Shown here: positions 1-64,000 of the stretch, piece after piece | How positions within the stretch are numbered: position 1 is the stretch's first letter | How the letters are laid out: the number at the start of each line of letters is the position of its first letter | Program-made: the position numbers and the translations under genes | The notes under the pieces: generated by a model | What the model saw: the letters and a program-made list of their open reading frames with translations, nothing else | Database searches by the model: none | Told to the model about the DNA's origin: nothing | Assembly: GCF_963676685.1 (NCBI RefSeq) | Contig: NC_092353.1 | Coordinates: 42,098,001 to 42,162,000 of the forward strand | Reading direction: 5' to 3' | DNA: 64,000 bases | From: Mytilus edulis | Taxonomy: Eukaryota

Positions 1-1502
1 CACCAAATTTAAAGTTGAAAATAAATAAAATCGACATTACATAAGTATTACAGTCATTATCATTACGATATAAATATATGAGTGTGTTTAAACTCATTAG
101 AAACATATTTTTTTTGGAAAATGTTTAGGTCTCTAGATACCAGATATCTTCAAATATGTAATGGTACTAATTGAGTGTTTACATGTTTGAATTCGCATGC
201 CGGTTATTGCATGCATACACTTGCTATAATTTACGCTAAGTTTCATTTGGATATCATCCCAAGTTTTTGTTCCCGTTCATGCTGATTGATCTGTAGTTTA
301 TTATGTTGTGCTTTGTGTACTATTGTTTGTCTAATAATGAGCGTTTACTTTTCTACCCACCACGTTGTCTGTTCCACTCTCAACATATGTCCCTCTGGTA
401 TCTTTCGTCCCTCTTATGTCTCGTGAGCATATATTCCACATCTTCTTTTCTAATCACAAATATGAGGACTTCTGGCTTGTTTGAATTCGAAGAATGTTGA
501 TAGGGTTATCCATCATTTAAACATTTACTTACTCCTTGTATCAATACACGTTTTCTGTTCGAGTTCTTCTTGGTTTTCCTAAACAATCCGATTAAATATT
601 ATTTTCAGAAAATTGTTTGACACATAAATTCATTCATAGGATTAAGTCTATATAAAACACACTGTGTATCATCGCCACCGGAAATTTGGTACTAACGAAG
701 CGGAGAGAAATAGAAAAAAAGTAAACAAGTTAAGAATTCATTCAATTTAAAGCATTTCCACTCATTTGATGAATGTGCCGCTTAAGAAATGATTTTTTGA
801 TATATTATTCTTTAAATTATTACGCCGATAAGTACAAAATTAAGACAGGATTTTGTGTTATACTCCAAAACTTGCACTTAGTACCGGAAAATTTCGAGGT
901 CGATCGTCCTCTGTCGACCCATTCTCAAGATATTGAACAGTTTTTCATAATTTTTCCAGACACGATTTTAGATTATTATAGTTTGGAATCATATTACTGA
1001 AATTTATTGTAAAAAAGATGTTTTTTTACAGAATATAGACCATATAAAATAAAGTTTAGGGTATGGCAACATGCTCGTGTTGACACATTTACTGTTTGGC
1101 AATTTGTTTTCAACTGTATGGCAACTTGATAATTTTAGAATATTTATTTACCGTCCTTTCAAAGAAAATAAAGTACTGAGTTCAAATTACTAATTATGCA
1201 TTAGATAAAAAAACCATCTGCTTGGCAGAATTTAAGGTGTATACACAATATAAGAGCTGGGGGGATTTAGGCGGGTGCGTGGCGGACGTGCGCCCCCTAA
1301 AATTTGCAAGGTATGGATTGTCTTCAAATTATTTGAGTATCAGAAGAGACCATTCTATTTTTTTTTACATTCAAAGTATATAAAACAGTCAGTTTAACAG
1401 AATCAACATGATTACTTATCAACTGACCTGCGATTTATTTAAGTTCTATAAATGTTATATAATACAAAGGAAGGTGTCAAACGCGGAGCTGCGTTTGATT
1501 AA

Positions 1503-2073
1503 GAAATAATTGATGCAAGCTAAACTTTACTGTAGTTTTAACATGGGTAGGCATTATATTCGTGATTATTATTGCCTGAGCGATAGTGAGAGCTAAAATA
1601 AAAAGAATATGATGCCTACCCATGTTAAAACTACAATAAAGTAGTAGCTTGCATCAATTATTTCGATTCTGATTAGAACAAGTAAGGCAATTTCTATGTC
1701 CGATGTGTATTGGTGTAGCGCCTTTGAATATGCTCTTCCATGAATCTCACTTTTTCTTTGGTAAACAAGCAAACGACTGACAATTATGTGATTTTTAGGG
1801 GGAGCTAAGAGTTTGAACAGCCTGCAAGAACGGATGTCGTATCTAGGTCAAATATGTCAATTTCCAAATGCACCACATTAAAGTCATAATAAAAACATGT
1901 GCATCATTTAAGAGTTTAGAAGTGTTTTAAATTAATGAAATATATTAAATACAGGGACAATTTGATAAAAATTCACTATTCTGCAGTAGTCAATATACGT
2001 ATGTGCAAACAAATTTTATTGGATTTAGAGCATGGGTTTATTCACACAGCGAAAGAAGCACGTCATATTAGAA
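1503..2073. repeat. Hairpin-bearing interspersed repeat nested in the TIR element
   Basis: Arms GAAATAATTGATGCAAGCTA...CATGGGTAGGCAT (1503-1555) and ATGCCTACCCATG...AGCTTGCATCAATTATTTC (~1611-1663) flank a GAGCGATAGTGAG loop. Right boundary approximate. Confidence 0.55.
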
Positions 2074-2989
2074 TGAAAAATAAAATAGGTTTTTAGCAGT
2101 TAAAGTACAAACAATTGTTACATTGTATTTGCGGATTTTATAATACATTTCTTTGATAATCTAAGTTCCAAAACATCCCTAGAAAATAAATATAACCTCG
2201 TAAATGCATATCTCATTCTGGCGGTAATGTAAAGTCTGTCACGACCTCCGATATTCAAAAAAGTAAAAACAGATATTATGAAAGGACAATAAAAATCACG
2301 ACAAAAAGTAGAAATTTTCGTTTGAAAAATCTAATAATAGTATTGGACCGTCAGGTGAGCTGTTGTGATCTGTCTCGTCTCACTTTGCTTCCGTCGGTCC
2401 GCTCGTCTATCTGTCAACTCTTCACATTTCCATCGTCTTAACTGAAGTTGTCGGGGCTGGTGTGATGGTGTGTTAAAGTTATCCTTAAGTGAACCGATTT
2501 CATTTCAAATTATTGAAACCATGTACAATTGGCTTAGACACATTGAGGATCTGCAAACAAGGGTTATTTTTTTTTGTAATGAATCTGTATTTCTTTATGC
2601 ATGTAACAACTACCAGCAGACTGTCTTTAAAGGATTGGTTGAGATATTTATTACCTGATAATGCTATATAGATCATTTTACAAAAAGTGCTGGTGTCTTG
2701 ATTGTAGATAGGTTTGCTTAGGAACACAGAATCAAAATAAAATGTTCGCATAATCTTCAGCTTCTGTTTTTGGGCTGCAGCTTTATAACTGTAGCTTTAT
2801 AAACTCGTATATATGCAATATAAAATCTCTATTGCGTAAGTTAGTGGTGTTAGGAGATTGTTGTAGATTTTTCAAATTTGCCGGAGACCTTGCCAGCATA
2901 ACTTGAAGGTTCTTCGCGGAACAGCAATACATTGTTACACCTCTGTCCTTCCATCCGTCAGTAAGTCACTAGTGATTGTAGATTGTTGT

Positions 2990-3161
2990 CAGGGTGGATT
3001 TAAGCGGTTTTTGCCCGAAACTTTAATTTTTCGCTAATTTTACCTCACAATAGTTCGAAATACCTACATTGCACCCCTTTAGAAGAATATTTTAATGACT
3101 TTACCTCAAAAAATTTAAAACTTTGCACTTTCCCTAATCTGAAATCCTGGATCCGCCCCTC
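2990..3161. mobile_element. Short MITE of the CAGGGGCGGATCC (hAT-like) family, degenerate
   Basis: Begins CAGGGTGGATT and ends CTGGATCCGCCCCT; same termini as 38988-40228. Confidence 0.45.
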
Positions 3162-5904
3162 AAGGCTTGAACACAGTCCTATTACATCTCTAAAAACCAG
3201 ATGTATACAATTTGAATACGACATATACAAAAGCAGGTAAATATTGTAACTGTTTCACTGACCTGTTTTTATGCCCTGACGTAGCGTTAAGTGTACCCAT
3301 GTCCGTGCGACCCGTCAAATCAAATAACATGTAATAAGGACTGGTTGAAATTTTTTTCAATCCTGACGGTGTATACTCATAAATTCTTTTGGAAAAATCC
3401 ACGAAAATATAACTGTTGATTTGATAGCATTCATTTATTTATTTGCCCTCGTAAATAGTTTCGTTTAAAAAAAACGTAATCGGTAAATTCTTATCATGAA
3501 AGAGTCGGGTACACCTTTTTACATCCAGGCGTGCTTAAGTTTCACCTTTCTTCCTTCTTATTACGAAAAATGATTTTAGCATCTACAAAATGTATCTAAA
3601 GATTAGATTATTTACACACGCACACACACAAAATTGGGGATAACTGTTTATTTTGAAACACAATTAATTCACACTTATATTCAACCAAACAGATCAGACC
3701 GAGATCCATACTTTATAAGTTTCAAAACAGAGAAGGTGACTTTGTTTGAAAACAAATAATCACTGCTACTATATCTTTTAACGCAAATGCAAGTCTTACT
3801 TGTATCATTATACAATTTTAATTGATTGAATTTGCTGAAACTAAACAAGAAATGCAATCTTATTTTCAAAAAAGAAACAAGAAAATTAATTCGAAACACA
3901 ATTCACAACTTATTTCTCCTAATTTTCGATGAAAACAAAGTATTTTCTTTACTTTATGTGTCTGTCAGAATTCTCGATCGTGTGGTTCTGTGGTTGTCGT
4001 TGGTTCATCTCTATCATATTCGTTGTTTTTCATCAATGGTTTCGTTATAAGTTAGGCCGTTAGTTTTCTTGTTGAATCCTTCCACATATTTAATGTCGGT
4101 GCTTTTCATAGCCGACTATAAGGTGCGTGTTTTCGTTGTTGAAGGCCATAGGATAGCATGTAATTGTTTACATACACTCACGATGGATATATCTCATTTG
4201 CTATCATACCACATCTCCACTATTTTTATTTAAAAAAACCAGCACCAACAAAAGGTGAATGGTAGGTTTATTTTATTGAACTTACAAAATTTCACCCTAA
4301 CAACAAATTATAAGACAACTGCCGTTAGTAGTATAACGATATATGAATGTATTTAGGATAATATGGTTGAAAAAAAAACTTTTTGTACTAAGTCGAATAG
4401 CGGTACGCAACGACGACTTCTGAACGGAATTACGGGCGTATATTTAATATAGTTTATTTTGTATATTTGTAAGCCTGTGAAGCTTTGATATCGACAAATA
4501 TCGTCACTTGATATTAACAGTGACAATATATTGCAAGACGTCGTACAGACAAAAGTTGTTATTTTGCAATTCGCCGTACAACGTCATGCAATTCGCCGTA
4601 CAATAACCAAACAATGTTTTTGTCCATATTCTTTAAAAGACATTTTTTTACAACAAATTTCAGTAAATATGATGCCACACTGTAATAATCTTAAAACGTG
4701 TCTGGAAAAATTATGAAAAACAGTTCAATATCTTGAGAATGGGGCGACAGAGGACGGTCGACCCCGACATTTTCCGGTACTAAGTGGCAAGTTTTGGAGT
4801 ATAATACAAAATCTTGTCTTAATCTTATACTTATTGGCCTTATAATTTAAAGAATTATATATCAGAAAATCATTTCTTAAGCGGCACCCTCATCAAATGA
4901 GTGGAAATGCTTTAAATTGAATGAATTCTGAACTTGTTTACTTTTTTTTCTATTTCTCTCCGCTTCGTTAGTACCCAATTTCCGTTGGCGATGATACACA
5001 GTGAAACACATATGCAATAACTCTAATGTAATATCTGAAATATCCTGGCAAAATAATTGTTCACCATAGTTAAATTATAATCAAATATATATATAGTTAT
5101 GTTGAAATATTAGGATAACTAGTAGTGGGAGATATTATGGAGATAATTGTGCAAATCGTGATACAAGCATGAAATTTGGAATAGAGGTTGACTAAACGAT
5201 AATTTAAAAAAATCAGCTGCTGAGATACAATAACAATATGTTAATGAATTTGAACTTATTTCATATAAATGAATACAGCGGCTGTTATAATTGTATCATT
5301 GGTCAGTGAAAACAATGTTTGAATCGGAATATCTTTTTTTCAAAAAGATTTGTACTGCAGTAAGTCACAACTTCTTAAGGACAAATTAATAGATATAAAA
5401 CAAAAGCTTACCGAGAAAAAATTGTGTCGACATCATTTAAATGTTAGTAAACTCTGAATATTTGAATAACAAATTTAACTTGGTAAAGATATTTGCCAAT
5501 TGTTATAACGGTCGGTCAAAATACATCATCATGACCACTACAGGTAAGATAATTTATATTGAAAAAGATAAATGTTCCCGCTTCTAAACCATGACTTCTG
5601 ATCGAAATCTTTATTTTTCATCGAACAGTAATGTGTGATTATTTATGAAATTGCATTTAACACGTAAGAAAGAAATACTAATGATTTCTTAACCGGTGAA
5701 TAATTCAAACTTTAATCAACAGATCATTGCAATTTTTATTTATTAATTAAAAGAAATACAAATAATTCCTTTATTTCAGATGTGGTATTCATCCATATCA
5801 CCTTATTTTCTTATGAAAAATCCTACAATCATTTTATTGAACTGGATTTATATCTTTTATCTAATAATGTACCTCATCTAGGTCGTCTGCTTGTATATTG
5901 GTGG

Positions 5905-6080
5905 GTCTCTATCCAGGTCAGATTCTAGGGAATAAAAGTTGTCTCTTTCCAGGTCAGATTCTAGGGAATAAAGGTTGTCTCTTTCCAGGTCAGATTCTAG
6001 GGAATAAAGGTTGTCTCTTTCCAGGTCAGTTTCTAGGGAATAAAGGTTGTCTCTTTCCAGGTCAGATTCTGGAAATAAAA
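5905..6080. repeat. 36-bp minisatellite, ~4.7 copies
   Basis: Unit CTCTTTCCAGGTCAGATTCTAGGGAATAAAGGTTGT. It explains the periodic ORFs 5878-6132 and 5898-6107. Confidence 0.95.
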
Positions 6081-7404
6081 TTGAATAATCAAGACAGCAT
6101 CGTGTAAAATATATCATATTTAGGAATTTCAATAGTTCTTACAAACACGCAGTAATAAAATATTATTGTACAATTTGAATAGCATATAAAAAATAAAGAG
6201 ATGTGTTATGATTGCTAATGTGAAGTGGATGTTAACAGTTCAGTTGCAATAGGTAACCTTATCAGATGGATACAAATAGAAATACATCTAACAAAAGCAC
6301 AAAGTTGACCTGGACATGTACTTATACATCTCAATGACAAAAGGACACTTAATACAGACCTGAGATCTTAGCTCAAACAATTACGTTCATGTTGATTTCA
6401 ATTCACCACGTAAGAGAAAACAAAATCTATTAACGAATGGTTAACTTCCTTTAGATCATAATGTCGAGATCGTGTTAGCTGGTGTTAAAGAATTTCTATA
6501 GTAATAGAAAGATATGTAATGAATACCTACTTTTATTTTCGTTATTCTTTTTTGACTCGTACTTTTCTTTACATTTCTACAAATAGATTAACAACTTCAA
6601 CTTTTATTAACACTCTAGACAGTTTACACTGTAACAAGAGGCAGACAAATAATACAAGTAATAATTTACAATTTACAAACATATATCACATAAAACAAAA
6701 TCATGTCATGTTAACATTATTTTCACTAATGGAATCAAAAATCAATCAAAATCACAAAACGAAGAAATACAATATTTCGTCTTCAAATTTCAACTATTTT
6801 TTATTTTGTTTAGCAAGTTCGGAAACAACATCTTGTGATCGAAATAAGATGACAGTCCTACTGACAAGACTTCATAAAACAGCATTCATGAGACGTCAAA
6901 ACTAGGTGAGCTATTTTAGATATGTGTTATGTTTAGAATAGTTAATGAAAAGCAATTCATCAATACGTACCTTGTCTGCAGCTTATATTTCTTATGTTTA
7001 GATGTTTATTGACCTAACTATTTTTTATAAACACTTTAATGTATTGATGTATTTAGTTAGTTTTTTGTAGATAATTGAATTTTAATGTGTTATGTCTTAC
7101 TTTTCTAAGAAGTAGGTTCAGTAAGAACCTTTTTATCAAATATATTACATTTTCTGTTAAGTGTTTGAGGTATGATACAATGTGGTAATGGTTATATAAG
7201 TATTATTTTAGAATCTAACAAGAACAAGTTGTATGATTAGGTCTGCATATGATACTCCCATGTTATACACTGTTATATAGTTTAAGGAAAATATCGACTT
7301 GTAATTTGTTGCGATTCATGTACTATATACATCATCATGTACATTACACAATATTACAATCTACATAGTATACCTCTTGATTATTCTCTTCTGATACGTT
7401 ATAT

Positions 7405-7820
7405 AGATATAGGAAGATGTGGTGTGAGTGCCAATGAGACAACTCTCCATACAAATAATAATTTAAAAAGTAAACCATTATAGGTTAAAGTACGGCCTTC
7501 AACACGGAGCCTTAGCTCACACCGAACAACAAGCTATAAAGGGCCCCAAAATTACTAGTGTAAAACCATTCAAACGGGAAAACCAACGGTCTAATCTATA
7601 TTAACAAAACGAGAAACGAGAAACACGTATATATTACATAAACAAACGACAACTACTGTACATCAGATTCCTGACTTAGGACAGGTGCAAACATTTGCAG
7701 CGGGATTAAACGTTTTAATGGATCCAAACCTTCTCCCTTTTTCTGAAACAATAGCATAACATCACAACAAAGAAAAACATACGATAAAATATCAATTGGC
7801 AGACTTAACTCAATAAAAAA
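7405..7820 (+). repeat. Interspersed repeat 'AGATATAGGAAGATGTGG' module (left terminus of the Penelope-like element family)
   Basis: Near-identical to 18459-~18880; partial copies at 51518-51616, 35128-35520 (diverged) and 52829-52863 (reverse). Confidence 0.85.
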
Positions 7821-9329
7821 ATGCCTGTATTGTTTGTATCTTTAACTACCGTAGAATAAGGTGGTGGTCTTTCACTGTTCGATTCTTTAGTTAAGAAAAA
7901 CATAAAAAAAAAAAAATGTTACAGTATTAGAATAATTAACATTTTACAAATAAAGAAATATGATTTTACCTAGATGTCCCGGTTCTCGTGAATAGGGCAA
8001 TGTAAATAAGGTACACTACAAAGTATATGTTGAAATAAAAGCCAATCAAATATTGAGATGTACGGTTAACCGAAAATGAAGCTCTGTAATGTTTATTTCT
8101 CCTCTTAAATTAAATGATACGTAAAAATATATTGAAATAAAAATATATGAGTAAGTAAGAAATTATTTCGTTTGTATAATTTAGACATCTTATAATATAT
8201 TCGAAGTCAGTATTCGTTTAAAAATGTCTTCAGAAATATAAAACAAACTTACTATTGTAGAATTCTGTGTTGCCTGTTGTTTTTCTTTGGTCAAACTCAT
8301 CATTATGATCGTACGAATACTAACACAAACAATATTGAAAAATGTTCAGATACATATACTTAATAGCGAAAAATGCTCACTTGAGATTTCTAATGGATAG
8401 TGAATAATATACAATTGAAATCTAATTATCATACCTTAATTATTTAAGTATGTATCATTAACATGATTAAGGTATCACAGATCAAACTTTTTTGTTCATA
8501 GTGTGTTAATTTGCCTTTTTGTATTGAGTAAAGCTTTCCATGTTGTGATGTCAACCTATTTTTGTTTCAAAGAACCAATGCACTAAATTCAATTTATAGG
8601 ATTTAGTTGAACATTTTAAACCTGTTTTGGGGAATGTATTACTTGACAAGAACAATATAAATGTAGGACAAAATCGGACGAAAGTTGTTCAAAGAATACG
8701 GTACCAAGCATGTGACAAAATGACGGGTATGTAACAGAGGTATCGTAATTGCTGATGGATTGGTGGATAGCTACTGGTTTTTCAACGTTCAGTGACAAGT
8801 ATTTCATGCATACTGCAAGACCAAACTAAGTTGGGCAGACGACAAGAGCGAAATGGAGACAAATTCGTTGTTCAAAATTTATTTCAAAGTGTTATTTATG
8901 AAGTAAAACGTGTATACGAAAAGTAAATTTTACTATTATTTATTGAACGAAATAAAAAGATGAAAACCGCTAAAAGAAATTAAACCCGATGAATGACACT
9001 CCTTGTTAGATTTGGGTTTGGCAGACCTTAATGGATAAAACAATTATTCAAATTACACGCATCAGCGCACACAGGTTTGTCGAATAGGCCAGTTGTTTGG
9101 AGGAAAGTTACCGAAAACCACGCCTACCTTTAACTAATACCCAATCAAATACCTGTACAGAGATTGTGTTGCGTTTTCAATATTTGAAAAAGTTTAGACT
9201 CCTAATTCAAACTTAGAAGTATAGAGGTATAGAATATGCCCGTAATGCAATTTTTCAATAAATTTTATAAATTATTTCACGGACCTAGTGAGGAAAAAAT
9301 ACAAATTTAAAAATTTGCAAATTACAAAT

Positions 9330-9890
9330 ATTTCGAAATCCTTGATTATGCTAATAACGGAATAGAAACTAAGTGGATATCATATATGACAAATGTTTTT
9401 GATAATTACGGTATGATCTGCGGTATGATTATGTTCAATATTATAATGCACAGTTTGAAATAAATGGGTGTCAAAATGTATCAAACAAACACCCATAGAC
9501 CAGTTTCAACAAGAATACTTTGCTGTTATTACAGAATTGCATAAAACTTAATGTTGTCGTATTTCAAAAAAAAATAATAATTTGAAAACTACTTTTCATA
9601 ATGACATATTTACCTTTCTAAATTCATTTATATATTATGCAAATATAGATGTGGTAGTCAGCCGCCACTTGCCGATCGAATCTGGAAGGTGGCAGGATTT
9701 AAAGAGAGTAAACATAATCTACCGTCTCTGTGACACAAACAACATTGGTGACGAGTACCAATACAAATATGAATTGTAGAACATTTTAACTATAGAAAGA
9801 AGGACATTTTTACGGAACTACTGTTAGTCAAACCCTAATATCTTTAAAGTTTATCAACAGTTAAACTCATCAAATAATTCCTTTAAACTA
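9330..9890 (+). mobile_element. LINE (L2/CR1-group) ORF2 C-terminal remnant
   Basis: HLPIESGRWQDLKRVNIIYRLCDTNNIGDEYQY matches the typical L2/Crack ORF2 tail (LPIExGRW...RxCxxC...IGDEFHY). Broken by stops; boundaries approximate. Confidence 0.65.
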
Positions 9891-11789
9891 TAAAAAAAAA
9901 TTACACGAAGAAAGCCTAAGGGTGAAGTACAAGTGAATATATCATAAAGATTATATTTAATCCCGATTCGTCCATGGAAATGGAAAACTCTAGATTCTCT
10001 TTGATATTTACCTGAGTGATCATAAAACAAAAATCTAACAAGACTTTCAAAAGTTGGTCAAAAATGAATAGAAATAAAAGATTTGTGTGTAGACGAGTAA
10101 CAACATTGCATTAGCATGATTAGGAAATTTGACCAAATGAATGAAATAAACTTTTAAAAAATAAGTGCACATCTTTCTAGTGGCGAAAACCACGCATATC
10201 GAGTTACGAAAGAGAATAAGTACATTAATAATAATTATGATGTCAATTTTATGAAATTATAGGGTTTTAATCAGGAAATAATCTTAAACACGATTCGTGA
10301 TTCCCCATGTATATAGATTAAAACAGAACTATAATTTTTATTCTTAAATTAAATTCTGAAATACAAAAGCATGGCTCTGATACTTGACAGTTCAGCGAAC
10401 ACTATTACATGAAATACACAATGCTATTGACCGAACACAAAGGTGAGAGATTCAAATTGTAAAATCAGCCGCTGGACGGTAGAATTTCGATGAATCATTC
10501 AACGATAATAAAAGACTTTTGAGTGTGCAAATATGATATAAATACTTTTAATTTGTTGAAATAACACCTTTTTGTCAAATGGAATACTTGTTAAACTGTT
10601 CCAGCCATTGTTACTAGTGACTATCAGTCCATTGCGATATTTCACAGCTCTTTTGCAAATTTTGAAGAAGAAAAAAAGAAAAAAGAAAAATTAATAGTCC
10701 TAGGAGACGTCTTCATTTGTTTAAAAATGGTATGAACGAATACTGTTATATGTTATGAAGTGCAAGCTTATGTTGATTTATCACATACATGTGTTTCTAT
10801 GGATTATTTGTCCAATTTCTCTATTGTATCTTCGATTTCTTGCACATAGATACATGAAATTAACTGAAACTCGAAAATCAATACATTTTCGGCACTATCA
10901 ACATTAACGTGTACTGCATTAGATGTAAAAGTATTAGCCCATACAAATTTTAAACAAATGAAGTTGTCTCGCAGGCCTCTAGATTTTTTGGAAAATTTAG
11001 TGCTCACCCAAAGAACCAATTTGGCCACAACATAACAATTTCAAGTTTATTTACAATTCACACAGTGTGCGAATGTTAAGTATGTTTAAATGAGCATAAT
11101 ATGTTCCCATAGTTTAGGACTTTATTCAGTATAGGTTAAAAATTGCAGGCAAAGTTATATGTTTACGAAGTGTCCTATATTTAGACTTTAGTGGAACCTT
11201 AAAGTACACCTACTAGGATGCACTCGACTCAAATGACTCAGCACAATGTTTTTGTAAAATTTAAATCTTGTTAAGGGCTCTTTTTAAAAAAATAAACGCT
11301 TTCACAAAAACAAGTGATTAATCTATGTTTAAAATTATATTACAAAAATGTCTGTATTGAAGCCTGTAGATTTTTTACAAAAATATTGGTTTCATTTGCC
11401 ACAATATCCCCATTACTATTAATCCAATGCCAATGGAACAATCAATAGTAATGCCTTGTCCAAAGTTTTCCCTTGATATATTTACAAAATGACCTATCTC
11501 ATGGTTACAGAAGGGGTCATAAACCTTGAACTGTTCAACATGTGTCGTGTCGGGTCTTTTGGTTAGCTTAATGTGGTATGAACTTGATCATTTTTTAGAG
11601 GTAATACGGTGATTTATAGTTGCTAATTACCAAGCCATTTAGTATCTGAAGTAGAATATTCTCAGTGGAAATCATACAACAGGGATAACTTTGTGTACAT
11701 GCAACTTTGCACAAATCCGCTAAATTTTTAATCCCTTTCTATTGTTAAGGAATGTTATGCTTCTCAATGATCAAAATAAGTGTTTGTAA

Positions 11790-11900
11790 AATATGTTAAT
11801 TTTTTTTTTATTATTTTGTACTGAGGTTTATACAATATTAATTTATTTTGTACGGTGTCGAACGCTTTCCGCATGTCTACGAACCACACGAATGTCGATT
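11790..11900 (-). mobile_element. LINE reverse-transcriptase fragment
   Basis: STFVWFVDMRKAFDTVQNKLILYK contains the non-LTR RT motif FxDxxKAFD. Confidence 0.6.
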
Positions 11901-12707
11901 TATATATGAATTCGGCACAGTTATACCCAAAATGATGGCAAGTAACACCCCCACCACTAACTCCCAAACTAAAGTGTTCCCTTTTCCTTTACTATATCTT
12001 TACTTCCCGAGAGATACCGAAAATCCAACAGTGGCGCCATCTCAAATATATTATGAAAAGCAGCATAAAGGGAATGTACAAATGTCGAAGGAACAAATCC
12101 AACACTTCGTTATTCGTTAGAAAGGTGTTGATTCCCCAGTATAATACGCTTTTACAAATAACATACAAGCAAAGATGCTTATTGACATCTACAAATTTAT
12201 AAAATACAATCGAACAGTTAGGCAATTTACTAATAACTACTAAACATATCACAAATGTAGCACTAAATAGCAATTAACAAAAGTTAAATTGACAAATAAC
12301 AATTTCAAGAAATATAAAATATACATATCCCCAATGTACAAATTTACACATGTACTAGTAAAAAAATTGACAATTTACAAATGATGTATTTTGAAATTAC
12401 ACTGTAACGTAACAAGTCAAAAATTGATAATTTACGAATTTAGAATGTTTAACCCATTAAATTACGGACCTTTATTTTCAAAAGATTTCAGGATTATCCC
12501 TTTTCAGGCTTGAAAAATAAATGAACCCGGGATATAATGTTTTAATTTTAGGGGGAATTCTGGAAAAAGTGTATATGATTTCACGGGATTCCAGAATAAC
12601 TCCCCTCTTACAACCCTCATTTAACATTTTCTGGACTAGCTTAGAAAATATATGACCTTTAATTATTGTATACCCTGATAAAGCAAGTACTTTAATGCTA
12701 GTTGTGT

Positions 12708-12939
12708 NNNNNNNNNNNNNNNNNNNNNNNNNNNNNNNNNNNNNNNNNNNNNNNNNNNNNNNNNNNNNNNNNNNNNNNNNNNNNNNNNNNNNNNNNNNNN
12801 NNNNNNNNNNNNNNNNNNNNNNNNNNNNNNNNNNNNNNNNNNNNNNNNNNNNNNNNNNNNNNNNNNNNNNNNNNNNNNNNNNNNNNNNNNNNNNNNNNNN
12901 NNNNNNNNNNNNNNNNNNNNNNNNNNNNNNNNNNNNNNN
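12708..12939. other. Assembly gap (N run)
   Basis: Run of N. Confidence 1.
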
Positions 12940-13829
12940 TTCCCACAGAAAGTAACCAAAAGTTAGAGTGCAATAAATTATTATTATTTATATATTTTTA
13001 TTAGAGAATTTTTTATGCCACATAAAAGCCTCCATACATACTGATTTTATTGATATGACAAGGAAGTAAAATTAAAAGCGTATGATCGGATCGTTAAACG
13101 ACAGATAAAGTAAGTAATGCATATTACTAAAACTGTTATTTTTTAATTGTCTCTTCCTATACTAACCAATGTTTCCAATTGATATCATCTTTGAAAATTG
13201 AATGCATATTAGTATAGAGAGTATCATTAGTTCCGAATTTACTGGAATTGTTCGTCCTTATCATTGATTGAAAAGCGTGAGGTCTTACCATGTAGATAAT
13301 AAAAAAAAAACATACGTCTATACAAACTAGTTTTGTCTCACAATATTTACCACTGTGTAAACCACTGTCGCTTTAGGGTCACCATGGTCACTTGATCCGC
13401 AATCATTATGGTTGGATACTTACTCTATCAAAACATATTTTGTATTATCAGTCAATTGACAGAGATTTACGGTTATGCTTTAGCAAGGAATATAGTTGTT
13501 CATTTATTCTTACAATAACACTGATATCAAAAAGAACTATGTCCATCTTTTCCCCTATATATTTTTGTTAAATAGAAGATGCAAGATTTGAACTCAATGT
13601 CTTTCTCTCGTTGAAGGTATTGTTATTAAGCTAGTTCAAACCTGAATGAAAGGTCATATGTCAAACGGAATTTTAAGAGACTGCTGTAAAAGTGAGCGGT
13701 TGAGCGCTATAATACAAGGTTCAATCCAGCATTTTCTACATTTAAAAAATGCCTGTAAAAATTCAGGACAGTTGTTGTCCTTCGTTTGATGTGTTTTGTA
13801 TAAATTAGTATACATTATTAAAAAATTAA

Positions 13830-14580
13830 AATTGTTCTAAATAAAAAGGATGTTCTTACCCCAGGCAGAATACCCTAGCCGTATTTGGCATAACGTTTTT
13901 GAACTTTTCCGCAGTGCTTTTCAACTTTGTACTTGTTTTGACTTTCGAACTTTGGGCGTCACTAGTAAGTCTTGTGTGGACGAAACGCATTTTTGGCGTA
14001 TTAAATTTTAAACCTGGTGCCTTTTGTTAGCTATTATTCGTGTGTTTCTTTGTCCAATATGTTCTCCTATTTATTTGTATTGTAGTCCTGTAATGTTGTG
14101 TTGTCATTTTAATGTTATATTTAACATTGTCTTTAAAGCGGGAGGTTTGGCATGTCACAAAACCAGGTTCAACCCACCAATTTTGTCTTTAAAAAAAATG
14201 TCCTGTACTAAGTCAGGAATATGGCCATTGTTATATCATAGTTGGTTTCTGTGTGTGTTACATTTTAACGTTGTGTTTCTTATGTGTCGTTTGTTTCCTC
14301 TTATATTTGAGTGTGAATTCACATTATTATAAGACGTGTCACGGTACTGTTCTATCAAAACTTCATGTATTCAGTTTTGATGTTATATTTGTTATTCTCA
14401 TCGGATTTCGAATTCGTCTAATACTTAGTTCGTTTCTGTGTGTGTTACATTTTAATGTTGTGCCGTTGTTCTCTTATATTTAATGCGTTTCCCTCAGTTT
14501 TAGTTTGTAACCCGGATTTGTTTTGTTTTTTTTCTATCGATTTATGAGTTTTGAACAGCGGTATACTACTTTTGCCTTTT
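13830..14580 (+). mobile_element. Retrozyme-type segment with decayed hammerhead joined to a SINE-like body
   Basis: ~13955-14000 GCGTCA-CTAGTAA-GTCTTGTGTGGAC-GAAA-CGCATTTT-TGGCGT is a mutated copy of the hammerhead at 32079. The body 14024-14580 recurs inverted at 20556-20940 with the same junction. Confidence 0.65.
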
Positions 14581-15607
14581 TTTGTCATAGATTTTGTCAT
14601 GTGATTAGGAACTTTCCGATTGAATTTCCATTGGAGTTCAGTACTTTTGTGGTTTTACTTTTTAGAAACCCTAAATTAATACTAGCCCTTTGTTTTGAAT
14701 CAAAATAAATTATCAGTATTGCATTTTATTACATTAATGAGCTAACCTTGGACATAATCTATTATTTCCAAAGCTAACACGCATAATAGTTCCAGATATG
14801 GCACAAGTTTTGGCAGTACAAGGAGACGTAAGACATGGGTTTTCTTACAATTGCACTTTCAACCATGACTTCGCCCGAATAACTGGACTAGCAGCTTCAT
14901 CTAATGGCAATATCGTATTATGCGACCATAGCAACAAGACTCTTATTTTAGTTGACAATATTGGTAATTATATTACCAAGCTGAATGTAGACAGTGAGCC
15001 ATTCGATGTGGCTATTACAAGTCAAAATGTAGGATATATTACTCAACCCAATACCAGATCTGTATTGCAGATAGATCCAGAGAGGATGGTTGTTCTATCG
15101 AAAAACACATGAAACGATTTAAGGACTACCATGACATCTACAGTTAAGGGTTCGTGCTCACTTGTCGTAAATGAGATGGGGTTTTCCTACATATATGATT
15201 ATTTAAACATAAGGTTAGTCAATATCATTATACATTATCAAGATGGTTTGTTCTTAATTTGATAACACTTCAGATTTGTAACTTTATTCCTTTCCAATTC
15301 AGTTACGGGGAAGTAATTTTTAACTTTAAAATAGGATATTTCAAAATCTTCAGCAAAACGCAGGCTACAATATATTGAGAAACCACAGTTGATATGAAGT
15401 AAACATCACGAGTTCAAAAGTCATAAATCGAGATGAACAATTCGAAAAATTCTTTATAAAACTGTTGTTTGGAAAAAAAATACTAGTATTTTTTATTTGT
15501 GCATGAATTTTGATGTTGAATAACTAAGATCAATGTATGCGTGTCTAACCTTGAACTATAGTATGTAGCTTCAAGCTATGTAAACGTTTAAATAAAAAAA
15601 TGATTCT

Positions 15608-15828
15608 TTGATTGATTGATTGATAAGCACTATAATTGTGCTACTTCTTTGAGTTCATTTGTTATTACTGTGGGATGCTGGAGAGAACCAACCACCTTTG
15701 GTAAAATCCAAGTCAAGTTAGATTGGGTTGCGATCAACTTCTACATGCGAAACTTTATCTCACCACCTCAGTGTCAACAGACCAGTATTGCAATACACCA
15801 CTTAATCAACTCAACCACCAAGGGCCCT
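15608..15828 (-). mobile_element. tRNA-derived SINE, degenerate
   Basis: (TTGA)n tail on +; similar to the SINE at 16165-16408. Confidence 0.5.
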
Positions 15829-16164
15829 TTCGAATTGTAGACAAATTTTCACAAACAAGTTATTCTAGGTGCAAATGAATTTGGATCTTTGAACAACGTC
15901 ATTTTTAAAATGTAAGATTATGGTAAACAACCTAATATTCAATTGAAATAAAGCCCAAAAAATAAAACTCTTCTTTAGAGAAGTTAATAACAATGGCCAA
16001 GTTGCTATATTGGAATTGTTAATGTCTGCTTCTATGGCTTTTCTAACTTTAAGGTTAATGCATAATGAAGGTGTTTTAGTATTTAATTTCCTTGTTTATC
16101 ATCGAACTATAGTATGGATCTTCGAGATATTTATAAAAATAAATCAATTAAAAACTTATAGATT

Positions 16165-16408
16165 ACTTGATTGGTGATAAACGCAACTTTCAGTACTATG
16201 GTGCTATTTTTGTGGCGGCCAGTTTTTAGTGGTGGAGGAAGCCATAGATAACCAACGACCTTCGATAGGAAAACTGACAACATTGTCAACTAAGAGATTA
16301 CGAGTTGAGCTAGCATGCCTCCTTCGAGATTCGAACTCGCATCCTCAGTTTTGACATGTCAGTTATGCTATCATTCGACTTCTTAGACCATTCGGTTACC
16401 GGGGCTCC
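16165..16408 (-). mobile_element. tRNA-derived SINE
   Basis: Minus strand has an A-box-like GGTAACCGAATGGTCTAAG and a B-box GAGTTCGAATC, followed by a SINE core. Confidence 0.65.
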
Positions 16409-18458
16409 TTTAAATTAAAGACAAATTTACATAAAATAGTAGATTATGGCAGGTGGATATATATTTGGATCTTTTTATACATAAGAATGAAATCAATCGA
16501 AAAAACACATCCCTCAGAAAATGAAATACTGATCTCTGTTAAGCTTAATTTGAATTTCTGCCCACAGCACCAACAGTTTTTGTAAAAGAAAAAAAAAATC
16601 ATAAAATTTCTTCACGTCAGTTTGCAGCGCAGCAAATTATTCAAAATAGTTCATTGTAGTATAACAAACTTCTAGCGCTATTTTTCGATCGCTGATGAAA
16701 ATAAAAAAAGAAAAACATTTTCATGTGTAACGCAAATAGATATTCAAAACCACTGTACGATTGTGGTTTCCAAAAAAATAATATTAAATCAGTATACTTA
16801 CCTGCGAAAGCAATCAGTTGAACTTGTTACCTTTATTTTAATTAGTTTTGTGTTCGAGGTCACTGTTTTACCAAATTGCTCACTGTAACGGTCATTGATA
16901 TACTATTTTTTTTCTTTGTGATCTAATTTAAATTATTTCAGTGCCATTGGAGAAAATGTACCATACACAAGTAATAAAGGAGTTTGTATTGGTGCTGGTG
17001 TTGTGAAGACACATACAGTTGATGGACAAACTTATTTTTCTTGTACAGTTGGCACAAATGATATAATGGTCAGAAAGAAAGGAGTTCAAGGTCCTTTTTA
17101 TCGTCCTGAAAAAATTTCTAGCAGCGCAAAAACACCGACTGATATATGCTCTGATGATAATGGACACCTATACGTCAGTTGACAAGGTTCAAACAACATA
17201 CACAGACTTACACAGGCGGGAAAGGTGGTAGATATACCACTACATTCTCAACATGGAATAAAAGAACCAGTTGCTGTTTGCTTCAACCAAAACTATACAA
17301 ATTTATATATTGTCAATGAATGGGGGAAATCAGTTTTGGTCTTTAATGTTTATTGATGCTTGATTACAAAGACTTTTTATTAAACGTTCCAGTCGAAATA
17401 CATCATTGGATGTTCAATTGTTGTATTTTATAATTGCATATTAAACTAATTGTGCTCTTCACAAAAGTAATATGCTAATCTAATGTAAAGTACACAGCAT
17501 AAAGTATTGATGCGAAAACTAATTATTTATATTCTAATTAATGTTTGCTATATGTAACAAAATGATTTGTTAATCTAGTGATTGGCTTTTAATAAGGACT
17601 AACACCTATTTTCTTGTGCATTTAATTATATTTTGGTATATATTTGTTTTATATTGCTTTTGCACAAAATGTTTTGGAACAGATGAACTATTTACCTTTC
17701 ATTGGATATGTTTATTTCATAATTGGATTTTTTGCACATAATATTTAGTATGTGTTTATGATAATAATTTCAATAAAAATATGTCTCGATTTATTTCTTT
17801 ATTTTTTTACGGTTTAAGCAATCCTGATGAAAGTTTCTCAGAATAGTGAGCATCAAATGCACTATTTTATTGTTGTTCAGGATTTTTCAAATTGGATTTG
17901 AAGTTTCTGTCTTTTGTCATTGTAAACGATAGCCGAATTTGTTTTTCTGTCTTTACATTTATGTGATGTCTTGTTGATATATTTCTTGCTGATTTCTTGC
18001 TTTGTGATAAACACTTTATGTCGTGGTTGTAGCGGATTCAAGAATTACTTTCTATTCTGACTGGGAAAGAATAACATTTTTATATTTTCCCAGGTTGTTT
18101 AGTGGAGGTTTGTTGAGGTATAATTCTACATTTGAGCATTTCAATATATATTTCGATGTCCGTCTATATACTGCTACATGGTACTTCTTTTAATCGCACA
18201 ATAACACAAGATCATCCTTAAAAAGGGAGGCGAAACATTCCAAATAGCCGTTCAACCTTTTTCGCTATAAGCATTTTGTTATATCATTACGAGCGTTTCT
18301 GGCTTTTGATTTAAATAAGAGGCAAAAGTAGTTTTACCAATAATGACATCTCGTACATCATTTTCAATATGCAAGTAAAGTTCAGGAAATTATGTTGTGT
18401 GTGTGGATAAAATGATAATTTTCTGCTATGTGAAAATTGCATAGAACGGTAATTAAAT

Positions 18459-20302
18459 AGATATAGGAAGATGTGGTGTGAGTGCCAATGAGACAACTCT
18501 CCATCCAAATAACAATTAAAAAAAAGTAAACCATTATAGGTCAATGTACGGCCTTCAACAGGGAGCCGTGGCTCACACCGAATAACAAGCTATAAGGGGC
18601 CCCAAAATTACAAGTGTAAAACCATTCAAACGGGAAAACCTATCTAATCTATATAAGATTTTTAAAAAAAAAACGAGAAACGAGAAACAAGTATAAATTA
18701 CATAAACAAACGACAACTACTGTACATCAGATTTCTGACTTAGGACAGGTGCAAACATTTTCAGCGGGATTTAACGTGTTAATGGATCCAAACCTTCTCC
18801 CTTTTCCTGATACAATAGCATAACATCACAACATAGAAAAACACACGATAAAATATCAATTGGCAAGCTTAACTCTATCAAAAAACGTACATTAATACAC
18901 TATGAACGAATAAATTTGATCTGCGATATCTGAATGCAAATGTACAGTTAATAAAATATTAGGGACAAACATTCAAGGCCAAAAAGCAAACAAACAAGTC
19001 CAAACAAAGCCATGGCAAGACACCACTGCGAAATATTTAACCCTTCGAAAATATTTACTTTCGAAAAAAGACCGGTTTAAAAAAAATACAGGTAAATCTT
19101 GAAGTTTATACAAATGTGGTAAGAAGAAGTGTAACTTAGAAAATATTCCAAAAAATCAAAGCTGGTATATAGACAAGATCCATATAAATATAAAATAACA
19201 AAAAAAGCATTATAAACAGTATCAACAGGTCGAATTAACAAGAAAATACGATTTGAGAGTACTCGCAGTTACTGAAAGCTAGTTAAAAGCTAAAAACAAA
19301 TAATAATAAAAACAAATCATGCATCAGAGACTAATGACTGTTTTATCTATTAGACGAGTACATATTTATCTTTCAATGGTTATCACAAAATAGTCAACAC
19401 ATTTACTAAATTTTATAATCGTTATAAGGAAATCATTCGTAAATATAGCTCAACATGCAGACTTCTTATACGTTCAGGTATTTCACATCCAATATTTTAT
19501 GGAAATACTCTTTATAAAGCACAAAAATGTCAGTATTTACCTCAGAAGCTAACTTAACCTTTAAATGGACTTATTAAGAAGGGATATAGTTACGATACAG
19601 TTGTCAGGCCATTAAAGATTGCATAATTTGGCGTTAATATTGATTCACTTATAGGGTTTTTGCATCGGAACTAAACACATTTATTTAAAACCAGTTGTTG
19701 GTATGACACGGGTTATGTTCTTCTCATAAATGTTATGATGGTATGATACTAAACCCCTCACGAGAAGGATTGTGCCTGATATTCATATGATGAAGACATA
19801 ATCTTTCAATCAGTATAATTGAAGTCTGGATCTGGCATGTCAGTTAACTGCTAGTAGTCTGATGTTATTTATGTATTATTGTCATTTTGTATATATTTTT
19901 TGGTTACATCTTCTGACATCAGACTCGGACTTCTCTTGAACTGAATTTTAATGTGCGTGTTGTTATGCGTTTATTTTCTGCATTTGCTAGAGGTATAGGG
20001 GGAGGGTTTAAATCTCATAAACTTGTTTAACCCCGCCGCATTTTTGCGCCTGTCCCAAGTCAGTAGCTTCTGGCCTTTGTTAGTCTTGTATTATTTTTAC
20101 TTTTAGTTTCTTGTGTACAATTTGGAGTTTAGTTTGGCGTTCATTATCACTGAACAAGTATATATATTTGTTTAAGGACCAGCTGAAGGACGCCTCCGGA
20201 TGCGGGAATTTTTCTCTGCATTGAAGACCTTCTGCTGTTATCTTCTCTATGGTCGGGTTGTTGTCTCTTTGACACATTCCCCATTTCCATTCTCAATTTT
20301 AT
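18459..20302 (+). mobile_element. Internally deleted Penelope-like retroelement keeping both terminal modules and the ORF C-terminus
   Basis: ~19335-19673 encodes ...KFYNRYKEIIRKYSSTCRLLIRSGISHP...SLIGFLHRN*, the same C-terminus as the RT copy at 36403-37030. The 3' module is nearly identical to 37030-37667. Confidence 0.7.
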
Positions 20303-20555
20303 TACTAAATAATATCTATGTTTTACATTAGATAGTGGAAACACGTAAAGTGTTTGGTAGGGTTCGTTTTCTTAGTTTGATTGTCTTTGTCATGATTGTA
20401 TTGTATTCAGTTTACTGTTGCTTGGTGTTGTTTTTTATAATTTATTTTTTTACTGGATATCGCTTTTTTATCTTCCATGTATCCTTTTGCCGCCTTGAAA
20501 AGTTGAATTTCAATAGCGTGATATACAAAGGTTGATACTTCTGAATTTTAGAACA

Positions 20556-20940
20556 AGAAGGATAAATAAAGGCAACAAAAGTATACCACTGTTTACAAAC
20601 TTAAACTGAGGGAAGCACATCAAATATAAGAGGAGAACTACGACACAACAGAAACACAACATAAAAATGTAACACAAACAGAAATGAACTATAATATGAC
20701 AACGGCTATTTTCCTGACTTGGTACAGGACATTTTAAGAAAAAAAATGCTGGGTTGAACCTGGTGTTGTGGCATGCCAAACCTCCCGCTTTTATGGCAAT
20801 GTTAAATATAACATTACAATGACAAAATTACATGGCAGGACTACAATACAGATTAATGGTAGAACATATAGGACAGAAAAACACACGAATGATATCTAAC
20901 AAAAGGTACTGGGTTTAAAATTTAATACGCCAGACGCGTA
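20556..20940 (-). repeat. SINE-like element with hammerhead 3' fragment (inverted relative of 14000-14580)
   Basis: Reverse-complement similarity to 14000-14580; ends in TACGCCAGACGCG (hammerhead stem III/I'). Confidence 0.65.
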
Positions 20941-23032
20941 TAATAAAACTGTATAATAAATAATCAATGTGACCAGAGGATTTGCATCAACTTACGAAAT
21001 GGACTGCGCTTTTCAATCAGAAAACAACTAGACTAGAAAATTATATTTCGACAAAAAAATTGTAAGCACCAAGTTTTCTACTTAAATAGGGAAATTGGGA
21101 ATTTTTATTTTTTATATTATTTCGTTGTTAATATTGCTTGTGCAACAATGGTTCCCGAAGTAACATTGGATTGGAAGACACACTTTTTGCTATTAGGTTA
21201 ATTTAAATAATACGCTTTAACTAAAAGAATGTATGAAATAACTCTGGTTTTTTTTTAAAGTGTAAAATTATGCAAGACGTTCAAGATTATTGTAGTCTTA
21301 TTGATCATATTGATACTCAATCAGGAAAATGTAATCTACAGACTTTAGTGCAAAAATGATATATATAGATTAATTTTTCGAAGTTCAGTAAATAAACAAT
21401 AGTAATTTGGACAAAAAAATATACTGGCAAGAATATTACCAACAAATATGTTTTACAGACATAATTATATATGTAAACTACATCTCATAGTATGTGACTT
21501 ACAAATTTAACAGTACAATTTAAGATTTTAACATGTCGAGACAATACATATTAATGTTTATCTAAGTTAATGAACGTGTTATACCAGCTAGCATTGCAAT
21601 CCAGATGATGATGATACTAGATACCAAAACATTGTGTCTTTCATTCATCGTTTAATTTGAAATTTTATAAATGTAAAATACAGCCCTCCATAAACACCGA
21701 TTTTGTTATCATCAAGGAAGTAATTTATAAAACAACACACCCACAAAACAAAAACGTAGGTAAGTTATAAATCAACCAGTATTTTTAAAAAAGCAACGAA
21801 AATAAAACACTCCAATTGTTTAAGAAGTTGTGGTATTAGCAAAATTTCATTAAATTTAATGATATAATTATATGTTTTTGAAAATACCGATTACGCTGAT
21901 TAATAACAAAAAACGAAACTGTTTTAACCACTATGAATATAACGCCTTTTTCAAGTTAGTATTCAATCATCTATATTCACCTGATTCAGCATTGTTTAGT
22001 AATTCGAGAGAATATTATGAAATATTTAAAGTTATGGGACTCATGAATACATTTAATACCTGAATCGTACAAAACAACGATTTTGACCGTACTTTTCACC
22101 TAGCTACTTTGTTGAGAGATTCCTGCTATAAGTATCATCTTAAAATAAATTCCTTATAAAAACTGATCATAACTAGTAGACGATTTATAATCCGTTTGGC
22201 ATAACTAATAGAAGAAATATTTGTCATCTCTAATTGAAGAAAAAAAATGCAATGATTATAACTAATAATTGAAAGAAAATCACTTGGTCATGTCTAATAC
22301 AAGAAACTTACAGAGGTCAAACAATTTCAAAAAATAATTTTTCCCAAAAGAATGAGCTACTTGCAGATAATACAAACCAATCAATTGCTTTTGCGTATTA
22401 TTCATTTCTTATTCGATTGTCGTTGTTTATTGTCTTTTCGTAAGCTGATATGGGTGTCTTCTACTATCTTGGATTGTTAAAAAAAACCAGAGAACCTAAG
22501 GTCCAGATGTTCTATGAAGTTAGCAAAATTAATTGCAGGAATGCAGATATTTAATGTGAATTTTCATTTAAAAGAACCAGTTTATGAGAATAAAACTTAT
22601 CAATTTTAATAGTATTACATGTGTAGATTATTTTTGGTTGTTTTTTAATGTTTTTTAATTGGCATTTTAAGGGGAGGTCACTCTTAAACAGTGCATTTTT
22701 TGAAGGAATCTGCATGGAATTTTTCTATTTTGTATTTTAGCCGGAAAAAACGTACGGTGACCCTTTCTTTTCTTTTGATTTTCTGAAAGCTTTGTCTTTT
22801 CCTTATTTAGTTTACAGTTCTATCAGTTTGTTTAGTTTCTAATCACAAAACATGCAAAATGGGTGTTTTCCCTGTATAATCCATACAAAAAGTGTCATTT
22901 TGTCACAACCTGTAGTTTGAGAAAATGCGCGGTGACAGTATCATTTTTATTATATTTTTGAACATATACCAATAGATACTACGTTTTGGCAAGGTATGAA
23001 CAAATTCTATCTTTTTTATTTAAGACTCCTAT

Positions 23033-23365
23033 TGTTGTGAACTTACGTATTTATAGAACAAACGGCATAGGCGGATCCAGGGGGGGGGTCTGGGGGCCCA
23101 GACCCCCCCCCCTTTCGTGGAAAAATTTGGTTGAGTATATATTTAGAACCTGATACGGAGATCAGTAAAATAATACAGTGTGTAAAATGTATGCTGTTTA
23201 CCTTTTATAAAATATATATCAAGTCAAATATCAATCTTCTTATTCTTCGAGGTGTATATCAACTTCAATCTTCTGGGTGGAAGTTGACGTCAACAATGGG
23301 AATTTTCAAGTGAAAGTACGGGAATAAATATAATGTTACGTCGTGTAAATTGTACTTTCACAACA
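23033..23365 (-). repeat. 3' LTR (333 bp; ~270 bp replaced by a MITE-end fragment at 23066-23133; TATA region deleted)
   Basis: Direct repeat of 29008-29556 apart from the CATAGGCGGATCCAGGGGG... segment and a ~20-bp deletion near 23270. Confidence 0.9.
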
Positions 23366-23383
23366 CTGCCCCCCCCCCTTTTC
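23366..23383 (-). other. Polypurine tract
   Basis: Minus strand GAAAAGGGGGGGGGGCAG immediately precedes the 3' LTR TG. Confidence 0.85.
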
Positions 23384-23625
23384 AAAAAATCATTTCGCCC
23401 TCGAAATTAAAACATTACCTATATGTACCTTATTTACAGTAAAAAAAAAACATCAACAATAACGACATGAAAAATAAACAATATGCAAAATTTCTAAATT
23501 TCAAAAATCACCTCTTCTATAAATGCATATTCATAACAATTAAAACATAGCAATATCAACACATTTAAATCATAAAGCAATCAATCATCAACATATAAAT
23601 ATATATTGTTCAAACATTGTCAAAT

Positions 23626-24275
23626 TTATTTATACAGTTTATCAACAGGTGACTTGTACGGAAAGTACACCACACTTTTTATCTTCCTATTTTCTTTTCC
23701 CAGTCTTCTCTTCTTCTGTGGCGATGGTTTGGTTATGTCCTCTTCTGGCTGTCTCTTCATGGCAAGGACCTTGGCCTTCCAAAATGTTGCTTCCTCTCTA
23801 AGTTTCAATACTTCTTTTCTTTGATCCTTTAGTTGTTTCTATAATCTTCCATGTTAAATTTTGTATCAGTTTGAGTCTCTGCATCTGTGGTTTTAATTGG
23901 TGTTTCTGTGTTTGTAATAATTTCAACAACTTCTTCTTGCACATCAATGACGATCCCGGGATAGTTGATGGCAAGATCTTCTGTACCCTGATTACCACAT
24001 GTAACATTATAAGGAGCAGTGTTCTTCTTAAAAAATGTATTGTCTTGACTATCTTGAACATCAGCTGCTAATTTTGCATGTAGTTTATATTTTGTTACAT
24101 GGTTCTCCAAACGGTTTAAACTGTTACATTTGAAATGGCATATGGTACAAAAATAAGGACAGTGATTATAAGTTGTGTGATTAAATTGAACATGCCAGAT
24201 GGCTTCTTTTAATGATTTCATCTCATCTCCACATTTCCTACAGTTAAAGGTCGCTTGGTCATTCTCATCTTCCAT
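23626..24275 (-). pseudogene. Retrotransposon ORF3: double C2H2-like zinc-finger / coiled-coil / NLS-like protein (~215 aa; one frameshift near 23835)
   Basis: CRKC-x12-HVQFNH and CTIC-x12-HVTKYKLH. A pyrimidine-rich tract plus CAG sits directly before the ATG at 24275. Adding one A near 23835 joins it to ...RKQLKDQRKEVLKLREEATFWKAKV...PSPQKKRRL...KIKSVVYF...*. Confidence 0.75.
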
Positions 24276-24369
24276 CTGCAATAAACAGAAAACAAAACAC
24301 ATGGTAAGTATCGGTTACTATGGAAAATGTTGAACAAGTAAATCAGCTACATGGACAAAAACTGTTTCT

Positions 24370-25421
24370 TTACTTTTTTAACCCAGGATGGAAAAACAGA
24401 AGATTCATATGCTCTAAGGTTATCAAAATGGATATTAAAACTTTTTCTGGAATCTCTGATTTGATATTAACTACAGGACTAAGTTGTTTAATAACTACAA
24501 ATGGACCACTCCATGGACTTTTAAGCTTTTTAAAAAATGGTTTCTTCCTAAATACATGAGATCCAACTAAAAATGGTTTATCAATTATTCTCGTATCATG
24601 GTCTCGTTTTTGCTTTTCCCCTGACTGTTTAAGATTTTCTCGAGCTACATGGTATATATCTTCCATATGAACTCTCAAATCATCAACGTATACATTTACA
24701 GGTTTCTGGGCATTATGACGGGGTAATGGATATAGTAACTCATGGGGTAGGTTCACTTCTCGTCCTAACATTAATTTATTTGGACTAAAACCAGTAGAGG
24801 GATGAACAGTACTTCTGTATGCACTCATTAATATTGGAATATAGAAATCCCATTTTCTTTTGTTTTCATCTACATACGATTTAACATTTTTCCTAATGTT
24901 TGGTTAAATTTTTCAATTAGGCCATTAGATGATGGGTGAAAAAAGGTTGATTTCGTTTTATGGATATCAAGGAGCCTACACAATTCTTGGAATAAATTGC
25001 TTTGAAAATTAGTCCCTTGATCAGTATGGATTTCAAGCGGAATTCCGAATCTAGAAACGAACTCATTAACAAGTTTCTCGGCAACGATATGGGAATATTG
25101 GTTAGGCAATGGATAGGCTTCCATCCATCTGGTAAAGTGATCACCGATCACTAATATAAACCGATTGCCAGTTTTGGATTTGGGAAATGGTCCCATGACA
25201 TCCAACGCTACTCTGTCCATTGGATATCCAACATGATAATATTGCAAAGCTGCATGGTTATTATTGATTGTTTTCCGAAGTTTACAACATGATGGACACT
25301 GTCTGATATGTTGCTTTATATCTTCCCTCATTCTGTACCAATGAAAATGTTCCTTTATTTTCATTGTTGTTTTCTTGATGCCAAAATGAGCAGAAAATAT
25401 AGAATCATGGCACAGCGTCAA
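24370..25421 (-). pseudogene. pol: Gypsy integrase (HHCC zinc domain, DDE core, C-terminal part), frameshifted
   Basis: CHDSIFSAHFG...CPSC; ALDVMGP; IHTDQGTNF; HPSSNGLIEK; AYRSTVHPSTGFSP. Confidence 0.93.
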
Positions 25422-25433
25422 TATTTCAGACCT

Positions 25434-27125
25434 TTAAATCTCAGGAACCAACAACTGCATTTTTGGTACATCAGTAGGGTTGTTTGGAACTAATCTTTGG
25501 TACAATACATCATCCATACTTATAATATTATTCCAGTTAAGCCAATGTTTCCTTGTGGCAGGACTAAATCTAGTAACCTGTGCTCTTGTTGTTGGTTCTT
25601 TTGACTCCTTCCATGTAAATAAAGGGCCAATATCATTGTCTTTCCTCTGCAGTTCTTTCATTTCAGAAGCAGTATACTTCTGTAACCAGTTGGCAGGTTT
25701 TCTTGCTTGTTTAGTACTGTTTCGTGTTACTGCACGAATTGATTCATTAGTTCTTCCAATGTCTTTGATATTGTCTACTTTATCATGGAACTCAGTCCAG
25801 TCATCTGTTTTGTCTTCGTGTACCGGAAAAGAATCAAAGTCTTTTCTTGACAGTGCATCGGCATTGGTGTGTTTTATTCCAACTCTATGTTGAATGTCAA
25901 AATTGTATTGTGACAAAACTTCGTGCCATCTGGCTAACTGGCCTTGGGGATCTTTAATATTGAACAGCCATCTTAGTGAACTGTGGTCAGTTCGTAGTAA
26001 AAACTTGTTCCCTAGGAGAAAATGTCTAAACTGATGGACAAATGTGATTACTGCCAGAAGTTCTCTCCTCGTGACATTATAACGTTGCTGTGCTTTATTT
26101 AATTTCTTTGAACCAAAGGCAATGGCTTTTTCTTGTCCATCTTGCACTTGTGACAAAACTGCTCCTATGCCTACATTAGATGCATCTGTATCCAAAATGA
26201 ATGGTAACTGTGGATTTGGATATGCTAAGACTGGTGTTGACATTAAAGCATTCTTTAGTTTGGTGAAAGCTGTTTCACAATCTTTTGTCCATACGAACTT
26301 GACATTTTTTCCTGTGAGCTGAGTCAGCGGTGATGCAATTTCACTAAAATGTAAAATAAAGCGCCTATAGTAGTTGCAAAGACTAAGAAATTGTTGAACT
26401 TCTTTGACATTTTCGGGAATCTTCCAACTTGAAATAGATTCTGAAATTTTTGGATTCGGTTTTATTCCATCTTGACCAACAATATGACCCAGATACAGTA
26501 CTTCTGGTTTCAAAAGGTCACATTTAGAAGGTTTCAATTTCAGTCCAACCTCTCTAAGTCTATTTAAAACTTCGTCTAATTGTTTGAAGTGGTCTTCTAA
26601 ATTGGAGCTGAATATAATGATGTCATCTAAATATATTAAAAGTGTTTTCCATTGAAGTCCAGTAAATACTAATTCCATGCATCTTTGAAAAGTACTCGGA
26701 GCATTACATAAACCAAAAGGCATCTTGGTGCATTCAAACAGTCCATATTTTATTGTAAATGCTGTTTTCTCGCGGTCGTTTTCATTCAGCTCTATCTGCC
26801 AATATCCACTTTGAAGGTCAAAACAGGAAAATATCTCTGCAGATGACAGACAGTCAAGGCACATATCGATTCTTGGCAATGGATACGCGTCCTTTATGGT
26901 CAAATCATTTACTTTCCTATAGTCAACACACTACCTGACAGAACCATCCTTCTTACGGACTAAAACCACAGGTGATGACCAAGCAGATGAAGATGGTCTA
27001 ACGACTCCAGTTTCTATTTGGTCTCTCAAATATTTTTCTTCCTCCTTTTCGAAAGCTTGTGGTGTCCTTCGTAAAGGTTGGCGGGCTGGTGCTGCATGTG
27101 CTGTGTCTATTCTGTGTTCAAGCAC
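25434..27125 (-). pseudogene. pol: Gypsy reverse transcriptase and RNase H
   Basis: SAWSSPVVLVRKKDGSVR; DAYPLPRID; MPFGLCNAPSTFQR; YLDD; DTDASNVGIGAVL; RELLA; TDH; NADALSR. One stop near 26931. Confidence 0.96.
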
Positions 27126-27153
27126 TGAACAAGATCCAAGTTCTGTTTTCGAT

Positions 27154-28167
27154 TTAGTGAAGGCATCTTTGTGTTTTACGAGAACGTCTGCTAGTGTTTA
27201 TATAATCTGGAACTTCTGAACAAAATTCATCTACTTTATTTTCTCTTGATGATGTAAAAACGTTTTCAGATGTGTCATGTGTTTTTACGGGATCATGCAA
27301 TCTACAAATCTTGGGTATTTTCGTCATTTGAACATCTGTGACATCAACAAAGTCTGTCACTACATCCACAGTTTCCAGAGTTCCCATTAAAGTACCTTCT
27401 TTAATTTTCAATGGACTATTTTCCAAATTTATGAATCGCACTGGTATAGACGGTATTTGTGTAGAAACCAATCCTTTCCCAGCAAGAATTTTGCGATTGT
27501 CGTAAATTACTGGTTCAAACAAGTCAAAATTACTTTTAAATATCTCTGTATCTGGTACTGGCATTTGTATAATCATCTCCGATTGAGATTTTATGGAAAT
27601 GCTCTTATTAAGAACAATTCTTAATACTTTATTTTCTCTTCTCTTTACTTCACATGGATACCAAATGTCCTTAATTTGAATTCCACGTTTTGTATTTACC
27701 GTGATGTCCATTTCATCAATAATATCACAACCAAGAAGCAAATCGTCATTTAAAGGAGCTACGTATACTGGCCAAGTAAAACGCAGTGGTCCTAAACTCA
27801 TTTCTATCTCTGTAATACCAGTTGCTGACATCTTTTTCCCCTCTTCAGCTACTAACAATCAACGTGTTGCTGTCTTCAACTCAAGATGATGTTCTCTTGC
27901 AAGGTTCCTATAAACCTTTTCACTGAGCACAGTGACCTCAGCACCTGTGTCAATTACCGCTTTTAACTCATAATCATTTATTCTAACAGACGTTTGAATA
28001 ACTGCTGATTCAACTCTGATAATACCTACACTATTTTCACCATCGACACTATCATCAGAAGATTCGTTGTCTTCAAAGTGTTTCTCTGGTAAAATTCCGG
28101 AAGTTAAAGCAATAGTTTCCTTATTCATATCATCTCTATACTGATTCACAGCATCAACCCTGGACAA
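27154..28167 (-). pseudogene. pol: Gypsy aspartic protease and protease-RT linker
   Basis: AVIDTGAEVT catalytic motif; DLLLGCDII. Stop at 27859. Confidence 0.9.
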
Positions 28168-28412
28168 AACTGGTTTTTCAATATGTGTATTCTTGCTACA
28201 TTGGTCTGATTTCTAACTGATAATTTTAACATCACTGCTTGAAGGGCCTAAACCTTCAGTAGTTACATGTTTATCAGAAGAGTTTTTCTCTGAGGTTGCA
28301 AATTTTCTGTTTAAACATTCAATTTCCTTCTGTGGAATAGATTGTTGTCTTTTCTCAATAATTACTTCATTACTCTTTGGGGCTATGGATTGGCCTACAG
28401 GCACAGCCCTTT

Positions 28413-29000
28413 CTAGTTTAAAGGATCAAAAGGTGTTTTGACAGGTGCATATGCATCTCTTTGTTGGTTTTCTCCATAATGGCTATTTGTTTTTGGTTCC
28501 CATTTATCTTGTTTTGATGGACAATTATGTCTGTAATGACCAATGCCATTGCAATTATAACACCTATTGTTATTACTCTCCGTTTTCTTTGCGTAATTGG
28601 ACTGCTGGTAATTATTACTGTAGGTACTTGGCAAACTAGGCATTTTTTTATTCAAATTAGCCATTCCCTCAATAATAGAATCTTTGAGTTCTCTGCCAAA
28701 CTGGTTAAGTCTTTCTTCAGTTACGTATTGTTTTTGGTGTAACCTTCTGATATCGTTTTCTTCACACTGGCTATCGAAATGTACTTCTCGTATTGATGTT
28801 TTACGGTTTTTACCACTCCTAGATCTACAGCTCTCATGCCACATGACCATATTCAAAGCTTCATCAATAGATTTTGGCTGCTTGCTTACAACATCATACG
28901 TCATATTTTCATCATTAAGACCATAAAGGAAATGTTCAACAGTCAATTCTTCGAATAGCTGAGTCCCTTTAATTTCTGGGTAAGCTTTACAACCAGTTAC
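28413..29000 (-). pseudogene. gag: Gag C-terminal half with CCHC zinc knuckle (N-terminus and leader deleted)
   Basis: CYNCNGIGHYRHNC. The gag-like segment KAYP...EHFLYGL starts only ~15 bp after the 5' LTR. Confidence 0.85.
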
Positions 29001-29007
29001 GACCAGT

Positions 29008-29556
29008 TGTTGTGAACTTACGTATTTATAGAACAAACGGGTCCGAGCGGGTAAAATCATACATGGGCTTCACAACAAGTATATTTGTCTAATTAAACAA
29101 TTACCACAACTTTATACAGCAGTTACGTTTATATGCAAACAACATGTAGAAATACAATACTTTATTATAATACACAATAAATATACAACACAGTTAATTC
29201 ACACAGGAATACGTGAATGAATAATAACAAATGAACAACCAACGTTATGTGTTTGAATTGCCGATCGCGCTATATTTAACAGGGGAAACTACGATCTATA
29301 AATAGGGCAAAGTATATATTTAGAACCTGATGCGGAGATCAGTAAAATAATACAGTGTGTAAAATGTATGCTGTTTACCTTTTATAAAATATATATCAAG
29401 TCAAATATCAATCTTCTTATTCTTCGAGGTGTATATCAACTTCAATCTGCAAAACCATATATACAATTGCTGGGCGGAAGTTGACGTCAACAATGGGAAA
29501 GTAAAAGTACGGGAATAAATATAATGTTACGTCGTGTAAATTGTACTTTCACAACA
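29008..29556 (-). repeat. 5' LTR (549 bp)
   Basis: TG...CA with 9-bp terminal inverted repeats; followed on the minus strand by AC-TGG (PBS start). Confidence 0.92.
29457..29491 (-). promoter_or_regulatory. Putative LTR promoter: CRE palindrome, GC box, TATA-like box
   Basis: GTTGACGTCAAC (29480-29491, contains TGACGTCA), GGGCGG (29472-29477) and TATATAT (29457-29463), in promoter order on the minus strand. Confidence 0.5.
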
Positions 29557-31229
29557 ACCACCTTAACCTATTTTATTAAGGCCTTGTATTTGTTGTCTTT
29601 TGCCGGCTTATGATTGGTGGGGTAACATCACGAAGTCACTGTTCATTGAAGCAGATTGCTATATAGTCTCAAAGTATAATTTCGGAGTTTTTTTGTTGGG
29701 ATTGGTGAGACTGAAATAAACGACTCGTAAAAACTTTCAATGTCAAATTTCAATTACAAAACAAAACATTGTAACATTTCCATTGATTTCTTATTTATGT
29801 AATGTCCTTTCATCATGAGCAAAGATCAGGTTAAAATTGAGTTCAATGCCCTTAATGCTGGTTTGTCGAATTATGTGATCGTTATGTGGACTTTGTTTTC
29901 TTTTTTCATCTTATTTGTTATTTTTATAATATTGTTTCATGTCTTTTATCGACTAATTGTTTGTGCAGATTGTTTTTAAACGGTCTTCAAACAATTTAAA
30001 GTTAACCTGTTTGTACTTGATACTGTATTGCACGTGTCAAAACCAATTAGAAAATGTTTCCTCAAGAAAAAACAATAATATTGGTGAAAAATTATCGTCA
30101 TGAATTCTTTATCTGACGATCTGAAATGCAGGTTTCCAAGACCCCACAGTAAATTACAATTTACAATTTTCAGATGAAGTAGCGTTTTTTTTTTTTTTGT
30201 TTTTTTTTTTGTTGTTGCTGTCTATTGTTTGGTTTCTCCCTCTTTTAATTTCCATTTTAATGGTTAATTCATTACTTTATAAAATGCCTTTAACAAGAAT
30301 AAAACAACATTCCCCACGCTATAAATATTTAAAGAAAATATTAACGTCATACAATGAACATATTCAGTTCTAAATACTAGTAGATTATTTTCATAGTGAA
30401 ACCCTTAGTTACGATATGCCAACGAGTAACTTGACGATATTCCAACAAGTAGTTGGACGATGTGTAGAATGAAATTAAAAACATACACTTGCTACATTAT
30501 ATTGCAATCTTATTGAGTATGTTGTTAGCATGTGTTTTGTAGATTATTGTATAAATTGCGCCGTGTTCCGATTATTAGTATGTGTCAGTTAATTTAACCC
30601 GTTATTTCCCTTTTATTCAAATGTACACACGCTAATAGTCCTAACTTTCAAAGATGATAGCCATCTCATTTTTACTTCGGTGATGCAATTTTAGTTTGAA
30701 AAATGATTTAAACACAGACCTGTAAGGGACATTAATGAGATAAAAAAAAAAAGATGAATGTGTGCACATACATGTAAACATTATCAATCATTATTTTCAT
30801 CGTCCACTGTAGTTAAAGACAAATAATGAGAAAATATTTGACAGCTATGATTTTTCAACTGCATTTCATATTATTTATTATATAGCTATAACTTCCAAAT
30901 GCATCATATCAATGATGCACGCGTACGTGTTGCCAAACAAATATATTTCCAAGGAAAATTCATGATGCAGAAATTTATAGAGAATACTTACCTGCTGGAA
31001 AATAAATGTTAAAAAAGACGTAAAAACAATCTCTTTACAATCTGCAATATTATATAATATCAATTATCCACTCATTTTGCTATGATTGTATCTGATATTG
31101 TTCATATGCAGATTACTTTAAAACGACACAATTTATGTTTGATTTATTAAAGTAAGTTTTACTTTTGTTTTAAATTGTATAAATATGTAACTCACGTAGT
31201 CATTATATCTATTTCAGAACATTATAGAG

Positions 31230-33137
31230 ATGGCACAAATGTTGGCAGTTCCAGGCCCTAATAGACATGGGTTTTCTTTTAATTGTTCTTTCAACCATGA
31301 TTTCGGACGAATTACTAGCATAGCAGCTTTAACAAAGGGGAACATTTTAGTATGTGACTACGACAAAAAGCGTCTTATATTATTCAATCCAGTTGGAAAT
31401 TATCTCCAAAAGCTTGATGTAGACAGTGAACCATATGATGTGGCTATTACTCACCAAAATATCGGATATGTTACCCAACCTAACATCAAATCTGCATTAA
31501 AAATAGATTCGGAAAGAATGGTTATATTATTGAAAGTAACCTGCTGCAATATAAATACAAACATCTTGAGTGTGTCCGCAGCTGTTAACACTAATCAGAA
31601 TTATACGTGTTATCTTTCCATGAATACAAACGGAATTACCACTATACATGGCATCCGTTCAAATATGCTGTAANNNNNNNNNNNNNNNNNNNNNNNNNNN
31701 NNNNNNNNNNNNNNNNNNNNNNNNNNNNNNNNNNNNNNNNNNNNNNNNNNNNNNNNNNNNNNNNNNNNNNNNNNNNNNNNNNNNNNNNNNNNNNNNNNNN
31801 NNNNNNNNNNNNNNNNNNNNNNNNNNNNNNNNNNNNNNNNNNNNNNNNNNNGAAAACATTATTGACATTTATTCTTATGTTTCTTTATTATACCAACTTG
31901 TAAGCGTATTGATAACATAAAATTAGAAAATATTGTTTTACGAGTCTGTAAAGTTCACAAGGACGAACAGCGACCTCGAGCGAATATAACAAAACCAATG
32001 CATTTATTATTCTCTACACATTTTAATGCATAACTAGAACTTTGTACTTGTTTTGGCTTTATAACCATTTTGATATTAGCGTCACTGATGAGTCTTATGT
32101 AGACGAAACGCGTGTCTGGCGTACTAAATTATAATCCTGGTACCTTTGATAACTATCTACACCACTGGGTCGATGCCACTGCTGGTTGACGTTTCGTCGC
32201 CGAGGGTATAACCAGCCATTAGTCAACACTTCGAGGTTGACATGAATATCAATAATGTGTTCCTATTAATAAAATTCCTGTTTATAAAACTTTGAATTTT
32301 CTGAACAACTAAGGAGTTTCTTATCCCAGTATCATATCAAGTTACTAGATACCTTTTCGTCAATTAAGTATGGTCAATAAGCGCGGTTTTTTTTACTTGA
32401 CTTTACTACTCAATATTAATCTGTTAATAAATTAGTGATTTCTCACGTCCTGAATATTTCATGAACTCGAAAATATGATTGATTTGTTATATAGTGGGGA
32501 AAAGTGTGGGTTTTCATTTTAGTTATATGGTGCATATTCACTTGTATCAATTAAGTATGATATATATAGGACCTTTCTACGCTGTAGTGAATAGATCGGG
32601 TAACTTATCATTATCTTAATGTAAAACAAATAAATTCAATATTATTTTTTTTTATTTAGAAGGATTGAGTGAAATATTTCATGCTCTATTTAAGTTCTCA
32701 TTGGATTTCTCTTCACTTATTACAGAAACCTCGAACCAACTAATAATGATATAGTATCAACGTATACCGAAGAAGTTGGTGTTGTAAAGTTCCATACAAC
32801 AAATGATTATCTATTTTCCTGCAGAGCCGGCCAAAACAACATCTTTGTTGGTTTCTTGTGGCCAAATTATAAGGAAATGTGTAGCATTGCCACCTTTGAT
32901 ATACCTACCGACATTTGTTCGGATGACTATGGCCACATATACGTCAGTGGACAGGGTTCAAACAACATTCACAGATTGCAAAAGACAATCAGTCCTCCAT
33001 TCACTGTCTTAGACATACCACTTCATTCTCAGCATGGAATAAAAGAACCAGTCGCCATGTGCTTCAACAGAACTTATACTAAATTATATATTGTCAATGA
33101 ATGGGGGAAATCAGTATTGGTCTTTGATGTTTGTTAA
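31230..33137 (+). CDS. NHL/six-bladed beta-propeller protein copy 2, intact (exons 31230-31669 and 32726-33137; 283 aa)
   Basis: Phase-2 donor CT|GTAA at 31670 and acceptor TACAG at 32725 give a stop-free frame. NHL-like blades RITSIAALTKGNILVCD, EPYDVAIT, PTDICSDDYGHIYVSG, PVAMCFN...LYIVNE. The intron contains an assembly gap. Confidence 0.85.
31674..31851. other. Assembly gap (N run)
   Basis: Run of N. Confidence 1.
32079..32122 (+). ncRNA. Minimal type I hammerhead ribozyme (family A retrozyme copy ~32036-32330)
   Basis: GCGTCA-CTGATGA-GTCT(TATGT)AGAC-GAAA-C(GCGT)GTC^-TGGCGT: complete core, stems I and II, short stem III, GUC cleavage triplet. Confidence 0.85.
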
Positions 33138-33294
33138 ATGACTGACTGTAGTACAAATGGTATGTTCTATGTTTTGCTATAATTGTTTTTATTTATTACA
33201 CCTTAATTATAATGATTTGTGCCCAAAAGAAATGTAGCTCAATAACACTGATTTTTTTTTAATGTACAATAATTCTGGTATCAATGAAGATTTT

Positions 33295-33660
33295 TTTACA
33301 ACCACTGGATCGATGCCACTGCTGGTGGAGTTTAAAGTCCCCAGGGGTATCAGCAGCCAAGTAGTCAGCACTTCTTCTGTGCTGACATGAATTATTACTG
33401 ATATGGTTATATTTACAAATTAACTGTTTACAAAACTTTGGATTTTTTTATATACTAAGGCATTTCTACATCAGGAATAGATTGCCTTAGCTGTATTTGG
33501 CAACACTTTTAGGAATTTTTGGTCCTCCAAGCTCTTCAACTTCGTACTTTATTTGGCCTTTTTACTTTGTTTGGATTCGAGTGTCACTTATAAGTCTTAT
33601 ATAGACAAAACACGTGTCTGGTTTAAATGAAAAATTTAATTCTAGTTTCAATGATGAGTT
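33295..33660 (+). mobile_element. Family A-related retrozyme monomer with decayed hammerhead
   Basis: Contains the shared CACTGG...GCTGGTGG...GTCAGCAC/GTGCTGAC motif and a mutated core (CTTATAA/AAAA) at ~33580-33622. Confidence 0.65.
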
Positions 33661-33796
33661 TTTTTGTCATTATTTTGTAAGTGTGAATCAAAATTCACAT
33701 GCATTTTGCTTCTCCTAAATGGTAAAATGATTCAACTCTCACTTATCGCTTTCTCGATTCGCAACATCTTGATATTGGGGTACATGTGATTAGTAA

Positions 33797-34025
33797 GGGA
33801 CGACATCAAAAGATTAATGTAAGATAAAAAAAAAACTTAATTCAAATAGTTTGGGGTTGGGGAGGGGGGTTGACCTGCTGCAAGATTTGGTTATCCGACA
33901 TTGATTTTTTACATATATCCATATGGGTCAATCAATTTTTCCCAAATTAAGTTAAGAGGGGGGGTCAGTGACAAAACTATTTGAATTAAGTTTTTTATCC
34001 TTCATTGAACTTTTTATGTCGTCCC
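33797..34025. mobile_element. PIF/Harbinger (Tourist-like) MITE
   Basis: TIR GGGACGACATCAAAAG.../...TTTTTATGTCGTCCC with TAA on both sides. Confidence 0.8.
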
Positions 34026-34136
34026 TAAGACTATATTGTTGACAAAAGATGATAACAATAAACAATTCTTCATTTGTAACACTTGGTTTGCTAGTGAATA
34101 GACTCATCATAGATACCAGGACTAAATTTTGTCTAT

Positions 34137-34180
34137 ACGCCAGACGCGCGTTTCGTCTACAAAAGACTCATCAGTGACGC
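34137..34180 (-). ncRNA. Minimal type I hammerhead ribozyme (family A copy ~34100-34292)
   Basis: Minus strand GCGTCA-CTGATGA-GTCT(TTTGT)AGAC-GAAA-CGCGCGTC^-TGGCGT. Confidence 0.88.
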
Positions 34181-34544
34181 TCGAATCCAAAAAAGTTTTT
34201 AAAAAAAGCCAAATAAGTACCAAGTTGAAGAGCATTGAGATCCAACATTCCTAAAAGTGTTGCCAAATACAGCTAAGGTAATCTATGCCTGAGATCAGTC
34301 GTAATTTAACGTTAACGCAAGACAAATGTAGAGTTTGTATATGGTTGTGTTTTTTCACTGTCATATGAATTAAATATTTAATACATATGATACTTCAAGT
34401 ATAAAACTATATTTGAAGTCTTACTCTTGACCATATGCATATGCAAGAAAGTTTTTTTTATTATCAAGGACCTCAGAAATGTACTGCCATCAGTTTATTT
34501 TTCTTTTATTTATAATGGATTGGGAGACAAGTTATTGAAACTTA

Positions 34545-34790
34545 TATTAATCACTTTCCACTTTGCGGGTGCGAGAGTGAGTGCTGCCTTGTAGCGGCAT
34601 TAACCTGTTTTTTTTTCAAAATCTACAAGGGTGACTCTTACGTGCAAGAGATATGGCTCTCTCACGGGTCAGCAATTTATCGTCCCCTTCCGACGGACTA
34701 TCAGCGTTTCCTCAAACCCATAATCGAAAATGGTGTCAAGGGAGAGCCGAAAATTCAACCCCTGAAATTGTCATCCCGGAACAAATATAT
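34545..34790 (-). mobile_element. SINE with Nin/Deu-like central domain
   Basis: Minus strand GTCCGTCGGAAGGGGACGATAAATTGCTGACCCGT...CACGTAAGA resembles the Deu/Nin-domain core. Boundaries approximate. Confidence 0.5.
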
Positions 34791-36402
34791 ATTTGGATAA
34801 ACATCACTCTATCATATCACTTAGTTATCACGTGCTGTATGATTCTGTATTGATTGCATGTTACAGTTAAAATATATAAACTTTAGCAACAAAACATGAT
34901 AGTTCGATAGCAGTCAGCACTTTAAATCATTATTGATCTTAGATGTAATGCCAAATGTTTGATTAAAAAAACATTTACATGCAACGTCATTAGTTTACGG
35001 GAAACAAACACTAAAGAGAAATAGCAGATAATGTTAACGTTAAAATGTGTGTGGGTGTGCGTACAGTTTACTATATTCTTAGTATACGTATGTTTTCAAT
35101 AACGGGTTGGTCTTTTTAATATTTATAAATAAGAAGATGTGGTATGAGTGCCTAGAAACATATCTCCATCCAAGTCACAATGTATAACAAGTAAACAATT
35201 ATAGGTCAAAATTTGGCCTTAAACACAGATCCTTGAATAACCCCAAACAGCAAACTATAGAAGGGTCCTTTAATGATAAGGGTATCAATATTGAAACAAG
35301 AAAACAAACGGTCTCATATTATATAAAAAACGACAAACAAGAGACAATTATGAGCAAGACCAAGAAACGACAACCACTGAACAACAGCCTCTTGATTTAA
35401 AACAGATGCATCAAAGTGCATCGGATTATCAAGTGCCAACCTTCAGCCTTACCTGATACATAAGTGTAATATATAAACACACATCAAAAGTATCAATTAA
35501 AATTGCTTTACACGATCAAAAATACGTATCATTAATATTTGATTATTCACTTCTCCCGACAAGCATACTTTCAGATTTATATAAACTGAATGACATATTT
35601 TTCCATTAGCATGGGATAATTAGGGTTATAATCATTCACAGTTGTATTTTAAATCTATCGTCGCCTAAATAGCAAAGAAATTTTTTAGGTCAGTACACTA
35701 TATTACCTATAACTTGGGATTTTAGTTTGTGTTAAAAGAATAAAAACAAAAATACCAAACAAATTTTTGATGAAAATGATGACAAAATGTAAAATGTATA
35801 TGTTAAGAAATACATAATACTAATAAAACAAAGTAAGAGATGCGAACGGGGTTTTATTGCGCCTAAAGCCATCCCGCTGTGACATATATACCGAAAAGGG
35901 TGAATATTTAGGACATTTCACGAACAGATCGTGCAGGTGCTTTAAAACTAACAGCTAAGATGTTGTTGCAGAAAAACTATTCATTTCAACACAATTATTA
36001 AAGTCGAATAACGTAGATTTTTTTTTTTATTCAGTTTCTTCATATTGAACTAAATTCCACTATGATGCTTTCTTTATGCGAGTCATGTTTACAGTCGAAT
36101 AATGATACTATACTTTAATTTTCACTGTAGGCCGATTCATTTGTATTGTATATGCGGTGCATTTTCACTATAGGATTTTTTTGATTTTTTTTTCTATTAC
36201 AGCTATTTTTTTAAGCATGTAGAGCAAGACTTTAGTTGGCTTTCTTGGGTTTTTTTTTATTGTACAATCATCATGATAACACCCAATTAAATTCAAATAT
36301 TATATATACAGGTTAAACTATGCCTAAATATATTGTTTAAAGATTGTTTCGATTCGCACTTTATATACACTGAGTAGTCACAGTAATGATTAACAAAGAC
36401 AA

Positions 36403-37667
36403 CACATTCTCATTAAGAAAAAATTCACACACCTAATTAAATGGGCATTCAAAAAATCAGAATGTGAATATATATGTTCAAACTCTTTTAGCTCATTTTT
36501 TAGTAGCAATAAACAAAAAAACTATGTTAATTGGACATGCTTTGATACTATATATGCCCTTGAATTTTTACTAGATAACATTTTTGTTCGCTTTGGGGAT
36601 TCCGTATATCGTCAGATTATCGGAATTCCAATGGGGACTAACTGTGCACCACTTATTGCGGACCTGTTTTTGTATTGTTATGAGTTACAATTTATGACAA
36701 AAATAAGCAAAGACCCATCGAAACAACATCTGATAAACAAATTTAATAATACTTTTAGATATTTGGATGATATTTTGGCATCAAAGACATCATTCGTAAA
36801 TATAGCTCAACATGCAGATTTCTAATACGTTCAGGTATTTCACATCCAATTTTTTATGGAAATATTCTTTATAAAGCACAAAGGTGTCAGTATTCACCTC
36901 AGAAACTTACAAAACCTTTGAATAGACTTATTAAGAAGGGATATAATTACGATACTGTTGTCAAGTCATTAAAGATTACATATGTTGGCGTTAATATTGA
37001 GTCACTGATAAGGTCTTTGCATCGGAACTAAACACATTTATTCTAAAAACAGTTGTTGGCATGACACGGGTTATGTTCTTCTCATATATGTTATGATGGT
37101 ATGATACTAAACCCCTAACGGGAAGGATTGTGCCTGATGTTCATATGATGAAATCATAATCTTTCAGTCAGTTTAATTGGAGTCTGGAGCTTACATGTCA
37201 GTTAACTCCTAGTAGTCTGTTGTTATTTATGTATTATTGTCATTTTGTTTATTTTCTTTGGTTACATCTTCTGACATCAGACTCGGACTTCTCTTGAACT
37301 GAATTTTAATGTACGTATTGTTATGCGTTTACTTTTCTACATTGGTTAGAGGTATAGGGGGAGAGTTGAGATCTCACAAACATGTTTAACTCCGCCGCAT
37401 TTTTGCGCCTGTCCCAAGTCAGGAGCCTCTGGCCTTTGTTAGTCTTGTATTATTTTAATTTTAGTTTCTTGTGTACAATTTGGAAATTAGTATGGCGTTC
37501 ATTATCACTGGACTAGTATATATTTGTTGAGGGGCCAGCTAAAGGACGCCTCCGGGTGCGGGAATTTCTCGCTACATTGAAGACCTGTTGGTGACCCTCT
37601 GCTGTTGTTTTTTATTTGGTCGGGTTGTTGTCTCTTTGACACATTCCCCATTTCCATTCTCAATTTT
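36403..37667 (+). mobile_element. Penelope-like retroelement remnant (RT core, internal deletion, C-terminus, 3' module)
   Basis: LEFLLDNIFVRFGDSVYRQIIGIPMGTNCAPLIADLFL...FRYLDDILA. Deletion junction at ~36780; the ORF ends ...LIRSLHRN* at ~37031 with no C-terminal GIY-YIG. Confidence 0.8.
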
Positions 37668-38987
37668 ACAAATTAAAAAACAAACTATAACACGTAATTA
37701 ATTAGTCTATACATATACAGTTGAAAAATGAAAATATTTGATCAAACTAATTTCAGAGGTAGATAAAATCATAAAGAAGTTCTTTACAGTTTTTATGTAT
37801 CCATATATTGTTAATATGTCCCTCGTGTTAAACTATAAAAATGCCTTATTAACAATATATTTCATTTTTCTCCAGAGAATTAAAAATGCAATCATAATTT
37901 CAAAAAATCTGTGAGATTTTCAAGATTAGGGTAAGAATCCAGCATCGTGTGTTTGAAAAAGGATTGTTTTCCCCTGGTATATATATGTACTGAGATTAAT
38001 CTACCTAACTTTTCCAACACAAAAATTTCCTGATAGTGGGCAATGGCTATTTTCATTTTCATTTTGCAAAATGTAATGCCACAGAAAAAAAATCAGTAAA
38101 ATGTTTTCACTTTTTTTGTATTTTGACTGCCTTAGAGATTTTCAATAAAAATTTAAAAAAGAGTACGGCGACACGTCAGGACAAATTTTTAGCTGACTAC
38201 ATGTACAACAGAACTGATCTTATTTCGACAGGGAGTAAATTTCCTTGCTGTAGTTAAATGTAACGGATGTAAAAACAAATGCAATCACGTCCTGTCAAAA
38301 TGGTGACTCCCCATGACTTGTGAGGTTACTCTATTCACGTTGAAACCCCCTTTCGCAATTGAGGTCTCCATTTGCGGCCTGTTGCAAATCTTAGTTTATC
38401 TAATAAACATTAGTTTTTCAATTAAATTGACCTACTAGTAATAGAGTTATCAGAAATTCCTTATTCAATCATTTTTTTAAGGTAGGCTGGGTGTCTTTTT
38501 CCATCTTGGATTGTAAAAACCAGAGAACCCAAGGTCCCTAAAGAATTTCTGATAACTCTATTACTAGTCTACAGTATATATTGAATCTTAACTAAACTCA
38601 TTTGTGTGGCTTCAGACGTAGTGTGAGAAAGCTTTCTGTAAAAGCTAACACCTACGTATATTGCATTATTTCTCCCGATGCTCACCTTAAGCTTGTAATG
38701 GTTTTTTTTGTAATTTGCAAAGGGTTTACGATGTGTTGCTTTTTTTAACTTTAAATTAACATAACGTTGAATATCTGCCATTGCGTTAAAACATGTTACT
38801 GTAAATTCCATGTGACCTACTGCTACAATGGTTACTTATCTTTTCCGAGAAACAGAAACTATACAATATTATGATATTAAAAAACGTAAATTGAAATTAT
38901 ATCAAACTGTAATGCGTGTTTGTCAGTCAACAGAACATATTAACGTAACGTAAAAGAGCGCAAAATCACAATAAAATTACTTATAAT

Positions 38988-40228
38988 CAGGGGCGGATCC
39001 TGGATTTTAGAAATGGGGGCTAGAAAACATAAAATAAGTGTAAAATGCACATTTTAAACGGTTCTTTATTTGAGCATGAATATTTTATAGTTGCTGTAAA
39101 GTGTAAGGGTTGGAGATTTTTGAAGCTGTATTCTCCCTATTAATTGTCTATCATAAAATGATAGTATGGACCCAAAGCTATGTACTGCTACATTACATGT
39201 TGGACTTGTCAGTAAAAAATAGAAATTGAAAATTCTAGTTTGTTGTATGTAAAGTTAGAATAACCTCACAGATTTCTTTTAGTAAACCAGATACACGCTG
39301 GGCTATTCAATAAAATTTACAATACGACCGACACGATTTAAGAAAGACACACAAGTAGACTTTTTATCCAAATGTTTGGTTGATATGTGTCACACAACAA
39401 ATTTAAGGGAAGTGAGGGGTTCAAATTTAACCAAAAGCTACGAATGAGTCTAAAATGACAAAGAGTTTATGAATGATGGTCGACAAATAGAGACATAAAG
39501 GCTACACCCAGCAGCCGGTTGCAGTTTGGTCTTGAAAAAGGTATTAAATATAACAGTTCGCAACTTCGGCGAAGCAGACATTCCAGTCACACATGCAAAC
39601 CCCAGCCCCCCAAAAACATACGCCCGTTTTCTTATTTATCATTTTTAATGCTAAATAAATCTGTTGGAAATTCTCGATTCTAATAGCAAAAAGGTGGACA
39701 AGATTATTGTTTTCAATCCAGATACGGCCAGAATTTTTGTTTTTAAAAGGCAAAAACCAGAGTCAGATTTTTTCTTTCAAATATATATCTCGCACTGCCT
39801 TCTCAAACAAATGGTTCGTTCCTTAGACTTTTAATCTATCTAGAGATTATACTGACTGGGGATCATCATTCAGCTATGTTATTTCTAGTTAAAATAGGCT
39901 GGGATGTTTGAGGTAACACATGTTTTCGTAGGTGAACAATATAGCTGTGGAACTTTTTATCATGAACATGTAATAGAGTATAACTTTCTGTCTCGTGGAA
40001 TGTTGAAATAGAAGTCAATACGTTCTTGCTCAATCCTGTTTCGCTTTGAAGATGTCATGATTGTCATCCTCAGTATATCCATGTGTTACTGTAATTTGAA
40101 TTTCAAAATGACTGAGCGACGTTTTTACGGCAAAACTGGTCAACTCCACCATAGCGAATCACATGAGTTTGACATAATCAGTAAATAACAGCGTACGCCC
40201 TCTACGCCCCCCTCTGGATCCGCCACTG
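38988..40228. mobile_element. hAT-like non-autonomous element
   Basis: CAGGGGCGGATCC...GGATCCGCCACTG termini. ATAAT on both sides; no full 8-bp TSD visible. Confidence 0.55.
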
Positions 40229-40812
40229 ATAATACGCAATCGGACACCTCTGCGTGCGCATTGATTCAGCTGTATTATTTGCAAGTACAAACATAAGAAT
40301 AAGATTTACAACATAGTTTTAAGGAATTGTTCTTCATGCGAAAATTGGTAGTTAATTTACATGATTCATACAGAAAATGAAACTATGAGAAAATACATTG
40401 CCGTAACACCTTTACAAGAAAGGTAAACAGATGAAAAAAATATTTCACTTCCAGAATTTCGCACAATAGACATTTTGATTACTGGATAATCATCGTCATC
40501 ATTTAGAACCTATGTTCATTTGTACACATATGACTTGGAGATTGATATTTCAGCTGATGAAATTCCTACCCTTTATACTTTTTAAACAGTTTAAAATTGA
40601 CCGATGATATCACTAAAATAGTCGAAAACTGTCACACAAGTGGATATAAGTATGCAACATGTATCATGCTTTACAAAAATATGTATTAAAAAACAATCTA
40701 CGCAATCTTATTCGTATTTGCTTCTAATACTATTTTCCAGTACCTTACAAAATACTCAACTGATTCTCAGAACTGCACTATCAAAATAGTTATTTCAATC
40801 CTTTTTAACATA

Positions 40813-41644
40813 TACTGAGCCAAAAAAGTTTAGCAACACTTTTGTTTCTCAATTTTTCTTTTGTTGTTTCAGAATTTATTTTTTTTAAACATCATTGATA
40901 TAATCCTTTGTTTTACCTGTAATTTTAAACAGTCTTACTTTTTTCTGGATGATTGATTTCGCGCCATTTTAGCTTTCCACGTGTAATTGATGTTTTACCT
41001 TCTGAACCTGTACTTTAAAAACAATTTGGTTTTTTTTCCACTAACGTTCAGAAACACACAATTGGTAAGAAAAACACAAAAAAAGTTTGAAAAAATTGCA
41101 TGGGGCGTCAACCTGGCCTCCCCGAAAATAACAGTCAGAAGACTATTGAAATGGTAGATGCCAGAATGAGTGTTTCTGATGTCGTGGCTTGATTAAATGT
41201 GCATTAGCCAACTGTTTAGAGACTAACAAACAGATATCGACAAATTGCAACAACACGGGATAGGTCAATATGTCGTAGACCAAGAAAAACTTTCGTCAAG
41301 GGAGGAGCGCTACTTTCGCTTTACAGCAACACGTGATAAGTTTTTTTCCGGCCACAAGAGTAGTGCATTGACTAAGGGCAGCTGCTGGTGTGCCTGACAA
41401 TCCTTCAGTGATGCACTTAGGGCATGTCCGAGAAATTCATTTTGAATAACACTATACTCATTTTCGCATTTTGACCCTCTCGCGCTCCATACAAAGAAAA
41501 TCCTAATCAATGTGAGTGATAAACATTCATGTTGCTTCTGACATGTCATAATTTCATTTTTTTATTATGAAAATCAAATGTTGTTACAATTTTGTAATAA
41601 AATAATATTTCATATTTTTGTTGCTAAACTTTTTTGGCTCAGTA
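40813..41644 (+). mobile_element. Tc1/mariner internally deleted element
   Basis: TIR TACTGAGCCAAAAAAGTTTAGCAACA with TA TSD. ~41138-41345 translates to a decayed Tc1 HTH region (IEMVDARMSVSDVVA*LNVH*PTV*RLTNRYRQIATTRDRSICRRPRKT). Confidence 0.88.
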
Positions 41645-44184
41645 TATATAAACTCAGTTGCCTGTTTGTGAAATACAGGCTTTCATAAACACCGATGGGT
41701 TTTCACGAGGTCAATAAGGTCAATGAAGAAGTAGTTAAAGGAAGTAGTTCACACACTTACAATTACACAACCATCAAAACGAAAAATAGGTAGGTTACAC
41801 ATCGATTAGTAAACATGTAAGAAGCGGCGTATCTAACATACTTCCATTTAAAAAATGTCAAGTTAATAGCCGATATACAAAAGATGCTGTTAAATGAGCT
41901 AACATAGCATATATATCAATTTGAAAGACAGTGTATTGAAAACATCGTTACCAATGATAAATATTGTATATGAAATGTATTCACGAAACGTTCTCAAGAC
42001 CAATATTGTTTTTGAAATTGTTTTTCACTGTAAATCCTTAGTTTTTTGAAAAATTCAATGTTTTGTAACAGGAAATTTATAAACATGTCCATATAATTGA
42101 TACTCATGTCATTAGATAACAACTGCCATATTCTTGACTTGAAAAATGTCATTTTAAGAAAAATGGTGGTTGATCCTGGATTGGTGGCTGGTCAAACCTC
42201 GCATTATGGCAATGTTTAAAAATACCGCTAAAATGATAACATTACATCATGTACATGACAGAAATGCAGTACAAATCAATGCAAGGACACTCAGGACAGA
42301 GAAATGCATAAATTTATAATATTATAATACATTTCGACATGTTAACCACAGAATATATATAAACGTAAATATACATAGCGACAAATCATAGCACTATAAC
42401 TTATCTGATACACGTACTCTGTGATTACTATATATCATTTCAACGATCTAGTCAACATCGACAACAAACTCGAACATTTTTTACCTCGCGACCAACAATC
42501 ATTGGCGGAAATATTATTTGTCAAAAATACGTTACATAGTCGTAATAAATATAACAATACGTTCATATGGGACTTCGTTTAGTATAAATACATGCAATGG
42601 TTTAATGATTTGGATATAAGAGAGGCAAAAAATACAAATGAGACATTCAATTTTATAAGTCAAAAAATAAACTTACAACGCCATGACACACAGAGAAAAG
42701 AACCAACAGACAAATATACAAAACACAACATACAAAATTAAAGAATAAGCAACAAGATCTCGTGCCAAAATTTAGTTCTAATTACATGAAACTTATGTCA
42801 TATCACTGTAACATTATTGTCATTATGTTAATCAGAGATGGCACAAGTATTAGCAAAACCTGGAGACGTAAGACATGGGTTTTCTCACTATAATTCATTC
42901 AACTATGATTTTGGACGCATTACTGGAATAGCAGCTACCAGAAAGTGAAGCTTATGTGACTCTGATAATAAGAATCGTATTTTAGTTGATTCTTCAGAAA
43001 AGACTCTTTGTGTAGACAATGAGCCATATGATTTGACTATTACAAGTCAAAATATCGGATTCATTACTCTCCCCAATACCAGATCTCTTTTACTAAATGA
43101 TCCTGAAAGAATGGTGATATTCTTTAAGGCAACATGTGACGAACTAAATACTAATGTGTTGTGTGTATCAGCCATCCCTAATACAGGAGAAGAAGAAATT
43201 TCAAACTTTGCATGTTTTCTTGGCATAAAAAGACACGGTTCATTTTACGCACTCCCCTTCTTTAAAATATGACGAGGAAATGTAATTATTTATTTACAAA
43301 ATGTATGGTATATGCAGACACTTGTTTATAATGCTCCAAGTATACATATACTAACATGAATCCTGTAGATGTACACGGCATTCCCTAAATATTTATCAGC
43401 TAAATATAAACTTGTATAAAAAAACTTGCCTTTTACGAAAGTCTGTACAGTGTGAATAAACACAAACCTAACAGTCTAAATGCGCCATACAAAGGCACAA
43501 AGAGACGTTTACTGCTAAGACAAGGAAGTTGATGTTGGAGAGCTTGAATAATCACATGCATGTGTCATAGATTCTAGTTTGTAGTCGTCTATCTATATAA
43601 ATGTTGAAATAAAAATAAAACTATGAATCAGATCTTCTAGTAGTGAGCACTTCGGTGTTGAAATGAATATAAATTGTATGGCCATTTTTATAATTAACTA
43701 CTTACAAAAGTATGAATCATTAGAAATACTAAGGATTTTCTTATCCCATGCGCATATATTACCTTAGCCGTATTTGGCACATTTTTTTAAATTTGGGGTC
43801 CTCAATGTTCTTCAACTATATACTTCTTTGGTTTTCGAACTATTTTGATCCGAGCGTCATTGGTGCGTCTTATGCAATAAATTATAAAACGTGTTGTTTT
43901 CCATTTTTTACATCACTTGGTCGATACCTCTGCTGGTGGACTATCAGTCCCCGAGGGTATCATCAGCTCAGTAGTCAGTGCTTCGGTACTGACATGATTT
44001 AACAAACTTTACTAAAATTGTCTGTTAATAAATCTTTAAATTATTATGAAACTAAGGTTTCAACTCCCTCAGGCAAAGTTGGCTTTAGATGAATTTGGCT
44101 ATTTATTTTAGGTATTTTTGACATAAAGCTCTTCAACGATTTTCGGTACTTATACATCTTCGGATTTCAAATGTTTGGCTTTGA

Positions 44185-44226
44185 GCGTTCCTGATGAAGG
44201 TAAAACCAGAAAAGCGCTTCGGACGC
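44185..44226 (+). ncRNA. Minimal type I hammerhead, family B copy 1
   Basis: GCGTTC-CTGATGA-AGGT(AAA)ACCA-GAAA-AGCGCTTC^-GGACGC; palindromic stem III AAGCGCTT; UUC triplet. Confidence 0.78.
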
Positions 44227-44535
44227 AATAAATTATAAAACGTGTTGTTTTCCATTTTTTACATCACTGGGTCGATACCTCTGCTGGTGGACTATCAGTC
44301 CCCGAGGGTATCATCAGCTCAGTAGTCAGTGCTTCGGTACTGACATGATTTAACAAACTTTACTAAAATTGTCTGTTAATAAATTTTTAAATTATTATGA
44401 AACTAAGGTTTCAACTCCCTCAGGCAAAGTTGGCTTTAGATGAATTTGGCTATTTATTTTAGGTATTTTTGACATAAAGCTCTTCAACGATTTTCGGTAC
44501 TTATACATCTTCGGATTTCAAATGTTTGGCTTTGA

Positions 44536-44577
44536 GCGTTCCTGATGAAGGTAAAACCAGAAAAGCGCTTCGGACGC
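44536..44577 (+). ncRNA. Minimal type I hammerhead, family B copy 2
   Basis: Identical to 44185-44226. Confidence 0.78.
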
Positions 44578-44886
44578 AATAAATTATAAAACGTGTTGTT
44601 TTCCATTTTTTACATCACTGAGTCGATACCTCTGCTGGTGGACTATCAGTCCCCGAGGGTATCATCAGCTCAGTAGTCAGTGCTTCGGTACTGACATGAT
44701 TTAACAAACTTTACTAAAATTGTCTGTTAATAAATTTTTAAATTATTATGAAACTAAGGTTTCAACTCCCTCAGGCAAAGTTGGCTTTAGATGAATTTGG
44801 CTATTTATTTTAGGTATTTTTGACATAAAGCTCTTCAACGATTTTCGGTACTTATACATCTTCGGATTTCAAATGTTTGGCTTTGA

Positions 44887-44928
44887 GCGTTCCTGATGAA
44901 GGTAAAACCAGAAAAGCGCTTCGGACGC
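44887..44928 (+). ncRNA. Minimal type I hammerhead, family B copy 3
   Basis: Identical to 44185-44226. Confidence 0.78.
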
Positions 44929-47232
44929 AATAAATTATAAAACGTGTTGTTTTCCATTTTTTATGAAGACGTAACGCGCGTCTGGCGTTTCAGATTATAA
45001 AACTGGTACCTTTGATAACTACTACTTGTAATAGTATTCTAATAGTAATTAGAAATACACTTATATATAGAGAGATTTAATCACTCACAAAATAGTGGTT
45101 ATCTCTTATGTTATCTCCATTGTGTCAAATGTCCGAATTTATCATCGGAATATTAGTTTAGCTATCATTATTTAAATTGATGAATGCTACACCAGCTTTT
45201 AAGAATATAGTTCCAAAAATGATGTATTACATTATAGTCTTGTTGCAATTTTTCATTAGTATCTTAAATCCCAGCTGACAGATATGAGAAGACAATTTTG
45301 AGGATTTTTTAAATACATTCAATATGTTGTATGTCATGCAATCCGGCTCTGTTTAAAGCTTTTAAATAGCTCATTTCAAAATTACAAAACAAATGAATTA
45401 TTTTGTGTAGCCTTCGCTACATATGTGTACTCTATTTTTGATTGATAGAAATCGGATGGAACTTATGTAAAACAAACATGAATGTATTAAAATTAAAACA
45501 GGTGTCCCTAAAGTATATGTGTTTGTGCTGTATTTTTGTTTCAATCTTTCATATCTGTTTGAATTGATATAATCTAAATCATTAAATTGATATTTTACCG
45601 TTGATTAAACCAAAGTTGTGATTGAAAAACAAAAATAGTGTAACTTTTATTGCTGTGATGAAAACGAAATGTCAGAAAAGTTGTAAAAAGGACAATGTGT
45701 ACAGGTTCAACAAAGAGAAATATCAACCATTTGGAGTGAAACCATTTTCATATATCCATAAATGGGCATCATATCAATAAAAAATTCACGATAAGATAGT
45801 CCTTTTTTGTTCTGTTGACATAATTTTGTCTAAGTCTGTTCATGTCAATCATTTTATAAAAATGTAAGTTCATCTTCATCATGAATGAAGAGAATCGAGA
45901 CGAACAACAGATAGTGAAATTGCAAAAATAACGGCCTGCTACAAATAATTCCACCGAACACGATCTATTGGGCTATAAACATGATAAAGGAACAAGGATT
46001 TTTTACCTAATTATGAGAATACCATACAGTTGTATATCACCATTATAATTATAAATCAAAACATGAATTCCTGTTGAAATATGGATTAAATCCAAGTGTG
46101 CCTCCAATAAAAAAAAACAATCGTACAGTTCACGACTTCCAGCATCAATTATAAAAAGTTGTTATATGTTTCTCAACCTATTCAGGTAATGGCTTACATA
46201 CTTCTAAGTAAATTGTTATTGTCCAGGACTGGGTTGCACAAACGTCTATTAAGTTAATAGACTATTAACTTCTAATAGACTATTAAATATCTAATTGACA
46301 ATTAGTTAATAGAGTGATTTAATAGCATTGCACGAATCACTTTTAAGGATACTATTAACTAATAGACAATTAAGTGACTATTAACATTTTAATAGACAAT
46401 TAAGCTCCATTTAATTCTGCGATTTTCATCAATTTTTCACAACGTCATTACGATTTTCATCATTTTCACGACGTCATCATGATTTTCACGATTTTCATCA
46501 ATTTTTCATGACGTCAACACGATTTCAGCGATTTTCATCAATTTTTCATGACGTCAACACGATTTCAGCGATTTCGTCATTTTTCAACGGGGTTGTGTTC
46601 AACATCGAAGCAAAAAAGCTAAATAATGCTACGTAGATTTATGACTATTGAACGTGTGGCTAACCTAGCTGCTATCAATATCTACGAAGCTGCTAGGCTA
46701 GTTACACGTTTAATAGTCATACATATACGTAGCCGCTAATATATTGAACGCAACCCTGGGTCTACTTTCAATTGACACCAAAACATGTCCAATTCCAAAA
46801 TACAAGAAATTGCATATGTTGTATTGAAAAAGATAGAAAAGTCTCGAAAAACGAGGGGAATAGGGGAATAAAAAAGCATTAGTCTTAAATTTCATTATGT
46901 TACTAATTTAAATATAAAGTTTATTGTCGACGTCTACAAAAGAAAATTGACAACTGCAGCCTGCTATATTTATATCTTCCATTTCGAGAGTCTGACCCAA
47001 TCTAAATCGATTTTTCACTTCGTTTATGGAAGGTTGGGAACTCGAATAAATTACTATAGTACAGTATTTGGCACAATCGTGGTAAAATCAGAATTTTTTA
47101 ATCTCCCATGAGATAAATTTAGCCGCTAATATATTTCAAACAAGATACAAGAAATTGCTTGTGTCGTCATTGAAAGAGATTAAAAATTCTCGTAAAAAAT
47201 ACACGAGGGGAGAAATTAAGTATCACAAATCG

Positions 47233-48894
47233 GGGCAGCCCCGTTATTCAGATGTCCCATTAGTCCGACACCCCATTGGTCCGACAACCCAATAGTCCGA
47301 CGCCCCATTAGTCCGACACCCCATGATAGTCCGATACCCCAAATAGTCTGACATGAAATAATTCACAACTTAAAAAAAAAATATTTTTTTTTATTTCAAG
47401 AGAATAATCCCATCAGTCAAACCTCCTGATAGTCCAAAAAATAATAATACAAGTAACATATCATAAAGTACTTACAATATTTCAATTTTGCGTGATGTCC
47501 AGTGGCAAATATTACTGACATGCATGTTCAGTCCGAGAACAATCAGTTGACAGTAAAAAAAATTTAGATAGGCCCTGTAATAGTTGCCATCCGGTATGAA
47601 AAACGGCCAATGACACTTGAACTGCCACTGGACAATGAAAGTACATACTAGTATTGAATAGAAACCGCCGCGAATTTGCCTTGCAGCAGGCTCAGGCAAT
47701 TTATCACGGTTGGTTGGTAGATATGTTTATATAGGTGAAAGTGGTCGGATATATTCACCCCTAAAAATAAAGAATGAATGAGACGCGGTGTAGCGAACAT
47801 TTTGTCAAACTAAATAAGCTTTGTGAAGCTTTATCGAATAACAAACATGAAGATACACAGCTATGTATCTCTCCCAAAGCAGGGAAATTAGTAAGTTAAG
47901 GCTCCAGTTAGGCTTTACCGCTTAGACGATTGTATGCGAGATGCTTAGTTTAGTGTACAGAATTATTTTGAGATGAACATTAGTTTAGTTAGTCTATATA
48001 TACAACAATGTTTATACACTACTTAATTGAAGAGTGAATTATTTAAAGTTAATACGCGGTTCGTTGAACTATAAAGACAGTGGTAAACCAAATAGAACTT
48101 TGTAAAGTTTGCCGCGTTCTCTGTGAAGAATCTGTTAGAATAAGTTTACAACAGCAAAAAATGCTCGTAAATCGGAATAAAACTAGCACCTTATGTTGTG
48201 AGTGTCAAAAGAGGTGGTGTTGGTTGCTAGAGTAATTTTTGTGTCGCATGTTTGCATGTGTTGTTTAACACTATATAAGGTATGGGAGAATCTGCATTCA
48301 AAATATTTTTTTTCATCTGCTTGACCAGAAATATTTTTTCCCATCAAATTGGGGATCAGAATATTTTTTTTTGGAAAAAACCATAACCCCCTTGAAGTTA
48401 AATGGTCATTCCCTGATCACGTGAACATTTTTCTTTATGAAGAGAGACTGCACTGCTGATGACATTTCTTTTTTTTTAGTAGAATGTGTTCCCATTTTCT
48501 TATGTATATATATACCAAAACTTGCAAAGTTTTCAGTTTCTTTATATGCATATAGTCATGGTACTTCTTTGATAGTTATACCCGATAGGTGGCATGCTAA
48601 AATCTGTTCTACCAAGGGGTGTCTGGATTGGGGAAGAGGGGGTCTTTCATATATGTATTCTTTAAAATGTTTGCCATTTTTTCTATTCTTTATACTTTTG
48701 GCCCATTATTTTAGGATCTCATTTTTCTTTATTCTTTAACCTCCCCCCTCATTATTCTCTATTCTGTAAATCCACATCAACACCCTCATGAAGCTTTACT
48801 CATGAAGTATATTTTCTATTACGGCAGTTATTAACCTTTGTCGGACTTTTGGGGTGTTGGACCAGTGGGGTGTCGGAATATCTGAGTGATCCCC
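47233..48894. mobile_element. Nested TIR element with TAGTCCGACACCCC subterminal repeats
   Basis: Repeats at 47260-47350 and inverted (TCGGAC...GGGGTGTCGGA) at 48840-48894. Confidence 0.5.
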
Positions 48895-49070
48895 AAAAGT
48901 CCAATAATTGTTTATGTTATTATGAACCCTATCCCATATGTCAATATCAGATATTTGTTTGAAGTTTATACCCAAGATATACAAAAGTGTCGGATAGTTT
49001 CGTGTCATCTATTTTACAGTTTTCAGTTGCATACAAAATGTTAGATATGTATTATTGGTTATAAATATTA

Positions 49071-49900
49071 TGGATAATATACACTATGCCATCTTTATTT
49101 AAAAAAAAAACTAAATTAATTCACTGTTGTAATATATCAAAATTATCACGTAGTTTCTCTTTATGTCCTACGAATAAAAATGTATGGTATTGTGCACTGT
49201 TCTGTTATTTGTGTTTCTTAGTAATCATAAAAATGTTAACTTGGCATGCCATACTTGATTGAAATGCGGACGTGAAAGAAAGCACTCTTTATCAAAACGT
49301 CAATGGAGATTACATTTACACATTCTTCTTTTATACATCGTATTTCAGGGAAAATGTGTATTAATTTTCAATGTGACACCAATATCGATCTGCTGAATGT
49401 AGAAATTTACGAAGAAAAACTACTGCTGTAATTTAAAACTGCCATATTTGTTATTGCATAGCAAAGACTAGTTAAATCATTGACAATATTATAATATTGA
49501 CCTAGTCCAAATAATTATGACGTCTGGCAAGGCTATTTTATTTTTTTTCTGGGACGCCTTCCATTGACCCAATATTGTTATCGTACGATGCAGTCCGGTG
49601 TATCCGCGCATTACAGAATTATTTTGAGAAGAACATTATAGTGTTTAGTTTGTTTATGGACAATATACACCATGCCATCTTAAATAATAAAAAAAAAAAT
49701 CAAAATTATCACGTAGTTTCTCTGATCTCCTACGAATAACAATGTATGTTATTGTACGTTATTGTGCACTGTTCTGTTATTCATTTCTCAAATCTGTAGT
49801 AATCATTAAAATGTTAACTCGGCATGCCATACTTAATAGAAATGCGGACGTGAAAGAAAGCACTCTTTATCAAAGCGCCAACGGAGATTGCACATTCTTC
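49071..49900 (+). repeat. Imperfect local direct duplication (~250 bp; 49071-49330 and 49657-49900)
   Basis: Shared blocks such as AAATTATCACGTAGTTTCTCT and GAAATGCGGACGTGAAAGAAAGCACTCTTTATCAAA. Confidence 0.8.
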
Positions 49901-50917
49901 ACCCCTGTTATAAAAGGTTTTCAAATGTCCAATGCTTTCGTCCATGCATGCCTTCTAAAAATTGTTAATTTTGGAGAATGGATTTTATACTAAGAAATAT
50001 ATTTGATCATATTTCAGTTTTAACAAAGCATACTTCGAAGGATGTGGGCAAAAGTTTTTTTCTTCAGTTTAATATGACACTTGTTGTATTGAAAATAAAA
50101 CCATTGTTTCCCTAAATAGTCTAGATTCACAATGAAATTGGTTAATCATAAAAAAAAAACAATTATATCTTCATTTATGCTTCAAAAACTTATCAATTTT
50201 TATCTTTTCTTTCTATTATTATTTTAATAATAACAAAAACAATTCTTTTTGTGACGAAATCATACAATGTGGGATATCGATCATCGGCTGTGCGAGGCTC
50301 TCAGTCCGTCAAGTCATCGAGTTGAGAAGCCTGTCACGGTATTTTTCGGCTGATTTTGAGGTACAAGTAATCCAAGCACTTGCATGGCATCCATTTTAAA
50401 TGTACAATTAAGGACTTAATAGCGCTCCTTCGTTCAATTAAATTTAATAGTGAGTTAATAAACTATTAACGTTAATCAAATTTTGTGCAACGCAAGTAAT
50501 AGACTATTAAATCTAAGTGTACTTTTAATAGACTATTAACTTTAATAGACGTTTGTGCAACCCAGTCCAGGATATAACCTAAGCACAGTAAACTTTGAAA
50601 TTGAACTGTTGACTTGTGTTTCATGGCGAGTTAGTTGTGATGCACTTGTTTAATGTTGTCATTTTCGGCAAACTCATTACAGCATCCAAAAACTATAAAT
50701 TCGCCATTTTGAAAACATAAAAACGCAAACTAATCAATGATAAATTTAACAAACTTAAGAATTAAACAGAACAATAAATATGGCTGTATTTTATGAAAGG
50801 TAAAACACTAAAATAATATAAATGTACCTTATTACGGCATGTATTCATCATGTAACGTTTACATATCATCAGATATATGTATTAAAAGATTTACTTCAAC
50901 ACTTACTGTTGGTTCTC

Positions 50918-51360
50918 TATAAAAGAGGGTCGAAATATAACAGATGGACAGTCAAACTCATAAATCGAAAATAAACTGACAACGCCATGGTTAAAAGTGA
51001 ACAAGATAAATAGACAAACAATAGTACACATGACACAACATAGAAAACTAAAGAATAAGCAACACGAACCCCACCAAAAACAAGGGTGATCTCAGGTGCT
51101 CCGGAAGGGTGAGCAGATCCTGCTCCATATGTGACACCCGTCGTGTTGTTCATGTTATAACAAATCCGGTAAATAGTCTAATTCGGTAGGTCATTTTCAT
51201 GAAAGGGAAGGGGATTGTAGTTACGACATACGGAACAAATCCGATATCATCTGTGAATCGGTTATTCCATAACGGTAAACCAACTCGTGATGGCGTCCGA
51301 AATTTACGAAGGGATGATTTCAACTTCACCACTTGGAACTCTTGGTTTAATAGCTTCCTA
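50918..51360 (-). mobile_element. 3' end of another Penelope-like retroelement family
   Basis: Minus strand KLLNQEFQVVKLKSSLRKF-GRHHELVYRYGI resembles the C-terminal tail of invertebrate PLE-type RT ORFs, followed by a 3' module whose fragments recur at 42620-42760 and 53440-53620. Confidence 0.6.
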
Positions 51361-54300
51361 GTTTACCTTGTATTCTTATATAAAACAACATTAACTTACC
51401 CTATATTGAAAGCCAATTGTGGTCTGAACCGGTCAATTCGATTTTTATACAGCTCTATTAAGAGTAATTTGTATCAAATAGTCAGCTTTACAGATATAGC
51501 CACTGCAGTAAGTACAGAGATATAGGAAGATGTGGTGTGAGTGCCAATGAGACAACTCTCAATCCAAATAACGATTTATAATAGTAAACCATTATAGGTC
51601 AATGTACGGCCTTTCAACTATTCATAAAATTCGCATGTAGTCTATTAAAATCTATTATGTATATGGTCATGATGTTTAGACTGTTCAGTTATTTATAAAT
51701 ATACCTGAAAATCATATTGCATTGATCGAAAAGCTACTGCATATTTCTGCATTGACTGTAAATGGATCATTTGAACAGAACTGAATTGTCCCTTATGCGA
51801 CTCAAATTGGTTTACTAGTTTAACATGAACTCACTCAAAAAAATGAGGAAAAAATCTTTACTGTAGTTAAAGTAAGAATTATCAAAGGCGTTTCTTTTCT
51901 CTCCATCAAACTTTCAAATTATCTCTTTTACCGACATTCAGGTCTCATATATCTATATTTATAATATATCTTTTTTGAAAGTAATTTCAGAAAACTCACA
52001 GACGTCATAGGCCAGCCAGGTCAGCTAGGTTACCTTAGATACCCTTTTTTGTTCAATCCCTTGTTGTAAAATTCCATACACTTGATGAGAAATCATTCTT
52101 CATATGCAAAGGCGATCAAAACTGTATAACGTACAGTCATCAGAACGACTTTCATGGAAATATTACTTTTGACACCATGGATACACCTTCTGACATATGT
52201 GATGACGATTATAAACACATCTACATCAGTGGACAAGGATCAAACAACATACACAGATTGAAATGGGACGGGAAAGTAGTATTAGACGTAAGAGTCCACG
52301 TAACAAATGCACAAGATTGGAAAGTTATAGACATACCATTGGACTCCAAGCATAGAATCAACAAACCAGTCGCCGTGTGCTTCAACAAAAACTATACTAA
52401 ATTCTATGTAGTAAATGTATGGGGGAAATCAGTTTTGGTCTTTGATGTTTATTGATGATTGAAAGCAAATACTCCATATTTTACTAGACATTGTTATTTG
52501 TTGTATTCAATTGTTGTTCAATAAAAAAGATATTTTGCATGAATTAGTTCTAGTTTTTGAGAAATGTGTACAGACATTTTAACTCCTAACTAAGAGAAAA
52601 TCTAGATATAAGGGGTTTTGTTTTAGTTAAAGAAAATTAATAAATAGTTGATCCTTAATTCGCGCTTACTTAGGAATCGTTACATTTGATTTGAATTGAG
52701 AAACTATTAATTGTGTTAAATGTCGAAAGTCAATGTTAAGAAACGACCAACTTAGTTTTTCAATAGCATTATATTATTTGATTAAGCTTCGTTAGAATCA
52801 TATGCATGTAATGTATACAGAGAGTTTTCTCATTAGCACTCATACCACATCTTCCTATATCTATGTTTGTATTCTGTTTCATCAAATACTGTCCGTATGT
52901 AGTGTTCACAATATTTGGTTCGATATCAAATAACAAGATTTTTTATTTGTCGTCAATAATCTTTGTAAAATAGGGTAAATACACGACATTGATTTATTAA
53001 TGTAGATATTTTAATTTCAAACATAGAAAACAAAAACCAGTTAATTTAGGCGACAGTGCGCTATCGATGTTCCAATCCCGTAAATCCATGAAAAAAAGAC
53101 AAACCAAGATAATACACCTAATCCTAGGAAATCACATAATTCCAGAAAAAGTGTAGTCATGTTCGACAACAGGGAAAACGTCTTCTTGCATCCATCTTCT
53201 GTGATTTCAACTCGAATATTGCATATAGATTTTGAAATATACACATGATTCTAACCAATTGTATAAAATTATAATTCTTAACATATAACTCATGTAATAT
53301 TATCCACCAACAAATTGAACTGTCTGCCATAGTACACGCGACATGATAAGCAATATCCTGAGTGATACAGATTTAAAAGGTAATGCATAATGGGTTTTGT
53401 TTTAATACAAATTTGCTACAGGTTTGCCATAAAAAAAAAAAGAAAATGATACAACTGAATGTTCAAATTCATCAGTCGAAATCTATCGGACTCTGCCGTG
53501 GCAAAAACTGAACTTACAGAAAGTAAAATAAATTTATGCAAACACAACATACAACAATTAAGACTGAGCAACACAAACCCAACATAAAAACCGGGATTGA
53601 AACACGGTGCTCTGGAAGAGTATGCAGTATGCATATCCTGTCAAATGTCTAATGTTTAAAAATGCTTTCTAAATCTACATTTTCATTGTACGAAGATCCA
53701 TCAGCACATTGGTGACTATACGTCGGCGCATAGCAAACAGACAAATGTGCAAAAGCAAAAATAACTAGTTTACATATTTACAGTTAGATATCTGTTTGTG
53801 GAAGTGAATTCTGAACTGTGAATGGTTAAAAAACTGTACTTGAAATAATCAGTTTTAGAGCTAAGTAATATGTTCTAGAGCTGAATGTTTGGTATTAAAG
53901 TGAATTGGTGAATCTGGTGTTTTTGACTTGCTATAGTAAAAGCTGACGGTTTGGATCTACTGCAATGCGTGTGTGTGAGATTTTGTACATCATTGTTACT
54001 CAATTGATGTTTCTGCGAGTTTCGAGTGACTTCCAATCAAGATGGTAAATCATAGATGTGACACTACTAGTGTTATGGTACATGTTGGTTACGTGGCGTG
54101 CTGTCCTACTTTGTACTTTTCAATGTTGGTGGTTTGTTTGGAGATTAGGGGGGGGGGGGGGTTGTGAGGTGACAAAATTGAAGAGCAGTATTCTAAATTT
54201 GATCGTACCATGAATGTGTAAGCCAAACTTTTTGTTTCTTTCTGATTTTTTTTAAGTTTCTTTTAAGAAAGTCAAATATCTAATTTGTTTTTGCAGTTAT

Positions 54301-54995
54301 GTTATTTATATCGGTATCACATGTTGTTAGATAAGGTTTAACCAAGATATTTTGTAGTGTTGACGGATGCTAAAATGTGGCCTTTAAATGCATAGTCATG
54401 TTTGAATGGTGGCTGTGATCTTGTTACAGTGAGATATTGGCATTTGTTCTGGGTGGAATTGCATACCCCAAGTGTGTTTCCATTTTGTGATAGTCAGTTA
54501 CTACATGTATATTGTTAAAGAAATTTATCCATAAAATAAACGAAAACATTATTAATAAATGTTATGTATATGATTATTAAAAACCGAGACACTATATGGT
54601 TGCAATGTCAGAATTCTTGGTAGAAAGGTTTAATCTAGTTATTTCTATAGCTCGAGTAAGGTTTTTTGGTACTTTTAACTCTGCTCCGATCTTCGATATA
54701 AATGCATATAATCCGAACCGAACCTCTCCGGGATATAAGATTGTGTTCGGTTTTGGCTGATGATATGAGTAGTTGGAAGACCAACTCTGTGTTTAAATCT
54801 GAAGATATTTTATATTCCTTTGTTATCGCTATTTTGTGCATTTTTCTTTTTGAATTTTTTTTGTGATAATTTTTATATCATGCTTCTCGCTAGAGATGGA
54901 AAAATTGTCGCTAGAAACTAGGGAGGCCACGTGGCGTTGCTAACGAAATTGACATTGAAATTGACAACGTCGTTATAGGTAAAATAGCGATAAAC

Positions 54996-55094
54996 AGATT
55001 ATTGTTGATCATCTCAACGAGATTGATTTTCTCACTTTCGCTGTAACAGCTCAAGTGAGAAAATCAATCTCGTTGAGATGATCAACGATAATCT
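54996..55094. repeat. Near-perfect 42-bp-arm inverted repeat at the end of an interspersed element (~54632-55097)
   Basis: AGATTATTGTTGATCATCTCAACGAGATTGATTTTCTCACTT-15-nt loop-AAGTGAGAAAATCAATCTCGTTGAGATGATCAACGATAATCT; one mismatch. Confidence 0.9.
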
Positions 55095-55112
55095 ATAATT
55101 ATAACAAAAAAA

Positions 55113-55931
55113 CAAGGAAGGGATAAATAGTTATAAAATAAACAAATAACAAAGAACTTTGATCATTAGATTTGTTTACAAGAGTCACTTCCTTCGGATT
55201 TTATTGTATGGAAGAGTAACACGTAATGTGAAGTGAAAGTCGATGAAGCAGTAACAAAAAACAATATACAATGTTTAGAACAAATCAATACAACAATTCA
55301 AATAGTGAATATAAATATATCTCGGACGATGTGTAACATGTCGATTAGTTGTAGTTAACGTTTTACATATATATATATATTAATCTTTTCGGCAAAAATT
55401 ACGTAAACTGATGCACTCCAAAATAATTTCGTAATATACAGTGAGTGCCAGAATATAATGAATGGTGTAAAATGTATATATTCATTGAATATATTATATA
55501 ATGTCTAAAAATAGCAACAATCAAGGAAGGGATAAATAGTTATAAAATAAACAACTAACAACGAACTTTGATCATTAGATATGTTTACAAGAGTCACATC
55601 CTTCGATTCTTATTGTATGGAAGAGTAACACGTAATGTGAAGTGAAAGTCGATGAAGCAGTAACAAAAAAAGATAAATATGTCTAGAAAAAATCAATACA
55701 ACAATTCAAATAGTGAATATAAATATATCTCGGACGATGTGTAAAATGTCGATTAGTTTTAATTAAAGTTTTACATAATATATTAATCTTTTCGGCAAAA
55801 ATTACATTAACTGATGCACTCCAAAATGATTTCGTGATATACATTGAGTGCCAGAATATAATAAATGGTGTATAATGTATATATTCATTGATTATAATAT
55901 ATAATGTCTAAAAATAGCAACAATTAAGGAA
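55113..55931. repeat. Tandem duplication of ~409 bp (2 copies)
   Basis: CAAGGAAGGGATAAATAGTTATAAA starts at 55113 and 55522; the copies are colinear. Confidence 0.92.
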
Positions 55932-58900
55932 TATAATATATGCAATAGAAAATATGGTTTCACAAATTCTTGTTGATGGTATATTTTACGGGCCTTATTA
56001 CTTTCGTATTTCCCTTAGACACGATAAAGGCTCGGCGGATATAGGATTTTTATGTAATCTATAATCTTACGCGTATTCCGTTACAATGAGGTTAAATATT
56101 TTATAGAGATCTATCGAAAGTCCTCTTTAAAACAGTTGATCGGATGTTGATAGATTAATACAGCTTTAATTACAAAAGGTATTGTCAAGATAGTTATGTT
56201 AATTATATCAGCTTATCACATCTTCGTGTGTAATCAACTATTTTGTTTCTTAATAATTACAAATTAACAAACGAAAGATGAATGCGTCTATCTCTTTTCA
56301 ATCACAGTATAGCTGCATAACAACATGACAATGAGCACCTAAAGGTATTATTCACATTATGTAAATGCTTTCCTTTGTGCATTGTTACAAACAAAAATAC
56401 AAAAAGGGGTATGCCAAAAATACATGATACATGAGATATAGTTGAGTAATGAGTTAATAAACATGAAATGGCAGGTTTCATATATTTTGCTAACCAACAA
56501 AAAATTTACTATCAATATTGGACATTTAAAACTTCTAAACCGTGTATTGAAATAAGAATTTTGAATTCGTTTGAAGAGGGGCCAAAATTGCCTTTATTGG
56601 CTATATATTCTTTTTTTCGACCTGAAAACTATTTTGTGTCGTAAAACTTTTCTGTTGTCTTGCTAATTTACTCTTATTGATATTTTTTGAGGGAGGGGGA
56701 TTTTAGCGATCTGTCATGTTAAACAAAACATCACAAAAGAAAAAAATATAACATCTAAATATAGGTATTGGATCCATATTCTAACGATCTAAGAAATTTG
56801 TACTATGAGACACCGATACATTGTTGTTCACTGTTTCAAAAGATGGCCAAGAACTGTTTAAAACAAATTATGTAAATTGGGAAATTAACAAGATGTGCTT
56901 GGCCAAATTGCTTATTGTTTCATATTTGTATATATGTAATGCTAATGCACCATGCATTTAAGAGAAAATTAAGTGCAAATTCATATAAAAAGTATGTTAT
57001 GCCAGTCATATTCGGGAATTGAATTAGCCTATAAACAATGACTAGTTGTGTGGCTACCATTCATACAACACCGATCTCTTACAATATAATTGTTACAATA
57101 AACATAGCATCACATTATGATTCCATATTTTCAGCCCGTTCCATTAACTTAAAGTTATAATTCTGCCTGTATGTCATTCGAAGCAAAATCGTAAAAGACG
57201 GTTAGATAAACGAAATATTGCTCACTGCATTCAGATGAATTAAGTGTTAGAACAGTCTCAATTTTATTTTTATGTTGCAGAATAATATACAACTGGCATC
57301 ACCCATTCTCTCATATACAATTATGATTTCAAGTTGCAATGACATGTGCCTTTATTGAGGGTGGTGAAGGGCTATTTTCGTGCAGCGTGCTTTGCCATTT
57401 TTATTTCACTTGTAGCCGTGAAAAAGGTTCGTTATTCACCGTGTTTCGTGGAAATGGTTAAAAGAAGATAAACGTGCAAGATTTTTTGAATTTTTTGTTC
57501 ATCGTGAAATAATATATATTAATAAACATGTACATGGTGTAAGGAACTATAAATGTAGATAAAGAAAAATACATTTGTAACAATTTCTTAATATAAGGTG
57601 CACATTACATTTCTACATAAACGACAATCTATAACGTATTTCGGTATACAATTCGTTTGTAGTACAGAATGTATTATCAATATTACATTACAAACAAAAT
57701 ATCATGATTAATAAAGTATATTTTGAAAAAGATATATTAAAGTTACGAAAACATTATAAATATATATGGTGTCAAATTTTGCACGTTACACACGACACAT
57801 TATTGAGGTTTAGTTGACTCACTTCTAATGAAGCATGATCACTATAATTCAATCGATGTATGTTTCTTTTTTTAACCAAACAATATAAAAAGGCTACATG
57901 AATGTAAAATGTACAGCCGGATCATCAAGAACAAATCCTAAATTGTATATCTATTAAACCTTTATGATTGCATCGTATGATTTTATGTCATTGAAAGGCT
58001 TCCATAAAAACTGATGCGTAAATGTAATAAGGAAGTTAAAAGTTCGATCTGTCGTTGGCCTTTAATTCCACAATCCTACGTCCTATGGTTTCTGGTGGAT
58101 CATTGGCAATCATACCACATCTTCTCATTTTAAAGCAGTTATAAACAGTGGTATAGTTTGTTTTTAACAAAAGAACAAAAGAAAGGTAATGCATTTACTA
58201 TGATCTGATTCATGTTTTGTTCAATTAACATTAAACTTGTAATTAAGACATCAACTATATTTATGAAATCAAATCATGCAAAGTTTAGACTACAATTGAG
58301 TGCCAATAGTTATAAAAAGTTTAGTACACATAAGGGAACGTCCACTTAACTTACAGGGGGGTATTGTCTTGTGGTATTTTTCTTTAAAATATTCTGATGC
58401 CCATTCGATAAAAGAAGATATTCTGTTTGAGCAGATGACCAGAAAGATATATTGAATCTAGATTTTACCCATAGCTTATAGTCCTAAATTTTGAAGCAAA
58501 ATAATTTAAATGATAGCGTTAAAAACAAAATAAAGTTGGTCATCAAAATTTTTAAAAAAAATTGTTATAAATTGAATTAAGCCGATCGGAAAGTTCTATC
58601 ATGGTCTATGGTCGGGGGGTTGTTTGTCTCTTTGACACATTCCCCATTTCCATTCTCAATTTGATCATATACAAGATTATTATAAGTCGCAATGATCATC
58701 TAATGCAATACATTTTTTGCGAAGTTAGTGTTTTATATGCCTTTTTAATGTCCCATTTGTATTTTTCGCTTCATTTCTTAATTATTTTATGTTGAAATAC
58801 ATAATTTTATCAAGATATTCGAACGTGTGCCATGCGTAAATAAGGGATTGATGACTCATCATCTGATAATTTCTTCATTAGGCTCTATTGAAACAGGGAG

Positions 58901-59552
58901 ACAAGTAAATGATACAATTAAAATAAAACAAATACTGAACTCCGAGAAAAAATAAAAAAAGGAAGACACTTATCATATGGCACAATCAAAAACTCAAACA
59001 CATCAAACGAACGGATAACAACTGTCATATTCCTTGCTTGATACTGGCATTTTCCTATGTAGAAAAAAAATTATTTAACCTAGATAGACCTCTGTGACTT
59101 ATATGACAGTCGCATCAAGTTCCATTATATTGACAACGATATTTGAACAAAACAAACAGACATATTAGGTAAAAATATTAAATATAGGGATACAGCAGTC
59201 AACATTTTGTTGTAATCTGAATCACAAATATGTAACTAAGAATCTAAAAATGTCATATAGACCAAACATGTTAGCAAAATTTAAAGACAAGCGAACACAA
59301 TGTTTTACAATAGCACAATAACAGGATGTAAAAGTACACAGCCACGTCATATGTATCAAAGAAACACGAAAGGCATATAAACAAAGCACATTATCAAAAA
59401 CGAGTAACCTGGATACGAGAGTTATCATAGAACGGGATGTGCATTTCACTATTCATAAAGACAAATAAAATAATAGTATAACCCGTTATTAAGATGACAA
59501 CAGTATAAAACATTATTAATAGTTATCAAATGTACCAGGATTGTAATTTAGT

Positions 59553-59596
59553 ACGCCAGACGCGCGTTTCGTCTACGTAAGACTCATCAGTGACGC
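59553..59596 (-). ncRNA. Minimal type I hammerhead ribozyme (family A copy 59518-59850)
   Basis: Minus strand GCGTCA-CTGATGA-GTCT(TACGT)AGAC-GAAA-CGCGCGTC^-TGGCGT. The element sits in a ~27-bp TATTAAGATGACAACAGTAT minisatellite. Confidence 0.88.
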
Positions 59597-60191
59597 TCTT
59601 ATCAAAATATTTATAAAGCCAAACATGTACAAAGTTGAAGAGCATTGATGATCCAAAATTCCAAAAAGTTGTGCCAAATTTGGCTAAAGTAATTTATGCA
59701 TGGGATAAGAAATTCCTTTGTTTTTCGAAAAATTCAAAGTTTTGTTAACAGGAAATTTATAAAAATGACCACATTATTGATATTCATGTCAACACCGAAG
59801 TGTTGACTACTGGGCTGGTGATACCCTCGGGGACGAAACGTCCACCAGCATATTAAGATGACAACAGTATGAAACGTTATTATGATGACAACAGTATAAC
59901 ACGTTATTAAGATGACAACAGTATTAAGATGATCACCGCCTAAAAGATTAGTTGTGGATAAAAACTGTTCTAATATATTATGTGTTATATATATTAGATT
60001 AGTTCCTTATCGAATGTTCTGATGGAATATCATTAAATAGACAAATAAAAGTAGGTGCAATAAATTGCATCTTTACAGTTTCCTAGACTCAAGAACATAG
60101 TGTTTGTTTAATGTTTCAACAGTCGCCATTTTACCGTACGACAACGAATGAATATAATTAGTTATCAAAGGTACCAGGATTATAATTCAGT

Positions 60192-60235
60192 ACGCCACAC
60201 GCGCGTTTCGTCTACATACGACTCATCAGTGACGC
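60192..60235 (-). ncRNA. Family A hammerhead with GUG at the cleavage triplet (probably inactive)
   Basis: Minus strand ...CTGATGA-GTCGTATGTAGAC-GAAA-CGCGCGTG-TGGCGT. Confidence 0.7.
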
Positions 60236-60465
60236 TCATATCAATATATAAATGAGTTTATCTGACACACAACTGTGCGCCAAATTTACCAAGGAAATGT
60301 CTACTGAATGCATTTAAGAAAATACCCAATCACTTATCTTTCAATCATGCAAAAAGTTACAGGATAAAAGATTGTAATTTTGATTGATAGATAAACATTC
60401 TGTAATTTCTATTCCTCTTCTTTTTTTTATTATTTTGCTACTAGTTTCAATATTCAAGTGGGATT

Positions 60466-60872
60466 GTCAGAGAACACAGTTATTTCGTAGCATTTTTTTT
60501 AGACAATAAATGATAATAAAAAAAATGCCACTTGCGCTTTCTGAATAATATTTCTACAGTGCATTGTACTACTTTTGGGACAAATTATATCAAAATTATA
60601 AAACACTTCTAGCTCAAAATATGGACAATTTCATGTTAAGGAGTCTTGAAATCTTTTTACAGCTTCCGAACTGCTAATTTTCAACCTTTTTCACCTGGAC
60701 CAAATCACCTACTTTAAAATTCATGACCCTAATTTCATCCCCTACTTGCTATCTGAGGCTTTAAACATGAAGAACTGAATTTAAAAGGGGTAAGTAACAT
60801 ACTGCCCACACTAGGGACAATATTCGTGGACAACAAAAAACAAAGGACGATAACTGTGTTCCTGGACCAGAT
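60466..60872. mobile_element. MITE-like element; a partial second copy lies at 62358-62583 in the copy 4 intron
   Basis: Imperfect TIR (GAACACAGTTAT / ATAACTGTGTTC); the 3' half is repeated at 62358-62583. Confidence 0.55.
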
Positions 60873-61024
60873 AAAATATTTCTTTTGCAATTGGAAGTTT
60901 AATTTGAAAATTCTTCCGATTATTGTTTTTTTTTTCCTTTAACTATCATTAGCATTTTTTTTTTTTTATTATTTTACTTAATAATACATTCGTTATTTGT
61001 AAAATATTTTTTCCAGAATATCTG

Positions 61025-63102
61025 ATGGCACAAGTGTTGGCGGTACCTGGAGAAATCAGACATGGATTTTCGTTCTACCACTCTATCAACCATGACTTCG
61101 GCAGAATTACTGGGATAGCAGCCACAGCAAAGGGAAACGTTTTATTATGTGACTTTGATAAAAAGAATCTGATTCTAGTTGATCCTCTTGGAAGTTATCT
61201 CAACAAGATTAACGTTGACAGCGAACCATATGATGTGGCTATTACAGGTGAAAATGTTGGCTACATAACCCAACCTTCCACCAGATCTGTATTACAGATT
61301 GACCCGGATAGAATGATTATAGTTTTGAAAACATCAATCAACGATTTAGGCGCTACCGTGATGTGTTCTACAGCATTCTCGACTTCTTTATGTTTTCTAT
61401 GCTTCAATCTTGAAGGAAAATCGTATGCATATCAAGCGTATGACAATGCCATGTAAGTCGTTTAATGCTATGTATGACGTTCTATATCTGATTTTCTGCC
61501 TCTTTATATCACCAAGTCATTATACTGTACACATTGCCCTCACTTTGTATAAATTAAAAGAATCAGACGAAAAAAAAAATCTACATGCATCACGATGATT
61601 TGTCTTATAGTATCTATCAATCACATTCACTGTCATAATTTACATACAATTCTTAATGTGTACATCACCTGAACATGCGGAATGTGTTGAATAGGCCAGG
61701 ATGAAAAACATCAGCAGTAATATATAGAAGTAATGATTAAACAATATACGAATACGTTATAGATAATAAATGAATTTGGTATTCTTAATTTGACAAAAAT
61801 ATACATAATTATCCACATATTTAACCGGTAAAATCGTTCTTATTCAAGGACATTCAAAAAATATTCAACGAGTGAATCATGAACTATTTATCCGTATATA
61901 TATATATTAAAAGAGAAAAGAGAAAAGGCAAGCAACATAGCTTAAAACACAAACATTTTTTTTTCAATGCGAACCCTTACCGAATAATAAATTGTTTTTT
62001 GTTCTAATTATGCATAAGAAACATATTTCAATGTTTGTCACTGTTGTTTTTTAATAATATTTGAATAAAATTGTCCACCATGTTTTGTGTACAGCGATAA
62101 AAAAAAGAATTATGCCATCACGACACAGCTTAATAACAGATCTAGATTTGAACTCTAAAACGTAAAAGATTAAATATACATTTCCTGTAAATTGATAAAT
62201 AATTGTCGATACATATTCATACCTTAAAACTTTATTGTATGATTTCCTTCTAATCACAAGAGTTTATTTGGTATATAAAATCAAAACATCAACCAATTGA
62301 TATTTTCAATCTCTAAACATACAACTATCCGCTTTAATTGTTACCCCTGAAAAGAAGCTGGACAAAATCATTACTTTACTTTAAAATTCATCACCCGATA
62401 TTTTTCACAGTGTAATTCCATCACCCTACTTGCTATTTGGGGCATTAAACATGAAGAAACAAATTTGAAAGAGATATAAAAAAGAAAGGCAAAAAAACTC
62501 TCTCCACATTAGGGACTACACTCACTCATGGACAACGAAACGGACAACAAAAATCAAAGAATGATAACTTGTTCCCGGACCAGTTGATGTCAAACAGATA
62601 TTTGATTCAACATTTTAGTTCTAAAACATCTCTGGAATAACGGGTCTAATGCTTATTTCTAAATTTTCATATTTGATAAATAAATAATTTCAGAAGCTTT
62701 CCAAACATATCTGGATATAAAAACTGGCACATTGGTCCTCATATTATAAAGTGCCATGCAGTTGATGGGAGGACATGTTTTTCCTGTCATGTAGGTCACA
62801 ACTATATCACAGAAAGCAAAATGACCTTCCCGATTTTCATGACAAGACAGCAGAATATAAGTATTGCCACCATCGATACACCAACTGACATATGCTCTGA
62901 TAATTATGGGCACCTCTACGTCAGTGGACAAGGTTCAAACAACATACACAGACTGACACAGGAGGGAAAGGTCATAGATATACCCTTACATTCACAGCAT
63001 GGAATAACACAGCCAGTTGCCGTATGTTTTAACCAAAACTATAGTAAATTATATATTGTCAACGAATGGGGGAAATCAGTGTTCATCTTTAATGTTTATT
63101 GA
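61025..63102 (+). CDS. NHL/six-bladed beta-propeller protein copy 4, intact (exons 61025-61452 and 62694-63102; 278 aa)
   Basis: Phase-2 donor AT|GTAAGT at 61453 and acceptor TTTCAG at 62693 give a continuous stop-free frame joining the two track ORFs. NHL-like blades as in copy 2. Confidence 0.9.
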
Positions 63103-63152
63103 TGATTTATAACAGTACATGTTGATTTTTGTATTTTATGATTTCCTATTAA

Positions 63153-63744
63153 GGTAGATCACAAGTATATATTTTTTGAGACAGAATTTTTTTATTATTT
63201 GCCACAATGAAGATTTTACTATGCTCTTTTAAAAAATTTAATACAAAGTATGGGTCACCGTGCTATTTTTCAAGTTATGAGTCGTTGAAAATTGCCAACA
63301 TTTGGTTAGTTTGTTCATGAAAAAACACATTAGTGTGCATAAAAAAAATCTTTGAGAAAGAATTTTGAAATAAATTGTGAGAAGAAAGGTTTCATAATAT
63401 GTTTTAAGAAAATAAAAAGAAAACATGGTGTCACCGACCTTGTTTTCTTGCTACAAGTAAAAATTAAAATAAATCTCTATTAGACCAGTATAAATGTTGT
63501 ACTAAAAGAGTTAGCTCCCCTTAAATGGCTCATTTGAAAAAAATGATTTTAAATTAAAAAAAAATGATATTTGTTAAAATATTTTGTATAATACAATTAA
63601 TTAACAAGTTTTTTTTAGATAGATAAAACAGTCTATCCATTGAATTGCAAATCTGTCTCCAAATTTGCAGATTTAGGCAAATAACTAGACCGATTTTGTA
63701 CTGTGATTGTTCAATCCAAGATGGCGGTATACCATGAATCTACC
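63153..63744. mobile_element. Kolobok-like MITE 50 bp downstream of the copy 4 stop codon
   Basis: TTAA-GGTAGATCACAAGTATA...TATACCATGAATCTACC-TTAA. Confidence 0.75.
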
Positions 63745-64000
63745 TTAAATTAATACTGTCCTTCACAAAAATAGTACACATGTTATATACATAGTACATC
63801 GTCTAACGTATAAACGTAAAATCAAACGATTTATGTTATGCTGCTGCACAAACAAAGCTATATCGTAGTAGATGTTTTGAAAAGATGAACTATTTTACCT
63901 TTCATGAAACATATTGATTTTCTACAATGCGATATTTTACTCACAATATTAAGTAAAACATCTCTATGATAATAAGTTCAATAAATTTGAAATATCTAAA

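What the first reader, a model, noticed from the sequence alone, without database searches (positions are those of the whole stretch)
14798..63102. Tandem family of stand-alone beta-propellers with constant outer blades and a hypervariable centre
Seen: four paralogs share the phase-2 intron and are highly similar over the first ~100 aa (MAQVLA...HGF...FGRITG...EPYDVAIT...QIDP) and the last ~75 aa (PTDICSD...SGQGSNNIHRL...NEWGKSV). The ~100 aa spanning the intron are barely alignable and vary in length; only anchors such as VVKxH and FSC remain. Two of four copies are disabled. Established: bivalves have large expanded TRIM-NHL-like families, and birth-and-death arrays are typical of recognition genes. 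Inference: a diversifying ligand-recognition (immune-type) repertoire in which two blades act as the variable region. The genes have no RING/B-box in view and no signal peptide.
Basis: partly seen in the sequence, partly recalled or inferred. Interest (0 to 1): 0.72.

Follow-up and report, generated by a model that had tools for sequence, protein, structure and literature searches.

The report
Mussel propeller family with variable sector
Mussels carry a clustered family of small cytoplasmic six-bladed propeller proteins in which four blades stay nearly constant while two neighbouring blades and their loops differ strongly between copies, a layout that suits a set of binding proteins with different targets, although selection for that diversity and an immune role are not shown.

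Summary
Confirmed: exactly four co-oriented paralogues, each with two coding exons split by an intron at the same position; copies 1 and 3 are broken, 2 and 4 intact. Copy 4 is spliced as predicted, with a further upstream exon. They belong to a mussel family (88 of 109 hits carry a name, all Mytilus) of 270-305 aa stand-alone NHL six-bladed propellers (pLDDT 86-90; TRIM71 NHL Z 27). No B-box, fused form or signal peptide was found.

Blades 1, 2, 5, 6 and the central top pocket are under purifying selection (omega 0.15-0.17, dS about 1), so recent conversion does not explain the constant flanks. Blades 3-4 evolve about 3-6 times faster. Length-variable loops (3a-b, 4c-d, 5c-d hairpin) lie on the bottom face, and the 3d-4a loop on the top rim. 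Implied omega in the fastest loops is about 1 (0.4-1.9), so relaxed constraint is not excluded and positive selection is not shown.

Best reading: a birth-and-death family of intracellular adaptors with a constant docking face and paralogue-specific binding sector, derived from the known mollusc B-box/NHL expansion (1,410 six-bladed propeller genes in M. galloprovincialis). The immune role is inferred only.

The parts
14798..15213 (+). Copy 1, coding exon A (blades 1-3); in-frame stop at 15110-15112; acceptor AG 2 nt before ATG
   Evidence: lineage relatives P0201, P0216, P0037, P0043
16942..17356 (+). Copy 1, coding exon B (blades 3d-6); in-frame stop at 17180-17182; pseudogene in this haplotype
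31230..31669 (+). Copy 2, coding exon A, open; variable part 31521-31669; donor abuts N gap 31674-31851
   Evidence: nearest relative P0028
32726..33137 (+). Copy 2, coding exon B, open; variable part about 32726-32885; 4-residue insertion in blade-5 c-d loop
42838..43281 (+). Copy 3, coding exon A; stop at 42946-42948, small in-frame deletions, frameshift near 43264
   Evidence: relatives P0031, P0212
51991..52455 (+). Copy 3, coding exon B (after an 8.7 kb intron); compensating frameshift near 52050; long blade-5 c-d insertion; pseudogene
61017..61452 (+). Copy 4, exon A (acceptor AG at 61015-61016, ATG at 61025), open; variable part 61316-61452 (blade 2d-3)
   Evidence: contigs of runs X15, X16, X17 begin at 61015-61017 with unmatched upstream letters
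62694..63102 (+). Copy 4, coding exon B, open; variable part 62694-62868 (blade 3d-4), fastest stretch about 62809-62862 (4c-4d hairpin)
   Evidence: contig 18 of X17 joins 61452 to 62694

Best explanation
A mytilid subfamily of stand-alone, cytoplasmic NHL six-bladed propellers, derived from the mollusc B-box/NHL (TRIM-like) radiation by loss of the N-terminal modules, and evolving by tandem duplication and pseudogenisation. Shown or computed: fold, gene structure, splicing of copy 4, purifying selection on blades 5-6-1-2, on the N-terminal 12 residues and on the central top pocket, and 3-6 times faster change with many in-frame indels in blades 3-4 and three bottom loops. Inferred: the constant surface docks on one partner shared by all copies, while the blade 3-4 sector and the 4c-d and 5c-d hairpins form a second, paralogue-specific binding surface. 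Each gene would then be an adaptor coupling a different intracellular target to a common effector. Least certain step: the targets are non-self (pathogen or symbiont) molecules. The confidence given is for 'the variable sector is a functional specificity surface'; the immune step alone I put at about 0.35.
For: Fold: 24 strands in six blades, pLDDT 85.8 and 90.0; best matches TRIM71, LIN-41, TRIM2 and Brat NHL, Z 25.6-27.3. Nearest Atlas models are mollusc B-box/NHL proteins, TM 0.75-0.79. Flank omega 0.15-0.17 (profile range 0.10-0.25) at dS 0.95-1.03; c2-c4 centre dS 1.09, omega 1.07 (0.5-2.2). Relative site rates over 44 proteins: blades 1, 2, 5, 6 at 1.0-1.2, blade 3 at 2.7, blade 4 at 5.7; 15 of 18 central top-ring positions at or below 1.3. 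Bottom loops of blade 2 are conserved (0.7) while those of blade 4 are at 10.2, so this is not a generic loop effect. The 5c-d insertion of long members is modelled as an ordered 14+14 residue hairpin. Each window copy has its own lineage with relatives in other Mytilus species, so distinct centres have been kept across speciation. A separate clade of 6 unnamed proteins repeats the pattern: 89% identity in residues 1-97 against 46% and 41% in two central windows. Six-bladed propeller genes are enriched among dispensable mussel genes, in the same table as C1q and AIG1 (PMC7653742 Table S52).
Against: No test gave omega clearly above 1. In 13 close pairs the implied omega was 0.95 (0.55-1.78) for residues 180-197, 0.86 (0.36-1.95) for the 5c-d loop, 0.50 for 128-157 and 0.27 for the rest of the centre. 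The two pairs with c1 were saturated or uninformative (centre omega 0.39 and undefined). In NHL proteins the documented main binding site is the top surface (PMC4015489), which is the conserved part here. PMC9634614 speculates that variable blade-connecting loops, including 3-4, are not directly involved in binding. The allele signal is weak: one allele had 7 differences in 247 exon-B letters against 6 in 666 intron letters (p 0.05; p 0.18 with all non-coding pieces), another had 0 in 149. Raw RNA reads of X24 (6% of the run, another species label) gave essentially no depth on copy 4 exons. There is no expression, ligand or challenge evidence.
Confidence: 0.5

Rival explanations
1. Relaxed constraint: all function lies in the conserved top pocket, N-terminal tail and blades 5-6-1-2. 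Blades 3-4 only close the ring and drift near neutrally, and the copies differ in expression or dosage rather than in target.
For: Implied omega of the fastest loops centres on about 1, not above. The fastest sites are outer strands and bottom loops with indels. Core positions of blades 3-4 stay conserved.
Against: Equivalent loops of blades 1, 2 and 6 are not relaxed. Distinct centres persist as lineages across species. Tips of the 4c-d loop fall in the top rate class (about 16 times the flanks, alignment-sensitive). A long ordered hairpin is kept in one clade.
Confidence: 0.33
2. RNA-binding regulators like Brat or LIN-41/TRIM71: the conserved top face binds RNA and the variable rim tunes the motif recognised.
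For: Closest folds are TRIM71, LIN-41 and Brat NHL domains. R27, K47 and R227 are invariant and K160, K268 nearly so. The top ring is conserved.
Against: Identity to these domains is only 9-13%. The ring also holds conserved acidic residues E67, D70 and D206. There is no coiled coil or RING.
Confidence: 0.08
3. The contrast is an artefact of gene conversion homogenising the flanks while the centre shows the true age of the copies.
For: The c1-c4 C-terminal part has lower synonymous divergence than the N-terminal part (dS 0.62 against 1.29; p 0.02). Three local exon A/exon B tree conflicts exist.
Against: Flank dS is about 1 in all three pairs and flank omega 0.15-0.17; centre dS equals flank dS in the intact pair. 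11 strongly supported splits are shared by both exon trees.
Confidence: 0.04
4. Metal-dependent propeller enzymes (SMP-30/gluconolactonase or PAL type) with a conserved central site and variable substrate lid.
For: Weak SGL profile matches in 13 of 35 members; lactonases and PAL at Z 22-24; conserved D70, K160, H162 and D206 near the axis.
Against: The slots that carry the metal ligands in those enzymes (recalled; position after the blade Pro) are T, Y/F, variable, V, T, V. NHL domains rank higher.
Confidence: 0.03
5. These are only the last exons of longer TRIM-like genes whose RING/B-box exons lie upstream.
For: Every ATG is preceded by a splice acceptor, and transcript contigs carry unmatched upstream letters (81-82 nt in X15 and X17, 472 nt in X16). 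The upstream exon was not located.
Against: 34 of 35 aligned proteins from five species start at this Met and one 3 residues before. The search of 539-2000 aa proteins gave 1 hit among 5,446 candidates, a tandem double propeller (the tool calls absence weak evidence). No B-box/RING pattern occurs in the window.
Confidence: 0.02

Closest known systems
TRIM-NHL proteins (TRIM2/3/71, LIN-41, Brat, Mei-P26, Thin)
   Same: Six-bladed NHL propeller closed by an N-terminal strand in blade 6 (Z 24.7-27.3; profile hits to TRIM2/3 NHL at E about 1e-13); cytoplasmic; conserved top face.
   Different: No RING, B-box, coiled coil or filamin domain; 9-13% identity; multi-copy tandem family with pseudogenes; variation concentrated in blades 3-4 and bottom hairpins.
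[quoted passage not shown]
   Same: Nearest predicted structures are mollusc B-box-NHL clusters (TM 0.75-0.79); some members are auto-named TRIM2_3. The domain class has 1,410 genes and is enriched among dispensable genes (PMC7653742 Table S52).
   Different: Stand-alone 270-305 aa form with a nearly invariant N-terminal tail and a constant/variable layout. The paper gives only a domain count; whether these genes are in that count was not checked.
Bivalve C1qDC and FReD recognition families
   Same: Expanded families prone to presence-absence variation (PMC7653742, passages seen); tandem arrays with pseudogenes (own knowledge).
   Different: Those are secreted and have functional data (recalled); these have no signal peptide and no ligand evidence.
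Coral tachylectin-2-like propeller (PMC2880987)
   Same: Invertebrate propeller with high amino-acid diversity, read as immune (abstract seen).
   Different: Tachylectin fold, not NHL; positive selection was reported there from 244 alleles and is not shown here.

Membership tests
NHL six-bladed beta-propeller | Six four-stranded blades, structural match to NHL domains | tested here: met
   24 strands; pTM 0.86, 0.88; top Z 27.3, rmsd 2.6 over 246 residues
NHL six-bladed beta-propeller | NHL repeat sequence signature (PF01436) | tested here: met
   25 of 35 members at E <= 0.01; P0004 scores 24.6 bits against cut-off 20. Single exons of the window stay under the cut-off.
TRIM-NHL E3 ligases | RING, B-box and coiled coil N-terminal to the NHL domain | tested here: not met
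   Proteins begin at the propeller; no fused form among longer proteins; no pattern in the window. The 5' exon sequence itself was not seen.
RNA-binding NHL (Brat, LIN-41/TRIM71) | Electropositive top surface that binds RNA | not testable with these tools
   Model coordinates were not returned; conserved top-ring residues are mixed basic and acidic.
SMP-30/gluconolactonase and PAL propeller enzymes | Metal-ligand residues after the blade proline (positions recalled, register inferred) | tested here: inconclusive
   Slots hold T29, Y/F69, variable 113, V159, T205, V249, which argues against; no residue-level structural alignment was available.
Diversified immune recognition families | Multi-copy tandem family with pseudogenes and a localised variable region | tested here: met
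Diversified immune recognition families | Positive selection (omega > 1) on the variable surface | tested here: inconclusive
   omega 1.07 (0.5-2.2) for c2-c4; implied 0.95 (0.55-1.78) in close pairs
Diversified immune recognition families | Binding of non-self ligand; expression in haemocytes or barrier tissue; induction | not testable with these tools
   Runs are coded and without tissue labels.
Secreted pattern-recognition proteins | Signal peptide | tested here: not met
   No hydrophobic N-terminal stretch (best 9-residue hydropathy 1.1-1.4 in c2, c4, P0010). This is a hydropathy scan, not SignalP.

The most novel reading that the evidence does not exclude
A germ-line, intracellular, antibody-like repertoire built on an NHL propeller: a constant half signals through one effector, CDR-like loops and hairpins on blades 3-5 are under diversifying selection against pathogen proteins, and the intron between blades 3 and 4 lets recombination reassort the two variable modules between close copies. 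The three local exon-tree conflicts and copy 1, which differs from P0201 at 1 of 97 N-terminal residues but 19 of 58 in blade 4, fit this; chimaeric gene models could also cause such conflicts.
Probability: 0.18. Interest if true: 0.8.

Novelty: new variant of a known kind. Interest (0 to 1): 0.46.

Why it matters
Mussels have over a thousand six-bladed propeller genes with no assigned role, enriched in the dispensable genome. This subfamily is small, single-domain and cleanly split into constant and variable parts, so it offers a direct test of what that expansion is for (codon models, blade swaps, pull-downs). If the variable sector proves to be a selected binding surface, it would be a cytoplasmic recognition scaffold for bivalve immunity that uses the side and bottom of an NHL propeller rather than the usual top pocket. 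If it proves neutral, it is an ordinary birth-and-death array.

Tried and rejected
No whole genome is held for this window, so copy number and synteny beyond it rest on protein records.

Two metagenome scans found no relative (43 and 134 pattern matches, none confirmed). The prokaryote genome scan gave one 15-residue match (L001, E 7e-4), treated as a generic NHL blade. So no orthologue DNA was available for codon models.

The 1.84-billion-protein search with exon B listed mostly long multi-repeat proteins and added little.

Homodimer prediction gave no verdict (score 0.00); it is not evidence either way.

Run search: no RNA holder listed on record.

The upstream exon was not found by cross-copy similarity nor among the listed pieces in 56000-64000 (6,905 pieces not shown).

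A paratope-like composition test of the loops was discarded: the pattern captured flanking conserved residues, and the Trp excess in 5c-d partly reflects a conserved base residue.

NG86 values for the centre are saturated and alignment-dependent and were not used as proof.

Literature searches with no paper on this family: Mytilus+NHL+beta-propeller 0; Mytilus+NHL repeat 1, an oyster larval study; Mytilus+presence-absence variation+tripartite motif 2, off topic; mussel+dispensable genes+NHL 0; six-bladed beta-propeller+bivalve 4, off topic by listing; TRIM+NHL+expansion+oyster+mussel 1; NHL domain+pattern recognition+invertebrate+positive selection 0; Mytilus/B-box/beta-propeller/immune, 3 of 4 terms, 62 papers, 15 listed; tripartite motif+mussel+NHL+gene family 0. 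The library is open-access only.

Earlier scan notes: none similar by sequence or place; the 8 of 18 shown by words read as prokaryotic and do not bear on this.
Full report
OBSERVATION. The window is AT-rich eukaryotic DNA (GC about 32%). Motif scans and a family profile find four co-oriented copies and no more. Each has two coding exons with the intron at the same place. Copies 2 (283 aa) and 4 (278 aa) are open; copy 1 has two stops, and copy 3 has a stop and two compensating frameshifts. Over the six pairs, identity is 58-69% in residues 1-97, 21-36% in the centre and 65-83% in the C-terminal part (the out-of-frame stretch of copy 3 was left out).

GENE STRUCTURE AND EXPRESSION. All four ATGs have an AG acceptor 2-12 nt upstream. 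Contig 18 of run X17 (library type a guess, 'RNA?') joins 61452 to 62694, exactly the predicted intron, and carries 81 further letters upstream of 61015. X15 shows the same exon edges at depth about 45-52 against about 6 in the intron. So copy 4 is transcribed and spliced in at least one individual and has a 5' exon that I could not place. Raw RNA reads of X24 (6% of the run, other species label) gave essentially no depth on the exons. The 5' exon is most likely non-coding: 34 of 35 aligned full-length relatives begin at the same Met, and a search of longer proteins gave only a tandem double propeller (1 of 5,446 candidates).

FAMILY. Exon A of copy 4 found 48 proteins among 400 candidates, all Mytilus. 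A profile of 35 of these (13 fused, truncated or odd-ended models dropped) found 109 among 1,893 candidates: 88 named, all from five Mytilus species, and 21 unnamed. The search needs exact shared words, so the range is a lower bound; the Atlas lists similar 269-282 aa mollusc NHL clusters. Members share a scaffold length within assemblies (7 on one M. edulis scaffold, 5 on one of M. trossulus, 4 on one of M. californianus), which fits one main cluster. Each window copy has its own lineage with relatives in other species: c4 with P0004/P0198, c2 with P0028, c1 with P0201/P0216/P0037/P0043, c3 with P0031/P0212 (74% identity). Six unnamed proteins form a separate clade (support 1.0) that shows the same pattern: 89% identity in 1-97, 46% in 98-113, 82% in 114-127 and 41% in 128-149.

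FOLD. AlphaFold2 models of P0004 (the c4 relative, 91% identical over exon A) and P0010 (long form) are six-bladed propellers, pLDDT 85.8 and 90.0. The spliced window proteins themselves were not folded. Best structural matches are TRIM71, LIN-41, TRIM2 and Brat NHL domains (Z 27.3-25.6, 11-12% identity). Pfam NHL matches 25 of 35 members. The nearest Atlas models are mollusc B-box/NHL proteins, so descent from that radiation with loss of the N-terminal modules is the simplest origin (inference).

WHERE THE VARIATION LIES. Coordinates were not returned, so faces were assigned from strand order with the definition in PMC4015489 (b-c and d-a loops top, a-b and c-d loops bottom; passages seen). 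Site rates over 44 proteins (6 of 50 dropped as near-duplicates, odd C-termini or pseudogene), relative to the flanks: blades 1, 2, 5, 6 at 1.0-1.2, blade 3 at 2.7, blade 4 at 5.7. The fastest parts are the 4c-d hairpin (bottom), the 3d-4a loop (top rim), 4a-b, 3b-c/3c and 5c-d. Length varies in 3a-b (4-17), 3c to 4a (20-35), 4c-d (10-23) and 5c-d (5-27), and hardly elsewhere. In long members 5c-d is an ordered hairpin of two 14-residue strands. The central top ring is conserved at 15 of 18 positions (register in blades 3-4 inferred from motifs). The intron falls at the end of blade 3, between the two variable modules.

SELECTION. Pairwise codon ML on c1, c2 and c4 gives flank dS 0.95-1.03 and omega 0.15-0.17 (range 0.10-0.25). 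The flanks are thus old at silent sites and held by purifying selection, not by recent conversion. For the intact pair c2-c4 the centre has dS 1.09 and omega 1.07 (0.5-2.2). The two pairs with c1 are saturated (0.39 and undefined). Scaling amino-acid rates by the flank omega in 13 close pairs gives 0.95 (0.55-1.78) for residues 180-197, 0.86 (0.36-1.95) for 5c-d, 0.50 (0.29-0.94) for 128-157 and 0.27 for the rest; these windows were chosen after seeing the family entropy. The centre/flank tree-length ratio is 5.0 over the whole family but lower in close pairs, which fits bursts after duplication or misalignment at depth. One allele of c4 has 7 differences in the first 196 letters of exon B against 5 in the other 687 letters of its exonic pieces (p 0.007); against introns p is 0.05-0.18, and another allele has none in 149 letters. 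In sum: near-neutral or faster, with positive selection neither shown nor excluded.

RECOMBINATION. Exon A and exon B trees of 45 proteins share 11 strongly supported splits (of 18 and 21) and conflict locally in three places. Copy 1 differs from P0201 at 1 of 97 N-terminal residues, 19 of 58 in the exon B centre and 9 of 75 in the C-flank (N against C flank p 0.003). Its C-terminal part is closer to c4 at silent sites than its N-terminal part (p 0.02). Local conversion or exon exchange therefore occurs on top of selection; chimaeric annotations may cause some conflicts.

MECHANISM. Most likely each protein is a cytoplasmic two-sided adaptor: a constant face for a partner common to all copies and a paralogue-specific sector on blades 3-4 with bottom hairpins (0.5). 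That propellers use both faces for different partners is stated for Brat. Non-self targets are an inference from birth-and-death dynamics and from the enrichment of six-bladed propeller genes (1,410 in the genome) among dispensable genes (PMC7653742, rows of Table S52 and main-text passages seen; two supplementary files were searched as text, and the data-notes file may not have been among them). The main rival is relaxed constraint on a scaffold sector (0.33), helped by PMC9634614, which speculates that variable blade-connecting loops of TRIM NHL domains do not bind ligand (passages seen). RNA binding (0.08), conversion artefact (0.04), enzyme (0.03) and hidden TRIM exons (0.02) are minor.

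NOVELTY. The fold and the mollusc expansion are known. In ten searches of an open-access library I found no description of this stand-alone subfamily or of its constant/variable layout. PMC8382680 lists a B-box orthogroup as expanded in bivalves but has no occurrence of NHL or propeller (passages). PMC2880987 was seen as abstract and outline only. Verdict: new variant of a known kind, real and testable, function unproven; interest 0.46.

Noticed in passing
window 23032-29556, - strand: Broken Ty3/Gypsy-type LTR retrotransposon between copies 1 and 2: zinc knuckle, protease, RT, RNase H and integrase in several frames, with terminal repeats about 23032-23365 and 29007-29556 at 88% identity.
   Followed up: partly
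window 43874-44963: 3.1 tandem copies of a 351-bp unit at 99% identity inside the 8.7 kb intron of copy 3, so a very recent expansion.
   Followed up: no
window 19426-20301 and 36783-37668: An 889-bp repeat at 90% identity, next to a 143-codon open frame at 36394-36822 that looks by eye like a retroelement reverse-transcriptase piece but had no Pfam hit.
   Followed up: partly
residues 1-12 of every copy (e.g. window 61025-61060): The N-terminal tail is nearly invariant, also in the distant unnamed clade, though poorly ordered in the models. It aligns with a strand-c/turn segment of TRIM2, so it may be a spare strand or docking motif.
   Followed up: partly
P0004 and P0198: Two M. galloprovincialis models with consecutive accessions are identical up to blade 5 and have different last 47 residues: alternative 3' ends or an annotation chimaera.
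   Followed up: no
window 61017, run X16 contig 12: 472 unmatched letters upstream of the exon A acceptor, joined 2 letters later than in X15 and X17 and running on into the intron: possibly a different first exon on a partly spliced RNA, or a genomic variant.
   Followed up: no
P0041: One annotated member carries a C-terminal C-type lectin domain; the propeller lacks its ends, so probably a gene-model fusion.
   Followed up: no
window 17669-17777 and 63872-63985: The 3' flanks of copies 1 and 4 still align (76% over 115 letters), in line with later exchange between their 3' ends.
   Followed up: partly
window 55088-55931: Direct tandem repeat of about 410 bp at 91% identity upstream of copy 4.
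   Followed up: no
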